A stretch of 64,000 bases of DNA, taken from the NCBI GenBank assembly GCA_965198005.1, contig CBDAOI010000002.1:416001-480000 (forward strand), read 5' to 3'. The position numbers were made by a program, and so were the translations under genes. Under the pieces are notes generated by a model, which had not been told where the DNA came from, did not search any database, and saw only the letters and a list, made by a program, of their open reading frames with translations. This document shows, piece after piece, positions 1 through 64,000 of this stretch. Origin of the DNA: Spirochaetia bacterium. Lineage in GTDB: Bacteria; Spirochaetota; Spirochaetia; SZUA-6; Bin103. Within the stretch, counting starts at the first letter, position 1. The number at the start of each line of letters is the position of its first letter.

Positions 1-1101
1 GCGCACATCCACTTTCCCCAGTACCGCATGCTGGCCGCCCCCGGCCGTGACCTGCTCGACTGGCTGCAGCGCTTCACCTTCCCGGAGGAGAGCCGCTACG
101 CGGCGCCGGCCCACGCCCGCGTCGCGGCGGAGGTGTTCCTCGACCTCCTGGTACGGCACGGCACCACGGCCGCGGTCGTGTTCTCCACCGTCCATCGCGG
201 CGCTACCGAGGCTCTGTTGGCCGCGGCCGAACGGCGCGGGCAGGCCCTCGTCACCGGCAAGACCATGATGGACCGCAATGCGCCGGCGGCATTGTGCGAC
301 GACCCGGAAAGCGGCGTGCGCGCCAGCGAGGCGCTGATCGAACGCTGGCACCGGCGCGGCCGGCTGCGCTACGCCATCACCGTGCGCTTCGCCGTTACCT
401 CCAGCGCGGCCCAGCTCCGCGCCGCGGGCGCGCTGGCGGCGCGCTACCCCGACTGCTACGTGCACAGCCACCTCTCCGAAAGCGAGCGCGAGCTGGCCAC
501 CGTGCGGCACGACTTTCCCTGGGCGCACGACTACACCGACGTCTACGACCGCTGCGGCCTGGTCGGCCCGCGCAGCCTGTTCGCCCACGGCATCCACCTG
601 TCGGAGCGGGAGTGCGCGCGCCTGGCGGAGGCCGGCGCCACCGTCGTGCACTGCCCCACCTCCAACACCTTCCTCGGCTCCGGTCTGTTCGACCTCGGCC
701 GCCTCCGCAACCCGGCGCACCCGGTGGGCATCGGCCTTGCCACCGACGTGGGCGGCGGCACCAGCTACTCGATGCTGCACACCATGGGGGAAGCCTACAA
801 AGTGGCGATGCTGCGCGGGCAGACGCTGAGCGCGCACGACCTGTTCCACCTCGCCACCCGGGGCAACGCCGGGCGGCTCGGACTGGAGGAGGAGATCGGC
901 GCCCTCGAACCGGGCCGCTGGGCGGATCTGGTGGTGCTCGACCCCGCCGCCACGCCGGTGCTCGAAGCGCGCGCGGGGCTGTCCCGCAGGCTGGAAGACA
1001 CCCTGTTCGCCCTGGCGATCCTGGGCGACGACCGGGCGGTGCGCGCCACCTACGTCGCCGGCCGGCAGGTGTGGAGCCGGCCCGGTTACAATGGGCAATG
1101 A
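1..1101 (+). CDS. guaD: Guanine deaminase (5' end outside window)
   Basis: Frame opens at base 1 with AHIHFPQY (HxH metal motif); also TPRFA-like 'ITVRFAVTS', HLSE, HCPTSN.FLGSGLF, TDVGGGTS, GDDRAV. Confidence 0.93.
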   Translation, partial: AHIHFPQYRMLAAPGRDLLDWLQRFTFPEESRYAAPAHARVAAEVFLDLLVRHGTTAAVVFSTVHRGATEALLAAAERRGQALVTGKTMMDRNAPAALCDDPESGVRASEALIERWHRRGRLRYAITVRFAVTSSAAQLRAAGALAARYPDCYVHSHLSESERELATVRHDFPWAHDYTDVYDRCGLVGPRSLFAHGIHLSERECARLAEAGATVVHCPTSNTFLGSGLFDLGRLRNPAHPVGIGLATDVGGGTSYSMLHTMGEAYKVAMLRGQTLSAHDLFHLATRGNAGRLGLEEEIGALEPGRWADLVVLDPAATPVLEARAGLSRRLEDTLFALAILGDDRAVRATYVAGRQVWSRPGYNGQ

Positions 1102-1808
1102 CGCGGCAGCGCAGACCGTGGCACGAGGTGGCGACCCGGCTGGTGGACGTGGCCGCCGGGCGGGCGGCGGAGTTGGTAGTCCGCAACGGCCGCTGGGTCA
1201 ATCCCAGGATATTTACCATCGGCCACTCCAATCACTCGCTGAAACAGTTTGTGGCGCTGTTGTTGCAACATGGGATCACCGCCGTGGCCGACGTACGCTC
1301 CGCTCCGTACAGCCGTTTCTGTCCGCATTTCAACCGCGCCGCGCTCGTCGCCGGGCTCGAGGCCCACGACATTCGCTATTCATACCTCGGACGTGAGCTC
1401 GGCGGCCGGTCGGACGATCCCGCCTGCTACGAGGACGGGCAGATTCAGTATGACCTGGTAGCCCGCACGCACTTGTTTCGAGAAGGTCTCACGAGGGTCG
1501 TTGACGGTGCTGAACGCTATCGCATCGCGCTCATGTGCGCCGAGAAGGAGCCGCTGGACTGTCACCGAACGCTGCTGGTTGCCCGGGCGCTCGTGGCAAC
1601 GGGAGTAGCTGTCGTGCATGTCCTCGCCGATGGCGAACTTGAACCCCATGAGAAGACGATGGATCGACTTCTGGCGGAGCTGAGCCCGAACGGCGACCTG
1701 TTTCAACCACCCGAGGAGTTGCTCGCGCGCGCCATAACGCTTCGGGCGCAGCGCGTTGCGTTCGTCAGCGCCGGCACGGATACGAAATCGAAGAGGACAC
1801 TGCCGTGA
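1098..1808 (+). CDS. DUF488-family protein fused in frame to the first ~35 aa of an adenine deaminase-like N-terminus
   Basis: ATG overlaps guaD stop; 'LVDVAAGRAAELVVRNGRWVN' resembles Ade N-terminus, followed directly by 'IFTIGHSNH...ADVRSAPYSR...LGG...LMCAEKEPLDCHR' (DUF488). Confidence 0.75.
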   Translation: MTRQRRPWHEVATRLVDVAAGRAAELVVRNGRWVNPRIFTIGHSNHSLKQFVALLLQHGITAVADVRSAPYSRFCPHFNRAALVAGLEAHDIRYSYLGRELGGRSDDPACYEDGQIQYDLVARTHLFREGLTRVVDGAERYRIALMCAEKEPLDCHRTLLVARALVATGVAVVHVLADGELEPHEKTMDRLLAELSPNGDLFQPPEELLARAITLRAQRVAFVSAGTDTKSKRTLP

Positions 1809-1825
1809 GGGTATCCACCATCTGA

Positions 1826-2242
1826 CTAACGGATGAAGTAGCCGGAGACCCGCCAGGCATCACCGTCCCAAATGGCGGTGACGGTCTCTACCGCCTCGGA
1901 CTTGTTCGCGTAGGAGGACGCGAAACGGAACACCCAGTAACGGCCGTCCGGCGCACCGGGCAGCGTCTCGTGATGCTCGGCGGCGGTCCTGGAGCGCGCG
2001 AGCGGGGCGCCCATCGGCACCAGCGCGGCCCGCAACGCTTGCGCGAGCTGCTGTTCGCTCACGGCGCCGCGCATCAGCGCCGCCGCGCCGGTCCAACAGG
2101 CCCGGTAATCGCCGGCATCCAGAAGCTCCAGCCATTCCCCGGCCGCGGCCAACGCTGAGTCTCGCTCATCCATACCCCACCTCACGCCCGAATTCACCAC
2201 ATACGGCGCGGGCCGGCTCGTCGCCTCTCCGGGTTTGCTCAT
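1826..2242 (-). CDS. DUF4019-domain protein
   Basis: 'AAGEWLELLDAGDY..W...LPGAPDGRY..FRF.SSYANK...VETVT...W RVSGYFI' pattern; true start may be the internal MDERD. Confidence 0.8.
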   Translation of the reverse strand: MSKPGEATSRPAPYVVNSGVRWGMDERDSALAAAGEWLELLDAGDYRACWTGAAALMRGAVSEQQLAQALRAALVPMGAPLARSRTAAEHHETLPGAPDGRYWVFRFASSYANKSEAVETVTAIWDGDAWRVSGYFIR

Positions 2243-2695
2243 GGCGCGTCCACATCTTCATGCCGTCGACAGTGTACTCGACGTCACCTTCGCCGGCAGC
2301 ATGGAGCAACTCGACACGGCGCGGCGGGCGTTTCGCCACCTCAACCGTGCCCTGCGCGCGGCGAGCTTCACGGTGGCGGTCGACTTCGCGGACGAGTAGC
2401 AGGGGAGCCAGCAAACCAAGCCCGGCAGCCAGGCAAACACCTCAGCGTCACAGCAAGCACAGCCCGACAGCGCAACAGCGTCATGACTCCGAGTCTCCTG
2501 CTCTTTTCTAGTGCAACTGGGAGCTGATGATCTTGTACGTTTCGCCCGCCGCCGATGAATTCGCGGTCCGGTGCGGCAGCGACGATCCGGACGAGTTTCG
2601 AAAAGCGTTCAATCGGCTGCTGCGAGACATGATGCGAAGCATGGACCAATGGATTCGCAGTCGAAGAACTGACTCGGTATCGGTAATCAGCAAAC

Positions 2696-3088
2696 TCAGA
2701 CCGGCGGCACGACCGCATCTACTTCGACCTCCACGAGGTGCTCGGGCAGCATCAGGGCGGCTACCTGGGCCATCGTCATGGCGGGGCGGACGGCGCCGAG
2801 CAACTCGGCGTGGGCGCGGCCGATGGAGTGGGCATGCTCAATGTCGGTTACCAGGTAACGGGTGCGCACCACGTCGGCAAGCGTGGCACCCACGTCGCGC
2901 AGCGCGGCCTCGATTCGGCGCAGGATGAGGAGGGTCTGCCCGTACGGGTCGCCGACGGCCACGGGCTTGCCGTCGTCACCCGTTGCGGTGGTACCGGCTA
3001 CGAATACCAGGTCTCCCGCGCGCACGGCGCGCGAATATCCGTAGCGTTCCTCCCATTGCGTGCCCGATGAGCTGTGTTTTCTGATCAT
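2696..3088 (-). CDS. RidA/YjgF family protein
   Basis: SSGT.WE...GYSRAVRAG..VFVAGTT, DVVRTR, RPA.T...V..L..LVEVE. Confidence 0.92.
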   Translation of the reverse strand: MIRKHSSSGTQWEERYGYSRAVRAGDLVFVAGTTATGDDGKPVAVGDPYGQTLLILRRIEAALRDVGATLADVVRTRYLVTDIEHAHSIGRAHAELLGAVRPAMTMAQVAALMLPEHLVEVEVDAVVPPV

Positions 3089-3102
3089 GGCTCCGGGGCG
3101 AC

Positions 3103-3531
3103 TATAGCGAGTTTGGACGCGTCACGGTGACGCCTGCCGTCCGCGACGAAGTGCTGGCCGGTGGAAGCCTTCCCGGCGCACCGGAGCTGGCCGCAGCGGT
3201 TGCGAGCGGCTGGATCGAGGTAGCCGAGGCCCATGGCGACGTGGCTGCGCTCGCCGACCTGGACGCGGGTGAGGCGAGTACGCTGGCGCTCGCGGTCGAG
3301 AGTCCTGACGAGTGTCTGGTGCTGATCGACGAGCCGTTGGGCCGAGCCCATGCCCACGCCTCCGGGATTGCGGTAACCGGGCTCGTCGGAGTGCTACTCG
3401 CTGCCAAGCGAGCCGGCTGCATACCCCGCGTCCGGCCTTTCCTCAAGCGTCTGGAAACAAGCAACTTCAGGCTCGCGCGGGTAGTCATCCGCGCCGCGCT
3501 TGAACAAGCCGGCGAAGTGCAGCCGACATGA
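3103..3531 (+). pseudogene. DUF3368/PIN-domain protein, 5'-truncated
   Basis: 'VTPAVRDEV...LDAGEASTLALA...LIDE..GR..A...G..VTGLVGVLLAAK' but the N-terminal DTGPLI strand is absent. Confidence 0.7.
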
Positions 3532-3671
3532 CCGGGGATTCGTGCGTGCCGCCGTCAAGAGCCTCGCAGATCCTCGGCGAGTTGTCGCCGCCGGTCGTCG
3601 GCCAGCCAGGACGCGCTCACGGCATTCAGTATCAGGGTACGGACGCAGCCAGTCCGCGGTCGAGCCGGCGG

Positions 3672-4322
3672 TCAAAAATAGACCTCGGCGAAGAGAGCGG
3701 TGCTGGGGATGCCGCCGACTTTGAGGATGTCGAACGCTTCGAAGATCATCTCGCTGTTGCCGCAGAGGTAGCACAGCGTGCCGGGGGCCGCGGGGTGAGC
3801 GCGCAGGTAGGCGGTGACGCGGCCGGCGAAGCCGGCGTCCGTCGTTACCGGTTGGCGGCTGAGGCACGCCAGGTAGCGGTCGGGGCGGTAGCAGTGGCGG
3901 TCGTAGGTCTCGGACGCCGTGCGGACGCCGTGCAGCAGGCGGTAGTCGAGGCCGGGATAGCTGCGGGCGAAGCAGTGAAACGGGGCGATTCCGGTCCCGG
4001 AGGCCACGAACAGGAGCGGACACCCCCGAGCCGCCTCGGGGATGAGGAAATAGCCGAACGGACCGTCCACCTCCAGCGCCACGCCGGGGGCGAGCCGCGC
4101 GAGCTGGTGCGATACCGTGCCACTCTCTACGTGCTTGATCAGCACTTCCAGAAATGGGTCATCGCTCCCGGAGTAGATGGAGTACTCCCGCCGCGCGGTG
4201 CTGCCGGGCAGACCCAGCGTCACGTACTGCCCCGGCTCGAATGCCAGCTCACCGCGCTCCAGTCGGATCACGTACGCGGAGGGACTGAGCCGGCGAATGG
4301 AATGGACGCGGTGCTCAGGCAC
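3672..4322 (-). CDS. Ferredoxin-NADP reductase-type FAD/NAD-binding oxidoreductase
   Basis: FEPGQY, RREYSIYS, GPFG, ASGTGIAPF, YLCGN motifs. Confidence 0.9.
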   Translation of the reverse strand: MPEHRVHSIRRLSPSAYVIRLERGELAFEPGQYVTLGLPGSTARREYSIYSGSDDPFLEVLIKHVESGTVSHQLARLAPGVALEVDGPFGYFLIPEAARGCPLLFVASGTGIAPFHCFARSYPGLDYRLLHGVRTASETYDRHCYRPDRYLACLSRQPVTTDAGFAGRVTAYLRAHPAAPGTLCYLCGNSEMIFEAFDILKVGGIPSTALFAEVYF

Positions 4323-4357
4323 GCGCGCGTCCGCGACCGGCGGCGCGCAACTGCACG
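4315..4357 (-). repeat. Imperfect duplicate of the mnmG 3' end (other copy 4762-4804)
   Basis: Reads VQLRAAGRGRARA* versus mnmG VQLRAGGRGRMRT*; its stop overlaps the GTG start of the reductase. Confidence 0.85.
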
Positions 4358-4361
4358 TTCC

Positions 4362-4577
4362 CTACTTTGATGAACGCAGAGATGCGTGAGCGTGTTGCGG
4401 CACGTCCACCGGTACGAAGTAGGATTCAGGGTACAGATAGTCTCCGCCTGACTCGTCTACCACGCGCAGATACCCTTCGCGTTCTGCTTCTTCGTCGGGA
4501 ACAGTCTGATAGAGTTTTCGAGTCTCCAGATCGCTGCACTCTCTGTTCTCGATGCACACTACGAATCGTTCTATCAT
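4362..4577 (-). CDS. Conserved small hypothetical protein (putative TA partner)
   Basis: 'FVVCIEN...LE.RKLY....DE.A...G.LRVVDESG.DYLYP..YF' is a widespread small-protein pattern usually paired with the upstream gene. Confidence 0.7.
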   Translation of the reverse strand: MIERFVVCIENRECSDLETRKLYQTVPDEEAEREGYLRVVDESGGDYLYPESYFVPVDVPQHAHASLRSSK

Positions 4578-4578
4578 T

Positions 4579-4661
4579 TCAATCCAGAAACCGCTTGATC
4601 TTCATCCGCCTACTGCGATTGTTTCGATACTCTCAATGGTTCCAAGAACTTCAAAATACAC
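4579..4661 (-). pseudogene. Internally deleted partner gene (MYFEVLGTIESIETIAVGG...MKIKRFLD)
   Basis: N-terminal and C-terminal signature of a ~75-aa conserved family (recalled from memory) joined with the middle missing. Confidence 0.55.
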
Positions 4662-4761
4662 CGAAGACCATTCGCTTTCCTGACTCTTTGGGCAACGATA
4701 GTGTGGGAATTAGTGGGCGTCAAGGTGCTCCCGGCATATGCCGTGCGCTGAAACGGCCTGT

Positions 4762-6711
4762 TCACGTACGCATGCGTCCGCGACCACCGGCGCGCAACTG
4801 CACGAGCAGGATGCTGAGGTCGGCCGGGCTTACGCCGCTGATGCGGCTGGCTTGGCCGAGCGTGCGCGGCCGCACGAGCTGGAGCTTCTCACGGCCCTCG
4901 TGCGAGAGGGCATCGATGGCTCCGTAGTCGAGGGAATGGGGAATGCGCAGCGCCTCGAACCGCTGCAGCCGCTCGATGTTGTGGCGCTCGCGGGCGATAT
5001 AGCCTTCGTACTTCAACTCCACCTCGGCTGCGGCCAGCAACTCGGGGTCGGCGAGCAGCGCCGTGAGCGGGGGGCTGGCGTCGGTTCCGGCGGCGGGTGC
5101 CGCGGTTGCGGCGTCCGCCGGGGACAGTGTCTCGCCCAGCAGGGCGCCCAGCCGGACCTCGGGGCGCCGGCACAGGGCGGCGGCGCTCTCGGGGCGCTGC
5201 AGCTCGCTGGCGCCGCGCGCCCGCAGCCAGCCGTTGACCCTGGCCGGCGCCAGCGTCGTGCGCCGCAGTGCCGCCACGGCGGCGTTGAGCAGCTCGGACC
5301 GGCGGCGCAGCCGCGTCATCGCTTCGTCGCCGATCAGACCCAGCTCATGTCCGTACGCGCTCAGGCGACGGTCGGCATTGTCCTGGCGCAGCACCAGGCG
5401 GTGCTCCGCACGCGAGGTGAACATGCGGTACGGCTCGTACGACGGCTTGGTCACCAAGTCGTCGATCAGCACCCCGACGTAGGCCTCGTCGCGGCGCAGG
5501 ACCAGCTCGTCACGGGCGCCGTTCGCACCGCGGTGCAGGGACAGCGCCGCGTTGATCCCTGCCATCAGCCCCTGTGCCGCTGCCTCCTCGTAGCCGGAGG
5601 TGCCGTTCACCTGGCCGGCGAAGTAGAGCCCGCGCAGGTGCTTGCTCTCCAGCGTCGCGTCCACCTGGTAGGCGGGAAAGAAATCGTACTCCACGGCGTA
5701 GCCGTAGCGCGCCACCTCCACCTGCTCCAGGCCGCGCACGGTGCGTAGCGCCGCCAACTGCACCTCCGCCGGCAGCGAGCTGGAGAAGCCGTTGAGGTAG
5801 ATCAGGTCGCTGTCCAGCCCCTCCGGCTCCAGGAACAGTTGATGGCGGTCGCGGTCGGCGAAGCGCACCACCTTGTCCTCGATCGAAGGGCAGTAGCGCG
5901 GGCCTGCCCCCTGAATGCGGCCGGTGAACATGGGCGAGCGGTCGAAGCCGGTGGCGAGCAGCTCGTGGGTCGCGCGATTGGTGAAGGTGACGTGGCAGCT
6001 CACCTGCGGCAGGCGCGGGAAACGGGCCGGGTCGGTGCGTCGCGAAAACGGCACCGGGCGGTCGTCGCCCGGCTGCTCGTCCAGCACGCTGAAGTCGATG
6101 CTGGCATGCAGCAGCCGCGGCGGGGTGCCGGTCTTGAGGCGGCCGGTCTCGATGCCCAGGCGGCCGAACGCCTCCGACAGCCCGGTAGCCGGCTGCTCGC
6201 CGAATCGCCCGCCGGCGCTGCCGTTCAGGCCGGTGAACAGCACGCCATTGAGAAACGTGCCCGACGCGACCACCAGCGCGCGGCAGCCGATCTCCTCCCC
6301 GGTACCGGTCACCACGGCCGCCACCCGGCCGCCACGGGCCACCACGTCCACCACCATCTCCTCGATAACGGTGATGGCTCCTGCGGCCGCCACCAGCTCC
6401 TGCGCCGCGGCGGCGTACGCCTCGCGGTCGGACTGGCAGCGCGACGACCAGATCGCCGGCCCCTTGGAGCGGTTCAGCAGCCGGAACTGGATGCCGGTAG
6501 CGTCCGCCAGCTCCCCCATCACCCCACCGAGGGCGTCGATCTCGTGCACCAGGTGACCCTTGGCGGTGCCGCCGATAGCCGGGTTGCAGGACATGCGGCC
6601 GATGGCCGCGGCTTCGCTGGTGACCAAGCCAACGCTGCAGCCCATGCGCGCCGCCGCCACCGCCGCCTCGATGCCGGCGTGCCCGCCGCCGATCACGATC
6701 AGGTCGAACAT
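4762..6711 (-). CDS. mnmG: tRNA uridine-5-carboxymethylaminomethyl synthesis enzyme MnmG (GidA)
   Basis: VIGGGHAGIEAA, MSCNPAIGG, RLKTGTPPRL, GPRYCPSIEDK, AGQVNGTSGYEEAAAQG; start ATG 6711 (alternative 6747). Confidence 0.97.
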   Translation of the reverse strand: MFDLIVIGGGHAGIEAAVAAARMGCSVGLVTSEAAAIGRMSCNPAIGGTAKGHLVHEIDALGGVMGELADATGIQFRLLNRSKGPAIWSSRCQSDREAYAAAAQELVAAAGAITVIEEMVVDVVARGGRVAAVVTGTGEEIGCRALVVASGTFLNGVLFTGLNGSAGGRFGEQPATGLSEAFGRLGIETGRLKTGTPPRLLHASIDFSVLDEQPGDDRPVPFSRRTDPARFPRLPQVSCHVTFTNRATHELLATGFDRSPMFTGRIQGAGPRYCPSIEDKVVRFADRDRHQLFLEPEGLDSDLIYLNGFSSSLPAEVQLAALRTVRGLEQVEVARYGYAVEYDFFPAYQVDATLESKHLRGLYFAGQVNGTSGYEEAAAQGLMAGINAALSLHRGANGARDELVLRRDEAYVGVLIDDLVTKPSYEPYRMFTSRAEHRLVLRQDNADRRLSAYGHELGLIGDEAMTRLRRRSELLNAAVAALRRTTLAPARVNGWLRARGASELQRPESAAALCRRPEVRLGALLGETLSPADAATAAPAAGTDASPPLTALLADPELLAAAEVELKYEGYIARERHNIERLQRFEALRIPHSLDYGAIDALSHEGREKLQLVRPRTLGQASRISGVSPADLSILLVQLRAGGRGRMRT

Positions 6712-6897
6712 CGTTTTGCTTCCGCTACTGCCATCTTGTGTCGCCATCTTCGCATTCCTGCGCGTCCGCTGCATCCCGCGCACCGGACCCACAGGCATCT
6801 TCACCTCGGTCGCCCACGTATACGTCTCGTGACAGCAAACCTTGACCAGCTCGCGCACCGTGCTTTCCGCTCGATGCGTGGCCGCCGCGATGTCGAG

Positions 6898-7222
6898 GGA
6901 GTTGCTCACTGGCGGCGGCTCCGGTGGGCACGCTGGCGGCGGTCACACGCGGCGGATCGTGATGGTACGGCCTCGCTTCAGACGGGCGATCGTCTCGCCG
7001 CTGCCGGTCGCCAAGCGTGAGACCGTCGACAGCCGGCGCCGGGTACGCTTGGCGAAGATCGTGCAGAGGCGGGACAGCCACTCTTCCGTGTCATCCATAG
7101 CGTACAACGTGTCAGACATAGCACGATCCGCCTACCCTGTCAAACGGATCTCGTGGTTTTTCTGAGATATTTGCGGTATCGTGTTACACGTGACACGTCG
7201 GGGGCTGGAACATCTCCGCTCG
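6898..7222. repeat. Degenerate direct-repeat copy of the cro-operator-cI 5' region (other copy 8398-8806)
   Basis: Near-identical sequence from GGAGTTGCTCACTGGCGG to CATCTCCGCTCG; this copy lacks ~80 bp of cro and keeps only ~14 codons of cI. Confidence 0.92.
6906..7098 (-). pseudogene. Cro-like gene, internally deleted copy
   Basis: MDDTEEWLSRLC...TITIRR, then a deletion removes the SDHWP..WPAEIPRP segment. Confidence 0.8.
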
Positions 7223-7245
7223 AACGTGTGGCTGTCGTTGCTACG

Positions 7246-8148
7246 CTACCTGCATTGATTGTTCACTAGGCCTGTACCCTCCGGGCACACGGCACCGGCC
7301 TTCAGCAGCACCTCGACGGTTGGGTAGTCCACATCTTTACCTACAAGATCCTGACGGCTGACGACATACAGCGGGTTTGAGTTATCAGGAGCTGCGGCGT
7401 TCACGTCGGCGCCAGCCTTGATTAGCGCTTCCGCGGTCCACGGGTTGCTCACCCCGAATATGGGAGTAGTCCCAATACTATTTCGAGCGTTCGGGTCTGC
7501 TCCCGCCGCGACGAGAGCACTCACGACCGAGGGATCGGCCGAGTAATCGGCCGCCAAGTGTAACGGCGTCCCGCCCCATTCATCGCGCGCGTTCGGGTCT
7601 GCACCGGATTCGAGCAGTGCCATGACATTGACCGAATTGTTCTCATACAGAGCCAAGTCAAGCGGCGTAAAGCCGTCGGCGCGAGCGTCTGCGTCGGCTC
7701 CGTACCGGACCAGGAGGGCTATGTTATCACCGCTATTTGGGGTGGGAGCTGCAAAGTGCAGAGGAACCAAAGAGTCATTATCCTGCGCATTCGGATCGGC
7801 TCCCGCGTCCAGAAGCGCTTCGAGAACGACAGGTGGAACGTTATCCCTAACGGCCAAGTGCAGCGGCGTACGATTACTTTCAGAGTCGCGTTCGTTAACG
7901 TCAGCACCGTTCGCCAGTAACTCGACCACGTCCTCTACCGTGACGCTCGCCCACACGTCTATCGCGAGGAACGTCGCGGTGGTTACAGCGTCTCCTGATT
8001 GATCCGTCACGGAGGACTCTTTCGACGTCTCAATTCTTCCGGCGCTAACGCAGCCAACCAGGGCCAGCGCCAGCGCGACTCCAATCAGTTGCCGCACATG
8101 CCTCACATATACATATGTATGGTCGGTATGGGTTTTCCAAATGTCCAT
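7246..8148 (-). CDS. Ankyrin-repeat lipoprotein (eukaryote-like protein)
   Basis: Repeated TPLHLA / LL..GADPNA.D units; signal peptide with lipobox 'LALALVGC'; visibly AT-richer than neighbours; start ATG 8148 or GTG 8106. Confidence 0.9.
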   Translation of the reverse strand: MDIWKTHTDHTYVYVRHVRQLIGVALALALVGCVSAGRIETSKESSVTDQSGDAVTTATFLAIDVWASVTVEDVVELLANGADVNERDSESNRTPLHLAVRDNVPPVVLEALLDAGADPNAQDNDSLVPLHFAAPTPNSGDNIALLVRYGADADARADGFTPLDLALYENNSVNVMALLESGADPNARDEWGGTPLHLAADYSADPSVVSALVAAGADPNARNSIGTTPIFGVSNPWTAEALIKAGADVNAAAPDNSNPLYVVSRQDLVGKDVDYPTVEVLLKAGAVCPEGTGLVNNQCR

Positions 8149-8294
8149 CGGGTGATTCCTCTTCTCTTGTTGTTGAATCTTGTTGAAGAACGGTAATTCC
8201 ACTGCCGAACTCTCGCCTGCCTTCAAACACAAGCGATGGGCAAGAACCTGTTCATGATACGGCTTGGCGGGATGCGTCAACCGCCGATGTTTTA

Positions 8295-8333
8295 TTTTCT
8301 GTGACTTTTGCGATATCGGGTCACATGTGACAC
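8295..8333. promoter_or_regulatory. Operator-like 39-bp box upstream of the ankyrin gene (copies at 7158-7196 and 8742-8780)
   Basis: 32/39 identical to the box at the cI start; contains the palindrome GTCACATGTGAC; same 15-nt offset from a minus-strand TTGAC. Confidence 0.6.
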
Positions 8334-8405
8334 CTCCGGTTAGTCGTGGCCCGGTCGTTGTGAGCTGCACGACCGGCGCGAGTTTGCTGTGGTCGACGGA
8401 GTTGC

Positions 8406-8681
8406 TCACTGGCGGCGGCTCCGGGTAAGCCGGCGGCGATCACGCGCGGCGTCCTTGGGCCGCGGGATCTCGGCAGGCCATTCCTGGTCGTCGGGCCAGT
8501 GGTCGGACAGGTACCTGAGCGCCCGAGCCGCGCGGCGGATCGTGATGGTACGGCCTCGCTTCAGACGGGCGATCGTCTCTCCGCTGCCGGTCGCCAAGCG
8601 TGAGACCGTCGACAGCCGGCGCCGGGTACGCTTGGCGAAGATCGTGCAGAGGCGGGACAGCCACTCTTCCGTGTCATCCAT
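8406..8681 (-). CDS. Cro-like small phage regulatory protein
   Basis: 'LSTVSRLATGSG...L..G..ITIRRA.RA..YLSDHWP.D.EWPAEIPRP' is typical of proteobacterial prophage Cro-like proteins; divergent from the S24 repressor. Confidence 0.75.
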   Translation of the reverse strand: MDDTEEWLSRLCTIFAKRTRRRLSTVSRLATGSGETIARLKRGRTITIRRAARALRYLSDHWPDDQEWPAEIPRPKDAARDRRRLTRSRRQ

Positions 8682-8697
8682 AGCGTGCATCGTGCCA

Positions 8698-8727
8698 GAC
8701 ATAGCACGGCCTGTCCACCCCTGTCAA
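8698..8727 (-). promoter_or_regulatory. Putative sigma70 promoter of the cro-like gene
   Basis: TTGACA-18-TATGTC with TG extension; copy near 7115-7143 has 17-nt spacing. Confidence 0.55.
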
Positions 8728-8764
8728 ACGGGTCCGGTGGCTTTTCTGAGATATTTGCGGTATC

Positions 8765-9601
8765 GTGTTACACGTGACACGTCAGGGGCTGGAACATCTC
8801 CGCTCGGTGGTACGCGCTCAAGTCGAACGAGAGGGCCTGCGGCCGCTCTCTGCCCGCACCGGGATACCCGTCGGACAGCTTCGCAGCATCCTGCACGGGC
8901 GGGCGGCGTTGAGCACCACCCTGGAACTCGCTACCTCGGCCCTCGGTCTGGAGTTCTACGTCGGACCGCCGCGCGTAGCGGATACGACGCGGATCGCGAG
9001 CGGCTCCACCCCCTACACGGCTGGCACGGTCGACCGAGCCCCTGCTCCGCCCGCCGCTGAGCAGTCCCCCACGTGGGCGATGAAGCTGCGGCAGGAGTTG
9101 CGCGCCGGGCTGCGCGAAGATCTGGCTCTGCTGCTACGCGAGCTTACCGAGTCCAGGCGCAACGCCGCCCTGCCCGAGGCCGGAGACCGGCGCGATCCAG
9201 GCTACGTGGCGATGCGCACCCCTGACCCGGCGGCCGGGGGCGTCCCCGAGCTGGAGCACGCGCCCATCATCGGCTACCTCGCGTTTCAACGCAGTTGGCT
9301 CGAGCGCCACGCGATCGATCCCGACCGCTGCACGATCATGGAGGTGCGGGGAGACGCGATGCAGCCAACGCTGCCGGGCGGCTGCTCGATCCTGGTCGAT
9401 CACCAACGCCGCCGGCGCCGTCTCGGGCACATCTTCGTGCTGCGCATCGGCGACGAGTGGATCGTGCGGCGCGCGGGCAAGGATCAGACCGGGCGCTGGG
9501 TCCTGGTGAGCGACAATCAGCGTCGCCCACCGGAGCCGTGGCCCCATCGCGGGACCGCAGTTGCCGGTGAGGTGCGCTGGATGGCGACGACCTTCTCCTG
9601 A
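8765..9601 (+). CDS. CI/LexA-like repressor: HTH + peptidase S24 domain, probably non-cleavable
   Basis: N-terminal HTH-like 'GLRPLSARTGIPVGQLRSIL'; C-terminal 'EVRGDAMQPTL..G.SILVD...IVRRA...LVSDN...V.GEVRW'. Confidence 0.85.
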   Translation: MLHVTRQGLEHLRSVVRAQVEREGLRPLSARTGIPVGQLRSILHGRAALSTTLELATSALGLEFYVGPPRVADTTRIASGSTPYTAGTVDRAPAPPAAEQSPTWAMKLRQELRAGLREDLALLLRELTESRRNAALPEAGDRRDPGYVAMRTPDPAAGGVPELEHAPIIGYLAFQRSWLERHAIDPDRCTIMEVRGDAMQPTLPGGCSILVDHQRRRRRLGHIFVLRIGDEWIVRRAGKDQTGRWVLVSDNQRRPPEPWPHRGTAVAGEVRWMATTFS

Positions 9602-9712
9602 GCAACGAGGCGCGGCCGCGTGACCGGCGCCGGCCGGGCGTTTCCCGCCGGGCGGTAAGCTGTTGCGTACTACATTGCCTGCCATACTGTAGCTGGCTAG
9701 AAGATATAGCGC

Positions 9713-11100
9713 ATGGCGGACGAGAACACCCTGGAGACGCAGATTGCCCGGTGGCGGGCGCACCTGCTGCACGGCCGGGCAGTCGATCCCACCGACGTGG
9801 AGGAGATGGAAGTCCATCTGCGCGAGCAGGTGGCCGCGCTGCTGGCTACCGGTCTGGCGGCCGACGAGGCCTTGCTGGTCGCGGTCAGGCGGATGGGAAA
9901 CATCGACGCGGCGTGCCGCGAGTTCGCGCGCGTCCACTCCGAGCGGTGGTGGAAGCAACTCGTGGCCGAACCCGCCGGCGGCGGCCCGGCTGGCGGCGGG
10001 CGCACCGAGACCGCCGTGGTAGTGGGCATCGCGCTCGCCGCGGCGGCGGCGATCAAGGTTCCCGAGTTGTTCGGCCACCACTTCGGCAGCGCCGCCAGTG
10101 AGGGGTTCTACGCACGCAACGCCTCCCTGTTCGTGCTGCCGCTGCTGACCGGCTACTTGCTCCGGAAGCGCGGCTGGGACGCGCGCCGCGCGCGGTGGCT
10201 GGCCGCGCCGTTCGCTGCGGCTGCCGTGCTGGCCAACGCCTTCCCGTTTGCGCCGCACGGCGCCACCGGGCTTCTCACCGCGATCCATCTGCCGATCGCG
10301 CTGTGGCTGGCGGTGGGCGTCGCCTACGCCGGCGGGCGCTGGAGCTCGGTTGCCGGGCGCATGGACTTCGTGCGCTTCTCCGGGGAGCTGTTCATTTACT
10401 ACGTGCTGTTCGCGCTCGGCGGCGGCGTGCTCGCGTTCTTCACCGGGACCATGTTCGGCGCCATCGGCCTGGACGTCGGGCGGCTGCTGGAGACCTGGCT
10501 GCTGCCGTGCGGCGCGCTCGGAGCGGTGATCGTGGGCGGCTGGCTGGTAGAGCGGAAGCAGAGCGTGATCGAGAACCTGGCGCCGCTGCTTACGCGCGTG
10601 TTCACGCCGCTGTTCGCGGCGGTGTTGCTGGCGTTGCTGGTGACCATGGTGTGGACCGGCAACGGTATCGCCGTCGACCGGGAGGTGCTGATCGGCTTCG
10701 ACCTGCTGCTGGTGCTGGTCGTGGGCCTGCTGCTGTACGGAGTGTCGGCGCGCGACCCGCAAGCGCCGCGCGACGCGTTCGACGCCCTGCAGCAGCTCCT
10801 GGTGGTGGCCGCACTGGTGGTGGACGTGGTGGCGCTGGCGGCGATCGCGACGCGCATCTCGGAGTTCGGCTTGAGCGCCAACAAGGTGGCGGCACTGGCC
10901 GAGAACCTCATCCTGCTGGTCAACTTGGCCGGGTCGGCCTGGCTGTACGCCCGGTTTCTACGCGGCGCCGGCGCGTTCGCCGCCCTGGAGCGGTGGCAGA
11001 CCGCCTACCTGCCGGTCTACGCCGTGTGGGCGGCGATCGTGGTGGTCGTGTTTCCCCGCCGCTGTTCGCCATACCTCTACCCGTTGCCCGGTCCGCGTAG
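9713..11100 (+). CDS. Membrane protein with N-terminal 'permease prefix domain 1'; frameshift near the C-terminus
   Basis: 'DVEEMEVHLRE....L...GL..DEA..VAVRRMG' prefix plus many hydrophobic segments; natural end PPLFA...* is in another frame at ~11051-11060. Confidence 0.8.
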
Positions 11101-11169
11101 ACTGTGCCAAAGGGAACGTCGCCCAAGAACAGGCGTTCTCGTGGGCGATAGGGGGAGGCGCTATCGCTC

Positions 11170-12176
11170 ATGAAGTGGATTTGGCAACAAGCCGGGTGGC
11201 CCGGCTTCGCGTGGGACCGGTCCCGAATGGCGTCACTGGAGGCCCGGTTCCTGCACGAGTCCGGCCGGCGGGTTGGCGCTTGGCGCCATCTCTCGGACTG
11301 AGCGGCGACTCGCGCAGAGTCACGCCCGCCGAGGCCGGTGTGGCCGAGATGATGGTAGCGCTCTACCGCACGTTTCGCGCGCCGTTGGATCACGCAACGT
11401 TGTGGACGTGGCACCGAATGCTGATGCAAGAGCGCCGAGCATTGGCGGTGATCGGCGGATATCGGCGCCATCCCGAGCCAATGCAAGTGGTCTCCGGCCC
11501 CGATTACCGCCGGAGAATCCACTATGAGGCGCCGCCGTCCGCCGCGGTGCCGACCGAGATGGACCGGTTCATCGCCTGGTACGGGCGGCAGGACGCTACG
11601 CCGGCGTTGACCCGGGCCGGGATCGCGCACTGGTACTTCGTCCGTATCCACCCCTTCGAAGATGGGAACGGCCGGATCGGCCGGGCGCTGGCCGAAAAAG
11701 CGCTCGCCCAAGCGCTGGGTGAGCCGAGTCTGATCGCGCTCTCGCGGGCGATCGCCCGCCGCCGCAACGCTTATTACAACGCGCTTGCGGCCGCCAACCG
11801 CTCGCTGGACATCACCGGATGGCTGGAGTGGTTCGGCGGCATCGTGTTGGACGCCCAGGCCTGGAGCGAGCGGCGCCTGATCCGGCTGATCGAGCAGACC
11901 CGGATGTTCGACCGACTCCGAGGACGGCTGAATCCACGCCAGACGAAAACGCTGCTGCGACTGTTCCGGGAGGAGCCGGACGGATTCAAGGGCGGCCTCA
12001 GCGCTGCAAATTACCGCCGCATCACCGGCGCGCCAGCCTCTACGGCCACCCGTGACCTCGCCGATCTGGTCGCCAAGCGCGCCCTGCGCCGCACCGGCGA
12101 ACGCCGCCACACGCGCTACTGGCTTGATCTGCCCCCGTTCGAGCGATTGGACGCGCAGCGTAGATCGAGCGCATGA
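11170..12176 (+). pseudogene. Fic-family protein (DUF4172 + Fic + HTH) with internal deletion/frameshift
   Basis: MKWIWQQAGWPGFAWD from 11170 stops at 11301; second frame carries HPFEDGNGRIGR and the C-terminal ATRDLADLV HTH. Confidence 0.85.
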
Positions 12177-12282
12177 CCTTCTTGCCGAGGCGCCCGCCCG
12201 CTCGCACGTAGAGAGCAGTACCGTACGCGGTCTTCGGACATGCGTGCCGCGCCATGAGTATCGCTGCCGGGAAGTGGGCCGG

Positions 12283-12724
12283 TCAGCGGTAGGTTATGAT
12301 CTCCAGACTGGTCACCCGGCCAAACTGGGCCGTATTCGCGGTAACCAGGGGCAACCCGTAGCGCACGCTGGTCGCCGCGATCCAGAGGTCGTTGGCCCCG
12401 ATCAGCCGACCGGCCTGCCGCAACGCGCGCGCAATCCGCCCGTAGGCGAGGGCGGTTCGGTCGTCGATCGGCAACAGCAGATGTTGTTCGCGAACGGTTT
12501 GCAGCAGCGGGTCTTCCGTCGGAGAACCCCTCCGCGAACTCGCCCAGCGCCGTAGGTGACAGGTAGAGCTCCAATCGGGTGCAGCCGCCAGGAAACGATG
12601 CGCCGGGCCGGCGATCTCGCAGTGACTGCGCTCCCGTTTCAAAGCACGGTGCTCCCGCCAAGGCACTACGCTCTCGCTGCAAGTCGATGAGAAACGTGGT
12701 GTCGAAAGCTACTTTCGTTGCCAC
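12283..12724 (-). pseudogene. VapC PIN toxin, frameshifted
   Basis: FDTTFLIDL...LGEFAEG in one frame; IGANDLWIAAT...LVTAN...F in another. Confidence 0.8.
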
Positions 12725-12954
12725 CGATCCTCCGGTGCCGCGTCTGCGACCTGTGCAGCATCCAAGCCATCAAGCTCGGCTTCGGTCATGACCGGCATGC
12801 CGTCGAGCACAGCCAGCATGGACGCTACGGTTCCCGGGGCGGGCGGCCAGATCGCACGTTTGATCACCTTCGAGAAGGAGTCATCAGGCGACCGGCGCGC
12901 GCTCCGCAGCCTTTCGTAGGCCTCCAGATCGATGGAAATGGTCTTGGTTGCCAT
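12709..12954 (-). CDS. VapB-type antitoxin
   Basis: MATKTISIDLEAYERL..AR...SFSKVIKR; overlaps the VapC start. Confidence 0.8.
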   Translation of the reverse strand: MATKTISIDLEAYERLRSARRSPDDSFSKVIKRAIWPPAPGTVASMLAVLDGMPVMTEAELDGLDAAQVADAAPEDRWQRK

Positions 12955-13086
12955 ACGTGTATGTGTACACGTATGGCTATGCTTCCGTCAACGAAGTCGG
13001 CGTCGGTGGGGGGCGTCGGTGCCGCTACCAAAAGGTTTCAGTTTCAGAGCAGCGTGTCCTTGGCCAAGCGGTATAGGCGGCCTTAC

Positions 13087-14588
13087 CTATTTGCCGATGC
13101 AGAAGTCGGCGAAGATCCGGTTGAGCACGTCATCGCCGGCGACGATGCCGATGATCTCCTCCAGGTGGGCGACGGCGGCACGCAGGTCGGCGGCCACCAG
13201 CTCGCCTCCGGCGCCGGCCGCCGCCGCGTCGTGGGCGCGGGCCAGCGCGGCGTCGGCGCGCTGCAGGTTGTCACGGTGGCGGGCGCTGGCCACCAGGGAG
13301 CTGCGTTCGGTGTAGTCTGGGCCTTCCTGCCCCACGGTGCGGGCCACCAGCAGGCGGCTCAGAGCATCGATCCCCGTCCCGGTCTTGGCCGATACCGTGA
13401 GGGCCGGCGGCGGCGCCGCAGTACCGTTCGCTGCCGGTGCCAGATCGCACTTGTTGGCGATCACCACCACCTCCGGTGCGCCGGAGGTCGGCGCCCTGGT
13501 CGTGGACCCGGCGTCGGCAACGGCCGCGCGCACCTGCTCCAGGGCGGTGTGGGGAAACGGCTCGTCGGCGGCGGTCACGAACAGCACCAGGTCGGCGTCG
13601 GCGACGGTGGCGATGCTGCGCTCCACGCCCAGCCGCTCCACGGTCTCGTCGGTGACCCGCAGCCCGGCGGTGTCGTGCAGCCGCACCGGCACGCCGTGGA
13701 GGTCGAGGTCTTCGCGGATCACGTCGCGGGTGGTGCCCGGTACGTCGGTGACCAGCGCCAGCGATTCCTGCGCCAGCCGGTTCAGCAGCGACGACTTGCC
13801 CACGTTGGGCGGCCCGGCCAGCACCACGTGCACGCCGTCGCGGAGCATGCGCCCGGTGCGGAAGGTCGCGAGCATCGCGGCGATCGCGGCGCGCACCTCT
13901 CCCACGCGCGCGGCGATCTCTCCCGCCGGCGCCAGCTCCACGTCATCTTCGGCGAAGTCCAGCTCCAGCTCGACGCGCGCCGCGCAATCCAGCAACTGCT
14001 GCCGCAAGCCCGCCACCTGCGCGCCGAGCGCGCCGCCCAGCCGGTTGCGGGCGCCGCGCAGGGCGGCCGCGGTGGCGGACCGTATCACCTCCGCCACCGC
14101 CTCGGCCTGGGTCAGGTCCAGCTTGCCGTTGAGGAAGGCGCGGCGGGTGAACTCGCCCGGCTCGGCGGCGCGCGCGCCGTGGCGCAGAAGGGCGGCGACC
14201 ACGGTCGCGGCCACCAGGTTGGAGCCGTGGCAGGTGATCTCGACGGTGTCCTCGCCGGTGTAACTGGCCGGCGCCCGGAACACGGTGGCGATCACGTCGT
14301 CCACCACCTCCAGGCCGTCGGCTGCGCTTGGCTCAGGCGCCGTTGCGACGGCCGCCGCCGCCGCGACCAGACCGGTGGCGGCGCTCACCCCCCGGGCGGC
14401 GGGCTGCACGATGCGGCCGTAGTGCGCGGTGTGGGTCGCGGCGGCGCGCAACGGCCGGCGGCCGCGGAAGGCGCCGTCGGCCACGGCCAGCGCGGCAGGT
14501 CCGCTGAGCCGCACGATCGCCAGCGCGCCGGTGCCGGGCGGGGTAGCGATGGCGACGATGGTGTCGCCGCTGGGGTCGGCGGACGCGG

Positions 14589-14592
<4 letters not shown>
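13087..14592 (-). CDS. mnmE: tRNA modification GTPase MnmE (TrmE)
   Basis: DTIVAIATPPG, EFTRRAFLNGKLDL.QAEA, GPPNVGKSSLLN, GTTRD, DTAG, NKCD, C-terminal FCIGK. Confidence 0.97.
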
Positions 14593-15728
<1,136 letters not shown>

Positions 15729-15731
15729 CGG

Positions 15732-15932
15732 TTACGAGGGGGCGTACTCGGGCCGCATCGGTGCGAACACCTCGACGAACTCGCTGTCCTCGAGGGCCTC
15801 CGCGGCGCGGTACTCGTTGGGGCCGAAGAAGTAGCTGGGGCTCGCCTCGGCGCCGTAGCTCAGCGTAGTGCGGAACACGCCATCCGGGCCCTCTTCCGGC
15901 TTGGCGCTGTTCAGGTCGGTAAGGTTCGTCAT
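15732..15932 (-). pseudogene. Cupin-domain protein remnant (internal deletion)
   Basis: N-terminal 'GVFRTTLSYG' and C-terminal 'A.ALEDS..VEVFAP.RPEY' of small cupins, but the HxH core is missing. Confidence 0.55.
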
Positions 15933-15996
15933 CGCAGACCTCCGCGGCTGATTGTACTAGAGTTGCGCCCGCTACGGCGACCGGGCCGCCCGTGCT

Positions 15997-16033
15997 CGGT
16001 CGGTCGGGTCGGGTCGGGTCGGTCGGTCGGTCG
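15997..16033. repeat. GGTC/GGGTC microsatellite in the divergent intergenic region
   Basis: CGGTCGGTCGGGTCGGGTCGGGTCGGTCGGTCGGTCG, followed by TTGACA and a C8 run. Confidence 0.75.
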
Positions 16034-16089
16034 ACCGCCCGTTGACAACACGCCCCCCCCGGCAGTAGCTTGGGGCGAGGAGATCCGCC

Positions 16090-16434
16090 GTGCAGGACAC
16101 GATCACCCGCCAGCCGCTGATCAACGTCAGCGAGCGCGCCATTGCCGAGGTCGCCCGGCTCACCGGCGACAGCGACCAGTTCCTCCGCATCTGGGTCACC
16201 GAGGGCGGTTGCGCCGGAATGACCTACGAGGCCTCGGTCGACGCCACCGAGACCCCGTTCGACCGTCGGCTGTTCACCTCCGGCACCGTCCGGATCGTCG
16301 CCGACCGCAACAGCGCCGATCACGTCGACGGGCTGGAGATCGACTACTCCGACGACCTGATCAACCTCGGCTTCCGCTTTCGCAACCCCAACGCCAGCAA
16401 GGCGTGCGGCTGCGGCGCCAGCTTCGCGGTCTGA
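16090..16434 (+). CDS. Fe-S cluster assembly accessory protein (IscA/HesB family)
   Basis: GGCAGM.Y, IDYSDD...GF.F.NPNA..ACGCGASF. Confidence 0.93.
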   Translation: MQDTITRQPLINVSERAIAEVARLTGDSDQFLRIWVTEGGCAGMTYEASVDATETPFDRRLFTSGTVRIVADRNSADHVDGLEIDYSDDLINLGFRFRNPNASKACGCGASFAV

Positions 16435-16438
16435 CTCG

Positions 16439-16663
16439 GTGGCCGTTCAGTCGGTCGACATCACCGGCGGCGAGTCGGTCTACTGCATCAACCAGACCCA
16501 GCTCGCCGCCGCCTTCCGCCTCGCCCGGGAGGACCCCAAAGCCGCGCCCCGGATCGACGCGGCACTCAGCACCATCCAGCGCGACCTGACCCGCAACGAG
16601 CAGGCGGCCTTGGCCTTCGTCCTGATCGACAAGCTCCTCAAGAGCTCCGCGACCCCCGCCTGA
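16439..16663 (+). CDS. Hypothetical protein
   Basis: Clean high-GC3 codon usage; co-oriented and adjacent to iscA. Confidence 0.65.
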   Translation: MAVQSVDITGGESVYCINQTQLAAAFRLAREDPKAAPRIDAALSTIQRDLTRNEQAALAFVLIDKLLKSSATPA

Positions 16664-16701
16664 CGGCTCGGCCGTGCAGTCCCCATCGCATTGCGCTCGT
16701 G

Positions 16702-18081
16702 TCATGACCCAGTTGACGATTCGGTTTCGCGACGCGGAGTCCGGTGCGCATCGATGCCGGCATAGGGTGCCAGCAACCATTCAGCGGCCGACTGTACCTC
16801 CACGGCCGCGGGCGGCTGCGACGGGAGGGTGTCACCGGTCAGCGTAATCACTCGCTTGCCGGCGCGTGGGAACAGGTTTCCGGCCGCCACCAGGGCGCGC
16901 AGTTCGCGGGTGGCGGTCGCTGTGTCGGAGGCGTCCGCACACACCTGGATCAGCTCCATGCCACCGGTGGCGTCGCGAGCCAGGAAGTCGACCTCATAGC
17001 CCTCCGGGGTGCGCACGTAGGTTACCTCCAACCGGCGGCGCTCCAGCTCGATCAGGACCGCGGTCTCCAGGGCGTGGCCGACGTTCGCCCGCCCGCTACG
17101 GTCGAATACCGGGATCAGGCCGGCATCGACCGGGTATGCCTTGCGCCTATTCACCATGCGCTGGCGCTCCGAGGCCGTCTCCATCCACACCAGGCGCACC
17201 AGATAGCAGTCCTCCAGGTGGGCGAGCAACTGGTGCAGCGTATCCCTGGCAACCGCCAGGCCCTGCGAGCGCAGCGCGGCATGAAACTTCTCCACGCTGA
17301 AAGTCGACCCGGCATTCCCCAGGAGGTGGCGCACCAGCCAGCGCAGCGCGGTCACGTTGCGCACCTGATGCCGCTCCACCACGTCGCGCAGCACGGCCAC
17401 GTCCACGTAGTCACGGTAGAGCTGATGCCGGGATTCGGGGTCCAGTCCCTGGGCTTCCGGAAAACCGCCGGCAGCGAGCCAGTCGAGCAGCGTCCGCTCC
17501 AGATGGGAACGGTCGCGGCGCGTCACGCGGTTTGCAGTCGGCGGGATCGACTGTCCCCGGTGGCGCAGCGCTTCCGCGAACGCGAACGGATGGATCAACA
17601 CCTGCCACGCCCGTCCGCGCAGCGCGGTGGCGATCTCACTCGACAGCAGCGCCGCTGACGATCCGGTTATGAGCACTTCGCAGCCGCCGCCGTCGAGGAG
17701 CCGGCGCACGAACCGCTCCCACCCCGGCACCTGTTGGATCTCGTCGAAGCACCAGGTCACCGTCGCATCGTGAGCCTGCGGAACACGCCGGTAGTACTCG
17801 TCTACGAGCACGCCGAGCTCGCCGGCTTCCAATCCCGCCAGGCGCTCGTCCTCGAAGGAAATGAACGGTAGCCGATCCAGGGCAATGCCCCGCTCGATGC
17901 GCTCGCGCCGAAGCTGATGCACAAACGTGGTCTTGCCGGCGCGCCGCATCCCGGTCACCGCCGTGGCCTTGCCGGGCAGGCCGGTACGCCCGAACACGCG
18001 ACGCGGGGTAAAGGAAGGCAGCGGCCGCCCAAGCGAGTCCGCAAGCTGCTCCACCAGAGCCTGACGCAACGAAATCGCCAT
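16702..18081 (-). CDS. AAA_14/DUF4143 ATP-binding protein
   Basis: GMRRAGKT, FDEIQ, ITGSSA..LS.E..T.LRGR, GGFPE, YVRT..G.EVDF. Confidence 0.9.
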   Translation of the reverse strand: MAISLRQALVEQLADSLGRPLPSFTPRRVFGRTGLPGKATAVTGMRRAGKTTFVHQLRRERIERGIALDRLPFISFEDERLAGLEAGELGVLVDEYYRRVPQAHDATVTWCFDEIQQVPGWERFVRRLLDGGGCEVLITGSSAALLSSEIATALRGRAWQVLIHPFAFAEALRHRGQSIPPTANRVTRRDRSHLERTLLDWLAAGGFPEAQGLDPESRHQLYRDYVDVAVLRDVVERHQVRNVTALRWLVRHLLGNAGSTFSVEKFHAALRSQGLAVARDTLHQLLAHLEDCYLVRLVWMETASERQRMVNRRKAYPVDAGLIPVFDRSGRANVGHALETAVLIELERRRLEVTYVRTPEGYEVDFLARDATGGMELIQVCADASDTATATRELRALVAAGNLFPRAGKRVITLTGDTLPSQPPAAVEVQSAAEWLLAPYAGIDAHRTPRRETESSTGS

Positions 18082-18151
18082 CTCATTTCTCCTTATTGGA
18101 AGGAGAACATATCAGATAGTGCGCCGTATTAAAAGGCGAACTTCGCCGTCC

Positions 18152-19441
18152 CTATCGCGTTCGCGGCTCCGGCGGGCGGCGGCGCGGGTCGGGCGGCTCG
18201 GCGGGCGGCTGGGCGACGCTGGCGATGGCGCCCAGCGCCTGCAGGGTGAGGCGCGCCTTCTCCTGCTCCACCGGGTGCGGATGCACGCCCGAGATCGGAC
18301 CGCGCGTGCCGCCGGCGCCGGAGATCACCGTCGTGTGCTGCGCCGGGAACAGGGCCAGGGTCCGCGCGAACGGCTCGATGAACTTGTCGAAGTGCTCGAT
18401 GACGTATGCGGTGAGGGCGGACCTGCCGCCGACGCGCAGGATCTCGATGGTGCGCGTCAACTGGTCGATCTCCGCCTGCGCGCGGCCGCGGATCTCGGCC
18501 GCCGTGGTCTTGGCCTGCAACGCCATCCGCTCCTGTTCCGCCTCGGCGGGAACCAGGAGCTCGGCGCGGTACTTCTCATGCAGCATCTTGATGCGTTGCT
18601 CCTCCGCGCGGATCTGCGCCTTGGTCCCGGACACCTTGGCCTCCGCGTCACGCTCGGCGCGCTGCACGCCGATGGCGCTGCGCTGGCTCTGCTGGGCCAC
18701 GTCGACCCGGGTCTGCGCGCGCAGGCTCTCCTCGGCGTTGGCCGCCTCCCGCACCGCCACCTCGGCGCGGCGCGTCTCCGATTCCTCCTTGGCGGCGGCG
18801 CGCGCCTGCGCTTGCGCGGCCCGCGACTGCGCCTCGGCGTTGGCCGACTGGATCCGCTTCAGCAGCGCGATGTACAGCTCCGGCTCGCGCACCCCCTCCA
18901 GGCGGTGGTCATCCACGTCGGCGATGTTCATCGCCGTGATCTCCAGGCCGATGCCCGCCAGATCGGCCTTGCACACCCGGATCATGTTCTGCACCAGCCG
19001 GTCTTTGTCGGTCATCACCTCCTCCGGCGTCATGGTGGCGATCGAGTCGCGCAGGTGGCCCTCGATGATGCCGGTGGCGATACCGGTCAGCTCGTCCCAG
19101 TTGCGCGTCATCAGCAGGATGCGGCGGATCGCGTTGCGCAACCCCTCGCCCGAGGACGCAACGGCGAAGCTGACGGTGGCAACTACCGTGAGCGGCACGA
19201 TGCCGGCGGCAATGGCCGACTCCACCCGCACGCTGGTGGTGCGCGGGCGCATGTCCATGCGATAGAACCGGTGGATCAGCGGAAACACGAACACCCGCCC
19301 GCCGCGCACCGAGGAGAACGACTTGCCCTGGCCGGCAACGATCGCCAGCTCGTCGGCGCCGACGATCTTCATCTTGGTGATGAGCTGGATGAACAGCGTC
19401 ACCACCACGAGCAGCGAGAGTATGACCACGAACCCGATCAT
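18152..19441 (-). CDS. Flotillin-like SPFH-domain protein
   Basis: N-terminal TM, GGRVFVFP, EGHLR.SIA.MT.EE, DL..IGLEI, Ala/Glu-rich coiled coil. Confidence 0.88.
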   Translation of the reverse strand: MIGFVVILSLLVVVTLFIQLITKMKIVGADELAIVAGQGKSFSSVRGGRVFVFPLIHRFYRMDMRPRTTSVRVESAIAAGIVPLTVVATVSFAVASSGEGLRNAIRRILLMTRNWDELTGIATGIIEGHLRDSIATMTPEEVMTDKDRLVQNMIRVCKADLAGIGLEITAMNIADVDDHRLEGVREPELYIALLKRIQSANAEAQSRAAQAQARAAAKEESETRRAEVAVREAANAEESLRAQTRVDVAQQSQRSAIGVQRAERDAEAKVSGTKAQIRAEEQRIKMLHEKYRAELLVPAEAEQERMALQAKTTAAEIRGRAQAEIDQLTRTIEILRVGGRSALTAYVIEHFDKFIEPFARTLALFPAQHTTVISGAGGTRGPISGVHPHPVEQEKARLTLQALGAIASVAQPPAEPPDPRRRPPEPRTR

Positions 19442-20802
19442 GATTGCGCCTCCTCCGCGCCGGCCGCGGCGCGCTGGCCGAGCAGGTCCTTCACGCTGAT
19501 GCCGAATCCCTCCTCGAACCGGTGCAGGAAATCGACGAACGCCTCCGGGCCGCGGTTCAGCAATCCGTTCATGCCGCGCTCGTCATCCATGACTACCACG
19601 TTGTCCACCTTCAGCTCGCGCGCATAGCGCTCGTAGGCAGCGAACAGCGTCGGGAGCTGCTGCTGCACGAACAGGGCGATCTTCCCCGCTTCGCCGACGC
19701 CGGCCACCAGCTTCGCCTTCTGATCGAGCAGGTCGTTGTGGATCGACTCGACGATCTGCACCGCCTGGTTCTGACCGTCCGCCAGGATCTCGGCGGCGCG
19801 CCGTTTGGCGTCCGCCTCCAGCGTCACGTCCGAGACGTTCTTCAACTTGCGCAGCTCGACGGCAATCTCCTGCACGGCGCGCTCGCCCTCGCTGTCGGCG
19901 CGGGCAATGGCGCTGTCCGTCTCCAGTCTGATCCGTTCCACCGCCGCCGCGCACGTGCGGCGCAGCACCTCGAGCTCCTGCTGGGCGGCGATGATCTGCT
20001 CGTCGGCGGTGTTCTCGGCCACCGCCGCGCGCCGGTTGGCGTCCGACTCGGCCCGCTCTGCCTGCGCCTTCAGGCGCGCCTCCTCGATCTCCACCTCCTG
20101 CCGCTTCCGCGACAGGGTCTTGTTGGCCAGATTGGCGATGTAGTTCGACGTGTCCCAGATCTTCTGCAGCGACACCGACACGACCCGCATGCCGAACGTG
20201 CTGAGGTCCTGATTGCTGTCCCGCAGCAGCTCGGCGCGGAATTGGGCACGCTCGCCTTCCATGTCGTCGTCGTCGGGCTGAGCGTCGCTCCGCACCATAC
20301 TGCCGCGCTCGCCGGCACGGTCGCTCTCATCGACGCTCTCCACCATGCCGATCGCCTGCAACGGCGTGGTCTTGTTGAGGGCGCCGCGAAAGTTGCCGAC
20401 CATGGTCTGCTGAATCTGCTCCTGAATCTCGGCCCGCGACTTGCCCATGAGGCGTTCGACCGCCGAGTACAGCAACGTGTCGTCCTCGTGGTCGACACAG
20501 ACGCAGGCGGTGGCATCGGCGCCGACGGTGATCCCGTTGGCCGAGTTGACCCCGTCCACGCGCACGTCGATGGGAATGGTGCTCAAGCCCAGTCCCCGCA
20601 CGCTCTGGAAGAAGGGAACGACGAAGGTCCAGCCGCCGCGCTGCAGGCGGAAGCCGTAGCTCTTGCCGCGAACGCGGGTCTTGGCGCCGGTGACGACCAG
20701 GACCTGGTCCGGCGGACAGACGCGGATCACCGAGCGCAGCATGGCCACCACGAACACGAACGCGGCCACCGCGCCGATACCGCTGGCGATATATTCTTCC
20801 AT
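19438..20802 (-). CDS. Flotillin-like SPFH-domain protein
   Basis: VCPPDQVLVVTG, GGWTFVVP, SANGI.V...A..CV, coiled-coil tail; GGAGG upstream of ATG 20802. Confidence 0.88.
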   Translation of the reverse strand: MEEYIASGIGAVAAFVFVVAMLRSVIRVCPPDQVLVVTGAKTRVRGKSYGFRLQRGGWTFVVPFFQSVRGLGLSTIPIDVRVDGVNSANGITVGADATACVCVDHEDDTLLYSAVERLMGKSRAEIQEQIQQTMVGNFRGALNKTTPLQAIGMVESVDESDRAGERGSMVRSDAQPDDDDMEGERAQFRAELLRDSNQDLSTFGMRVVSVSLQKIWDTSNYIANLANKTLSRKRQEVEIEEARLKAQAERAESDANRRAAVAENTADEQIIAAQQELEVLRRTCAAAVERIRLETDSAIARADSEGERAVQEIAVELRKLKNVSDVTLEADAKRRAAEILADGQNQAVQIVESIHNDLLDQKAKLVAGVGEAGKIALFVQQQLPTLFAAYERYARELKVDNVVVMDDERGMNGLLNRGPEAFVDFLHRFEEGFGISVKDLLGQRAAAGAEEAQS

Positions 20803-20816
20803 TATTAATCCTCCCA

Positions 20817-21341
20817 TTATTGATCCTCCTCCCTGCGTACGAATACGCACTGTTCCGTGACACGCGCAATGACCACGCGGTCACCTGCGGCGAAGTGCTC
20901 TGCCGCGTCGTCGCCGCGGGCGTACCGTTCGGCGACGCTCTGGCCGAAGTGCACGCGTACCTTGCCCATGCTGCCGGCGGCGATCGGAACCATCACCGTT
21001 CCCGGTTCCATGAGCAGCTCGTCATCCCGCAACGTCGAGTCGAGCCGGGTACGCTGAAAGCGAAAGAACAGCCGCGCCAGGATCGCCATCGATGCGCCGC
21101 CGGCGACCGACCACAGCAGGCTGCCGGCGCGGCCGGAGCCGAACGCCCCCGCCGCCAGCCCGAAGGGACCGAAGCCGAGGCAGAAGTAGACCAGGGTACG
21201 CGCCCAGCGCAGGACCGACAGCACCGGCGCCCCGCCGCCGTCACCGGCGGCATCGCCGGAGCCGCTGCCGATCAGGCCGAGCAGGTCGATCACCGTCACG
21301 CCGACGCCGAATATGGCCGCGAACCAGAACAGCCCCTGCAC
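20817..21341 (-). CDS. NfeD-like membrane protein (SPFH operon partner)
   Basis: Three hydrophobic segments plus OB-fold-like 'GTVMVPI..G..GKVRV...GDRVVI..V...V.V'; RBS before GTG 21341. Confidence 0.8.
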   Translation of the reverse strand: MQGLFWFAAIFGVGVTVIDLLGLIGSGSGDAAGDGGGAPVLSVLRWARTLVYFCLGFGPFGLAAGAFGSGRAGSLLWSVAGGASMAILARLFFRFQRTRLDSTLRDDELLMEPGTVMVPIAAGSMGKVRVHFGQSVAERYARGDDAAEHFAAGDRVVIARVTEQCVFVRREEDQ

Positions 21342-21595
21342 CCAGCTCCCTCCTCGGCCGGCCGGCCGGTACGGAGAATCCCATCGACTCACCCGCCCCC
21401 CGGCGGGCAACCGCGACTCCGCGGCGACGATTGTACGCTATGATCGACCGGTGTGTTGAACACCACCCGCCGGCAGCGCCGGCCCCGCAGAAGTGACACG
21501 AGCAAGAGTATACTCTCGTCGCGACGACAACCATGCCGGTGGCGACACCGTCGCGGTGGCGGTGACGTTCAGCGGCCCCGTGGAGGTCTTGTGCT

Positions 21596-22492
21596 ATGAG
21601 TTCGCGTCCAGCAGCCGCGCAGCGCGTGAGCGATTCCAGCCAGCGCCTCAGCCAGCGGCCGGCGATCCGGTTGCAGCAGCGCCCGCCGAGCCTGACCGGG
21701 TTGGACATGACCCGGCTCGTGGCGCGCGGCGACTACGAGCCCCGGCTCAGCCGACTGCAGCACGATCTCAAGGAAGTTTCCCTGGCCTATCGGGCGCAAG
21801 GGCGGCGGGCGGTGGTGGTATTCGAGGGCTGGGACGCGGCGGGCAAGGGGGGCATCATCCGGCGCATGGGGTGGCCGCTCGATCCGCGCGGCTTCAAGGT
21901 GTGGGCCATTGCCGCGCCGACCCCCGAGGAGAAGGGGCAGCACTACCTCTACCGGTTCTGGCGGCGCATGCCCCATCCGGGGCAACTGGTGATCTTCGAC
22001 CGCTCCTGGTACGGCCGCGTGCTGGTGGAACGGATCGAGGGTTTCGCCACCGAGGCCGAATGGCGCCGCGCCTACGCGGAGATCAACGACTTCGAGCGGT
22101 TGCTGGCCGACGACGGCACGCGCATGGTCAAGATTTTCCTCCACGTCACGCCTGACGAGCAGCTCAAGCGGTTCCGCGCCCGTCTGAACGACCCGCTGAA
22201 GCGCTGGAAGCTGTCGGCCGAGGATCTGCGCAACCGGGCGCGCTGGTCCGACTACGAGACGGCCATCGAAGATATGTTCCTCAACACTTCGACCGTCGCC
22301 CACCCGTGGCACGTGGTCGCCGCCAACGACAAGAGGTACGCCCGCCTGGCGGCGATCGGGACCGTGGTACGGCGTCTGGCCAAGGGCGTGAACCTCACTC
22401 CCGCCAGCCTCGCCCCCGACTTCGCCCGCCATGCACGCGCCGCGCTCGGACTCCCGCCGGACGCCGCCGATGGCTCCTTCAAGCCCCTTTAA
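21596..22492 (+). CDS. Polyphosphate kinase 2 family protein
   Basis: FEGWDAAGKGG, FDRSWYGRVLVERIEG, KIFLHV..DEQ..RF, PW.VV.ANDK. Confidence 0.93.
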   Translation: MSSRPAAAQRVSDSSQRLSQRPAIRLQQRPPSLTGLDMTRLVARGDYEPRLSRLQHDLKEVSLAYRAQGRRAVVVFEGWDAAGKGGIIRRMGWPLDPRGFKVWAIAAPTPEEKGQHYLYRFWRRMPHPGQLVIFDRSWYGRVLVERIEGFATEAEWRRAYAEINDFERLLADDGTRMVKIFLHVTPDEQLKRFRARLNDPLKRWKLSAEDLRNRARWSDYETAIEDMFLNTSTVAHPWHVVAANDKRYARLAAIGTVVRRLAKGVNLTPASLAPDFARHARAALGLPPDAADGSFKPL

Positions 22493-23170
22493 GCCCCTTC
22501 AAGCCGGACTTGGCGCCGGCGGCACCGAGACGACCCACACCACCCCTGAGCCTGGGATCAAGCAGGTCTCTCACGGCATCGCCGAACATGTTGAGACTGT
22601 AGACCGTAATCGTCAGGCACAGACCAGGGGCCAGAGAGCCAGCCGTGGCGCCTGCTCCATGTACTGACGCCCTCCCCGGCTGAGCAGACTGCCCCAGCTT
22701 GGAACTTCCGGTGGCAGACCGAATCCGAGGAAGCTCAGAGAAGCCTCGGATCGGCAACTGCATGCCGATCAGCGTAACTACCGGGATGAGGGCATTCTTG
22801 ACGGCGTGCCTCAGGACCACTACCCGCTCCCTGAAACCCTTGGACCAGGCCGTCCGGATGTAGTCTTGCCGGAGCACTTCCAGCATCATGGTGCGGGTCA
22901 TCCGCATGGTGGCTGCAGACATGGTCGTCCCCACAACCAGGCTGGGAATGATGAACACCGCGAGGTTCCCCAGCGGGTCTTCCGAGAGAGGAACCAGCCG
23001 CATCGGCGGCGACCAAGCCCACCAGATGGCCGGGTAGATCATGACCATGATTCCCAGCCAGAAGTTGGGCGTTGCCAGGCCGATGATGGCGGCGGAGCGC
23101 CCCACGTAGTCGACGGCCGTATCCTGGCGCATCGCGGAGTAGATGCCGACCGGAAGGGCTATCATCAGCC
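22489..23170 (-). pseudogene. Chimeric DppB-middle / DppC-3' ABC permease fragments
   Basis: IALPVGIYSA...MRMTRTMMLEVLRQDY...MQLPI joined at ~22750 to EASLSFLGFG...DLLDPRLRG. Confidence 0.85.
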
Positions 23171-23260
23171 CCGGGGTACGTGCGGGCCGGGCATCGAGCC
23201 GCGAACGGCAATTGCTTCGGGGTGCCGACGCCGTAGGACTCCTGGCGAAGGGATGGGAGG

Positions 23261-23300
23261 GGCCAAAAGCGGCGCCTCGGGCGGCGGTATTGGGGCGCTC
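23261..23300. repeat. Short dispersed GC-rich repeat (copies 33411-33440 and 60261-60299, opposite orientation)
   Basis: GGCCAAAAGCGGCGCC(T/C)CGG(G)CGGCGGT(A/T)TTGGGGCGCT. Confidence 0.65.
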
Positions 23301-23529
23301 GGCGGATGCCGGCACCTGCCTCGTGCCTCGCACCGCCTCGCGGGGCCGTAGTCGGCGAAGCAGCGAGTCTGAATGGCCGGCTGGCCGGCAACGCCAGCCG
23401 TGGGTTTTGCCGGCAGTCCGTCGCGGGCGCGGAGCCGCGACGGTTGCGGTCGCCGGGAAGCGCTCGGGCGGTCTGCATACGGGTTCGGCGATGGACCGAG
23501 CCAGCGCCACCGGTAGCTAACGACCCCAC

Positions 23530-23826
23530 CTACTCGGCCGGTAGTTCCAGCGTATCCAACCCCGCCAGTAGTAACTCTCCGCTGGCGTTACCAGCGGCAC
23601 CCAACGCGGCAAGTCGGTCGAGGGCGTCCCAGAGCGTCACCCCCAGTAGACCGGCGGCTTGCCGTAGGGTGACCTCGCCCGCTCGGAACTGACCGGCGAC
23701 GTACGCTTCAAAACCCATCCGCGCCAGTTTACGCAACGACTGTGCCTGCTCGGCGTGTTCCCGCTCGGCGACATACCGGACGGCTGCGTCGATATCCTCG
23801 GTAATGCGTATGCTGCGAACACTCAT
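23530..23826 (-). CDS. UPF0175-like antitoxin/HTH protein
   Basis: 'SIRI...D.AV..VA..E....SLRKL...F..G.VTL.QAA.LLG' next to a PIN gene. Confidence 0.7.
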   Translation of the reverse strand: MSVRSIRITEDIDAAVRYVAEREHAEQAQSLRKLARMGFEAYVAGQFRAGEVTLRQAAGLLGVTLWDALDRLAALGAAGNASGELLLAGLDTLELPAE

Positions 23827-24287
23827 TGCTTAAGTCCCCTCAGTAGGTGGCGAACGATCTGGTACTCGTCACTGCTGATGGACGGCTGAAGACGCTGCAG
23901 CAATCGCTCGGCCTCTTGGTGCGAAAGCTGGCCGAGCTTGGCCAGCTCGTAGAGCAGAAGGCCAGGCACGACACAGGGGATGCCCAGTGTCGTCAGACGA
24001 CTGATCAGCCGTCGGTCGTCGGTTGCGACGCAGTCGAAGCGTCCGGCCCGAAAGGCAGGCGCGAGAGCGCTGTCCCCAGACTCCTCAGCGACCGCCCGTA
24101 CCTCTATTCGGCGTGCCCCGATATTCGTGGCAATCAGTTCCGACTCAGCGCGCCCGGAGCCTTGGACCACGACCTCCTTCACGACCGGCTCTGGCACGAC
24201 CACCTTGAAGGCCCGGAGGGCAGCCTCCTTGTATCCCGCCCGAGTGATCTTGATAAGGCAGTCTGAGTCCATGAGCACGCGAAGCAC
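23823..24287 (-). CDS. PIN-domain protein
   Basis: VLMDSDCLIK, VP.PVV.EVV, GD..L, VATDDRRL. Confidence 0.75.
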   Translation of the reverse strand: MLRVLMDSDCLIKITRAGYKEAALRAFKVVVPEPVVKEVVVQGSGRAESELIATNIGARRIEVRAVAEESGDSALAPAFRAGRFDCVATDDRRLISRLTTLGIPCVVPGLLLYELAKLGQLSHQEAERLLQRLQPSISSDEYQIVRHLLRGLKQ

Positions 24288-24354
24288 GTAGTGGATTGTA
24301 GCCCAAGAGTGACGACGCCGCAAGACTTCGTTCTGTACGTGCGGCGTGCGGGCG

Positions 24355-24705
24355 ATATCCCGCGTGTGCTCACCCAGCACCGGAGCCTGGCCGGCGGCGA
24401 ATGGCAGCGACACGGGACTGCCGTCACGGCTCCGTCTGGTGCCGTCCAGGAAGGCGCTGTTCTCGATCTTTATGACATCCGCCCCTTGATCGGCAAGCAG
24501 GCGCGACTGCTGGACCTGCGCAACCCGCCGGCACCCGCCTGGAAACGGTCGGCCGCGCACGCACGGGTCGGCCCGGCGGCGGCGAAAGCGAAGGATGCCG
24601 GCGCCGGGGGGATCGAACGCGAAGACATCTGGGCCCGACCCGTTGGCTCCGGTACCGAGCCGAGCCCCACCACCCCGCAGCCGCGGGTCGAGCAGGTCTT
24701 TCAAC
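24355..24705 (-). pseudogene. Fragments of a CaiB/BaiF CoA-transferase and a DppC 3' end
   Basis: LLADQGADVIKIEN and APVLGEHT joined; DLLDPRLRGGG at ~24640-24705. Confidence 0.7.
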
Positions 24706-24901
24706 GCCGAGCACGCGCCACGCAGGGCGCCGGGTGTCGCTGTCCTGGTAGTTGACGGAGTGATGCCGCAGGCGAGGGCGTGCGCAGGAGTACACGCACG
24801 CGCGGCGCGCGCCGCTCGGTCGGCCGGAGCGGTTGGTTGTTTCTCGGGTGAATGAAAGTCGGGGGGGGGGGGCATAAGCGCTAACTTCAGACTTCCTGAC
24901 C

Positions 24902-27173
24902 TCAGGCGGAATCAGGTGACACTTCTGGCGGCGGATTACCGGCCAACTGGTAGACGAGCCTGAGTTCGGTGCCGGGATAGATCGTGTTGGTTCCGTTGAG
25001 TTCCTCGACCAGGGGAGCGAGCATGCGGTCGCAAGCGTCGCTGCCGAGGCCGAGAAGCTGGATCCGCAGAATCCCCTTGGCAGGCTCCGGGATGATGTTG
25101 GCGTCGGAGGTCAGCAACGCGCGCAGCAGCCTGCGGGCATTCGGTTTCTTGCCCTGGGCGCTGATCACGGGCGCCATCATGCGGGTCTCCGCGCGATAGG
25201 CGATCATCCGCACCACGTCCATGAACAGGCGCCCGCCAACCGGCAGGGCGTCCAGCCGGTCCTGCTCCGACAGGTCGCCGGCGCGGACATGGGTCGGGGT
25301 GTCGGCCCGCTCCTGCCTGAGTGCATCGAGTCGTTCGTCCAGCGCCTGGGCGTCAGCTTCAAGGCGGGTGGCGGTGTCCCGGTTGGGTTCCTTCAGTGCC
25401 ACGGCGAGGCGATTGCGGGCCGCTGACAAGCGGCTGCGTACCTGCCTGATGGTCTTTTCGAGGGCGCGGCGCACGGGGTTCACGACCTGTGCGTCGGGGT
25501 CAATCGGATCAAGGTCATGGGTGGGCAGGGAGTCGAGGTTGAACTGCTCGCGCAGGTACTTGAAGAAGTTCTCCTGCGACCAGCGCGAGAACATGGCGCC
25601 GGCGACCTGCTCCAAGGGCATCTGCGGATGGGTGGTGATCACTGGCACTTGGCGACCGGTGGCGAGCCGGCGCCGGATCTGGCGGACCGTGAGCCCGTTG
25701 CGCAGTACGATCGGTTTCTCGGCGAGGTCAACGGTGGTGGCACTGGTTCCAGCGGGCGCATGGATCGGTACCTCGAGCGGGTGGAAGTCCTCCTCCGGCC
25801 AGTCCTCGCCCGTGAAGTTCTTGTGCCAGGTGATGCAGGCGATGCCGCGCCGGGCCAGCCGCTTGAACAGGTCTGGGCTCCAGCCCTCGCGGTCGAACAC
25901 CAGGGTGAGCGCCGGCGCACCGGCTTCCGGCTGGGTCAGGTCGGGGGCCGCTTCCGGCACCACCCCCAGTTGCAGCAGGTGCGGCACCACGTCCTGTTCG
26001 AGCGCCTTGACCAACTTCGGGTCAAGCGCCTTGTGCAGGCACAGCAGGGGCGTGCCACCCAGGGCGTTGATCCAGTAGCTCACGGACGCCGGCAAACACA
26101 GCTTCTGGCGCGCGACGAAGTGTTTCGGCAGCCGACCGTTGCGCCCGGTGTATACCTTCACGTGGCCGTCGACGGCCAGCGTCGCCCAGTCGTCCTGGTG
26201 CTCGGTGGCCCAGGTACGAGCCAGTGCCGATTGCCAATCGCGCACGGTGTGCTCGGCGCTGGTGAGCAGCCTGAGCTTGCGGCGGAGGGTCTTGGTCTCG
26301 GGGCCGCGGTCGAGGCCGAGGATCGCGCCCCATGGGCGCGTGCAGGTCTCGCGGGTCGCCACTCGGGCCACGGCACGATCGGTGGGTCAGGAAGATGTGT
26401 CGTAGGCGGAACGTCCGACGCTGGGGGCGTGAGTCGGCGACGGACGCCGCTTGATGTGTCTGCGGAGCGTCCCGGCGCTGGGGGCGTGATCGGCGCCGCG
26501 GCAGGCTGGGGCGCGTGATCGGCGGCGGAGCTTGATGTGTCTGCGGAGCGTCCACGCTGGGGGCGTGATCGGCGGACCGGAGCTTGATGTGTCTGCGGAG
26601 CGTCCACGCTGGGGGCGTGATCGGCGGACGGAGCTTGATGTGTCTGCGGAGCGTCCACGCTGGGGGCGTGATCGGCGACCGGAGCTTGGTGCGTTTGCGG
26701 AGCGTCCACGCTCCCGGTGTGCGTCCGCGCGGGCTCGACGATGACGCCGGCGCGGCGGTTCGCTTTGAAAGTGGTCGCCGCGATGCCGAGGTGCCGTGCA
26801 CACGCGTTGCCGCTCATCCCGGAGGCGAGCAGTTTGGCGGCCTGGTCGGCCATCTGGGCGTCGACGACGGTGCGCCCGCGCCTCCGTAGCGGCCCGTAAA
26901 ACGCGTCTTCGCCGTGCTCCCGATAGCGTCTGACTGCGCGCGCCACGGTCGGTCGCGAGACCTGGAAGGCACGCATGAGGTCGCGTTGGCGGACCCCGGA
27001 GACGACCTGCAGCTTGGCGGCGCGCAGCAGCATGGCGCGGCGGTCGCCGGCCGGGTGGCAGTCGTAGGGTTCGAGGTTGTAGAAGTAGTAGGTGATGCCG
27101 GCACGGGTCTGCATGGCGTGCTGGTCGCCGATCGGGGTGGCGTCGGGAAGGGAGAACGGGAGGGAGAGGATCA
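24902..27173 (-). pseudogene. Transposase, disrupted (HTH N-terminus, repeat expansion, internal deletion)
   Basis: HTH 'VSRPTVARAVRRYRE.G'; catalytic part VDGHVKVY, FDREG, RWSQENFFKY; frames broken at ~26330-26580. Confidence 0.85.
26405..26712. repeat. ~51-bp tandem repeat (about 5-6 units, degenerate toward the left) within the transposase linker
   Basis: GCTTGATGTGTCTGCGGAGCGTCCACGCTGGGGGCGTGATCGGCGGACGGA, encoding SVDAPQTHQAPSADHAP. Confidence 0.9.
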
Positions 27174-27340
27174 TGGGAGTGCCCCAAACATGTATCATCA
27201 TATATGGCCCTATTGAACCATGGTATGTCAAGCGAAAAGACTGTATGGGAGAGCAGAAATGCCCGAAAACCGGGTTATTGGAGCGTTCCAGCGACTAACG
27301 CGGGAGCCGGTCAGCGCACCATGTCAGGAAGTCTGAACTT

Positions 27341-27510
27341 GTTGTGGGGGCCTACAGGGGCCATGCATGACTTTACTGTGCGACCGTACCACGGACGTGC
27401 GACTCGGATCAACCAGCCGCGTCGAAAAATCGAAGAAATCTGACGGCTCATGGCCCTACGGTGCGACCGTACCACGGACCTGCGACTCGCGTCAACCACC
27501 TGCGTCGAAG
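27341..27510 (-). repeat. Dispersed module with two tandem ~60-bp promoter-like units (second copy 60043-60205)
   Basis: Each unit reads TTGA(C/T)N-18-TACGGT...ATG on the minus strand. Confidence 0.75.
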
Positions 27511-27836
27511 AACAGCGATTCTCAAGGAACGGCTAGTAGAGGGGCAGAGATGCATCATAAACAGTACCGGCCGTGACCCCGGTGGCGAAGGCGCCCGGAT
27601 CCACCAGGAACCGTCCGGTCCAGCTCTTCGCCGGTGCGGCGGGATTGCGGATCGTCACGTCTACGTACGTCGCTCCCATGGTTGTGCGATTACCATAGGA
27701 GCGTAGGCGTGACTGGTCAACTGGCCCCGCTCGACAGAGGCTGCTACTCCATCTGGTGCATTCTCATGGTACACTCCGCACCGTAGCGCGGGGCCCACCC
27801 GACCGTCGCCACGCGAGGATCGCAACCATCGAAACC

Positions 27837-29408
27837 ATGCGTTCGTTCAACACCGCCGGTCCCGTCAATCCGACCGATCATTACCTGATCGCGCCGTTGT
27901 CGAGGATCGATCTGGACGAAGTGCTCGGCTTGGTGCGTGACAAGAAGTACTTCGTGCTGCACGCGCCGCGGCAAACCGGCAAGACGTCGGCGCTGCTGGC
28001 GCTGGCCGAAGTGCTGAACGAGCGGGGCTACGGTTGCGTTTACGTTACGGTCGAAACCGCTCGCACGGCCCGCGACGACGTGCAACGGGCTATGCGCACG
28101 GTGCTCGTCAGGCTGGCGTCGCAGGCGCGGGCGACGCTGGATGACGGCTTTCTGGACGACATCTGGCCGGACCTTCTGGCGCGAGTCGGTGCGGACGAGG
28201 CACTGGGCGAAGCGCTGTCTCGCTGGGCGGAGGCGTCGCCGCGGCCGCTGGTGCTGCTGATCGACGAGATCGACACGCTGGTGGGCGATTCGCTGCTGTC
28301 GGTGCTCCAGCAGCTCCGCGCCGGCTATCCCGGCCGCCCGGCACGCTTCCCGCACAGCGTGGTCCTGTGCGGCATGCGCGACCTGCGCGACTACCGCATG
28401 GGCGCTGCCGGCAGCCCGTTCAACATCGCCGCCGCGTCGCTGCGGCTGGGCGACTTCTCGCGCGAGCAGACGCTGGCGCTGCTGGGCCAGCACACCGCAG
28501 AGACCGGCCAGACGTTCGCCCCGGCGGCGCTGGAGGCGGTGTGGACGCAGACCCGCGGCCAGCCGTGGCTGGTGAACGCACTGGCGTACGGGACGTGCTT
28601 CAAGAACAAGACGCTGCGCGACGACCGTTCCCGTACGGTGACCGACGACGACGTCGCCGCGGTGCGCGAGGACCTCATCGTAAACCGGGTGACGCACCTG
28701 GACTACCTGGCGGACAAGCTGCGCGAGGATCGCGTGCGGCGGGTAATCGAGCCGATGCTGAGCGGTACCCACCGGCACGCCTTCACGGACCGCGATGTCC
28801 AGTACGCGCGCGACCTGGGGCTGGTGGCCCGCGACGCGCCGTTGCGGGTGGCCAACCCGATCTACGCCGAAGTGCTGCCGCGCGAACTCGCGTGGGTGGC
28901 GCAGGAAACGCTGGAGCTGTCGCCGCCGCGGTACCTGAGGACGGACGGCAGCCTGGACGCGGAGTTGCTGATGGCGGAGTTCCAGAGCTTCTTCCGCCGC
29001 CACTCCGAGCACTGGAGGAACCGCTTCGCCTACGCGGAGGCGTGGCCGCAGTTGCTCCTGCAGGCGTACTTGCAGCGCGTCGTGAACGGCGGCGGCCGCA
29101 TCGAGCGGGAGTACGCGCTGGGCAGCGGCCGGGTGGACCTGCTGATCGTGTGGCCGCTGGCGGACCGGGTGCAGGAGTTCGTGGTGGAGTGCAAGGTAGT
29201 GCGCGAGCACGACGGGCTGGAGAGCGTCGTGGCCGAGGGCGTGGAGCAGACGGCGCGGTACGTGGACCGCAGCGGGGCAGAAGCGGGGCACCTGGTCGTG
29301 ATCGACCAGCGGGAAAACCGGACCTGGGAGGAGAAGGTATTTCACCTCCGGCGCCGCGGCGGCGCGGTGGCGGCCGGCACGGCGCCGGTCGACGTGTGGG
29401 GCATGTGA
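27837..29408 (+). CDS. AAA-like ATPase with C-terminal PD-(D/E)xK-like domain
   Basis: FNTAGP, HAPRQTGKT, LLIDEID, GQPWLVNAL, IEREYALGSGRVDL...VECK. Confidence 0.9.
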   Translation: MRSFNTAGPVNPTDHYLIAPLSRIDLDEVLGLVRDKKYFVLHAPRQTGKTSALLALAEVLNERGYGCVYVTVETARTARDDVQRAMRTVLVRLASQARATLDDGFLDDIWPDLLARVGADEALGEALSRWAEASPRPLVLLIDEIDTLVGDSLLSVLQQLRAGYPGRPARFPHSVVLCGMRDLRDYRMGAAGSPFNIAAASLRLGDFSREQTLALLGQHTAETGQTFAPAALEAVWTQTRGQPWLVNALAYGTCFKNKTLRDDRSRTVTDDDVAAVREDLIVNRVTHLDYLADKLREDRVRRVIEPMLSGTHRHAFTDRDVQYARDLGLVARDAPLRVANPIYAEVLPRELAWVAQETLELSPPRYLRTDGSLDAELLMAEFQSFFRRHSEHWRNRFAYAEAWPQLLLQAYLQRVVNGGGRIEREYALGSGRVDLLIVWPLADRVQEFVVECKVVREHDGLESVVAEGVEQTARYVDRSGAEAGHLVVIDQRENRTWEEKVFHLRRRGGAVAAGTAPVDVWGM

Positions 29409-29559
29409 CGGGCTTGTTCGCTGCCGGGCTTCACCGGCGACAGCCGAGTGATCACCCATGGGAGTGTAGCCGGGCGTGGCGGCCTACAACGGCGCCTCTG
29501 ATGTCTGATCTGACGGTGACAATTGACTCAGCGATGGTCCAGGGGGCAATCTTCTACCC

Positions 29560-30657
29560 ATGCCACCAATAACTGGACCCGCAGACGGTCCCGTCGCCGT
29601 GACCGGCGCCTCGGGCTACATCGGATCGCACGTCGTCAAGAACCTGGTCGAAGCGGGCTACGCAGTTCGCGCCAGCGTCCGCGACGCGAGTCGGAAAGAC
29701 AAGACGGAGTTCCTGCGCGCCATGAACGATCGCGGCTCGGGAAGCGTGGAGATTTTCGAGGCCGACCTGTTGCAGGCCACCAACGGCGCCTACGACGAGG
29801 TGTGTGCCGGTTGCTCGGCCGTGTTCCACGTCGCCGCTGATCTGCGTACTGATCCCGCGTACGGAGCGGGCAGTAGCCAACAGACCTATGACGCGATCAT
29901 GGACGGGACCAAGGGCGTCCTGGCCTCGTGCCGAGCGGCCGGCAGCGTAAAGCGGGTCATGTACACCTCGTCGTGCGCGGCTGTGTGGGGCACGTGGCAG
30001 GGTGGAAGCGACCCCAGCGGCCACGAGTTCACCGAGGACGACTGGGGTGGCCACGGTTCAGATGAGCGGCTGTGGAACGTCGCAAAGGCAGCCTACGCCA
30101 AGGGCAAGGTGGACGCCGAGAAGCATGGCTATGCCTGGGGCGAAGAGACCGGCATCGACGTGGTCTCGAACATGCCCAGCCACGTGCTGGGTCCCATCCT
30201 CAACAGGACGCAGAACAACGTGTGGCAGAAAAGAATCGGCCAGGCCCTGTCGGGGCAAAGCGAACCCCCAAATATCGGCCTCGCCTTCGGGCAGGCTATC
30301 GAGGGTGCCGCGCCGGGTTTCCTGTGGAACGTCATCGACGTGCGCGACATCGGCCAGGCGCAGCGCCTCATGGCAACCAGCAACGTCGCCAAGAATGGAT
30401 CCAGATACATACTGGGCGCCACCGACGAGTCCGGGGAGCTCACGGCGCAGCAGATGTACGACGCGCTCAGCGAGCTGTATCCCGACGTCGCCGTGTGCGG
30501 CGACTGGCAGCCGCCGGCCACGCCGGACTTCTGGCACAGCAAGTGCACCAAGGCCATTCGCGAACTGGGACTGAAGACCCATCCCGCGTTGGACACTCTC
30601 CAGGCTACGGGCGACTCGCTGATCGAGTTCGGCGCGATCGAGCCCGCCAGGAAGTAG
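29560..30657 (+). CDS. NAD-dependent epimerase/dehydratase (dihydroflavonol reductase-like extended SDR)
   Basis: TGASGYIGSH, VFHVA, VKRVMYTSS, YAKGK, IDVRD. Confidence 0.88.
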   Translation: MPPITGPADGPVAVTGASGYIGSHVVKNLVEAGYAVRASVRDASRKDKTEFLRAMNDRGSGSVEIFEADLLQATNGAYDEVCAGCSAVFHVAADLRTDPAYGAGSSQQTYDAIMDGTKGVLASCRAAGSVKRVMYTSSCAAVWGTWQGGSDPSGHEFTEDDWGGHGSDERLWNVAKAAYAKGKVDAEKHGYAWGEETGIDVVSNMPSHVLGPILNRTQNNVWQKRIGQALSGQSEPPNIGLAFGQAIEGAAPGFLWNVIDVRDIGQAQRLMATSNVAKNGSRYILGATDESGELTAQQMYDALSELYPDVAVCGDWQPPATPDFWHSKCTKAIRELGLKTHPALDTLQATGDSLIEFGAIEPARK

Positions 30658-30711
30658 CCGCCCGGGGGCCGGCTCAGGAGCCCCTCGTCGAGATCAGCGC
30701 TCCGACGGTTG

Positions 30712-30898
30712 CCGTAGGTGATCGTGCCGGTCGGTGCCGGTCGACGGACGCTGCTGCTCCGCCTGTTGCATGCTCATGGTACACTCCGCACCGTAGCGCC
30801 GGAGCCCACCCGACCGTCGCCAAGCGAGGATCGAGACCATGCGTTCCTTCAACATCGCCGCCGAATCGCTGTGGCTGGGCGACTTCTCGCGCGAGTAG
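30712..30898 (+). pseudogene. Remnant of an AAA ATPase paralogue (upstream region + deleted 5' end)
   Basis: Shares upstream DNA with 27757-27850 and 33462-33520; MRSFN jumps to NIAAESL.LGDFSRE*. Confidence 0.75.
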
Positions 30899-30929
30899 CG
30901 GCGGGTGCCGAGGCAGCGAATCGGTCCGC

Positions 30930-31038
30930 GTTGATCGAGCGGGCAACCTGGGAATACCTGAAGTCGCGCCGCCGCGCGAATCGAGATGTTGCTGAGCTGG
31001 GGCGCATCAATGCCCAATCCGCATCCCTAAATAAATAG
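30930..31038 (+). pseudogene. Possible antitoxin (ribbon-helix-helix type) 3' fragment
   Basis: RSALIERATWEYL..RRRA.RD..EL..IN pattern. Confidence 0.4.
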
Positions 31039-31155
31039 CGAGGCCCCTCCGGCCTGCGCACGCAGGTTGCTGTCGGCGCCGACGAGGGCTTGAAGCACGA
31101 GAGCGCGGTGCACTGCGACGGACTGGTGAGCCTACGAAAGGCGTTGCGGCGCACA

Positions 31156-32310
31156 TTACGCCGGAAACGTGTGCCATGGATGGAGCGCGCGCAGAAACCG
31201 CTCGCAGGGCAGGCACACGATCCCATCGACGTACAACTGTTCATCGCCCAGGTAGAGCAGCAGACGCCGTGCCTCCGGGTAGTCGGCGTGAAATGAACGG
31301 AGGGCGCGCAGATCGGAGCGGCGGACCGTCGCGCTGTGCTTTACTTCGATGGCGGTGAACTGGTTCGGACCATAAATGACCAAGTCCACCTCGGAGCCGG
31401 CGCGGGTGCGCCAATGGAACAGGCGGTCGCCAACGTTGCGATAGGCCAGCCAAGCCCGCAGATGTTGGGCCACCAGCCCGTCCAAGGCTGCTCCTGCGAT
31501 CTCTTCCGGTCGATCGAGCGGACCGGCGGGACGCAGCCCGCCAAACACCCCGCAGTCGAACAGGTAGAACTTGTCGTGTGCCACCGTTGCGCGCGCGGCG
31601 CGCTTGCGAAACACCGGCAGCCGGAAGCCGAGCAGCAGGTCCTCCAGTACGCCGAGGTAACCCTCCACCGCCTTGCGGCCTACTGCGCTGTCGCGGGCAA
31701 TGTTGCTGACATTCAACAATTGCGCGTGCGAGAAGGAGACCGTTTCCAGAAAGCGGGAGAACCCGTCGAGGTCCCGCACCAGTCCCTCGATCTGCACTTC
31801 CTCGCGCACGTAGACGGCCACGTAGCTCTGCAGCGTGTCGACGGGGTCCGCGGCGCCGAGCACCAGCGGCAGCATGCCGCGCTCCAGCGCCGCCGGGAGA
31901 TCGAACCCGTCGCCCAGCTCGGCGGCCATGAACGGGTGCATGGTGCGGACCACGGCCCGGCCGGCCAGCAGATCGACGCCGCTCCGCCTGAGCTTGCGGG
32001 CGCTCGATCCGGTCAGCACGAACCGCCAGCCACGGCCCTCTTCGATCAGCGCGTGCACGGCGCTCAGCAACGCCGGCACCCGTTGCACCTCGTCGATGAC
32101 GATCACCTGGCCGTCGGGCTGGGCGCGAACGAGGTCGAACAGACGCTCGGGCCGCGCCCGGTAGCGCTGCAGCGTGGCTGGATGGAGCAGGTCGATGCGT
32201 ACGCTGTCCGCGTAGCGGCGTTGCGTCCACGCCGACTTGCCGGTACCGCGGGGACCGAAGAGATAGTAACTCTGTCCCGGCGGCTCGAAAACTCGATCGA
32301 CAAACGCCAT
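31156..32310 (-). CDS. AAA_14/DUF4143 ATP-binding protein
   Basis: [43 protein letters not shown]. Confidence 0.92.
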
Positions 32311-32432
32311 ATTGAGTCTCAATATGGCGTCATCGTTTCCACATTGCAATCACCGCCTCGACGGTTGGCCCCCCAGGGTCCCCCAGGTCGGGACTTGACT
32401 GCGCATCCACCTCATGACACGTTTGCCGGAGG

Positions 32433-32753
32433 ATGTCTGCGACCGCCCTGGAAGATCTTGAGCGCCGGCTGCAGGACGACGACCGTGCCCTGAGCATGGC
32501 GAAGAAGTACGTCTGGTGGCAGTCGCCCGAGCGTGCGCTTGCCGATGGCCGGCTGTTGCTGGCGCAGATGATGACGCTCGCCACTGCCGACGACGTGCGT
32601 TGGCTGCTCTCGGTCGCCTCCAGCGCAGACCTGCTGTGCGTGCTGGACGATCCCCCGGTCGGGGTGTTCAACCGTCGTTCGTGGACGTTCTGGCATCTGC
32701 GGCTGGGACGCGAAACGATTCCTGCCCTTCCCGTGAGGCGCTTGCCTGCGTAA
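32433..32753 (+). CDS. Hypothetical protein, probable antitoxin partner of the AbiEii toxin
   Basis: AKKYVWW...A......LAQMM.L...DD...GVF..RSW.FWH; abuts the toxin gene. Confidence 0.65.
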   Translation: MSATALEDLERRLQDDDRALSMAKKYVWWQSPERALADGRLLLAQMMTLATADDVRWLLSVASSADLLCVLDDPPVGVFNRRSWTFWHLRLGRETIPALPVRRLPA

Positions 32754-32754
32754 C

Positions 32755-33411
32755 GTGTTCGAGCCGCTACTCGACGTCCTCCCCGAGGCGCAACGCGAAC
32801 TGTGGCCGACGCTGGTCGCTATTCCGCACAGCTACGTCCTGTACGGGGGGACCGCGCTGGCGTTGCGGCTGGGGCATCGGTCGTCCCTCGATTTCGACTT
32901 CTTTTCGTCGGAGACGCTCGACTTCGAGGCGTTATACGAGATTCCGTTCATCTCGGACGCCGAGGTCCTGCAGCGCGAGCCGGCAGCCTTGACCATCTCG
33001 GTGCACCGCAACGAACCGGTGAAAGTTTCGTTCTTCGGAAATATCGGTTTTGGCCGAGTGGGGAGTCCGGATCAGACCGATGACGGCGTGCTCGCGGTCG
33101 CCTCACCGCTCGATCTGTTCGGCACCAAGCTGAAGGTGCTCCTGCAGCGCGTTGCGGCGCGGGACTATCTGGATCTGGCGGCGCTTTTGCGTGCCGGCGT
33201 CCCGCTGCAGGACGGGCTTGGCGCCGCGGTGGCTCTATACGGTAACGAGTTTCCGTCGATCGATGCCGTAAAAGCGCTCGCCTACTACGAGGAGGGCGTT
33301 GCCGCACAGCTCGATGCCGCGACGCGTCGATACCTGACGCATCAAGCATCTCGCTGGGACTGCTCGGTCACCCCGCTCCGGAAGACCGCAACTTCTCTCA
33401 GGGGCTCGTAA
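32755..33411 (+). CDS. AbiEii/AbiGii-family nucleotidyltransferase toxin
   Basis: LYGGTALALRLGHRSSLDFDFF, K..V..QR...RDYLD. Confidence 0.88.
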   Translation: MFEPLLDVLPEAQRELWPTLVAIPHSYVLYGGTALALRLGHRSSLDFDFFSSETLDFEALYEIPFISDAEVLQREPAALTISVHRNEPVKVSFFGNIGFGRVGSPDQTDDGVLAVASPLDLFGTKLKVLLQRVAARDYLDLAALLRAGVPLQDGLGAAVALYGNEFPSIDAVKALAYYEEGVAAQLDAATRRYLTHQASRWDCSVTPLRKTATSLRGS

Positions 33412-33461
33412 GCGCCCCAAAACCGCCGCCGGCGCCGCGCCGCCGATCTGATCACTATTGA

Positions 33462-34566
33462 CGTAGGTGATCGTGCCGGTCGGTGCCGGTCGACGGACGC
33501 TGCTGCTCCGCCTGTTGCATTCTCATGGTCCGCCGACCGATCATTACCTGATCGCGCCGTTGTCGAGGATCGATCGGGACGAAGTGCTCGGCTTGGTGCG
33601 CGACAAGAAGTACTTCGTGCTGCACGCGCCGCGGCAAACCGGGAAGACGTCGGCGCTGCTGGCGCTGGCCGAAGTGCTGAACGAGCGGGGCTACGGTTGC
33701 GTTTACGTTACGGTCGAAACCGCTCGCACGGCCCGCGACGACGTGCAACGGGCGATGCGCACGGTGCTCGCCATGCTGGCGCATGCGGCGGGTGCGGCGT
33801 TGGGCGACCGGTTCCTGCGAGACGCCTGGGCGGTGGTGAACGCACTGGCGCACGGCACGTGCTTCAAGAACAGGGCGTTGCGGCAAGACCGCGCGCGCAC
33901 GGTGACCGCCGGCGACGTCGCCGCGGTGCGCGAGGACCTGATCGTGAACCGGGTGACGCACCTGGACTATCTGGCGGACAAGCTGCGCGAGGATCGCGTG
34001 CGGCGGGTGATCGAGCCGATGCTGAGCGGCACGCGCCGGCACGCCTTCACGGACCGCGACATGACGTACGCGCGCGACCTGGGGCTGGTGGCCCGCGACG
34101 CGCCGTTGCGGGTGGCCAACCCGATCTACGCCGAAGTGCTGCCGCGCGAACTCGCATGGGTGGCGCAGGAGACGCTGGATGTGCCGTCGCTGCGGTACGT
34201 GAGACGGACGGCAGCCTGGACGCCGAGTTGCTGATGGCGTACTTGCAGCGGGTGGTGAACGGCGGCGGCCGCATTGAGCGGGAGTACGCGCTGGGGAGCG
34301 GGCGGGTGGACCTGCTGATCGTGTGGCCGCTGGCGGACCGGGTGCAGGAGTTCGTGGTGGAGTGCAAGGTGGTGCGCGACCACGACGGGCTGGAGAGCGT
34401 CGTGGACGAGGGCGTGGAGCAGACGGCGCGGTACGTGGACCGCTGCGCGGCGGAGGCAGGGCACCTGATCGTCATCGACCGACGGGAGCACCGGAGCTGG
34501 GAGGAGAAGGTATTTCATCTCCGGCGCGGTGGCGGCGCAGTGCCGGTCGACGTGTGGGGCATGTGA
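33462..34566 (+). pseudogene. AAA ATPase paralogue with several internal deletions
   Basis: Blocks near-identical to 27837-29408 with deletions at ~33528, ~33830 and ~34240, plus a frameshift. Confidence 0.88.
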
Positions 34567-34648
34567 TCTCCACGTCAACGGCCATCCGCTGGCGCCACCG
34601 TGGGAGAAACGGATCCCGCATCCGTTCCTCGTGGCGAACCGGCTGGTG

Positions 34649-35494
34649 CTAGGTGGGCACCAGGAGCGCGGCGCCGTCGATCTTGAGGATCTGCCCCGAT
34701 ACGTAGGAGGAGGCGTCGGTGACCAGGTACGCCACCGCGCGGGCCACCTCATCCGGCCAGCCGTAACGGGACAGGCTGCCCTCGCGTACCTTGCGGGTGT
34801 CGTCGGTGGGACGGCTGTTGACGAATCGCGGACTCAGGATCTCCCCGGGGGCGACCGCGTTGACGCGCACGCCGTGCTCGCGCAGCTGGGCCGCCAGGCA
34901 GCGGGTGTAGTGGTGGACCGCGGCCTTGGCGCTGCCGTACACCACGCCCGCGGATGCGCCACGAAGGCCGGCCACGCTGCCCATGTTGACGATGCAGCCC
35001 TGCTGGCGCGCTATCATCTCGGGCGCCACTTCGCGGCAGGGGAGGATGCATGTGAGCCAGTTGCGATCGAACACCGCGCGCAGGTCGGCGAACGAAACGT
35101 TGATGGCGTCGTTGTCGACCGGCCGGCCACCCGCGGCGGCCATGGTGCCCTGGGCGCCGATGTCGCCGCCGGCGTTGTTGACCAGGATGTCGATCTGACC
35201 GAAGCGATCGCGAACCTGTGCGGCCAACTCGGCCACCCGCTCCTCGCTGGTGAGGTCGCCGTGGACCGCCAGTACCTCGGCCCCGGTCGCGGTGGCGATC
35301 TGGTTGCCGACCGACTCAAGGGAATCGCCCTCACCGAAGGCCTTGGTGGAGGTGGGCGTGGTGCCGTGAATGGCCACGCGCGCACCGAGGCCGGCCAGGT
35401 GTTCGGCGATGGCGCGCCCCAGACCCCGTCCCGATCCGGTTACCCATGCCACCCTGCCGGCCAAAGGGCTTGGTTTCTCGTCACTCATAGCCAT
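34649..35494 (-). CDS. Short-chain dehydrogenase/reductase
   Basis: TGSGRGLG, LVNNAG, YGSAK, VNAVAPG. Confidence 0.92.
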   Translation of the reverse strand: MAMSDEKPSPLAGRVAWVTGSGRGLGRAIAEHLAGLGARVAIHGTTPTSTKAFGEGDSLESVGNQIATATGAEVLAVHGDLTSEERVAELAAQVRDRFGQIDILVNNAGGDIGAQGTMAAAGGRPVDNDAINVSFADLRAVFDRNWLTCILPCREVAPEMIARQQGCIVNMGSVAGLRGASAGVVYGSAKAAVHHYTRCLAAQLREHGVRVNAVAPGEILSPRFVNSRPTDDTRKVREGSLSRYGWPDEVARAVAYLVTDASSYVSGQILKIDGAALLVPT

Positions 35495-35532
35495 CGCGCA
35501 TTATAGCCGAGGTCCCACCGGCGCGGCAGGGG

Positions 35533-35990
35533 CCGTATCCTGGCGAATCGCCGAGTAGATGCCGACCGGCAGCGCGATCACCAGCCCGATGAGGATTGCC
35601 ATCAAACCAAGCTCGATGGTTACGGGCAGTCTAGTAAGCGTTGTTGGTTTCCTCGAGGTTTATTGCCATCTGCATTGCCTTGCGCACCCTGATGTCGTCA
35701 AACGGCTTCAATTGAACGTTCATACCAGTACCATTATCGAATCCCAGAATCGAATCCCAGAAAAACGGCCATATCACGAGTTCGGGGTTGGTCCGCTGGA
35801 GGTCGGCAGTCAGTTCCCGACCGTTCATCGGTGCCCTATCGTGCCAGTGAACGCCCTGACGGACGTTGACGATATACGTCAGTGGGTCGGGCTGCGACCA
35901 GCTTTCCGCCAGCTGCCCTATCGTGTAAGTTGGAGGGCTGTGAAACTGGAAGTCATATTTGTCCCTGGGCGTTAATGGAAGAGACATACG
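35533..35990 (-). pseudogene. Fragments of DppB and of an ABC substrate-binding protein
   Basis: RLPVTIELGL...PVGIYSAIRQDTA (35533-35632); LAESWSQPDP...GRELTAD joined to LQRTNPE...FDDIRVRKAMQMAI. Confidence 0.8.
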
Positions 35991-36004
35991 TTGAAGGGCT
36001 ACGG

Positions 36005-36208
36005 ACACGCCGGCCGGTAGCGCCCCAACCGCGGAGCGGGTGGAGGGAAGGGGCCTGGCCAAAGGGAATCCGCACCAGCAAAACACGCCCCGGACACCGC
36101 GCCGGCAATATGGCGCGCCCAGTGCGCTGGAGCGGATACGTCAAGCAGCGCGACGGGATAGACGGGATAGGACGCTGCGGTTCACCGCGTTCCTGCACCA
36201 CGTCGACA
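36005..36208 (+). mobile_element. Group II intron fragment (start of the RT/maturase ORF)
   Basis: VEGRGLAKGN...Q.T.RT..R....SALERIRQAARRD..RFTA.LHHV, typical LtrA-type N-terminus; no RT core. Confidence 0.75.
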
Positions 36209-36233
36209 TAACTTCCGCTCCCGTGAGAGTCAA
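36205..36233 (-). promoter_or_regulatory. Putative sigma70 promoter homologous to the one at 42162-42190
   Basis: TTGACT-17-TATGTC with shared flanks (CGTGG...CGGGAGCGGA). Confidence 0.5.
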
Positions 36234-36338
36234 CCACGAAAACGGCCCGACGGCCCAATTCTTGAGCTCCCTGTCGAACCGGTAGCCCGAATCCCCGGCT
36301 CCCCCGGTAGTAGAGGCCGCACGCACACACCACCGCCT

Positions 36339-36763
36339 TCAGGCGACGCCCTCGCCCGGTCTGTCGGGGGGCTCGTTCCGGTTGCTCCAAAACAGACCCT
36401 CGATTACACCCTCCACCTTCGACAGCCGCTGCTCGACGCCGCCAACCCGCGTATTGAGCTCTCCGAATCCGGCCTTCATCTCGGCGCGGAGGGCACCGAC
36501 CTCCTCGCTCAGTGCGGCATCGCCCGCATGCATCTCGCCACGCAGCGCTTGATGGTCGGCCTTCATCTCGGCGCGGAAGGCACCGATCTCCTCGCTCAGT
36601 GCGGCATCGCCCGCGCCCATCCCCTTGCGGCCGCGCCCATCCCCTTGCGGGCTCCTACTTCGGCCTTCAGGTCGCCGCGAATGGCGCGGCCCGCGGCGAA
36701 CAGCAGACCGCCGAGGGCGATCGTGGAGCCAAGTAGCCCGATCAACTCTGTACTCACGTACAC
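36339..36763 (-). pseudogene. Small TM + coiled-coil repeat protein frameshifted by a perfect 20-bp duplication
   Basis: MYVSTELIG...; 36611-36630 equals 36631-36650; removing one copy gives a 405-nt in-frame ORF ending RLSKVEG..EGL. Confidence 0.7.
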
Positions 36764-36936
36764 CTCTCCGGCGCCTCCGCTCTCCTCGGACTCTACCGCT
36801 TCGTGGGCGTAGTGTCACGCCACCGCGGTGTCGCCGGGGCCAGCGATCCGGCACCCGCTCGGAGGGATAGCGCGACACCCGCCGACGTCGTGGAGCGGAG
36901 GAGCGCAGCGCTGCTGTGTGACCCCCGGCTACACCC

Positions 36937-37185
36937 ACCCGGCGCTGGTCGATGCCGAAGCTGCGCGCCACCACCCCGGCGACGTTGCTGCTGATGCCCT
37001 GGCCCATCTCGATGCCGCCGGTGGTCACGCCCACGCTGCCGTCGGCGTAGAAGTGGACCAACGCCCAACCCTGGTTGAGGTGGCTCTTGGTGAAGGCGAT
37101 GCCGAAGCGCACCGGCATCATCGCCCAGCCCTTCTTGTGGGCGCAGTGGTCGCGGTTGAACTCCCCCACCCGCCGACGAATCCCG
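36937..37185 (-). pseudogene. Xanthine dehydrogenase molybdopterin subunit (XdhB) fragment
   Basis: KKG.A.MPV.FGI.F....LNQ..ALVH.Y.DGSV....GG.EMGQG. Confidence 0.8.
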
Positions 37186-37339
37186 TCCACCGCGAATGCC
37201 ACCTGCAAATTCGTCCCAGGTTTTCCTGCACGGCACGTTTCCACCTGCTGCCCATAGTGAAAATAATCGCCGTCGCGCAGCAGGTTGGCGCGCTGCGGGT
37301 CAGCCGCCGCGACGCCCAGCTAGCGCCCGGTGCCGATTA

Positions 37340-37665
37340 TCTCCACCACGAAGCGGCGCTCGCGCCCGCCCTGCGGCCACACGATCAGCAGGTCGGTGCG
37401 CCCGCGCCCCAGCGCGTACTCCCGCTCGAGCCGCCCGCCGCCGTTCACGATTGGAACGCCGCGATCAGCCCCTCAACGTCCAGCCCGCCGTCCGCGCCCA
37501 CGTACCACGCCATCTGGTGCGGCAGCCCCGCCTGCACCGCGTAGTTCAGATGCCGCGGCACCACCTCCGCGTAGATCGGGTTGGCGATGTGCGGCGTGCC
37601 GGCGGCGTCCTGCGCCACCAGCCCCAGGTCACAGACGTAGGCGACGTCCTCGGCCGACCACGCCT
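37340..37665 (-). pseudogene. AAA ATPase paralogue 3' fragments
   Basis: DLGLV...IANPIYAEVVPR and VNGGGRLEREYALGRGRTDLLI. Confidence 0.8.
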
Positions 37666-37712
37666 GGAGATAGAGAATTTGATAGAGCGCGGGGCACGAG
37701 GATCTGCACAGC

Positions 37713-38675
37713 CTACGATGGAGCGCGCTTACCCGCTGAACGGGGAGAGGCTCCTGGCATCCCCGCCAGGAGGCCTCGGTTGCGTTTCGCCGAGGCGGCA
37801 TAACCTCCCTGTCCGCCTCGCAGCCGCGGGTCGAGCAGGTCTCTCACCGCGTCGCCGAACATGTTGAGCGCGTAGACCACGATGGTCAGGCAGAGCCCGG
37901 GCCACAGCGCCAGCCGCGGCGCCTGCTCCATGTACTGACGCCCTTCCCGGCTGAGCATCCCACCCCAGCTCGGAACCTGGACCGGCAGCCCGAATCCCAG
38001 GAAGCTCAAGCTGGCCTCGGCAATGATCACGCCGCCGATGTTGATCGAGAAGATGATGATGATCGGCGCCATGATGTTGGGCACCACGTGGCGCACCAGG
38101 ATCTGGCTGGTGCGCGTGCCCACGGCCTCGGCGGCCTGAAAGTAGTCGTTCTCCTTGACCCCGAGCACGGCGCTGCGGATGACGCGGGAGCCCCCGATGC
38201 CGCCGGCGATCCCCAGCACCACGATGATCTGGAGCAGCCCCTGTCCGACGATGGACATGATGGTCAACAACAGCAGCAGCCCCGGGAAGGCCATCCAGGC
38301 ATCGACGAAACGCTGCACCGCCAGGTCCACCTTCCCGCCGAGGAATCCGGAAGTCCCGCCAATCAGGACGGCGACGATCACGTTGAGTGCCGTTGCTGCC
38401 AGACCGACGGTCAAGGAGATGCGAGCTCCATGGAGAATGCGGCTCAACAGGTCTCGCCCCAGGTGGTCGGTGCCCAGCAGATAGCGGGCGGATGCGCCCT
38501 GCATGATGTCCGGCAGGTGTATTTCCTGGTAGGGATAGGGCGCCAGACGCTCGGCAAGAATCGCGACGAGAATCAAGATCACGACGAGAATCCCGCAGGC
38601 GGTGCCCAGGGGCTTCTCCTGCCACAGCCTGGTGAAGGAATCAGCCAGCCAGCCCCGCCGCCCGTTCCTACTCAT
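37713..38675 (-). CDS. Peptide/nickel ABC permease (DppC-like)
   Basis: LGTDHLGRDLLSR..HGARISL, EAA motif, EASLSFLGFG, PSWG, DLLDPR. Confidence 0.93.
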   Translation of the reverse strand: MSRNGRRGWLADSFTRLWQEKPLGTACGILVVILILVAILAERLAPYPYQEIHLPDIMQGASARYLLGTDHLGRDLLSRILHGARISLTVGLAATALNVIVAVLIGGTSGFLGGKVDLAVQRFVDAWMAFPGLLLLLTIMSIVGQGLLQIIVVLGIAGGIGGSRVIRSAVLGVKENDYFQAAEAVGTRTSQILVRHVVPNIMAPIIIIFSINIGGVIIAEASLSFLGFGLPVQVPSWGGMLSREGRQYMEQAPRLALWPGLCLTIVVYALNMFGDAVRDLLDPRLRGGQGGYAASAKRNRGLLAGMPGASPRSAGKRAPS

Positions 38676-39624
38676 ACCGTACCCTCGGGTCCAAGTAGGG
38701 ATAGATCAGGTCGATGAGCAGATTGAGCAGCACCACCCCGGTGGCGAAAAACAGGTTGGTTCCCTGCACCACCGGATAGTCACGGCTTCGCAGGGCATCG
38801 AGCATGAGACGGCCGAGTCCCGGCAGGGCAAAGATGTTCTCCATGATCACCGCGCCCCCGACCAGGATCGGCAACTGCAGGCCGATCAGGGTCACCACCG
38901 GGATGAAGGCATTCTTGAGGGTATGCCGGACAATCACGACCCGCTCTTTGAGCCCCTTGGACCAGGCGGTGCGGATGTAGTCCTGCCGCAGTACCTCCAG
39001 CGTCATGGTGCGCATCATCCGCATGGTGGCAGCCGCGGAGGCCGTCCCCAGAATCAGGCTGGGGATCAAGAACCCGCCGAGGTTGCCCAGCGGGTCTTCG
39101 GTGAAAGGAATGTATTCCAGCGGTGGGGTCCAGCCCCACCAGATGGTCGGATAGATCAACACCATGATGGCGAGCCAGAAGTTCGGCGTGGCCAGGCCGA
39201 TGATGGCGACCGAGCGTCCCAGGTAGTCGGCGGCGGTATCCTGGCGCATCGCCGAGTAGATGCCCACCGGCAGCGCGATCACGAGCCCGATGAGGATGGC
39301 CAGCAGGCCAAGCTCGATGGTGACCGGCAATCTGGAGAGTATCTCCTCCTCTACCGTCCAATCGCGCCACAGGGACTCGCCCAGGGTGCCGTGTAGGAAG
39401 ATCTCGCCGATCCAGCGTCCGTACTGTACGTACACAGGCACGTCTAAACCCAGCATACGCTCAAGAGCTTCGCGGTCTATATCGCCACCCACCCATTGCA
39501 GCTCACCCAACATGACGTCTATGACGTCGCCGGGGATGAAGCGGACCGTGAGAAAGACCAGGATGCTCAGGAGAACCAGAGTGGGGACGACCAGCAATAA
39601 GCGCCTGATGATATAGGCTCTCAT
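38668..39624 (-). CDS. Peptide/nickel ABC permease (DppB-like)
   Basis: MRAYIIRRLL, RLPVTIEL, LRQDYIRTA.SKG, ENIF.LPGLG, RDYPVVQG. Confidence 0.93.
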   Translation of the reverse strand: MRAYIIRRLLLVVPTLVLLSILVFLTVRFIPGDVIDVMLGELQWVGGDIDREALERMLGLDVPVYVQYGRWIGEIFLHGTLGESLWRDWTVEEEILSRLPVTIELGLLAILIGLVIALPVGIYSAMRQDTAADYLGRSVAIIGLATPNFWLAIMVLIYPTIWWGWTPPLEYIPFTEDPLGNLGGFLIPSLILGTASAAATMRMMRTMTLEVLRQDYIRTAWSKGLKERVVIVRHTLKNAFIPVVTLIGLQLPILVGGAVIMENIFALPGLGRLMLDALRSRDYPVVQGTNLFFATGVVLLNLLIDLIYPYLDPRVRYE

Positions 39625-39763
39625 GTGACACTCCCCATCATTCTTCGAAACAAAAGTGCTTCTCTTTCCGATGAGTTCCCACTTCAATAAGTAAAGGAGA
39701 GCTGGAAAGCCTGAGCCTCCCAGCTCGCTTTTTCCCTGAGCTAAGCCACAATGGGTGAAACCC

Positions 39764-41569
39764 CTAACGACCCATTGCTTCCTTCATCTCACTATCAATC
39801 CAAATGCGGGCCAACATGGCCACCGAGCGAGAAAGTCCCAGTTCGACTTCACCGTTATAACCTTTGATCCATGGCTGGGATGCATTAAACGAGGGAGGTT
39901 TAGGACCCCATATGTACCACTGCTGCTCTATAAAGTACATATCTGCCTCTCTAACCAGCCTCTGCTGCTCCTCAGGGGTAGCAGCAGCTACGGCGGCTTC
40001 CGCCTTGGCGTCCATCACAGGGTCCTGGTGTCCAGGATTCCCGTTAGGTTTATAGTCCGACGACATCCAGTGCACCATGGGCATTGGCGCCTGGTCATTG
40101 CCGAGACCAGCAGTAGCCATCCCTTCATAAGCACCTTCCGTTATTAGCGCCATATGCGCAGTTTCCTCACGTACCTGAATCTCTACATCAACGCCAATCG
40201 CTTTCCAGTATTCAACGGCTATTTCCTGATAGCCTACATCCGCTCGCCAAAAGTGGTTAAGGACGGTCTTGAATCGAATGCCATCCGCGCCGCGCGGATA
40301 GCCAGCCTCGTCGAGGAGCTTCTCCGCCCCTTGCGGATCATACCGATAGCCTTGCTTGACCGCTTCGGGCCACTCTTCAAAGGGGACATAAAACCCCGTC
40401 AGACTATCTCCGATCATCCCCTGGGGTTGCCACTTGGCAAAACCCTTATAGTAGGTCTCGTTAATGGTCTCCAGGTCAATGGCCATCTGCATGGCCTGGC
40501 GTACCCGGATGTCGTTGAAGAGCGACTGCCTGCGCAGGTTAAAAGTAACAGAGGTGCCCGACCTTAGATACCACGGGTACAACGTGATCTCGGGGTTGGT
40601 CCGTTTGAGGGCCTCTACCTGGCCGATATCCCCCAACTGAGTGTCGCCGGGTATACCTATGATATCATGCTTACCCGAGCGCAGTGCCGCCAGAAATGTT
40701 GCTTGTTCGGGCATAAACACCCGCCGCAACTGGTCAATATAGGGCAAGCGGTTCTGTGGGTATTTTTCGTCGTAGCCCCAGTAGTCCGGATTCTTGGTAT
40801 AGGTCATCGAGCTGCCCTTGACCCAGTCCGTCAGCATATAGGGCCCGGTGCCTACCAGGTTCCTCCAGTCCTGAACGTCACCATGTTGCTCGATTACCTC
40901 GGGGGGCATTATCAAAAGAAACCAGCCGCTGATGATAGTCTCCAGCGCGTCGTTGCGTGGCGCCTTTAACTTAAAAACAACCGTGGAATCGTCGGTGGCC
41001 GTAATGGATTCCCATGTCGCGGCATTCATCGGGTCGAAGGGGCTAGGTTCGGTGAAGCCGCTGCCCAGACCCGTATAGCGATTAAAGTTGTATTCGACAT
41101 CCTGGGCAGTTAGCTCCCGACCGTTCATCGGTGCCTTATCGTGCCAGCGAACGCCCGGGCGGATTTTGAAGATAATAGTCAGCGGGTCGGGCTTTTCCCA
41201 GCTTTCCGCCAGATTCGGTCTCATGGCAAATAGCGGGACGTACCTGCTTTCGAAGCCAAATTCATCCCTATCTATTCCCCAGTTCGCGATGCCCAGTTTC
41301 TCTGCAACGCCATCGACGCCCCTTGGTCCGTGGCCCTGGTTCCAGGGGTCAGTACCCGGAGGCTCGATCCGCTCGGCGTAGGTCAATGTCCCGCCATACT
41401 CTGGCGCGGTCACCATCTCCCCCGTGGTCGGGTCGAGCACCATTTCCTTCTCGGCGGCCGCGGCCGGCTCCTCTTCTGCGCCCGCGGCCCACAGGCCGGT
41501 GGCGGTCAGAACCAGGACCAGCGCAACCGCGAAGGTCATTCTGATTCTTACGATGTGCATAATGTTCAT
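39764..41569 (-). CDS. ABC transporter substrate-binding protein, family 5 (SBP1)
   Basis: Signal peptide ..GLWA, PEYGGTL, LAESWE, VGTGPY, DIRVRQAM, A.KLLDEAGY. Confidence 0.93.
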   Translation of the reverse strand: MNIMHIVRIRMTFAVALVLVLTATGLWAAGAEEEPAAAAEKEMVLDPTTGEMVTAPEYGGTLTYAERIEPPGTDPWNQGHGPRGVDGVAEKLGIANWGIDRDEFGFESRYVPLFAMRPNLAESWEKPDPLTIIFKIRPGVRWHDKAPMNGRELTAQDVEYNFNRYTGLGSGFTEPSPFDPMNAATWESITATDDSTVVFKLKAPRNDALETIISGWFLLIMPPEVIEQHGDVQDWRNLVGTGPYMLTDWVKGSSMTYTKNPDYWGYDEKYPQNRLPYIDQLRRVFMPEQATFLAALRSGKHDIIGIPGDTQLGDIGQVEALKRTNPEITLYPWYLRSGTSVTFNLRRQSLFNDIRVRQAMQMAIDLETINETYYKGFAKWQPQGMIGDSLTGFYVPFEEWPEAVKQGYRYDPQGAEKLLDEAGYPRGADGIRFKTVLNHFWRADVGYQEIAVEYWKAIGVDVEIQVREETAHMALITEGAYEGMATAGLGNDQAPMPMVHWMSSDYKPNGNPGHQDPVMDAKAEAAVAAATPEEQQRLVREADMYFIEQQWYIWGPKPPSFNASQPWIKGYNGEVELGLSRSVAMLARIWIDSEMKEAMGR

Positions 41570-41592
41570 ACGTAACTCCGCATGTTTGGTTT

Positions 41593-41651
41593 GAGAGTAT
41601 CGAGTAACGAATTGCCGGGCCCTGCCTACTCTCGCGCCCGCAACGCAGGCG
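41593..41651 (-). promoter_or_regulatory. Conserved two-hairpin leader motif (copies 49295-49358, 59718-59781, 60413-60471)
   Basis: P1 CGCCTGC/GCGGGCG and P2 GAGAGTA/TACTCTC, with compensatory changes in the other copies. Confidence 0.55.
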
Positions 41652-42161
41652 GCCAGACAGAGACGGCAATCGGGGCTCACGCCCCGCGCGTGCGCGGTTC
41701 TTTGAGTATCACTTGCACCTCCTGTGCGCCGGGATACCGGCAGGGTTGTAGTGGATGCGATTCACCGGCAAACGCCGGCGGTCGATTCTGCGACGGTGAG
41801 TTGGGGGGCGAGGCTCCAGGACCGTTGCGGTGGTCGGTGATCGAAGGTGGACTGAGCCGGCGCCACGCGCAGCCGGGCGTGACCCCGGTGCTGAAGGCGA
41901 AGGCGCCCGCGGAGCGATCAGCCCGTGCGGTTAGTGACCTACAGGATGATGTATCAAAAGCTGTGTGTGGGGGGGGGGGCGACTCCTCACCATTAAGCAA
42001 GCCCGCCGCGAGCTGATTTTCAGCAAATCTCGGCGAGCGGCTGTCAGGGGAACAGAGTGTCATAAGCGTTGACGTGTTATAAGTCACTCAAGCCCTCCGC
42101 AGGTGAGGCACAGCCATACCCAGATGTAGTCGCGATGTCGCGATTGACTGGATCCCACCCT

Positions 42162-42190
42162 ATCATAACCTCCGCTCCCGAGGACGTCAA
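42162..42190 (-). promoter_or_regulatory. Putative sigma70 promoter upstream of the SBP1 region
   Basis: TTGACG-17-TATGAT. Confidence 0.55.
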
Positions 42191-42707
42191 CCACGAATCG
42201 GCCCAGCAATTCTCGGTGAACGGCAGTCGATGGCCTGAAGAGACAGTCTGGAGGGGGCCCCACCATTTGCCAACCCCCGCCGCGAAAGGATTCCGGGGGG
42301 GGGGGGGGGGGGCAAGGGTAGGACGCGCCGGTTACGCTGCCGCTAACCGGTGGCAGCTCTGAGTAGTGTTTTCAGCCATCTTTTGCATCCGTTCAAACCT
42401 GAGACTTTTTACTATACCACCCCTGCGGCAACCAATCAACAGGAAAAACTGGCGAATTGAAGCTTTCTTGAGATTTCTTTCGGGCAGCCGCGGCAGCCGA
42501 GAGCCCCTCGCGGCGCCGACTCGGACGCATCGCCCCTCCGGAGCCGTCATTCGCCGGCGATGTGGCCGTCCGCAGGCCGTTCACCGTCCACGTCGGCCTC
42601 ACAGCGGCCCGCTGAGGGCCTTCCAGCCCCTCGGGGGTAAGCCTGGGGTACCCCCTGCAACACCCGTCAACGCCGATTCCCGGCACCGCTGAGGGTTGGC
42701 AATACCC

Positions 42708-43193
42708 CTAACGCGCCAGTCTCGGATCGTACCGGAAACTGGAGATGGGGCCGGTTGTGATGGCGCTAAAGTCGGCGTGCTCGGGATTGACGATGAAGTT
42801 GGTGTCGCCCCGGACTACGGCGCTCGGTACCTGCAGCACGGCAGACCATGCGTGATCGATCCACCGGTCGCCGATTTCCTGGGTGGCGGGATGCAGGCTC
42901 GGTTGCGCCCACTCCGGTGGCAACTGGTCTTCACCGATGTGCTTCACTAGGCGTTCCGGGATGAACACCGGCATCGTTCGATACGTTTCCAGGACTCTTT
43001 CAGCTCCCAGGTGAACCAGCAACTCCATGCCGGCAAGCGCCAAGCTGTCGCCGAGATAGACTACCGCGCGCCCAATACTGTTCCAGCGCCCACCGTAGCG
43101 CCGGGCCCCCTCGCCCGACATCATTTGCTCAGCGGTTTGAGCGAATTCCGGCGCGGCCAGACGCCACGCGGCCAGACGCCACGCGGTAATCAA
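42708..43193 (-). CDS. RES-domain toxin
   Basis: SGEGA..YGGRWN..G..VVY...S..LA..E.LVH; VPSAVV..D.N...NP.H. Confidence 0.9.
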   Translation of the reverse strand: MITAWRLAAWRLAAPEFAQTAEQMMSGEGARRYGGRWNSIGRAVVYLGDSLALAGMELLVHLGAERVLETYRTMPVFIPERLVKHIGEDQLPPEWAQPSLHPATQEIGDRWIDHAWSAVLQVPSAVVRGDTNFIVNPEHADFSAITTGPISSFRYDPRLAR

Positions 43194-43729
43194 CTGAACA
43201 CGCCATGCCGTAGCCGGCCGATGAGGTGCTCCACATCGCGTGCGCCCGTTTCCGTCGACGCACGCTCAAGCGGCGTCTCCCGGTCCAGGAGTTCATGCCG
43301 TGTCCGCAGCCACCGCTCGGCGGCGCCCGCGTCGCCCCGCATCATGGCCACGGCCATTGCCTCCAGGCGAGCGATACGCACCAACCGGTCCGACTCCGAT
43401 GGCGTTAACGTGCCGCTCCGCTTTCTGCGGGCAAGGGTCGATGCCGGGATACCGATAACCTCCGCCAGTTCTTGTTGCGATCCGCCGACAGCAGCCACCA
43501 GTTCATTGAGCATGGAGAAGGGCAGGCCGTTGCGGACCATCTTGAGCACACCACGGCCATTCAAGAGAGCGAACAGGCCACCGTTCGCCGCGTGCTCCGC
43601 GACGTACTGCGTGGCCGGCTCCTCAACGCCCCGCGTGGTGGGCTCGGAAACCGGCTGTCGGGCGGGCATGACGCCGGGGCGCGGTTCCGGCACTCCATCA
43701 GGCATTGATTTCTCCATCTGGTTCTCCAT
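43190..43729 (-). CDS. Xre/MbcA/ParS-type antitoxin
   Basis: IP.STLARRK..G.L...ESDRL.RIA, A..WL......L....PL, LIGRL.HGVF. Confidence 0.9.
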   Translation of the reverse strand: MENQMEKSMPDGVPEPRPGVMPARQPVSEPTTRGVEEPATQYVAEHAANGGLFALLNGRGVLKMVRNGLPFSMLNELVAAVGGSQQELAEVIGIPASTLARRKRSGTLTPSESDRLVRIARLEAMAVAMMRGDAGAAERWLRTRHELLDRETPLERASTETGARDVEHLIGRLRHGVFS

Positions 43730-43899
43730 CTGGCACTTTCCCTATTACCGTATGCAACAAGGTACCCCGACGAGGCCGTTTCCCACAACCCCCGCGAGCG
43801 TGCCGGGGCGTTGATCGCGGAACGCACTCGTCGCGCCCTCGTCGACCGCACTCTGCGCGGTTTGCATGGTGTTCCGGGTCACGGAATGGCCTTGCCGCC

Positions 43900-44553
43900 T
43901 CATTCGTAGCGAATCCGCGGGTCCAGCGACGCGTACACCAGATCGGTCAGCAGGCTGACCACCACCACCGTGGCGAAGAACAGGTTTATCGCCGACACCA
44001 CCGGGTAGTCGCGGTCGTTGAGCGCATCCAGCATCAGCCGCCCCAGCCCCGGCAGGTTGAAGATGTTCTCGATGATCACCGAGCCGCCCACCAGAATCGG
44101 AAGCTGCATGCCCACCAGCGTCACCACCGGGATGATGGCGTTCTTGACCGCGTGGCGCAGAATCACCGAACGCTCCAGCAGCCCCTTGGCCCAGGCGGTC
44201 CTGACGTAGTCCTGCCTCAGCACCTCCAGCATCATGGTGCGCGTCATGCGCATGGTGCTGGCCGACAGGTAGGTGCCGAGGATCAGGCTGGGGATCAGGA
44301 ACATGCCGAGGTTGGTGCCGCGCAGGAGGATGCCGCCGATCCAGCCGCCGTACTGCACGTGGATCGGCAGGTCGAGGCCGAGCCTGCGCTCTACGAGCTC
44401 CCGGTCGACTTCGCCGCCAGTGTCCAACATACGGCTGGCCATGATGTCGATGACGTCGCCGGGGATGAAGCGGACCGACAGGAACACCAACACGCTCAGG
44501 ATGAACAGGGTGGGGACGACCAGCAGCAGCAGCCGGATGATGTAGGCTCTCAT
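43900..44553 (-). pseudogene. DppB-like permease with in-frame internal deletion
   Basis: RGT joined to NLGMFL; ~100 aa shorter than the 56770-57726 paralogue. Confidence 0.85.
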
Positions 44554-44568
44554 GTCTTCGTGGCAAAT

Positions 44569-44602
44569 GGGCGCCGGGAAGCTCGAGGCTCCCGGCGCCC
44601 TT
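44569..44602 (-). terminator. GC hairpin upstream of dppB genes (copies ~39699-39726, 47326-47363, 57742-57769)
   Basis: GGGCGCCGGGAAGC-loop-GCTCCCGGCGCCC; no U tract, so likely mRNA-stabilising or attenuating. Confidence 0.5.
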
Positions 44603-44699
44603 CTCTGCAGACAGAACTGGCTCGTGCAGCTCGGCGTCTGCGCCTCGTGGAGTCGCGCAGCGACTCCTTAACCCAACGGCGTAGTCGTTGGGTCAGAAC

Positions 44700-44830
44700 C
44701 CCAGGCGACCGCGTTGACGCGGACGCCGTGCTCTCGCAGCTGCGGCGATCTGGTTGCCGACCGCCTCTAGGGACTCGCCCTCACCTGCCAGCCAACAGGC
44801 TTGGTTTCTCGTCGCGTATAGTCATCGCGC
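44700..44830 (-). pseudogene. Collapsed remnant of an SDR paralogue
   Basis: Short blocks match 34854-34890, 35292-35313 and 35467-35500. Confidence 0.6.
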
Positions 44831-45223
44831 TTACAGCAGTTTGTCTACGGCAACCAGGATCGCCACAGCGGCAGCGATGGCGGCGCCCAAGCGGATCGTC
44901 AGCCGCTCCTGGAGCTTGCTGATCTCGCCGCGCAGGCTGGCCTCCAGGTGATTCATGTCGCCACGCAGGCTGGCCTCCATCTGATTCGTCTCGCCGCGCA
45001 GGGTTGCCAGCTCTTCCTTGGTGGCAAGGGTTGCGATCTCGCGGTGGACGCCCTGGAGCTCGCGGTGGACGCCTGCGATGTCGTCCTTGGTAGCGAGGTT
45101 CTCGAACATGCCCTCGGCAAAGGTCGACACCAGCACCCGCGCCTTGGTTTCATCGAAACCCGCTTCCTTTTGCAGCCGGGTGGCCGCCTTGAGGGTGTCG
45201 AACGCTACCGCCACGCCGGCCAT
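44831..45223 (-). CDS. DUF1640/CCDC90-like coiled-coil protein
   Basis: FDTLKA..RL..AGF....A, LATKDD / LATKEE repeats, C-terminal TIRLG + TM. Confidence 0.8.
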   Translation of the reverse strand: MAGVAVAFDTLKAATRLQKEAGFDETKARVLVSTFAEGMFENLATKDDIAGVHRELQGVHREIATLATKEELATLRGETNQMEASLRGDMNHLEASLRGEISKLQERLTIRLGAAIAAAVAILVAVDKLL

Positions 45224-45406
45224 TCTATCCCCCTCGTGGCGATCGGTACACCATCATTTCTCACTTCGCTCATGTCGTAGTACAACGTAGCCACGTGCGC
45301 TGGCGCTTCAACGAGCGAGACCGGCGATGTGAGGGACCACCCGGAGGCGGTCTCCGAGCTGCGCAAACGCTGTAGAAGACCGAGTGAGGCCGGTAGCTGA
45401 TCGCTA

Positions 45407-45745
45407 CTACGCCGACGTCGCGCCGCTGGCAGCGAGACGACCGCTCCCACCCCTGAGCCGCGGATCGAGCAAGTCCCGCATGGCATCACCCAACATGTTG
45501 AAACTGTACACCACGATCGTCAGGCACAGCCCCGGCCACAGCGCCAGCCACGGCGCCTGCTCCATGAACCGCCGCCCCTCCCGGCTGAGCATCCCTCCCC
45601 AGCTCGGCACCTTGATGGGCAACCCGAAGCCGAGGAAGCTCAGCGACGCCTCGGCCAGGATCACGCCGCCGACGTTGATGCTGAAGACGATGATCAGCGG
45701 CGCCACGATATTGGGCAGGACATGGCGCACCAGAACCTGTCGCGT
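45407..45745 (-). pseudogene. DppC-like permease 3' fragment
   Basis: RHVLPNI...EASLSFLGFG...DLLDPRLRG, no 5' half. Confidence 0.85.
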
Positions 45746-45780
45746 CGGCGCGCCGGCTCCGGCAGTTTATCGGGGAACCG

Positions 45781-46040
45781 GTGGTTACGGTCCTGGACGT
45801 GGATGACGAAGCGGCATCGCTCTACGCCGAGGTGCCAGGGATGAGGTTTCAGGAATTTGTCCAGGATCAGGTGTTCTCTCCGACGCTCATCGCCGACGGG
45901 CTGCGCACCACCAAGTCCAAGATCGCCGGGACGCTGGGCCTCGGCAAGGAGGCCTTCACGCGCGCATCGCGGGTCCGGGCCCGTAAGACCCAGGTCCGGT
46001 TGCGCCAGATGCTGGAGATTCTCAATCGCGTGGAAACGGC
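45781..46040 (+). pseudogene. Xre-type antitoxin 5' fragment
   Basis: FSP..IAD.LRTTK..IA.TLGL....TR..R....KTQ.RLR.MLEILNRVE, truncated. Confidence 0.55.
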
Positions 46041-46375
46041 ATGTGCAGCAATTCCGCACCGGCGAGCCGAGCCGAGCTGGCGATGATCAAGTCGGTCGCT
46101 GGCACGGTGACCCCGAGAGTTCTCAACTCGCGCCCCATTGCGACGGCAAGTTCGAACACGGGGCCGGTGAGCTCAAGCCAGTGGCATCCCGACAGATCCG
46201 ACCTCACGTTCAGAGAGTCCACGTCCCGCGTGGCGTAGGCCACCATCTCTACCTCTATGATGCCGTTGGTCGCCGCCCGGTTGTCACGAATCGCGGAGAA
46301 AACAAGGGCTCTGACCTCCTCCGATCCACCCCGACGGTAGTACTCGATCCACGCGGAGCTATCGACCAGGATCAC
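46022..46375 (-). pseudogene. VapC PIN toxin, 3'-truncated
   Basis: MILVDSSAWIEY...TDLIIA.SA...ELLH, then loses the D..F tail. Confidence 0.75.
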
Positions 46376-46578
46376 GGTTGGCGACGCAACTGCGCAAGTG
46401 CCTCCTGGTCCAGCTCGAGGTCCAACCGCCCCGCGCGGCTCAGCGCCGCGTTGCGCCTCCAGGCCTTGACCGCCTCCCGAAGAGCCAACTCGATCGTTTC
46501 TCGCTTCGTGGACGCACGCAGCGCTTGCCGGGCCTCTTCGATCAGGTGGTTGTCAATCGTAACAGTTATGCGACTCAT
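46372..46578 (-). CDS. VapB-type antitoxin
   Basis: R.TVTID..LIEEA...L...TKRETIELALRE. Confidence 0.85.
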   Translation of the reverse strand: MSRITVTIDNHLIEEARQALRASTKRETIELALREAVKAWRRNAALSRAGRLDLELDQEALAQLRRQP

Positions 46579-46639
46579 CGGGCTCCTCATGAGTCATCAC
46601 GATGGCACACCATCAGGATACACCAATGATCTACACCGA

Positions 46640-47312
46640 GACCGGCCGCCCACCAGAATCGGCAACTGCATACCCACCAGCGTCACCACCGGGATGATCG
46701 CGTTCTTGAGCGCGTGGCGCAGGATCACCGACCGCTCCAGCAGCCCCTTGGACCAGGCGGTCCTGATGTAGTCCTGGCGCAGCACCTCCAGCATCATGGT
46801 GCGCGTCATGCGCATGGTGCTGGCCAGATGGCGGGGTAGATCATCACCATCGTTCCCAGCCAGAAGTTGGGCGTTGCCAGCCCCATGATGGCTACCGACC
46901 GTCCCACGTAGTCGGCGGCGGTGTACTGGCGCACGGCCGAGTAGATGCCCACCGGCAGCGCGATGACCAGGCCGATGCCGATGGCCAGCAGCCCGAGCTC
47001 GGCGGTGACCGGCAAACGACCGAGTATCCGCTCCTTTATCGGCCAGCCGCCCATCAGGGACTCGCCAAGGGTGCCGTGCCGGAAGATCCCTCCCATCCAG
47101 CGTCCATACTGGACCCAGACCGGCACGTCCAAGCCCAGCCTCCGCTCGAGAGCTTCACGGTCAATCACGCCTGCTGCTTGCCAGTCCATCCTACCCAGCA
47201 TGACGTCGATTACATCGCCCGGGATGAAGCGGACCGACAGGAACACCAGCACGCTCAGGATGAACAGGGTGGGGATGACCAGCAGTAGCCGCCTGATGAT
47301 GTACGCTCTCAT
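46640..47312 (-). pseudogene. DppB-like permease, internally deleted and 3'-truncated
   Basis: MRAYIIRR...YPAIW jumps to ASTMRMTR...LPILVGG, then ends. Confidence 0.85.
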
Positions 47313-47447
47313 GTCTTCGTGGTAGAAGGGCGCCGGGAAGCTCGAGGCTCCCGGCGCCCTTCTCTGCCCGACAGAACGAGCGCGAAAGCGCTCGTGGGAC
47401 CCGCCTTTAGGCGGGGTCCTTGCTGAGCCAATGGCGCAGCCGATTCA

Positions 47448-49268
47448 TCAGAATCCCATTTCTCTCTTCAGATCCTGATCGATCCAGAGGCGGGCGAATA
47501 TGGCATGATGGTTCAAGTCTCCCAAGTTGGATTCACCGCTAAAACCCTTGACCCACGCCTGGCTCGCCAGAAACCGCGGCGCCAGGGGACCCCATATCTG
47601 CACGTGCTCCTTCATCAGGGCCATTTCAAACTCTCTATTTGCTTTTTGCTGCGCCTCCGCAGTCGTAGCGGCTTGAAATGCATCATAAGCGGCGGTCAGC
47701 TCAGGGGTCTCGAGTCCGCCCACGAGTGCGTTGACGTGCTGGTTGGGCTTAAAAAAGCCGATTATTGTAGCGGGGTTCACAGCAAACGCCATATCGCCAG
47801 TGATCATCTCAAAGTCAAAGCTCGTTCTATTGGCGACCAGGGTCCCAGTGTCGACAATATTGACCGTTACGTCAACGCCAATATCAGCCATGTACTGGAG
47901 AGCCACTTCTATATATCCCAAGTCTATGACATCGCGGTGCTGCAAGGTAGTCTTGAATCTCACGCCGTCCGCGCCGCGCGGATATCCAGCCTCATCCAGG
48001 AGCTTCTCAGCACCTTCCTGATCATACGAGTAGTATCCCTTGAGCTCTGCGGGCCATTCCTGAAACGGGGTGTAATACGGCTTGACGGCGACCAAACCAA
48101 TGGGTTCCCACTTTGCATAACCGCCAAAGTAGGTGTCATTAATCGTCTGGAGGTCCAGTGCCATCTGCAATGCGTGGCGCACTCTGACGTCGTCAAAATG
48201 GGGCTTGCTAACGTTCATGGCGATACTCGCAGTGGAGCGACCGAAAGTTGGCGATGTCACGATTTCTGGGTTAGTCCGGTTGAGGCTCTGTGCCACGTCG
48301 AGCGTCGAAATAGAGACCGGTCCCGCGCTATGTATCATATCCACCGCACCAGTGCGTAGCGCCGATATACGGGTTGCTGCTTCGGCCATAAAGAGCGCTC
48401 TTAACCGGTCAATATAGGGCAGGCGGTTCTCCGGGTGTTTTTCGTCGAAGCCCCAGTAGTCAGGATTCCTGCTAAACGTCTTGGAGACGCCGTCCACATA
48501 GTCAGTCAGCATAAATGGCCCCGTGCCGACCACGTTCTTCCAGTCCTTGTAGTCGCCGTATTGCTCGATTACGTCCGGGGGTAACACCCAGTGCATGGGA
48601 CCGACGATGATTGTCCTTAGCGCACTGGGGGATGGCCTCGTCGTCTTGATGACAACCGTATGCTCGTCGGTAGCCTCTATCGATTCCCATGGCTCATTTG
48701 CAAACCCGTAGGCCACTGCCAGTTCGGAAGGTTCAGTGAAGCCGCTGCCCAGGCCCAAATAGCGGTGATACGTGTGTTCTACATCCTTGGCAGTCAGCTC
48801 CCGACCGTTTACCAGGCGGCTGGCCTCACTATCCGGATTAAGGGCGTAGTGTACGCCCTGACGGATGTGGAAGACGTACGTCAGTGGGTCGGGCGCTTCC
48901 CAGCTTTCCGCCAGGTTCCCCGTGAAGGCAGACAAGGGTGGGTAATCCGCTGTAAAGTCGAATTCTTCCCGATCTAGTGCCCAGTCCCCGTAGGCGAGCT
49001 TTTCATTTACACCGTCTATGAGCCAGCTCGCTTCGAGGCCAGCATAAAAAGGATCTTGATTGTCTCCTGCTCTGACATAGGGATAGGTCAATGTCCCACC
49101 ATACTCCGGCGCCGTCACCATCTTGCCGGTGGCGGGGTCCATCACCATTTCCTTTTCCATCGCCGCGGCCGGTTGCTCTTCCCCGGCCGGGCTTGCCCAC
49201 AGGCCGGTCGCGGCCAGACCGAAACCGATCAGTACCGCCAGGATCTTTCGCAAGATTGCGTATTGCAT
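47448..49268 (-). CDS. ABC transporter substrate-binding protein, family 5 (SBP2)
   Basis: MQYAILRK...GLWAS, PEYGGTLTY, LAESWE, VGTGPF, FDDVRVR; AGGAG RBS. Confidence 0.93.
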   Translation of the reverse strand: MQYAILRKILAVLIGFGLAATGLWASPAGEEQPAAAMEKEMVMDPATGKMVTAPEYGGTLTYPYVRAGDNQDPFYAGLEASWLIDGVNEKLAYGDWALDREEFDFTADYPPLSAFTGNLAESWEAPDPLTYVFHIRQGVHYALNPDSEASRLVNGRELTAKDVEHTYHRYLGLGSGFTEPSELAVAYGFANEPWESIEATDEHTVVIKTTRPSPSALRTIIVGPMHWVLPPDVIEQYGDYKDWKNVVGTGPFMLTDYVDGVSKTFSRNPDYWGFDEKHPENRLPYIDRLRALFMAEAATRISALRTGAVDMIHSAGPVSISTLDVAQSLNRTNPEIVTSPTFGRSTASIAMNVSKPHFDDVRVRHALQMALDLQTINDTYFGGYAKWEPIGLVAVKPYYTPFQEWPAELKGYYSYDQEGAEKLLDEAGYPRGADGVRFKTTLQHRDVIDLGYIEVALQYMADIGVDVTVNIVDTGTLVANRTSFDFEMITGDMAFAVNPATIIGFFKPNQHVNALVGGLETPELTAAYDAFQAATTAEAQQKANREFEMALMKEHVQIWGPLAPRFLASQAWVKGFSGESNLGDLNHHAIFARLWIDQDLKREMGF

Positions 49269-50126
49269 GTTTGACTCCTGATACTCGTGATATTCGAGAG
49301 TGCTGATTCCACTGCCCATCCCTCGCCCACTCTCGACGTACACCTGCAATCGCAGGTGCCCGGAAAGCGAGGGCGCCAGCCCGCGTTCCGAATCAGTTCT
49401 ACATCCGGCACCTCCTTGAACGCGTGCGCGCACCTGATCCGGGAGCGCCGCGCGGGGCGCACTCAGCCCGAGCGCTTAGTGCTTCTCGTATAGTTGGGGG
49501 GGGGGGGGGGGGGGCGAACGGACGGGATGCGCCGGAGCGGCACCCCGGGCGGCGGCTGAGGGGCGCCAGTAGCGTCAACCCGTGGCAGGGCTGGATTGCG
49601 TAGTCAGGCATCATCGGCATCCGTTCAAGATCCCAACCGCGGTAGTTTGGCACACGCGCGGCACGGCAGTCAAGCGCCTGGCCTCGTCCACCTCGTCCAC
49701 CCCTACGGCCGACTCGCCGGGCGCTGACGTCCGTCGGAGCGCTCCGCTGGGCGGCTGGGTGCCGGGCTCCGGTGACCGAACGCGCGCGGCGTGAACCCCT
49801 CCCGGTTGGTGATGCTGGCGCTGCTGCCGGCGCGCAACCGGGGCGCATTGCCGCGGAAACTGCGCTGTAGCAGTTTTGCCGCTCGGCGCGGCGGTCGTGA
49901 TTCCCTGATTCCGCATGGGCCGTTGCAGCCCCCTTTCATACGCCTCGACAGGCACGCGCGAGTCAGGTCGAGGTCAACCCCGTTGCTGCGAGCGTTCACC
50001 ATCCTGGCCCCTGCCGGCGCCGTAGCGCCCGAGCCCAGGTGCGGCGCGATCTCCAGTTGCCGATGCCGTGGTTCGGCACTCCTCGAGCATCTGCCCCTGT
50101 TCGACGGGGCATGCTACACTACCGTC

Positions 50127-50400
50127 ATGATCAGCCGTGGCATTCGCGCTTATGTGGCTCGCGAGTGGTGAACGGCGCGGGCTGCCAAGGACGCGTATTG
50201 GGCCGAGCGCATCACCCGCTACGGACACCCGCTACGGACCGCTGGAAGGTCTGCGCATCGCCGACGAGCTGCGCAGACAAGCACTGCTGCACAATCCGGA
50301 TTGGCCCGATGGCGCCGCCCGGAAGCAGGACCTTCTCGCTCACGTGCGCTTGGCCGAGCCGGATTTGGGCTATGTAGAAATAGCTGCCGGCTACTGGGCT
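50127..50400 (+). pseudogene. Small conserved protein pseudogene (nonsense codon + 13-bp duplication)
   Basis: MISRGIRAYVAREW*..AKDAYWAERI...EGLRIADELRRQ...PDWP...DL.AH.RL. Confidence 0.5.
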
Positions 50401-50489
50401 GAAAGGCATCATAGGCAGCCGTCAGCTTGAGGATGCCTTCCTGGTGCGCACGGTCTCCCTGCACGCCGCCTCCGAACGGCGGCGCATGG

Positions 50490-50570
50490 TCAATCCCCGC
50501 AAGGCGTGTAGCGCGTAGTTCAGATGCCGCGGCACCACCTCCGCGTCTCCGCGTAGATCGGGTTGCCGGT
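50490..50570 (-). pseudogene. AAA ATPase paralogue scrap
   Basis: [17 protein letters not shown] matches 37540-37590. Confidence 0.65.
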
Positions 50571-50614
50571 TTGGGACAAGTATGGCATACACACGGTTTA
50601 CGCCGGGAGCACAC

Positions 50615-52861
50615 ATGGAACACATACTGATGGGCAGCCCTCGTTTCGACGGGATCACCCGCCTGTATTCGGCTGACCAGGTGGTCGAGCAGGGCGGGAC
50701 GATCGCGCGCGACTACACGGTCGCGCGCGTGATGGCCGAGGCATTCTATGCGCGCCTGCGCGAGCTGTTCGCCGCCGGGCAGAGCATTACGACCTTCGGG
50801 CCGTACTCTCCGGGACAGGCGGTGGCCATGAAGCGCGTCGGGATCGAGGGGATCTACCTCGGTGGCTGGGCAACCTCGGCCAAGGGCTCGGACACCGAAG
50901 ATCCCGGACCCGACCTTGCGAGCTACCCTCTCAGTCAAGTCCCCACCGAGGCCGCGGCGATCGTGCGTGCGCTGCTCGTCGCCGACCGGAATCAGCACTA
51001 TCTCCGCCGGCGGATGACCGATGCCGAGCGCCAAGCCTCGCCCGCGTACGACTTCCGGCCGTTCATCATTGCCGACGCCGATACCGGGCACGGGGGAGAC
51101 GCGCACGTCCGCAACCTCATACGGCGTTTTGTCGAAGCGGGCGTTCCCGGCTACCACATCGAGGATCAGCGGCCCGGGACGAAGAAATGCGGTCACCAGG
51201 GCGGCAAGGTTCTGGTTACCCAGGACGAGCAGATCACCCGGCTCAACGCGGCACGATTTCAACTCGACATCATGGGTGTGCCGGGGATCATCGTGGCGCG
51301 CACGGACGCCGAGGCGGCCAGTCTCATCGACGGCCGCGGCGACGAGCGGGATCAGCCATTTCTGCTGGGGACCACGGCGGTCGGCCTGCCCTCCTACAAG
51401 GTGGGGTACGTCGCCCTGTTGAAGCACCTGCACGACGCGGGGGTCTACGAGGTGAGAGGTCATCTGTTGTTTGCCATTACCGATGACGACTACGCCGCGG
51501 CCCGAGCCTGGTCCGAACGGGTGGGACTGCTGGCGTGGCTCAGCGAGACGCTCGAACAGCACGAGCGTACGCCGGGCGCCGACGTGGACCGCCTGGTCGA
51601 TACGGTTACGAACCGGTTCGTCGACCTCTGGGTCAACGAGGCGAACCTCGGCACCTACGCCGACGCCGTGGCGCAGGCCATCGAGCTGCGCGCCAGCGAG
51701 GGCGACGAGGTCGAGATGAGCGCCGCCGACTGGCTCGCGCTCGCCGGCCAACTGCCGCTGGCCCAGGCGCGCAAGAAGGCCGAGGAGGTCGGGGTCGACG
51801 TCGACTGGGATTGCGAGCTCGCCATGACGCCGGAAGGCTACTATCAAGTGCAGGGCGGCTTGCAGTACGGGATCGCGAGGTCGCTGGCGGTTGCTCCGTT
51901 CGCGGATATTCTCTGGATGGAAACGAAGACCGCGAATCTGGAGGAAGCGCGCGCGTTCGCGGAGGCGATCCACGCCAGGTTCCCCGACAAGATGCTGGCG
52001 TACAACCTGTCGCCATCGTTCAACTGGGACACCACCGGCATGTCGGATGAGGAGATGCGCGCGTTCCCCGAAGAACTGGGCAAGCTCGGCTACGTGTTCA
52101 ACTTCATCACCTACGGCGGCCACCAGATCGATGGAGTGGCAGGTGAAGAGTTCGCCACCGCCATCAAGCAGGACGGCATGCTCGCGCTGGCGCGGTTGCA
52201 GCGCAAGATCCGGCTGGTCGAGTCACCCTACCGCACGCCGCAGACGCTGGTGGGCGGCCCCCGCCTGGATGCTGCTCTGTCAGCCTCGTCGGGGCGCACT
52301 GCGACCACCAACGCGATGGGCACGGCCTCCACCCAGCACCAACATCTGGTGCAGACGGAGATTCCCACCAAGCTGCTCGAAGAGTGGCTGGCGATGTGGT
52401 CGGAGCACTACCGCCTGCGCGGAGCGCTGCGGGTGCATCTGCGGCCGCAGCGCGCCGGGTCGGAGCTGCTCGATCTGCGCATCCTCGGCGCGGCCGGCGA
52501 CACGGTGGCCAACGTCATCTTCTCTCCCATCCGCGACCGGGTGGGGCATCGGATTCTGGTCGTGCGCGATCAGAACACGTTCGACGAGTCGCTGCGAAAG
52601 AAACGGCTGATGACCTTGATCCATCTGTACCTCGTGCACCGCTACAAGGTGGACTTGGTCCACTACGTCAGTCCCACGGACGACAACAGCTATCAGGCCA
52701 ACAAGATGAAGGAGCACGGGCTGTTCAAGACCGTCAATCAGGAGGTTGGCCAGATCATCGTGACGGAGATCGACGCGAAGCGGGTAACCGAGCTGCTGGA
52801 GCCGGAGCGCGCGGCACTGGGGCGATTGATCGCAAAGCAACCGCAGCTCGCGCCGGTGTGA
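50615..52861 (+). CDS. aceA: Isocitrate lyase, long ICL2 type with C-terminal extension
   Basis: [42 protein letters not shown]; ~750 aa; start 50615 (GGAG RBS) or 50582. Confidence 0.93.
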
Positions 52862-52897
52862 CCTGAAATCGCCGCGGAGCCGTGGCGCGCAGCCTCT

Positions 52898-53803
52898 CTA
52901 CCCGAACGCCGCGAGCACCTCTTCGTCGAGGCGTTGCAGGGCAGCCACGTCGGGTTGTGGCTGGAATATGATCTCCGCGATCCCGACCTGCTCCAGCGCC
53001 CCGACGCGATCTACAACGAGGCTCGCGGGTGCCTTCGTCAACCCAGGACCGAGTGTGGCAGGGCTTTCCGAGGACCCTGCGTCGGTCAGGGTCAGAGGCA
53101 TGTGAAGCGTGCTTCTGATCTCTGCCGGATCGCGACCGATGTCGTCGCAGTGGCGCGCGAGGACGTTCAGCTTGTGCCGGACCGTCTCCGGCGACATCTC
53201 CGCCTCCCAACCGTTGAAGTTGAAGACGTCGCCATACATCGCCAGAGTCCGCAGCGTGCGGCGCTCGCCGTTGCCGCCGATCATGATCGGAAGGTGCGGC
53301 TGCCGATAGCTGGTCGGCGCAAGCGGTGCCTGATCGAGCCGATAGTATTCACCCCGGTGGTCGACCGGCCGGTCGGCGGTGAACAGCGTGCGGATGAGGC
53401 CGGCCGCTTCCTCGAGCCGGTCCGACCGTTCCTTCACCGGCGGGAACTCCCATCCGTAGGCCTCGTGCTCGCGTTTGAACCAGGCGGCACCGAGCCCCAG
53501 GATGAAGCGGCCCTTGGACGCCTGATCCAGGCTGGTTGCGATCTTCGCCACCAGCCCCGGGTTGCGGTAGGTGTTGCCCATCACCAGCGTTCCGAGCTCG
53601 AGCCGCTCGGTCATCCCGGCCGCAACCGAAAGCACGGTGAAGCTTTCGAAAGCATTCATGTGCTCCTGCGTCCGCCCGAACGGCGAGAGGAAATGGTCAG
53701 CGGCCCACAGGCTGTTCCAGCGGCCAGCTTCGATCGACCGGATGGATGCGCGGATGTCGTCCCACGGTGGGCCAAAGGTGTTTAGCTGAACTCCGAACTT
53801 CAT
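52898..53803 (-). CDS. LLM-class (F420-dependent type) oxidoreductase
   Basis: W.ADHF, GTLV.GN.YRNP...AK...LD..S.GR..LG.GA.W...EH.AYG, IMIGG.GE..TL. Confidence 0.9.
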   Translation of the reverse strand: MKFGVQLNTFGPPWDDIRASIRSIEAGRWNSLWAADHFLSPFGRTQEHMNAFESFTVLSVAAGMTERLELGTLVMGNTYRNPGLVAKIATSLDQASKGRFILGLGAAWFKREHEAYGWEFPPVKERSDRLEEAAGLIRTLFTADRPVDHRGEYYRLDQAPLAPTSYRQPHLPIMIGGNGERRTLRTLAMYGDVFNFNGWEAEMSPETVRHKLNVLARHCDDIGRDPAEIRSTLHMPLTLTDAGSSESPATLGPGLTKAPASLVVDRVGALEQVGIAEIIFQPQPDVAALQRLDEEVLAAFG

Positions 53804-53849
53804 GCTACGGTAGCCCACCGCACGTGCGCCGCGCTGTCAAGCCATCCCG

Positions 53850-54131
53850 GGAACGAAGGCTCGCCGAGTTGGGATCGCGGCGCATCGAGTTGGCCGACGG
53901 ATCGTGGTACTGGGACCTCAAGCCCAACCTGCGCCCTGGAGAGATGATCGAGCTTTGATCGTGCGGGCTTGGCGGTGAGCAACGGCGAGCGCGGGCGCAA
54001 ACTGCTGGCGGCGGCACGTGAGCACCTCGCGGAGATGGAGGGCGCGCTGAGCCGCAGCTCGTGGAACATCGCCGTGCGCCGCGCGCAGGAAGTCGTGGAG
54101 CTGGCACTGAAGGCGGTGCTCACCTACCTGT
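53850..54131 (+). pseudogene. MNT-HEPN module remnants (nucleotidyltransferase 3' end + HEPN 5' end)
   Basis: LGSRRI....G.WYWDLKP....GE.IEL*, then W.IAVRRAQEVVELALKA.L. Confidence 0.65.
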
Positions 54132-54287
54132 GCAGCGGCTCACCTGCCGCGACAGCTCGGTCTCGGCGGGAAGGTCGCCCATCTCCCGGCAGCGTACCCC
54201 ACTCGGTATCGTGATACGCCTGCATCAATGCATCACCCGCGCACGTGGCGCAACGGCTGCGCTCCTTCACCGGCCCGTTCCTCGGCG

Positions 54288-55601
54288 TCAGGCGGCGCGG
54301 CGGCGACCACTCCGGCGGCGATAACGGCGCGGGGGGCGATCTCCCGCAGATGCGGCTCCCGGTGCGCGCTGCGCTTCCCGCATCCCCTGCAGCCCACGCC
54401 GCTTGACGGTGCCGGCACTCGCCACGCCGGATGGGCCGGCACTCGCCACGCCGGATGTGCCGGCGTGAAATGGCTGGTCCGGAACGACTTCGAGTGGGAG
54501 CCCGATCAGCCGCTCGATGTTGCGCAGGTCGGTCAGCTCGGCGCGGTCACAGAGCGACAGCGCCACCCCCGCCGCACCGGCGCGCGCCGTCCGTCCAATG
54601 CGGTGGACGTAACTCTCCGGCTCATTGGGTATCTCGTAATTCACCACGTGCGTGACGCCATCGACGTCGATCCCGCGTGCGGCGATATCCGTCGCTACGA
54701 GCACGCGCGAGCTGCCCGATTTGAAGCGATCCAACGCCCGCTGCCGTGCGCCCTGCGACTTGTTGCCGTGAATGGCATCGGCGTCGATGTTGGCTCGCTC
54801 GAGATACTCGGCGACACGATTGGCACGATGCTTGGTGCGGGTGAACACCAGCACCCGTGACAGCGCCGGTTGCTCGAGCAGGGTAACCAGTAGATCCCGC
54901 TTGTGCTCGGTCTGCACCAGGTAAACCTGTTGCCGCACCTGGTCTACCGTCGTAGCGGAAGGCGTAACTTCCACGCGCACGGGTTGGGTCAGAATCTGTT
55001 CGGCCAGCCGGACTACTTCGGGCGGCATCGTGGCGGAAAAAAACAGCGAGTGGCGGCGCCTCGGCAGGCTGCGAAGGACCTTCTTGACGTCGTGGATAAA
55101 GCCCATGTCGAGCATGCGGTCAGCCTCGTCCAAGACGAAGTGGGCGACGCGCTCGAGGCTGACGTAGCCTTGGTCGATCAAATCGAGCAGGCGCCCGGGA
55201 GTCGCCACCAGGATATCCAGACGACCAGACACCGCCGTTACCTGGCGTCCTTGGGTAACGCCACCGATGATCACCGCCTGTCGGAGCCGCAGTCGGCTGC
55301 CGTAGTCGCGAAAGTCGTCGTGGATCTGGATTGCCAACTCCCGCGTCGGCGCCAACACCAGTGCGTGCGGCTCATGGGCTCGGGCACGATCGGGGCGACT
55401 CGAGAGCTGCTGCAGGATCGGCAATGCGAACGCGGCAGTCTTTCCGGTGCCCGTCTGGGCGACACCGAGCAGGTCCTTCCCTGCCAGCACGTGTGGAATG
55501 GCTTGCCTTTGAATGGGGGTCGGATGAGCGTACCCCCGGGTCTCGAGGGAGCGTAGAATGGGGTCGATGAGACCCAGGGATGCGAACGAAGTAGTGGACA
55601 A
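54288..55601 (-). CDS. rhlE: DEAD-box RNA helicase (RhlE-like)
   Basis: AQTGTGKT, PTRELA, TPGRL, DEAD, SAT, HGNKSQ, ARGID, HRIGRTAR. Confidence 0.9.
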   Translation of the reverse strand: MSTTSFASLGLIDPILRSLETRGYAHPTPIQRQAIPHVLAGKDLLGVAQTGTGKTAAFALPILQQLSSRPDRARAHEPHALVLAPTRELAIQIHDDFRDYGSRLRLRQAVIIGGVTQGRQVTAVSGRLDILVATPGRLLDLIDQGYVSLERVAHFVLDEADRMLDMGFIHDVKKVLRSLPRRRHSLFFSATMPPEVVRLAEQILTQPVRVEVTPSATTVDQVRQQVYLVQTEHKRDLLVTLLEQPALSRVLVFTRTKHRANRVAEYLERANIDADAIHGNKSQGARQRALDRFKSGSSRVLVATDIAARGIDVDGVTHVVNYEIPNEPESYVHRIGRTARAGAAGVALSLCDRAELTDLRNIERLIGLPLEVVPDQPFHAGTSGVASAGPSGVASAGTVKRRGLQGMREAQRAPGAASAGDRPPRRYRRRSGRRRAA

Positions 55602-55786
55602 TTGATTTCCTTATGCGGAGCGCAAAGAGGTCAGAATCGAAAAGAAGCGCTCGGAGTATCGCGCGTTCCGGAATGCGCTGCTGCAGTTAGTGCGCGCGAC
55701 GGGAGGCGTGACTCACCTAAACATCGTACATTCCGCACGGGTTGTCAAGCCATGCGCGGGGCCGTGGTCGCTCAACGTTGATCCCG

Positions 55787-56728
55787 CTACTCCCGGCCGG
55801 CGCCGTAGCGCCCGAGCCGGCCGCGCAGGCGGGGGTCCAAGAGATCGCGTACCGCGTCGCCGAACATGTTGAGGCTGTACACCACCACCGTCAGGCACAC
55901 CCCCGGCCACAACGCCAGATGAGGCGCGATCTCCATGTACTGCCGCCCCTCCCGGCTCAGCATGCCGCCCCAGCTCGGGATGTCCGGCGGCAGGCCGAAC
56001 CCCAGAAAACTCAGCGCCGCCTCCGACATGATCACCCCGCCGACGTTGATGCTGAAGATGATGATGATCGGCGCTGCGATGTTGGGCAGCACGTGACGCA
56101 GCAGCGAGCGCCGGCGCGAGCTGCCGATCGCCTGCGCCGCCTGGAAGTAGACGTTCTCCTTCACCCCGAGCACCGCGCCCCGCACCACCCGCGACGCCGG
56201 GATGCCGCCCGATACCCCCAGCACGACGATGATCTGCGCCATGCCGCGGCCGGCTATCGACATGATGGTGAGCAGCAGCAGCAGCCCCGGGAACGCCATC
56301 CAGGCGTCGACGAAGCGCTGCGTCACCAAGTCCAGCCGGCCGCCGATGAAGCCGGTGGTGCCGCCGATCAGCACCGCAACGGCGACGGTGAGCGCGGTGG
56401 CGGCCAGCCCCACCGTCAGCGACAGCCGCGCCCCGTGGATGAGGCGGCTCAAGAGGTCCCGCCCCACGTGGTCGGTGCCCAGCAGGTACGCGGCGGAGGA
56501 TGCCTGCAGGCGGTCGCGCAGGTGGATCTCCTCGTAGCGGTAGGGCGCCAGCGAATCGGCGAAGATGCTCACCAGCACCAGAATCAGGATGACGATGCCG
56601 CCAGCCGTCCCCAGCGGCTGCTCGCGCACCAGCCGCCCGAAGAACTTCCTCAGCCCGGCCTGCGTAGCCGCAACCGCGTCCGCGGCCGGCTCGGCTCCCG
56701 CCGGCGTCAACTGCGATACGTCACCCAT
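55787..56728 (-). CDS. Peptide/nickel ABC permease (DppC-like)
   Basis: LGTDHVGRDLLSR, EAALSFLGFG, PSWG, DLLDPR. Confidence 0.93.
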   Translation of the reverse strand: MGDVSQLTPAGAEPAADAVAATQAGLRKFFGRLVREQPLGTAGGIVILILVLVSIFADSLAPYRYEEIHLRDRLQASSAAYLLGTDHVGRDLLSRLIHGARLSLTVGLAATALTVAVAVLIGGTTGFIGGRLDLVTQRFVDAWMAFPGLLLLLTIMSIAGRGMAQIIVVLGVSGGIPASRVVRGAVLGVKENVYFQAAQAIGSSRRRSLLRHVLPNIAAPIIIIFSINVGGVIMSEAALSFLGFGLPPDIPSWGGMLSREGRQYMEIAPHLALWPGVCLTVVVYSLNMFGDAVRDLLDPRLRGRLGRYGAGRE

Positions 56729-56735
56729 GGGCTTC

Positions 56736-56774
56736 CCTCATTGCCTCATTGCCTCATTGCCTCATTGCCTCATT
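56736..56774. repeat. (CCTCATTG)x~5 octanucleotide repeat between dppB and dppC
   Basis: Four perfect units plus a partial unit that overlaps the dppB stop. Confidence 0.9.
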
Positions 56775-57726
56775 CGTAGCGAATCCGCGGGTCCAGCGAC
56801 GCGTACAGCAGATCGGTCAGCAGGTTGACCACCACCACCACCGTGGCGAAGAACAGGTTTATCGCCGACACCACCGGGTAGTCGCGCTCGTTGAGCGCGT
56901 CCAGCATCAGCCGCCCCAGCCCCGGCAGGTTGAAGATGTTCTCGATGATCACCGAGCCGCCCACCAGGATCGGGAGCTGCATGCCCACCAGCGTCACCAC
57001 CGGGATGATCGCGTTCTTGAGCGCGTGGCGCAGGATCACCGACCGCTCCAGCAGACCCTTGGCCCAGGCGGTCCTGATGTAGTCCTGCCGCAGCACCTCC
57101 AGCATCATGGTGCGCGTCATGCGCATGGTGCTGGCCGCCAGGTAGGTTCCCAGGATCAGGCTGGGGATCAGGAACATGCCGAGGTTCCCCAGTGGGTCTT
57201 CGGAGAACGGTGAAAACTCCATCGGCGGCGACCAGGCCCACCAGATGGCCGGATAGATCATCACCATCGTTCCCAGCCAGAAGTTGGGCGTGGCCAGCCC
57301 CATGATGGCCACCGACCGTCCCAGGTAGTCGGCGGCAGTGTACTGGCGGATCGCCGAGTAGATGCCCACCGGCAGGGCGATGACCAGGCCGATGAGGATG
57401 GCCAGCAGCCCGAGCTCGGCGGTGACCGGCAGTCGTCCCAGCATGCGCTCCTCGATCCGCCAGCCGCCCAGCAGCGACTCGCCGAGGGTGCCGCGCAGGA
57501 GAATGCCACCGATCCAGCGGCCGTACTGCACGTGGATCGGCAGGTCCAGGCCAAGCCGCTGTTCGATGGTCGCGCGGTCGATCTGGCCGCCCACGAATGC
57601 CGTGCGACCGGCCATGATGTCGATGACGTCGCCGGGGATGAAGCGGACGGACAGGAACACCAGCACGCTCAGGATGAACAGGGTGGGGACGACCAGCAGC
57701 AGCCGGCGGATGATGTACGCTCTCAT
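56770..57726 (-). CDS. Peptide/nickel ABC permease (DppB-like)
   Basis: MRAYIIRRLL, LRQDYIRTA, ENIFNLPGLG, RDYPVV. Confidence 0.93.
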   Translation of the reverse strand: MRAYIIRRLLLVVPTLFILSVLVFLSVRFIPGDVIDIMAGRTAFVGGQIDRATIEQRLGLDLPIHVQYGRWIGGILLRGTLGESLLGGWRIEERMLGRLPVTAELGLLAILIGLVIALPVGIYSAIRQYTAADYLGRSVAIMGLATPNFWLGTMVMIYPAIWWAWSPPMEFSPFSEDPLGNLGMFLIPSLILGTYLAASTMRMTRTMMLEVLRQDYIRTAWAKGLLERSVILRHALKNAIIPVVTLVGMQLPILVGGSVIIENIFNLPGLGRLMLDALNERDYPVVSAINLFFATVVVVVNLLTDLLYASLDPRIRYE

Positions 57727-57861
57727 ATCTTCGTGGAAACTGGCGCCGGAAGCCAGAGGCTCCCGGCGCTAAAAACGCTCGCGGGACCCCGCCGCTAGGC
57801 GTGGCCCCGGCTCGTGGAGTCGCGCAGCGACTCCCGTTTCAATCGCCCAAGGGTGATTGAT

Positions 57862-59691
57862 TCAGAACCCCATTTCTCGCTTCAGATCCTGGTCGATCCA
57901 GAGGCGGGCGAGGATGGGATGATAGGTCAGGTCTCCTAGCGAGTATTCGCCATTATAGCCCTTGACCCACGGATTGTTCGCCTGAAACTGTGGCGCCAGA
58001 GGACCCCAAATCTGCATGTGTTGCTCGAGCACGAACATATTATACGCTTTCGCTGCCTCGAACTGCTCCTCCACGGTCGTAGCACCATAAAAAGCATCGG
58101 AGGCGGCGTCCAACACGGAGGTGTCGATTGCACATGGGTCGCTGCAGGCCAAGTATTCGCGGGGAAACGCATTGCTATCGCGATGAGTCTGCATGGCCCA
58201 GACAGCGTTCGGGTGGCCCATGTCGCCAGTGGCCATTTCATACGCGGTATCTGCCTTGGCAGCCACCCAAGTCCCCGTGTCGGCAATACGGGTCGTTACA
58301 TCAACGCCAATATCAGCCCAGTACCCGGCGGCGACTTCCGTATAGCCCAAGTCGATGACGTCTCGGTGCAAGTACTCTGCCGTAAATCGAATTCCGTCCG
58401 CGCCGCGCGGATAGCCTGCCTCATCCAGGAGCTTCTCGGCACCCTCCGGGTCATACCTGTAGTATTGCTTGAGCTCTTCTGGCCACTCTTCAAATGGGAT
58501 GTAATACCCCTTGGCGCTAATCCACGCAGGGTTTTCCCAGTCTGAAAAACCGGCAAAGTAGGTATCGTCAATCGTCTCCAGGTCCAGTGCCATTTGCAGT
58601 GCGTGGCGCACCCTGACGTCGTCAAATGGCGCGTTGCGAATGTTCAGAGTAAAGACCTGAAATGCCCGCTGGTAGTAACTGTACACCTCGATTTCCGGGT
58701 TGGTCCTCTGCAGGCTCCTTATCACGTCCATGTTTCCTATGTCGGCGACGCCGGCGTGTTGTATTATATCAATCTTACCCGTACGCAGTGCCGAGATACG
58801 GGTTGCTTCCTCTGCCATAAGGGGGGCCCTTATCTCGTCAACATAAGGCAAGCGGTTCTCCGGGTATTTCTCGTCGTAGTCCCAGAAGTCAGGATTCTTG
58901 GTAAAGGTCTTAGAGACGCCTTCGACATAGTCAGTCAGCATGAGGGGCCCAGTGCCGACCACGTTCCTCCAATCCTCATAGTTGCCGAAATGCTCGATTA
59001 CGTCGCGGGGCAATATCCAACTCTGACTTTCACCGAGGATCGGCTGTAGCGCATCGAGGTATGGCTCAGTGAGCTTCATAACAACCGTATACTTGTCGGT
59101 GGCCTCTATCGATTCCCATGGCAGGTTGAACGTGGGGCCGGCCTGAACGGGAGGTTCGGTGAAGTCCCCCTGAGCAGTTTGGCGCTGATAGCTATAGACG
59201 ACATCATCCGCGGTTAGCTCCCTACCGTTTACCAGGCGACTGGCCTCACTGTCCGGATCCAGAGCGTAGTGAACGCCCTGACGGATGTGAAAAACGTAGG
59301 TCACCGGATCGGGCGTCTCCCAACTTTCCGCCAAATTCCCGGTCAGGACGTGTGTAGGAACGAAATTGTCTGTCCAGTCAAATACTTCCCTGTCTATTGC
59401 CCAGTCACCGATGGCGAGCTTCTCATTGACACCGTCTATGAGCCACCCCGCTTCGAAGCCAACCGCAAGGGGGTCTACATTGTCGCTTACTCTTCCACCC
59501 CAGCCGTAGGTCAATGTCCCGCCATACTCCGGCGCGGTCACCACCTTGCCGGTGGTGGGGTCCATCACCATTTCCTTCTCCATGGCGGCGGCGGGCTCCT
59601 CTTCCCCGGCCGGGCTTGCCCACAGGCCGGTCGCGGCCAGACCGAAACCGATCAGTACCGCCAGGATCTTTCGCAAGATTGCGTATTGCAT
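57862..59691 (-). CDS. ABC transporter substrate-binding protein, family 5 (SBP3)
   Basis: Same N-terminus as SBP2, PEYGGTLTY, LAESWE, VGTGP, FDDVRVR; GGAGG RBS. Confidence 0.93.
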   Translation of the reverse strand: MQYAILRKILAVLIGFGLAATGLWASPAGEEEPAAAMEKEMVMDPTTGKVVTAPEYGGTLTYGWGGRVSDNVDPLAVGFEAGWLIDGVNEKLAIGDWAIDREVFDWTDNFVPTHVLTGNLAESWETPDPVTYVFHIRQGVHYALDPDSEASRLVNGRELTADDVVYSYQRQTAQGDFTEPPVQAGPTFNLPWESIEATDKYTVVMKLTEPYLDALQPILGESQSWILPRDVIEHFGNYEDWRNVVGTGPLMLTDYVEGVSKTFTKNPDFWDYDEKYPENRLPYVDEIRAPLMAEEATRISALRTGKIDIIQHAGVADIGNMDVIRSLQRTNPEIEVYSYYQRAFQVFTLNIRNAPFDDVRVRHALQMALDLETIDDTYFAGFSDWENPAWISAKGYYIPFEEWPEELKQYYRYDPEGAEKLLDEAGYPRGADGIRFTAEYLHRDVIDLGYTEVAAGYWADIGVDVTTRIADTGTWVAAKADTAYEMATGDMGHPNAVWAMQTHRDSNAFPREYLACSDPCAIDTSVLDAASDAFYGATTVEEQFEAAKAYNMFVLEQHMQIWGPLAPQFQANNPWVKGYNGEYSLGDLTYHPILARLWIDQDLKREMGF

Positions 59692-60304
59692 CTTTGCCTC
59701 CTGATACTCGTGATATTCGAGAGTGCTGATGCCACTGCCCATCCCTCGCCCACTCTCGCGGTACACCTGCAATCGCAGGTGCCCGGAAAGCGAGGGGGAC
59801 AGCCCACGTTCCGAATCAGTTCTCCATCCGGCACCTCCTTGAACGCGTGCGCGCACCTGATCCGGGAGCGCCGCGCTGGGCGGTGGTCGGCGACGCGGCG
59901 CAGGTGAGTGACCGGCAACGCCAGCGGCCCGCCAGGCAGGCGAACGGGGTAGCGGTAGTGCAGGCGCGCGCGGGGCGCGCGGAGCACTCAGCCCGAGCGC
60001 TTAGTGCTTCTCGTATAGTTGGGGGGACATAAGCGCTAACTTGTTGTGGGGGCCTACAGGGGCCATGCATGACTTTACTGTGCGACCGTACCACGGACGT
60101 GCGACTCGGATCAACCAGCCGCGTCGAAGAAATCTGCCAACTCATGGCCCTACGGTGCGACCGTACCACGGACCCGCGACTCGCGTCAACCAGCCAGATC
60201 GAAGTAACCTGACAACTGGGACAGCCGGCGCCGTGGCGGCTCAGCCAGCGCCCGCGAGATAGCGCCCCAAAACCGCCGCCGGGGCGCCGCTTTTGGCCCA
60301 TCCC

Positions 60305-60388
60305 GTCCAACCGCTAGGAGTCTGTCGCAATCCGACAGACTCCTAGGACCAACGCAATCGCGAAGGTCCTTGCAAAAAATATCCTCAT
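60305..60388 (-). pseudogene. 5' stub of a fourth SBP gene
   Basis: AAGGAAG RBS then MRIFFARTFAIALVL..LAVG (cf. SBP1 MTFAVALVLVL); carries the SBP leader motif. Confidence 0.6.
60314..60346. mobile_element. Miniature IS footprint: CTAG-GAGTCTGTCG-CAATC-CGACAGACTC-CTAG
   Basis: 10-bp inverted repeats with CTAG duplicated on both sides, interrupting a signal-peptide ORF. Confidence 0.6.
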
Positions 60389-61140
60389 CGTTTCTTCCTT
60401 GAATGTTATTTCGAGAGTATTGCGTAGCGGATTGCCGCTCCCTGGCTACTCTGACGCCCGCAACGCGGGCGCGCCCGCCAACGCGGGCGACCAGTCTGAG
60501 TCAAATTCACTGAAAGCGCGCGGCGACCATCCTGTCAACGACTCGGACGTCATCGAACGTTATCGCCAACCGACCACTGCGCTGACTGTCATGATGGCGC
60601 TCCATCCGCATCTGATCAACCCGAATCACAGCAGTTCTCGGTGAACGGGTAGTGGTGGTGGTAGGATGCACCGGCTGCGTTACCGCTAACCGGTGGGAGC
60701 GCTGGGACGTGTCGTCACGCATCACGGTGCCCATGAGAACGCAGTCTGCCGCACGCGCGGCAAACAGTCAAGCGGGCATTCAGGTGCCCCCGCCAGCCGG
60801 TGGGAACTCTCCCACACGATCGCCTCATGCCCCGCTCCGCTCCGCGGCCAGCCACTCACCGAGACTAACAGCACAATGAGTATTGGAAGGCTTATTCCGG
60901 CGGTTGTCAAACCTAAATTCGGTGACGTGGATGGGACCCGTTCGGCATCTGCTTCCCTCGCGCCCCCTTCCGTAGAGCTATCTGCTTACTCTGTCATAAA
61001 ATACCGAACACTGCCCGCGTCCCTTCATCCCCAAGAATAGTTCAGTCGATTGCCCTGCGAGGTGTCGGAGGTTGCCCGGACGCGGTATGCGCGGTACCCG
61101 GTCCGACGCAGGCACTAATCAGGGATGATAACGTTCAGCG

Positions 61141-62133
61141 CTACCCGGACAGCGGCTGCGGCGGCGAGTTCATCCGCACCAGCACCTGGTCCCACGACGG
61201 GAACAGGAATAGCCGAAACGTGGCGCGGACCGCGCCCCAGAACTCCCGGCGCGACCCGAACCCAGCCCGCACCTGCTGATACAGACCGTCCACCAGCTCG
61301 AATATCCGGTGCATGAAATAGGCCAGCAGATTGAGCACGAAGAACGCCTCCGACAAGTACTTGTCACCGTGGCCGAAGTTGTGCTCCAGGTGGTAGCCCT
61401 GGTTCTTCAGCGCTTCAGCGCTTCAGCGTATTGAACCCCTCGTTCTCGATCTTCCAGCGTGCTCGTCCCGCACGCACGATCCGGGCTACGCTGCCAGCGG
61501 TCGGCACCAAGTCGGTCACCCAGGCGTTTTGATAGGTGGGCGTGCCGGCACGGACGATGCGGTAGTGCACGAAGTTGATCTTGGGACTGCGGGGGTTGCC
61601 GTTCAGCGGCACCCCAGTAACCCACGTCGATGGTGGAGCGGTGGTCCAGCAGCCGACCGCGGCGCAGCCCGTCGATATCCTGGTACAGGCTTGGTGTGAT
61701 CCTCCGGCTTGGCCACCAGCAGAAACGAGCAGCGGGCGGCGCGCACCTGTTCGATGAACGGTTGCTTGGAGTACGGACTATCGGCGACGATCACCGCAGC
61801 CAGCCGGGGATGGTCGTTACGGATGCGCTGCAAGGCACGGTAGCCGGCTTTTATTTCACAGTCCTGCTTGCGGCGTTTGGCGCTCTTGGCGCCAGAGTCA
61901 TCGGCGTTGTGAATGAACCCGGGAGCCAACGGCAGCACCTGCCGCTTGTCGGGGTGGACGATGGCGGTCTGCAGGATGTCGTGGTGGTAGCGTACGGTGC
62001 CGTTCTTGGTGGCGGTCAGACAGCACTCACGGTTCACCTGGTACGAGCTGAAGTACTGGGAGCCGTCCATGGTGATGAGGTAGCGACCGTCGAGGAACTG
62101 ATAGTGCTGCAGCCATTTGGCGTCCTGCATGCG
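61141..62133 (-). pseudogene. Transposase remnant (ISNCY/IS4-like DDE)
   Basis: MDGSQYFSS, KQDCE.KA, VADS.YS, GRARWKIENEGFNTLK.QGY.LEHNFGHG; frameshifts and deletions. Confidence 0.85.
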
Positions 62134-62209
62134 CCCTATCCAGTCGCCGAAGCAGGCTCTCCTACCGCCGGCTCGCCGATGCGGTCGGCATCTCCCACAA
62201 CAACCTCGC

Positions 62210-62477
62210 CTCCTATGAGGCCGACCGCGTCATGCCCTCGTTCCAGAACGCGGTGAAGCTGTGCCAGTTCTTCAACGTGCCCCTCGAGTATCTGCTGGTC
62301 GGTCAGAAGGCCGCCTTCCGCTATCACGACCTCAGGCTCGCCGAGCTGTTCCTCCAGGCCGATGCGCTGCCGGCCGAGTACCGCACCATCATCAAGGCGT
62401 ACCTGCGCAGCGTGATGACGCACGCGGCCCAGAAGGAGCGCCTGATCGCTCGCGCCGCCGAGCCGGAGCTGCCGTAG
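62210..62477 (+). pseudogene. XRE-family HTH regulator, 5'-truncated
   Basis: ASYEADR.MPSFQN.VKL..FFNV.LEYLL. Confidence 0.65.
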
Positions 62478-62577
62478 GGAGAGGGAACCGAGAGCGCAGA
62501 TCGCGCGAAGAAAGTGCTTGACGGCTGGGAACCGAGTGCGAAAGCGCCTGGCAACCAAGTACCAGGAGGTGCGATCG

Positions 62578-63173
62578 ATGGTGAGCTTTCAGGTTTCCGG
62601 TCAGCCGGCGCTGCGGTTCAAGGTGGCGGCGCGCTCGGTGCTGTTTGCCGGCAGCCGCCGCGGGCAGGTGGAGCAGCCGGTCTGCCGCGCGCTGGTCGAG
62701 CGGTTCCGCCGCCATGGGTTCGGGTTCTTCGTGGGCTGCGCGGCCGGCGTCGATGCGGCGTTCCGCGCGGCGCTGGCCCACTCAGCGTGCGGCCCCGACG
62801 AGGTGTTCGTCGGCTGCGCGTTCGGCCGGCGCGCACGGCGCTGCCGGGCCGAGGGGCTGTTCGCCTCGGCGGTGGTGCCCGAGGGCATCCCGCCCAACGC
62901 AGCGCTGGCGCGGCGCACCCTGTGGCTGGTCAAGCGCAGCTCGCTGGTGGTGCTGTTCCCCGAGCGCCCTGCCGACCGGCAGTGGGGGCCGGCTCGCGGC
63001 ACGTGTTTCGATCGAGTCTCTACCATCTTAAGCCGCTGCTCGTAGTGGCCTCGCGGCCGCCTGCGGCGCCGGCCTACTGCCGGGTGGTTGCTTCCGATCT
63101 GTTCGCCACGGTCGACGGCTACTGGGTGGTGCCGCATACCTTCCGCGACGGGTTCTGCGACGACGAGTACTGA
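62578..63173 (+). CDS. SLOG/DprA-like Rossmann-fold protein, frameshift at ~62985-62992
   Basis: VLFAGSR...VGCAAGVD...LARRT...LVVLF...GS; C-terminus continues in the 62514-63173 frame. Confidence 0.55.
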
Positions 63174-63601
63174 GGGTCCAGATCGGAGCATCGGCTTCCC
63201 GCTGACCGGCAAGGCCACGCCCATGCACAGCCCGGCGCACGCCGACCTGCTCGGTCGCCTTCCGGCCCCCCCTCCGGGCCAGCCCACAGCCCCCGACCTC
63301 GTGTCGTGGTCTGTGGCCGTATGCCAGCCGTGGCGCCAGGGAGGGCGCCACGGGTGGAGGTCACTGATTACGGACTCTGCCGCGGCCGATGAAGCGGCGA
63401 CGCCACCGTGATCCGCGCCGGCACCACCGGCCAACCGTCACTAGCGGTGCGCCCGCGACATCAGCACAATGGCGACACCCGTGATCCGGCAAAAGGGCCC
63501 ATTGGCCGATTCAGAACGTGTCCGAAGGCCCCTTGTTCGCGGAGGAGGTGGGTTAGCCAATCTCCGAAACGAGTTGGCTTGCTCCTTGGTGTTGCGGCGG
63601 C

Positions 63602-63925
63602 TCATCCGTCGTGGGCGACGGGCTGGATTGCCTCGAGCTCCTGACTCAACTCGTCTCGGCGATTACGCACGTCGATCTCGTTCTGCAGGTTCAGCCAGAA
63701 TCTCTCACTCGTACCGAAGAGGCGCGCCAGCCTCAACGCCATGTCGACCGAGAGGCGGCGGCGCCCGTGGACTAGGTCAAGTATCGAACTTGTGGCCACC
63801 CGCAGCTCTTTCGCAAGGCGGTAGGGCGTCATCCCCAGTGGCTGAAGAAACTCTTCCTGGAGGATTTCGCCCACCGTCGGCGTCGGGATTTTCCCCGCCA
63901 ACGCGGGCCTATAAGTCGTAGCCAT
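63602..63925 (-). CDS. higA: HigA-family addiction module antitoxin
   Basis: GEIL.EEFL.PLG.T.Y.LA, DMALRL.R.FGTS..FWLNLQ. Confidence 0.92.
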   Translation of the reverse strand: MATTYRPALAGKIPTPTVGEILQEEFLQPLGMTPYRLAKELRVATSSILDLVHGRRRLSVDMALRLARLFGTSERFWLNLQNEIDVRNRRDELSQELEAIQPVAHDG

Positions 63926-63939
63926 GGCGCGACACCTCG

Positions 63940-64000
63940 CTAATGGTAATCTTCGATTCCGACGTCAGAGGCGTGACCCGCTCGGAACCGAAAGCAGATT
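63940..64000 (-). CDS. higB: HigB/RelE toxin 3' end (partial)
   Basis: ICFRFRAGHASDVGIEDYH*, upstream of higA. Confidence 0.8.
   Translation of the reverse strand, partial: ICFRFRAGHASDVGIEDYH

Follow-up and report, generated by a model that had tools for sequence, protein, structure and literature searches.

The window, by which we mean the whole analysed stretch of 64,000 nucleotides from a Spirochaetia genome, contains a divergent pair of genes for a cI-like repressor and a small cro-like protein, partial copies of the same region and a gene for an ankyrin-repeat lipoprotein. The relevant features are the following, with Pcro and PcI denoting the predicted promoters of the two regulatory genes.

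6841-6895, minus strand: remnant of a LuxR/GerE-type regulator gene (55 nt, 18 codons of the HTH part)
6892-7222: left copy of a segmental duplication, comprising truncated cro', the promoter/operator region between the genes and ~15 codons from the start of cI
6943-7098, minus strand: cro', 51 aa from MDD, cut off after ...TITIRR, 93% identity over residues 1-58
7138-7143, minus strand: putative Pcro -35 TTGACA at box copy 1
7158-7196, plus strand: box copy 1, with putative PcI -10 TATCGT at 7177-7182 and operator ATCGTGTTACACGTGACACGTC at 7178-7199
7246-8148, minus strand: ankyrin-repeat lipoprotein gene (300 aa), its extent set by the ATG at 8146-8148, with a GAGGA Shine-Dalgarno sequence at 8157-8161
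8254-8280, minus strand: putative Pcro-derived ankyrin promoter, -35 TTGACG at 8275-8280, -10 TATCAT at 8254-8259, 15-nt spacer
8295-8333, plus strand: box copy 2, with a regulator gene on neither side and a degenerate PcI -10 TATCGG at 8314-8319
8315-8336: operator ATCGGGTCACATGTGACACCTC of box copy 2, its core GTCACATGTGAC a perfect palindrome
8392-8806: right copy of the segmental duplication
8406-8681, minus strand: cro-like gene, 91 aa from MDD (family start at MD); phrog_7669, the protein in the Ner position of a Mu-like prophage
8698-8727, minus strand: putative Pcro, -35 TTGACA at 8722-8727, 18-nt spacer with TG, -10 TATGTC at 8698-8703
8742-8780, plus strand: box copy 3, with putative PcI -10 TATCGT at 8761-8766 and an operator at 8762-8783 that overlaps the cI start
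8765-9601, plus strand: cI-like repressor gene, start GTG 8765 or leaderless GTG 8774
9713-11173, plus strand: perm_prefix_1 membrane protein gene downstream of cI (NCBIfam NF038403, E 9.5e-11)

The cI-like repressor consists of an N-terminal four-helix domain, a linker with an AAG motif and a C-terminal domain of the S24 (LexA/cI/UmuD) fold, which was recognized by Pfam (Peptidase_S24, E 2.7e-14), by a PDB profile search (LexA, E 3.2e-6) and by Foldseek comparison with the C-terminal domain of lambda cI (E 4.3e-6, TM 0.72-0.76, rmsd 2.1-2.2 A). The N-terminal domain, the most conserved stretch of the family, is modelled as four helices in residues 6-59 (pLDDT 78-93) and has neither a Pfam HTH match nor a PDB sequence match. 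Alignment with LexA shows that the catalytic Ser-Lys dyad is absent, GDAM replacing GDSM (Ser to Ala) and VRRA replacing VKR (Lys to Arg). The same replacements are found in 4/4 Spirochaetia repressors that have the C-terminal domain, and the repressors of genus g2 (five copies translated, three in the family alignment), at 145 aa, lack this domain altogether. Both residues are kept, within G(G/D)SM and KR motifs, in a prophage of a Bryobacterales MAG (L042) and in all four tandem copies from Vicinamibacterales. At the level of sequence, the Ala-Gly cleavage-site motif persists in the linker (AAGG, AAAGG or LAAGTG, at alignment columns ~190-200). Taken together, these comparisons show that the residues required for self-cleavage have been lost from the repressor in this lineage. 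The possibility that the gene encodes the LexA of the cell was considered and rejected: matches to LexA_DNA_bind above the cut-off lie at C4:71578 and C2:505074, and the catalytic residues of cI are gone.

The cro-like protein, for which no Pfam family (Ner's HTH_35 included) and no NCBIfam model gave a match and for which the PDB profile search yielded a single chance-level match, is similar to phrog_7669, a PHROG of unknown function (E 5.8e-23 over residues 5-93), as is its homologue at L042 (E 5.2e-23). Its model contains four helices (pLDDT 77); the best Foldseek matches are XRE-type regulators at weak E values of at least 0.3, and VIA-align, with Z not above 6.9, places DNA-binding domains among mixed helical matches. 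The nearest ESM-Atlas clusters are 50-63% viral, which we treat as a lead only.

At L042, a Mu-like prophage has the pair in place of c and ner: cI is divergent from cro, which is followed by genes for a MuA-type transposase (phrog_310, E 1.9e-139), a MuB-type protein (phrog_296), Gam and GemA. This gene order and the PHROG match trace the pair back to the immunity region of transposable phages of the Mu type, in line with the phage derivation proposed in the original prediction. Near the switch in the window, as had also been noted, there are no integrase, transposase, replication or virion Pfam domains among the 27 proteins scanned within positions 1-29,400, and the same holds for the 14 proteins scanned at a second locus (L009) of this genome. 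No tRNA was found in positions 1-20,000 of the window, and no MuA-type gene was detected in the source genome (90% complete) with the L042 query. The Transposase_29 gene present at 24902-26371 has no relation to the switch. With PADLOC, cI, cro and the membrane protein had no match and the ankyrin protein had repeat-level matches only, so a defence system was rejected; a neighbouring Fic protein gave SoFic.

A scan of genome contigs for homologous loci, which used nine sequences, placed cI beside cro at 27/27 loci, as at 10/10 loci of relatives. Neighbours were annotated with Pfam and PHROGs at L042 and with Pfam, as single neighbours, at seven other Acidobacteriota loci, and at 16 loci the gene calls were read by eye. 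Among the neighbours examined at the 27 loci, phage genes were seen at L042 only, and none were seen at the 10 loci of relatives; elsewhere the neighbours resemble housekeeping genes (Pfam recognized alaS, rhodanese and amidohydrolase, and reading by eye leuS, ilvD and panE). Purifying selection acts on both genes: for cro, dN/dS between genomes is 0.15-0.31, and for cI it is 0.22-0.33 (0.15-0.33 over the two). Selection has maintained the pair in Acidobacteriota as well as in a family of high-GC Spirochaetia. The postulated domestication is thus borne out by the phage-free surroundings here and in the relatives examined, by purifying selection and by the loss of the protease residues.

The pair is not the unique orphan that it had been taken to be. 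An inverted second cro-cI copy lies 58 kb away (C2:365040-366246), with amino-acid identities of 97% for cI and 90% for cro, and includes the first ~530 nt of the perm_prefix_1 gene. Directly downstream of its cro is a full LuxR-type ORF that matches GerE (E 6.3e-6); the remnant at 6841-6895 is 100% identical to C2:367356-367410 and corresponds by tblastn to residues 281-298 of this ORF. Within the window, the segmental duplication (331 bp on the left and 415 bp on the right, ~95% identical) flanks the ankyrin gene; its left copy has suffered an 84-nt deletion between CGCGGCG microhomologies, and cro' points at mnmG, whose GIDA domain starts near 6711. Box copy 2 is paralogous to this cro-cI intergenic region but has diverged from it. 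All this shows that the module has been amplified, the window holding one intact copy, one truncated copy and one reduced to the promoter/operator region.

The three copies of the 39-bp box are as originally described: copies 1 and 3 are identical (39/39), copy 2 shares 32/39 positions with each of them, and every box begins 15 nt past a minus-strand TTGAC (GTCAA at 7139-7143, 8276-8280 and 8723-8727). Boxes 1 and 3, which are not independent because both lie inside the segmental duplication, contain the quasi-palindrome GTTACACGTGAC at 7183-7194 and 8767-8778; in box 2, two differences within this 12-nt core increase the symmetry to the perfect palindrome GTCACATGTGAC at 8320-8331. A degenerate 38-nt box pattern, with up to three mismatches allowed over the whole 4,894,403-base genome, gave three matches, all at this locus, and the reversed pattern, used as the control, gave none. 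The core occurs at five distinct genomic sites, namely, the three boxes, the cI start of the second copy and C4:257112. The last of these is within the chance expectation (~2, estimated). With up to one mismatch, the core has four matches at three places in the window (the 8320 palindrome counts on both strands) against 0.9 expected, and 3 of 100 shuffles reach four, so this window test is weak alone. A genome-wide regulon was rejected, the box and the core being essentially confined to the modules in the source genome.

An alignment of 16 modules reveals -35 elements placed back to back, the hexamer TATCGT and, where cI starts, the palindrome ATCGTGTyACATGTGACACGAT; a palindrome of the same type occupies the same position in Acidobacteriota (a perfect 26 bp at L049), and in the L042 prophage it lies behind TATAAT. 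The predicted Pcro at 8698-8727 is conserved across this alignment, yet fails a consensus promoter scan. Box 2 keeps 14/18 positions of the family half-site consensus, compared with 15/18 in the working copy (counted by hand), and is 67% identical to the working copies over 61 aligned columns; a second motif type found at cro promoters (TAGCAC-like repeats) is mostly lost there, as read from the alignment. An origin of box 2 from another genome was rejected since it is about equally distant from most modules (57-67% identity over the 61 columns), with lower identity to L026 and to the second copy. A TTTTCTG..TTTGCG block common only to box 2 and the source genome's own copies points instead to an old paralogue within the lineage.

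The ankyrin protein (Pfam Ank_2, E 2.9e-41) has a signal peptide with a lipobox, LVGC, after a hydrophobic stretch (by eye). Its gene differs in composition from the surroundings (GC ~55%, GC3 0.62; GC3 of the neighbours mostly 0.8-0.95). Comparison with Dot/Icm-type ankyrin effectors (NCBIfam AnkH, AnkY and others) gave at best 54.6 bits against a cut-off of 600, that is, repeat-level similarity only. Its putative promoter was recognized by alignment with those of the cro genes in 15 other modules. An active promoter had been expected at the TTGAC next to the box; the consensus scan of 6700-9800 detected no sigma-70-type promoter, the ankyrin promoter included, and the best -10 lies just 15 nt from the -35. 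The palindrome precedes the ankyrin -35 by ~35-55 bp, which is unusual for repression; in its native setting, it overlaps the promoter of cI rather than that of cro. Read-through from the cro promoter would be another route of control, one that the original prediction did not mention: the ankyrin gene directly follows the intact cro on its strand, and the interval between them has no detectable terminator-like structure (z = -0.67); none was detected after the ankyrin gene either. RNA contigs from four libraries labelled 'sponge metagenome' contain near-identical pieces of cI (9137-9344 with 0 differences); other cI pieces from these libraries carry the allele of the second copy, and one cro piece has a loose end matching that copy. 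None of these contigs covers the ankyrin gene, and at their low depth this shows neither expression nor silence.

Such a promoter region could be no more than a relic of successive duplications and deletions in the cro-cI region, box 2 being a decaying third copy next to which the ankyrin gene lies by chance and is expressed constitutively or from another signal. The absence of both regulator genes at box 2, the broken PcI -10 (TATCGG), the shifted Pcro-type -10 with its 15-nt spacer, the identity of just 67% to the working copies, the decay of the left copy, with its truncated cro' and its stubs of LuxR and cI, and the silence of the consensus scan would all fit this possibility. Nevertheless, we consider it doubtful, given that the core differences of box 2 raise its symmetry and that, in related genomes, the same regulator-less design recurs before a CARDB gene in another genus and secreted proteins recur behind cro promoters.

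In these genomes, cro is followed or replaced by a gene for a CARDB protein (L025, L028 with two such genes, and L029), a He_PIG lipoprotein (L021b, L023b, L024b, L027 and L030) or a YWTD fragment (L023a); in related Spirochaetia, what lies behind the cro promoter is usually the gene of a secreted surface protein. In four g2 genomes, 6 of the 11 CARDB ORFs adjoin a module. Across five g2 genomes, the palindrome was found only at cI starts and at one orphan site, which is situated in a degraded module just before a CARDB gene and, like box 2 before the ankyrin gene, has no regulator. The original prediction, which called for a survey of relatives, is supported to the extent that cro-cI pairs there stand beside secreted surface or eukaryote-like proteins with phage genes absent. 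Given that many of the related loci are orthologous, the cargo association amounts to perhaps 6-7 independent events. With surface proteins and an orphan operator copy behind cro-type promoters in relatives, regulation of the ankyrin gene by the switch is plausible.

We therefore favour, with a probability of roughly 0.55, the interpretation that this is a chromosomal, phage-derived two-repressor module and that the cargo of its cro-type promoters, including the ankyrin lipoprotein, is switched with it. Under this interpretation, the lambda-cI/LexA-type repressor and the small Cro/Ner-like protein encoded by the divergent gene would, through the back-to-back promoters and the palindromes, form a mutual-repression (toggle) circuit, which could not be flipped by RecA-stimulated cleavage. 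A gene behind a cro-type promoter (the ankyrin lipoprotein here; CARDB, He_PIG or the LuxR regulator elsewhere) would go ON and OFF with that promoter. The box 2 cassette, immediately before the ankyrin gene, keeps the cro-promoter -35 and the operator palindrome; proteins made by the intact copies would act in trans on the ankyrin gene, via its own Pcro-derived promoter, read-through from cro, or both. Several observations count against this interpretation: the cargo of the second copy in the source genome is a LuxR-type regulator, not a surface protein; the Acidobacteriota pairs have no cargo; the predicted -10 elements lack the final T; and, with respect to comparative linkage, the ankyrin protein has no orthologue, the best match in 24 relatives being 44% and the next best, in a collection of 5.8 billion proteins, 40%. 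The initial idea of a domesticated switch regulating a surface protein thus holds with regard to phage origin, domestication and the pattern in related genomes, but not with regard to a promoter detectable by consensus scan, the uniqueness of the pair or the function of the S24 domain. Tentatively, one may go further and imagine a portable promoter-operator cassette from Mu-like phage immunity DNA, with its two repressors, serving as a host-owned ON/OFF switch, phase-variation-like and RecA-independent, which has been duplicated before recently gained genes for surface and eukaryote-like proteins (ankyrin, CARDB, He_PIG and YWTD) to make one regulon of heterogeneous expression in host-associated Spirochaetia.

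It appears improbable that the locus is a decayed Mu-like or 'ankyphage'-type prophage in which an ankyrin conversion gene lay beside the immunity region and all else has been lost. The phage origin of the pair, the foreign composition of the ankyrin segment, the near-identical cI pieces in 'sponge metagenome' RNA and the signal-peptide ankyrin genes described for sponge phages (bioRxiv 10.1101/608950) are compatible with such a history, but in two genera the module resides at conserved chromosomal positions free of phage genes (in g2, between RraA-like and PolB genes), the source genome has no MuA-type gene detectable with the L042 query, and the loss of the protease residues in 4/4 Spirochaetia copies with the domain argues for long residence. 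In addition, tblastn of GenBank phages with cro gave no match, and scans of IMG/VR with the cro alignment and the ankyrin protein found no relatives, this short-pattern scan detecting close relatives only. Finally, an immunity module, in which a non-inducible repressor blocks superinfection by related Mu-like phages and the surface proteins are nearby incidentally or as phage receptors, would accord with the purifying selection on both genes, the stable immunity that an uncleavable repressor would confer, the cargo-free pairs of Acidobacteriota and the existence of related prophages (L042), but is quite unlikely as it leaves unexplained the retention of the cro-like gene, the regulator-less operator copies before cargo genes and the 6/11 CARDB ORFs beside modules.

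Eukaryote-like surface proteins are thought to decide whether a host tolerates its symbiont, and, to our knowledge, nothing is known of how symbionts control ankyrin and other proteins of this kind. A conserved phage-derived two-repressor switch placed repeatedly before such genes would open this control to a simple and inexpensive test, there being a single palindrome, two small proteins and three promoters to consider. Should the link turn out not to be regulatory, the locus would still be an example of domestication with the self-cleavage residues lost.

Compared with known systems, the back-to-back divergent promoters and palindromic operators resemble the lambda CI/Cro and P2 C/Cox switches. 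The repressor shares with lambda CI the S24-fold C-terminal domain and the AAG cleavage-site motif; in contrast, the catalytic Ser and Lys are replaced here and the domain is missing in g2. The P2 switch has different motif types at its two promoters, and, as read from the alignments, so has the present module, which in this respect is more P2-like than lambda-like. The early region of phage Mu (c / Ner / A, B) and those of other transposable phages are similar in having a repressor divergent from a small second repressor that heads the early operon, and the cro-like gene has just this position, divergent from the repressor and first in the early operon, at L042. Unlike Mu, the window has no transposase or other phage gene, the small protein has no HTH_35 or any other Pfam match, and the repressor belongs to the two-domain lambda-cI/LexA type, of which Mu's own c repressor is not known to be a member.

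Ankyphages of sponges encode ANKp, a protein of ankyrin repeats that has a signal for export at its N terminus (bioRxiv 10.1101/608950), on phage contigs with genes for terminase, portal and coat proteins; virion genes are absent here. Given its lipobox (by eye), the ankyrin protein described here is probably membrane-anchored and not released. Domesticated phage regulators are not without precedent, DicA/DicC of the Qin prophage being one case. In another, as outlined in PMC8987985, the lysis-lysogeny regulator Ner gave rise to SfsB/Nlp, recruited for host genes. In our limited search of the literature, we found no description of an amplified pair with regulator-less operator copies before cargo genes. 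What distinguishes the present case from SfsB/Nlp is that the whole divergent pair and its operators have been kept and amplified, and that promoter-operator copies stand before newly acquired surface-protein genes; if our interpretation is right, an entire phage decision circuit, and not a single regulator, would have been taken over and multiplied by the host.

When examining the segment at 6,800-9,700, which has mnmG on one side and, on the other, a small island and then mnmE, we observed that the intact pair of a small cro-like gene (cro) and a divergent S24-type repressor gene (cI) is accompanied by partial copies of itself.

Features of the cro-cI locus (coordinates, strand, identity)
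4762 to ~6711, minus: mnmG (GIDA, E 4e-150)
6841-6895: 55-nt stub of a LuxR-type gene
6892-7222: left repeat (truncated cro', intergenic region and first ~15 cI codons)
6943-7098, minus: cro', truncated
7246-8148, minus: ankyrin lipoprotein gene, followed by its own 5' leader
About 8275-8336: third, diverged copy of the intergenic region
8392-8806: right repeat (intact cro and start of intact cI)
8406-8681, minus: cro, intact
8765-9601, plus: cI, intact
13087-14592: mnmE, beyond the small island

The island between cI and mnmE (9713-12954) encodes a perm_prefix_1 membrane protein, a VapC/VapB pair and a Fic protein. The Fic protein scores against SoFic in PADLOC (E 2.1e-37), and a close paralogue of it, with 84% DNA identity, is located at 51717-52555 of the same genome's contig C2. 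Just downstream of mnmG, a low-GC patch (4300-4750; 50-56%) contains a 71-aa ORF (4362-4577, minus strand) that matched no Pfam family.

The original prediction centred on a 39-bp box present at 7158-7196, 8295-8333 and 8742-8780. The identities (39/39 and 32/39) and the placement of each copy, which begins 15 nt after GTCAA, were reproduced, and a degenerate pattern scanned against the 4.89-Mb genome matched these three boxes only; the 12-nt core additionally matched the cI start of a second copy of the pair and one further site. The first and third boxes do not constitute independent evidence because both lie inside a segmental duplication of ~95% identity, whose left copy differs from the right one by an 84-nt deletion between CGCGGCG microhomologies. 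The cro-type promoter of the left copy (-35 at 7138-7143) aims through the truncated cro' at mnmG, about 230 nt on, and this housekeeping tRNA-modification gene may be under the same switch.

The second cro-cI copy lies inverted 58 kb upstream on the same contig (G000:C2:365040-367410, that is, 9037-11509 of locus L009), with cI and cro 97% and 90% identical, respectively, to the window copy at the amino acid level. Directly behind its cro is a LuxR/GerE-type gene whose reading frame is divided into two overlapping parts (10285-10626 and 10517-11509), the result either of an assembly error or of a frameshift that makes it a pseudogene. The 55-nt stub by the window's left copy is 100% identical to the HTH part of this gene. 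Of the membrane-protein gene, the second copy includes the first 530 nt, beyond which it gives way to a VapBC-like pair; a dnaE2-type polymerase gene (L009 12258-15635) is located about 750 nt past the split gene.

A homologue scan that took one genome per species yielded 27 loci, six titled 'MAG: Spirochaetia bacterium' and the rest from Acidobacteriota (Vicinamibacterales, Bryobacterales and Candidatus Marinacidobacterium), and the cI homologue is divergent from cro in all 27. One Bryobacterales locus, L042, is a Mu-like prophage in which a repressor with intact GDSM and KR is divergent from a cro-like gene (phrog_7669) that is followed by genes for a MuA-type transposase (phrog_310, E 1.9e-139), a MuB-type protein (phrog_296), Gam and GemA; tail genes occupy the other side. 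This gene order implies that the cro-like protein is the Ner-position protein of transposable phages. The view that this is a domesticated phage-like switch is well supported and can be sharpened to a Mu-like c/ner origin with a repressor devoid of self-cleavage. The L042 query found no MuA-type gene in the genome under study, and no relatives of the cro-like protein were detected in GenBank phages (tblastn) or IMG/VR. The neighbours at the other Acidobacteriota loci, recognised by eye, with seven single neighbours confirmed by Pfam, are housekeeping-like: leuS, holA, alaS and ilvE, or ilvD, panE, rhodanese and amidohydrolase. At the Vicinamibacterales loci L036, L045, L046, L049 and L051-L053, two tandem cI paralogues accompany cro in a conserved housekeeping setting (leuS, holA ... 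alaS, ilvE), with no cargo gene behind cro.

The cro-like protein belongs to no Pfam or NCBIfam family but matches phrog_7669 with E 5.8e-23, and its originally assigned start, MDD (8681), agrees with the family alignment. The structural model (pLDDT 77) is a four-helix bundle with weak matches, mostly to XRE-type DNA-binding domains (Foldseek E at least 0.3; VIA Z at most 6.9). In four relatives (G007, G005, G006 and G001), weak cro-like matches (33-37% identity) occur inside open frames of 436-462 aa, and the small domain may also exist as a fusion to a larger protein.

Among the relatives, the cro-like protein is present in 13 of the 23 genomes of the same family (two genera) and in 0 of 37 from the order's other families. 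At the loci of the ten strong hits, examined with 20 kb around each, cI adjoins cro in every case, and no phage virion or integrase genes were found among the 60 proteins scanned, although a YhgA-like transposase, an IS transposase and a group II intron maturase do occur there. In the second genus, the pair is flanked by an RraA-like gene and a gene for a family-B DNA polymerase, and is thus vertically inherited. Between genomes, dN/dS amounts to 0.15-0.31 (cro) and 0.22-0.33 (cI), values of functioning genes rather than of debris.

When 16 intergenic regions were aligned, two -35 elements placed back to back emerged, TTGACA towards cro and TTGGyT towards cI. They are joined by a conserved TGn-TAyGnn towards cro, by TATCGT towards cI and by a 22-bp near-palindrome, ATCGTGTyACATGTGACACGAT, that overlaps the TATCGT -10 and the cI start. 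The same type of palindrome occupies the same position in Acidobacteriota, being a perfect 26-bp one, GTATCGTGTCACTAGTGACACGATAC, at the cI start of L049 and lying directly behind a perfect TATAAT in the L042 prophage; this conservation across phyla is the best evidence that the palindrome is a real operator. By our own reading, a second motif type recurs around the cro start (TAGCAC / GTGCTA in Spirochaetia, TGGCAC / GTGCCA in Acidobacteriota). The promoters are inferred here from conservation, given that a simple consensus scan of 6700-9800 detected none.

The ankyrin gene (ANK repeats, E 2.9e-41) has a GAGGA ribosome-binding site, encodes a signal peptide in which an LVGC lipobox was recognised by eye, and is of foreign composition, with GC of about 55% and GC3 of 0.62 compared to mostly 0.8-0.95 in its neighbours. 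There is no orthologue: the best match in 24 relatives is 44% identical, and the next best in a collection of 5.8 billion proteins, 40%. The RNA-library contigs examined do not cover the ankyrin gene and carry no information about it. The box that precedes the gene, at 8295-8333, retains TTGACG as the -35 of the cro side and has a good -10 in TATCAT, although the two are spaced by 15 nt; its cI-side -10 is broken (TATCGG), whereas the palindrome core, GTCACATGTGAC, is perfect. On its strand the ankyrin gene follows cro directly, with nothing resembling a terminator fold in between, and control could therefore be exerted via this box, by read-through from cro, or both.

In five genomes of the second genus, the palindrome (up to 2 mismatches) was found at cI starts only, plus one site in G021, with 0 matches for reversed-pattern controls. 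The extra site lies in a decayed third module that has kept a 5' piece of cro, the intergenic region intact and a cI cut after about 15 codons, and that sits immediately upstream of a 1087-aa CARDB gene. This cI stub and that of the window's left copy stop at almost the same codon. In two regulator-less modules of different genera (the left copy, at 7222, and L022, at about 16684), the cI stubs stop a few bases or less from one common codon, after ...CATCTCCGCTC, and the truncated cro genes of the left copy and of locus L029 both stop after ...TITIRR. Breakpoints that recur in this way point to the copying of a defined cassette. With the G021 and window cases, a regulator-less promoter-operator cassette before a surface-protein gene, with intact regulators nearby, arose at least twice.

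More generally, the gene behind the cro promoter in the relatives usually encodes a secreted surface protein.

Surface-protein cargo at the relatives' loci
L025, L028 (two genes, the first with a lipobox), L029: giant CARDB proteins
L027, L030: He_PIG lipoproteins directly behind cro
L021b, L023b, L024b: He_PIG lipoproteins replacing most of cro, with a cI copy kept
L023a: YWTD (LDL-receptor class B) fragment

The genomes of the relatives hold few CARDB genes, and in four genomes of the second genus 6 of the 11 CARDB ORFs adjoin a module (2/2 in G023, 1/1 in G019, 1/2 in G021 and 2/6 in G022); cI copies are confined to these loci. Several loci are orthologous, so the independent cargo events number roughly 6-7. 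The exceptions are the LuxR-type gene of the second copy, two proteins of unknown family (L026) and the cargo-free Acidobacteriota pairs. This recurrent design in the relatives lends indirect support to a regulatory link from the switch to the ankyrin lipoprotein, to which we would assign a somewhat better than even probability, about 0.55. Low-GC genes behind cro in L021 (10493-11176; 227 aa, unknown family, N-terminal hydrophobic signal) and L026 (10637-13578; a 305-aa and 675-aa pair) may be further foreign cargo.

The N-terminal 60 residues of cI, the most conserved stretch of the family, form four confident helices in the model although they match no Pfam HTH. The protein contains a Peptidase_S24 domain (Pfam, E 2.7e-14), and the C-terminal domain of the model superposes on that of lambda repressor (Foldseek E 4.3e-6, TM 0.72-0.76, rmsd 2.1-2.2 A) as well as on LexA and UmuD. 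An AAG motif is retained at the cleavage-site position. In the alignment, both residues of the catalytic Ser-Lys pair have been substituted (GDAM versus G-x-S-M, and VRRA versus V-K-R, in LexA), as they have in all four Spirochaetia homologues that possess the S24 domain; in the second genus, the homologues (five translated, three of them aligned) are 145 aa long and lack this domain altogether. The repressor is therefore incapable of classical self-cleavage. The catalytic residues are kept in four aligned Vicinamibacterales cI copies (L036 and L046). In the ilvD-panE setting of Acidobacteriota (L038, L040, L044, L050 and L057), the catalytic lysine is Arg in 5/5, and the serine of the dyad is gone in L038 and L040; here a second chromosomal lineage has lost residues needed for self-cleavage, independently of the first.

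Our literature search, limited and too narrow for a claim of novelty, met no description of an amplified whole switch with cassette copies before surface proteins. For the takeover of individual phage regulators to control host genes, there is a published precedent in Ner/SfsB (PMC8987985).

What the first reader, a model, noticed from the sequence alone, without database searches (positions are those of the whole stretch)
41593..60471. Candidate cis-regulatory RNA: covarying two-hairpin leader before every SBP start
On the transcript strand, just upstream of each RBS: SBP1 has CGCCTGC-GTT-GCGGGCG then GAGAGTA-N27-TACTCTC (41593-41651). SBP2 and SBP3 have CACCTGC-GATT-GCAGGTG then CGAGAGTG-N25-CACTCTCG (49295-49358, 59718-59781). 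The SBP stub has CGCCCGC-GTT-GCGGGCG then AGAGTA-N27-TACTCT (60413-60471). Stems change in compensatory pairs (A-U to G-C; U-G to C-G or U-A), and the enclosed loop keeps G(G/C)C(G)AGGG...GGCA.T. In SBP2/3 an upstream CCCTCGC can pair alternatively with GCGAGGG inside P2, suggesting a switch. I do not recognise it as a known riboswitch.
Basis: partly seen in the sequence, partly recalled or inferred. Interest (0 to 1): 0.75.

Follow-up and report, generated by a model that had tools for sequence, protein, structure and literature searches.

The report
Conserved structured leader before transporter genes
A folded stretch of messenger RNA, unmatched in the RNA family library searched here, sits in front of every binding-protein gene of a peptide-type ABC transporter family in this window and in front of dozens of related genes in a few uncultured bacteria, and it probably sets how much of the protein is made.

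Summary
All four copies lie at the stated coordinates on the minus strand, each ending at the ATG of a family-5 SBP gene (three full genes, one stub). A pattern drawn from them matches 4 times against 0 expected.

It is a family. Covariance models found 49 more copies in 47 of 80 related loci, all on the gene strand. Of these, 46 end at the SBP start and 3 lie in the flanks, one of them shown to precede another SBP gene.

- **Helices:** P1 and P2 are supported by compensatory changes on a model-fitted and on a MAFFT alignment.
- **Independent events:** at least 16 Watson-Crick switches map onto the SBP tree.
- **Strand:** G·U outnumbers A·C 36 to 8 at internal pairs.
- **Known families:** Rfam 15 has no match.

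The element is larger than reported. It also has a short upstream ORF with its own Shine-Dalgarno, a helix between the upstream strand and the P2 loop, and a P3 hairpin in one subtype.

The most likely function is cis control of SBP translation, with ACUCUC (the P2 3' strand) acting as an anti-Shine-Dalgarno. The trigger is unknown.

The parts
41567..41724 (-). SBP1 leader (subtype A2), whole unit from the upstream-ORF Shine-Dalgarno to the SBP1 ATG
   Evidence: R2 hit at 41567-41658, 87 bits, E=1.7e-23
41677..41712 (-). Upstream ORF of SBP1: GTG...TGA, M-I-L-K-E-P-R-T-R-G-A-stop, preceded by AGGAGGTG at 41716-41723
   Evidence: the same 18-mer in 22 leaders; variation mainly at third codon positions
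41656..41670 (-). SBP1 upstream strand U (ATTGCCG.CTCTGTC), complementary to the start of the P2 loop
41635..41651 (-). SBP1 P1 hairpin: 7 bp, GTT loop
41593..41634 (-). SBP1 P2: 5' strand 41627-41634, 3' strand 41593-41599/41592, 27-nt loop. The loop holds strand D (GGCAGGG at 41620-41626, CGGCAAT at 41611-41617)
41567..41579 (-). SBP1 Shine-Dalgarno GGAG (41576-41579) and ATG (41567-41569)
49266..49418 (-). SBP2 leader (subtype B), whole unit from the upstream Shine-Dalgarno AAGGAGGTG (49410-49418) and the start-stop ATGTAG (49399-49404) to the SBP2 ATG (49266-49268)
   Evidence: (83.3 bits)
49366..49373 (-). SBP2 upstream strand U (CCCTCGCT)
49341..49358 (-). SBP2 P1 hairpin: 7 bp, GATT loop
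49295..49335 (-). SBP2 P2: 5' strand 49328-49335, 3' strand 49295-49302. Strand D (GGCGAGGG) at 49320-49327
59689..59840 (-). SBP3 leader (subtype B). Upstream Shine-Dalgarno 59832-59840; upstream ORF ATGGAGAACTGA (M-E-N-stop) 59816-59827; U 59789-59796; P1 59764-59781; P2 59718-59758 with D at 59743-59750; Shine-Dalgarno GGAGG 59697-59701; ATG 59689-59691
   Evidence: (81.8 bits)
60386..60494 (-). Leader of the SBP stub (subtype A1). U CTGGT 60490-60494; an extra P1-like hairpin 60472-60489; P1 60455-60471; P2 60412-60454 with D GCCAG at 60442-60446 and P3 at 60424-60441; AAGGAAG 60394-60400; ATG 60386-60388. There is no upstream ORF here
   Evidence: (73.5 bits)
39764..41569 (-). SBP1 gene (601 aa, SBP_bac_5), followed by two permease genes at 38668-39687 and 37713-38675. 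No ATPase gene follows
47448..49268 (-). SBP2 gene (606 aa, SBP_bac_5). Only truncated permease pieces lie downstream
57862..59691 (-). SBP3 gene (609 aa, SBP_bac_5), followed by permease genes at 56770-57726 and 55787-56728
60314..60388 (-). SBP stub: start and signal-peptide-like N-terminus, stopping after 24 codons inside a perfect inverted repeat

Best explanation
This is a lineage-restricted, multi-copy family of structured 5' leader RNAs that acts in cis on SBP-permease-permease operons of the peptide/nickel/opine (family 5) ABC type.

Shown:
- Two helices form on the transcript strand: P1, a G+C-rich 7-bp hairpin with a GUU or GAUU loop, and P2, GAGAGUR paired with YACUCUC around a loop of 23-28 nt.
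- They are conserved as strongly as the coding sequence.
- They are kept through repeated compensatory changes.
- They always sit 7-25 nt before the Shine-Dalgarno of the SBP gene.

Also present, but less firmly supported:
- A helix between a strand just 5' of P1 (U) and the nucleotides immediately 3' of the P2 5' strand (D). It is nested with P1 and crosses P2.
- A P3 hairpin in subtype A1.
- A short upstream ORF with a strong Shine-Dalgarno.

Inferred mechanism: the pyrimidine strand YACUCUC is an anti-Shine-Dalgarno. When P2 holds it, the SBP ribosome-binding site is open. When the P2 5' strand is unavailable, ACUCUC pairs with GGAG and translation initiation falls.

What shifts the balance is not known. 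My best guess is competition among the Shine-Dalgarno-like strands (the upstream-ORF RBS, GAGAGU, and the SBP RBS) and the two pyrimidine strands (U and ACUCUC). Ribosome loading on the upstream ORF or a trans-acting factor could set it.

Because the same leader precedes dozens of paralogous operons with no neighbouring regulator gene, it would give the whole transporter family one common post-transcriptional control.
For: Presence and placement
- 4 of 4 SBP starts in the window carry it.
- Model R2 finds 53 copies at E<=1.4e-5: 4 in the window and 49 in 47 of 80 related loci. All are on the gene strand.
- 46 of the 49 end at the start of the SBP match. The other 3 lie in flanks, and one of those was checked and precedes another SBP paralogue (55% identity).

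Structure
- Model-fitted alignment of 48 copies: 15 pairs, 91.5% of cells paired, 10 pairs with changes on both sides. No shuffle of 500 reached the observed value on any of the five measures. Slid controls paired 25-67%.
- MAFFT alignment of 53 copies, made without structure: 13 pairs, 92.1% paired, 50 cells changed on both sides (0/500), 7 such pairs (7/500). Slid controls paired 25-56%.
- On a tree of 44 SBP proteins the Watson-Crick state switched at least 2, 5, 4 and 5 times at four pairs.

RNA rather than DNA
- At the 13 internal pairs, G.U occurs 36 times and A.C 8 times.
- The spacing of the P2 arms varies.

Selection
- Mean pairwise identity is 0.63 for the core, 0.64 for the coding sequence, and 0.45 for sequence 250-400 nt upstream.

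U:D helix
- Type B/C: 95.7% paired in 24 leaders.
- A2: 14 pairs, 85.7% paired, 2 pairs changed on both sides.
- A1: CUGGC/GCCAG, 93% paired.
- The three versions differ in sequence. RNAalifold predicts this helix for A1.

Anti-Shine-Dalgarno
- In folding models the SBP Shine-Dalgarno is more open with P2 forced than with its 5' strand blocked in 21 of 53 leaders, and less open in 6.
- In 24 of 53, at least 4 nt of the P2 3' strand pair with the Shine-Dalgarno region once P2 is prevented. These are mostly type B/C.

Upstream ORF
- A permissive scan finds a short ORF behind a Shine-Dalgarno in 38 of 53 leaders.
- The type A 18-mer occurs in 22 leaders. Minor alleles fall 3, 0 and 11 at codon positions 1, 2 and 3.
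- Type C reads M(Q/E/P)P(K/Q)TGYD-stop, with synonymous GGA/GGC/GGG.
- This places the P1-P2 element inside a transcript that starts further upstream.

Context
- The operon is SBP plus two permeases in the window and in 6 of 6 loci examined. Upstream neighbours are varied and unrelated.
Against: - There are no transcript data, so the transcription start, the RNA ends and any regulation are untested.
- The P2 core (GAGAG/CUCUC) hardly varies. Its pairing is supported mainly by its two inner pairs and by G.U changes, and sequence conservation could reflect recognition by a factor rather than pairing.
- P2 appears in the minimum-free-energy fold of only 19 of 53 leaders. RNAalifold on type A1 did not predict it, though it did on type B.
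- In 26 of 53 leaders, forcing or blocking P2 does not change the predicted Shine-Dalgarno accessibility. This holds especially for subtype A, where the spacer is long.
- The U:D helix has little covariation within subtypes. Against shuffled U strands it reaches p<=0.05 in only 15 of 53 leaders and p<=0.01 in none, with a mean z of -1.13.
- The modelled coupling between the upstream-ORF RBS and the SBP Shine-Dalgarno is not robust. It gave 19 of 39 closed and 0 opened. With 35 nt more upstream sequence and a control block, it gave 10 closed and 3 opened, against 2 closed and 10 opened for the control.
- Some leaders lack a canonical upstream start: 6 of 22 have CTG and 2 of 22 have none. The stub leader has no upstream ORF.
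- The copies are paralogues within a few genomes. Shuffle statistics therefore overstate independence, and the tree count assumes that leader and gene were inherited together.
Confidence: 0.5

Rival explanations
1. It is a ligand-binding riboswitch. P1, P2, the U:D helix and, in A1, P3 form a compact H-type pseudoknot that binds a small molecule reporting a general nutrient state. Ligand binding stabilises or breaks P2 and so opens or closes the SBP ribosome-binding site.
For: - Structure is conserved, with covariation in the stems and invariant nucleotides in unpaired or junction positions: G, C and G at the start of the P2 loop, and CA of GGCA.
- The pseudoknot topology is favourable: 0 nt between the P2 5' strand and D, a conserved 4-nt GCAA linker across the 5-bp U:D helix in A1, and a 17-nt A-rich linker in B.
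- The element sits in a 5' UTR close to the Shine-Dalgarno.
- No regulator gene lies nearby.
Against: - The interior of P2, where a pocket would lie, differs between subtypes: a 7-bp P3 hairpin in A1 and no consistent helix in B/C.
- One ligand for dozens of paralogous transporters with diverged binding proteins (about 50% identity) is unusual.
- The most conserved parts are Shine-Dalgarno-like and anti-Shine-Dalgarno-like strands, not junctions.
- No Rfam aptamer matches.
Confidence: 0.15
2. It is the common binding site of a trans-acting regulator, either an RNA-binding protein or a small RNA, that controls the whole SBP regulon. The conserved P1 loop and the sequence-invariant P2 arms are the recognition elements.
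For: - There are many copies per genome: at least 24 among the 28 loci examined from one MAG.
- Sequence, not just pairing, is nearly invariant in GCG(A)UUGC at the P1 apex and in GAGAG/CUCUC.
- No operon-specific regulator gene lies next to the operons.
- By analogy (recalled, not tested here), enterobacterial GcvB jointly represses many periplasmic binding-protein mRNAs, including dppA and oppA, through a shared 5' UTR element.
Against: - No candidate protein or small RNA was identified.
- The stems keep pairing through compensatory changes, which a purely sequence-read site would not require.
- Subtype differences in the P2 loop and in the U strand mean that a single factor would have to tolerate much variation.
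Confidence: 0.2
3. It is an mRNA stability or processing element. The hairpins, together with a ribosome parked on the strong upstream Shine-Dalgarno and its tiny ORF, protect the 5' end of the SBP message. The binding protein is then made in excess over the permeases, with no switching.
For: - Some upstream ORFs are only start-stop or 3 codons behind a strong AGGAGGUG. That resembles a ribosome parking site more than a coding gene.
- P1 is duplicated in tandem in three leaders: the stub, L029 and L033, as expected of a modular protective hairpin.
- Binding proteins are generally needed in excess (general knowledge).
Against: - The element lies about 100-200 nt from the probable 5' end, not at it.
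- The peptide-like conservation of MILKEP and MQPKTGYD is not needed for parking.
- The complementarity between ACUCUC and the Shine-Dalgarno, and the U:D helix, are left unexplained.
Confidence: 0.1
4. It is a DNA site: either an inverted-repeat operator (GAGAGTA...TACTCTC) or a sigma-54-type promoter (TGGC...TTGC spanning the P1 5' arm and loop). The apparent RNA structure would then be a by-product.
For: - The P2 arms are a conserved inverted repeat.
- CTGGCC...TTGC around P1 resembles the -24/-12 elements. The consensus is recalled from memory.
Against: - G.U pairs on the gene strand outnumber A.C 36 to 8 at internal pairs.
- The distance between the P2 arms varies from about 23 to 28 nt.
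- The GG-to-GC distance is 11 nt in both subtypes, against the canonical 10 (read).
- P1 keeps pairing through at least 7 independent Watson-Crick switches, which a promoter does not need.
- The codon-like conservation of an upstream ORF argues that transcription starts upstream.
Confidence: 0.03
5. It is only residual similarity between recently duplicated genes, with no function of its own.
For: SBP2 and SBP3 leaders are near-identical recent duplicates: 94% identity over a 300-nt stretch that spans the leader and the start of the gene.
Against: - The proteins behind the leaders are only about 50% identical. Yet the leader core is as conserved as the coding sequence, and sequence further upstream is not (0.63, 0.64 and 0.45).
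- Changes are compensatory.
Confidence: 0.02

Closest known systems
Leader-peptide translational attenuators (ermC, cat, cmlA type; recalled from general knowledge)
   Same: A very short ORF with its own Shine-Dalgarno lies upstream of the regulated gene. It is followed by a chain of mutually competing strands, the last of which masks the main gene's Shine-Dalgarno.
   Different: There is no sequence relation, and the genes are transporter binding proteins rather than resistance genes. The upstream ORFs differ by subtype (MILKEP..., MQPKTGYD, MQN, or start-stop) while the downstream P1-P2 platform is shared. Neither stalling nor an inducer is known. The modelled coupling was not robust.
Pseudoknot riboswitches acting on translation (SAM-II/SAM-V, preQ1-II, guanidine-III; recalled)
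   Same: A compact H-type pseudoknot is possible, with no nucleotide between the two stems and an A-rich third loop, placed just 5' of a ribosome-binding site.
   Different: The Shine-Dalgarno is not part of the pseudoknot but lies 7-25 nt downstream. The loop interior is not conserved between subtypes. No ligand is known, and cmscan finds no match to any Rfam family.
Shared 5' UTR targets of the GcvB small RNA in dppA, oppA and other binding-protein mRNAs (recalled)
   Same: Many mRNAs for periplasmic binding proteins of peptide-type ABC transporters carry a common 5' UTR element that allows joint post-transcriptional control.
   Different: GcvB targets are short, unstructured C/A-rich stretches recognised in trans. 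Here the element is an 80-90-nt folded unit with covarying stems, and no trans partner has been found.
Bacterial upstream ORFs and upstream ribosome-binding sites that tune a downstream gene (Sinorhizobium meliloti study, bioRxiv 10.64898/2026.05.12.723736; abstract read)
   Same: Short ORFs in 5' leaders, each with its own ribosome-binding site, modulate the main ORF.
   Different: That study reports translational coupling and direct occlusion by closely spaced sites. Here the upstream ORF ends 18-105 nt before the P1-P2 element, so any effect would have to pass through RNA structure.

Membership tests
Any Rfam 15 family | Match to a curated covariance model at its gathering score | tested here: not met
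   - Whole window at gathering thresholds: 0 matches.
- 41500-41800 at E<=10: only snoR4a at E=9.9.
- Six loci covering all leader subtypes at E<=1: only Acido-Lenti-1 in L001, away from any leader.
Riboswitch (generic) | Conserved secondary structure with covarying stems in a 5' UTR | tested here: met
Riboswitch (generic) | A conserved ligand pocket: the same junction or loop nucleotides in all members | tested here: inconclusive
   A few loop positions are at least 90% conserved. But the P2 interior differs between subtypes: P3 is present only in A1.
Riboswitch (generic) | Direct, specific binding of a small molecule | not testable with these tools
   Needs in-line probing, SHAPE or ITC.
Leader-peptide translational attenuator | A short translated ORF with its own Shine-Dalgarno in the leader | tested here: met
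   - A candidate is found in 38 of 53 leaders.
- Type A has a canonical start in 14 of 22, CTG in 6 and none in 2. Variation falls 3, 0 and 11 at codon positions 1, 2 and 3.
- Translation itself is not shown.
Leader-peptide translational attenuator | Alternative pairings that link ribosome position on the leader ORF to the main Shine-Dalgarno | tested here: inconclusive
   Competing strands exist. The predicted coupling depends on the assumed 5' end and is weak beside a control block.
Leader-peptide translational attenuator | Peptide- or inducer-dependent ribosome stalling | not testable with these tools
   Needs toeprinting or Ribo-seq.
H-type RNA pseudoknot | Two helices whose strands interleave, with loops long enough to cross the grooves | tested here: inconclusive
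   The topology and loop lengths fit: 0 nt between the P2 5' strand and D, and a third loop of 4 nt plus P3 in A1 or 17 nt in B. Whether U:D and P2 coexist cannot be computed here. U:D has only modest statistical support.
Sigma-54 promoter | GG and GC elements separated by exactly 10 bases (consensus recalled) | tested here: not met
   The distance is 11 bases in both subtype A and subtype B (read).
Inverted-repeat DNA operator | Fixed spacing of half-sites and strand-symmetric conservation | tested here: not met
   Arm spacing varies. G.U versus A.C is 36 to 8 at internal pairs.
Intrinsic terminator or attenuator hairpin | A G+C-rich hairpin followed by a U run on the gene strand | tested here: not met
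   No terminator-like site lies on the gene strand at 41500-42100 or 49200-49700. P1 is followed directly by P2.
ANTAR-type dual-hairpin target (recalled definition) | Two adjacent short hairpins, each with a hexaloop | tested here: not met
   The P1 loop is 3-4 nt and the P2 loop is 23-28 nt.

The most novel reading that the evidence does not exclude
This would be a modular sensing system. Subtype-specific nascent peptides (MILKEP..., MQPKTGYD, MQN) or a metabolite-binding pseudoknot would feed one shared RNA platform (U, P1, P2, anti-Shine-Dalgarno). That platform gates translation of dozens of paralogous transporter operons in the same cell. It would be a regulon defined entirely by a cis RNA cassette that was copied along with each gene duplication, with no protein regulator.
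Probability: 0.15. Interest if true: 0.85.

Novelty: new member of a known kind. Interest (0 to 1): 0.65.

Why it matters
Structured leaders that control transport genes are known. A single folded leader copied in front of dozens of paralogous binding-protein operons in one genome is unusual.

It would explain how bacteria with very large transporter repertoires, and no nearby regulator genes, coordinate them.

The family also offers a well-populated alignment for finding a new ligand, factor or ribosome-sensing mechanism: 53 copies in three subtypes, with repeated compensatory changes.

For genome annotation, the model marks true SBP starts and operon heads in these uncultured lineages.

Tried and rejected
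- **Known RNA families:** none matched.
- **Sigma-70-type promoter scan upstream of SBP1 and SBP2:** no site, which says little for a G+C-rich organism. The only terminator-like site (41684-41697) is on the opposite strand. It is the palindrome inside the SBP1 upstream ORF.
- **Sigma-54 promoter reading of CTGGCC...TTGC:** rejected, because the spacing is one base too long and P1 covaries.
- **DNA operator reading of the P2 arms:** rejected on variable spacing and on the G.U excess.
- **'See-saw' model (a ribosome on the upstream ORF closes the SBP ribosome-binding site):** it looked strong (19 of 39 closed, 0 opened). It did not survive a longer 5' context and a control block, so I do not rely on it.
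- **Swapping U and D strands between subtypes:**
  - A1: own D -14.1 kcal/mol, against -9.7 and -10.6 with the D strands of other subtypes.
  - B: own D -18.3 kcal/mol, against -15.2 and -13.3.
  - A2: not separated, and a few members were misclassified by my regular expression.
- **A consistent P3-like hairpin in type B/C:** none found by eye.
- **Substrate of the SBPs:**
  - The nearest solved structures (AccA, DppA and similar) match at E of about 1e-27 or weaker.
  - All NCBIfam matches fall far below their cut-offs.
- **blastn of the SBP1 leader against 72,556 plasmids:** no match.
- **Literature:**
  - Four full-text searches found no description.
- **Not run:**
  - R-scape and CMfinder, which are not installed.
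  - Only the best 80 of 385 confirmed relatives were fetched.

Full report
**Observation**

The genes in question lie on the minus strand. Pfam assigns SBP_bac_5 to three long ORFs, whose likely starts are 41569, 49268 and 59691. SBP1 and SBP3 are each followed by two BPD_transp_1 permease genes and by no ATPase gene. Behind SBP2 lie only permease fragments. A fourth start at 60388 opens a 24-codon stub.

A pattern abstracted from the four copies matches four times and nowhere else in 64 kb, with no match in 100 shuffles. A covariance model run with filters off finds the same four, and its next hit has E=0.09.

tblastn shows one more SBP piece at 35634-36026. It has no start, so 4 of 4 SBP starts carry the element. 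SBP2 and SBP3 are recent duplicates: 94% identity over a 300-nt stretch that spans the leader and the start of the gene.

**Relatives**

The three SBPs are about 50% identical to each other. A scan of one genome per species with their alignment confirmed 385 relatives, of which the best 80 loci were kept.

- A model built from the four window copies (R1) found 48 matches at E<=0.01.
- A second model built from those (R2) found 53 matches at E<=1.4e-5: the 4 window copies and 49 copies in 47 of 80 loci.
- Every match is on the strand of the SBP gene.
- 46 of the 49 end at the start of the SBP match. The other three lie in flanks, and the one with enough downstream sequence precedes another SBP paralogue (55% identity to SBP1, E=2e-110).

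By record title, the element occurs as follows:

| Source | Loci with the element |
|---|---|
| Four MAGs labelled 'Spirochaetia bacterium' (24 copies in 23 of 28 loci of one of them) | 45 of 53 |
| One short 'Acidobacteriota' contig | 1 of 1 |
| One 'Aggregatilineales' contig | 1 of 1 |
| Other taxa | 0 of 25 |

The 0-of-25 group includes the 'bacterium' MAGs that hold the closest protein relatives of SBP1 (75-77% identity), which have a different leader.

**Is it a structure, and on which strand?**

On the model-fitted alignment of 48 copies:
- 15 pairs are 91.5% paired.
- 10 pairs show changes on both sides, in 57 cells.
- No shuffle of 500 reaches the observed value on any of the five measures.
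- Sliding the 3' partners drops pairing to 25-67%.

Because that alignment leans towards the model, I repeated the count on a MAFFT alignment of all 53 cores made without structure:
- 13 pairs are 92.1% paired.
- 50 cells changed on both sides (0/500), in 7 pairs (7/500).
- The covariation score is 0.221 against 0.146 (0/500).
- Slid versions pair 25-56%.

The informative pairs are two in P1 (G-C/A-U; U-A/U.G/C-G) and the two inner pairs of P2 (U-A/C-G; A-U/G-C). The P2 core, GAGAG with CUCUC, is almost invariant.

To ask whether these are single inherited events, I built a tree of 44 SBP proteins. Nine rows were dropped because the ORF read from the end of the hit was under 400 aa. These were the stub, copies cut by a locus end, and hits whose last three bases are not the start codon. 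On that tree the Watson-Crick state switches at least 2, 5, 4 and 5 times at those four pairs.

At the 13 internal pairs, G.U occurs 36 times and A.C 8 times. A.C is frequent only at the two outermost positions, which are probably not pairs.

The leader core is as conserved among paralogues as the coding sequence (0.63 against 0.64), whereas sequence 250-400 nt upstream is at 0.45.

Together these results show an RNA-level structure on the transcript strand, under selection.

**What else belongs to it**

The copies fall into three subtypes.

- *A1 (stub-like):* no linker between P1 and P2. It has a 7-bp P3 hairpin (GGAGCGG-CAAU-CCGCUCC; 91% paired, two pairs changed on both sides) followed by an invariant GCAA.
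- *A2 (SBP1-like).*
- *B/C (SBP2/3-like):* a 5-nt linker and no consistent inner hairpin.

In all three, a strand just 5' of P1 (U) is complementary to the nucleotides that directly follow the P2 5' strand (D):

| Subtype | U / D | Support |
|---|---|---|
| B/C | CCCUCGCU / GGCGAGGG | 95.7% paired in 24 leaders, no double changes |
| A2 | AUUGCCG.CUCUGUC / GGCAGGG..CGGCAAU | 14 pairs, 85.7% paired, two double changes |
| A1 | CUGGC / GCCAG | invariant |

The helix is nested around P1 and crosses P2 with no nucleotide between the P2 5' strand and D. It can therefore be either the second stem of an H-type pseudoknot or a competitor of P2.

Its statistical support is modest. Against shuffled U strands the mean z is -1.13, and 15 of 53 leaders reach p<=0.05. 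Strand swaps between subtypes favour the cognate partner for A1 and B, but not clearly for A2.

Minimum-free-energy folds choose U:D over P2 in SBP1, SBP2 and SBP3. P2 appears in 19 of 53 unconstrained folds. RNAalifold predicts U:D and P3 for type A1, and P1 and P2 for type B.

**The upstream ORF**

Conservation continues upstream of U. A strong Shine-Dalgarno (AGGAGGUG) is followed at 4-7 nt by a short ORF:
- M-I-L-K-E-P, then stop or five more codons, in type A;
- M(Q/E/P)P(K/Q)TGYD-stop in type C;
- MQN, MEN, MQK or bare start-stop in type B.

In the window these are at 41677-41712 (SBP1), 49399-49404 (SBP2) and 59816-59827 (SBP3). The stub has none.

Across the 22 type A leaders, the 15 bases of codons 2-6 carry 14 minor alleles, split 3, 0 and 11 by codon position. 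Starts are ATG in 9, GTG in 4, TTG in 1, CTG in 6 and none in 2.

Type C shows synonymous GGA/GGC/GGG and CAG/CAA.

This codon-like pattern argues that the region is translated, and hence that P1-P2 lies inside the transcript. It remains an inference: no sigma-70-like promoter was found, and no RNA data exist.

In type A1 the ORF ends in, or just before, a 12-bp G+C hairpin (GCGCGCGGCGUG/CACGCCGCGCGC).

**How it may work**

The strands are of two kinds.
- Purine-rich and Shine-Dalgarno-like: the upstream RBS GGAGGUG, the P2 5' strand GAGAGUR with D, and the SBP RBS GGAG.
- Pyrimidine-rich and anti-Shine-Dalgarno-like: U, and the P2 3' strand YACUCUC.

Results of the folding models:
- Forcing P2 leaves the SBP Shine-Dalgarno more open than blocking the P2 5' strand in 21 of 53 leaders. 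It is less open in 6 and unchanged in 26.
- With P2 prevented, at least 4 nt of ACUCUC pair with the Shine-Dalgarno region in 24 of 53 leaders, mostly type B/C.

I therefore propose that P2 acts as an anti-anti-Shine-Dalgarno helix and that ACUCUC is the masking strand.

What tips the balance is open. A model in which a ribosome on the upstream RBS releases strands that close the SBP site looked consistent (19 of 39 closed, none opened). It weakened to 10 closed and 3 opened when 35 nt more upstream sequence was included, against 2 closed and 10 opened for a control block. I record it as not robust.

A ligand-bound pseudoknot, a trans-acting protein or small RNA, and a pure stability role all remain possible.

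**Comparison with what is known**

- No Rfam 15 family matches the window, the SBP1 leader, or six loci covering all leader types.
- The sigma-54, DNA-operator, terminator and ANTAR readings each fail a defining feature (see the membership table).
- The SBPs are distant members of the peptide/nickel/opine family with no assignable substrate.
- No regulator gene is conserved next to the operons. In 6 of 6 loci examined the operon is SBP plus two permeases, with unrelated upstream neighbours.
- Four full-text searches found no description of such a leader or of the peptides.
- Two recent preprints on genome-language-model mining of non-coding elements mention neither ABC transporters nor binding proteins in their main text. 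Their supplements could not be read.
- The leader has no blastn match in 72,556 plasmids.

**Verdict**

It is a new family of a known kind: a structured cis-acting 5' leader. It stands out for its copy number per genome, its subtype-specific upstream ORFs, and a helix arrangement that allows a pseudoknot or a switch. The structure is well supported. The regulatory mechanism is inferred and needs RNA-level experiments.

Noticed in passing
window 49493-49515 (+): A run of about 22 G lies just upstream of the SBP2 leader, where the SBP3 copy has ordinary sequence. It could be a homopolymer tract or an assembly artefact.
   Followed up: no
window 60038-60206 and 27336-27512; 60315-60347; 24902-27231: A 94-nt unit is repeated in tandem at both places, with 99% identity between the distant copies. 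One copy lies beside a transposase (Transposase_29 plus HTH ORFs). The other lies beside the SBP stub, whose ORF ends inside a perfect 14-bp inverted repeat. The stub was probably truncated by a mobile element.
   Followed up: partly
window 43888-47312 and 22506-23171, 35531-36026: Several truncated or duplicated permease and SBP fragments lie here (tblastn). No ATP-binding subunit gene lies next to any of the SBP-permease operons, so the ATPase must be encoded elsewhere. There is much gene decay and duplication.
   Followed up: partly
window 42708-43729 (-): A RES-domain toxin and an Xre-like antitoxin pair (Pfam PF08808; PF20432 and PF09722) lie between the SBP1 and SBP2 regions.
   Followed up: no
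L034, L035, L037, L049, L053, L060, about 2850-3000: SBP paralogues in the same MAGs that lack the P1-P2 element share a different conserved leader: GGCCGGAGUUUCCGGCC, then CGGGCAACGGG..CAGUCCCG..CCCGA, then GAGGAGGAG. This is a second leader family for the same gene family.
   Followed up: no
L001-L004, about 2780-3000; L001 5946-5991: The closest protein relatives of SBP1 (75-77% identity) sit in lower-G+C 'bacterium' MAGs. They are preceded by yet another repeated leader, with a hairpin GUGGCAGAC...GUCUGCCAC and an A/T-rich short ORF. L001 also holds an Acido-Lenti-1 RNA (47.7 bits, E=8e-08).
   Followed up: no
window about 59912-59924 (-) and the equivalent place in type B loci: A further P1-like hairpin (CUGGC-GUU-GCCGG) and about 100 nt of conserved sequence lie upstream of the type B short ORF. 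The conserved unit may therefore reach about 300 nt. SBP2 lacks this part.
   Followed up: no
stub 60472-60489; L029 and L033: The P1 hairpin is duplicated in tandem in three type A1 leaders.
   Followed up: partly
window 7246-8409 (-), 11175-12176 (+), 4762-6909 (-), 13087-14592 (-): An ankyrin-repeat protein and a Fic-domain protein lie near mnmG and mnmE.
   Followed up: no
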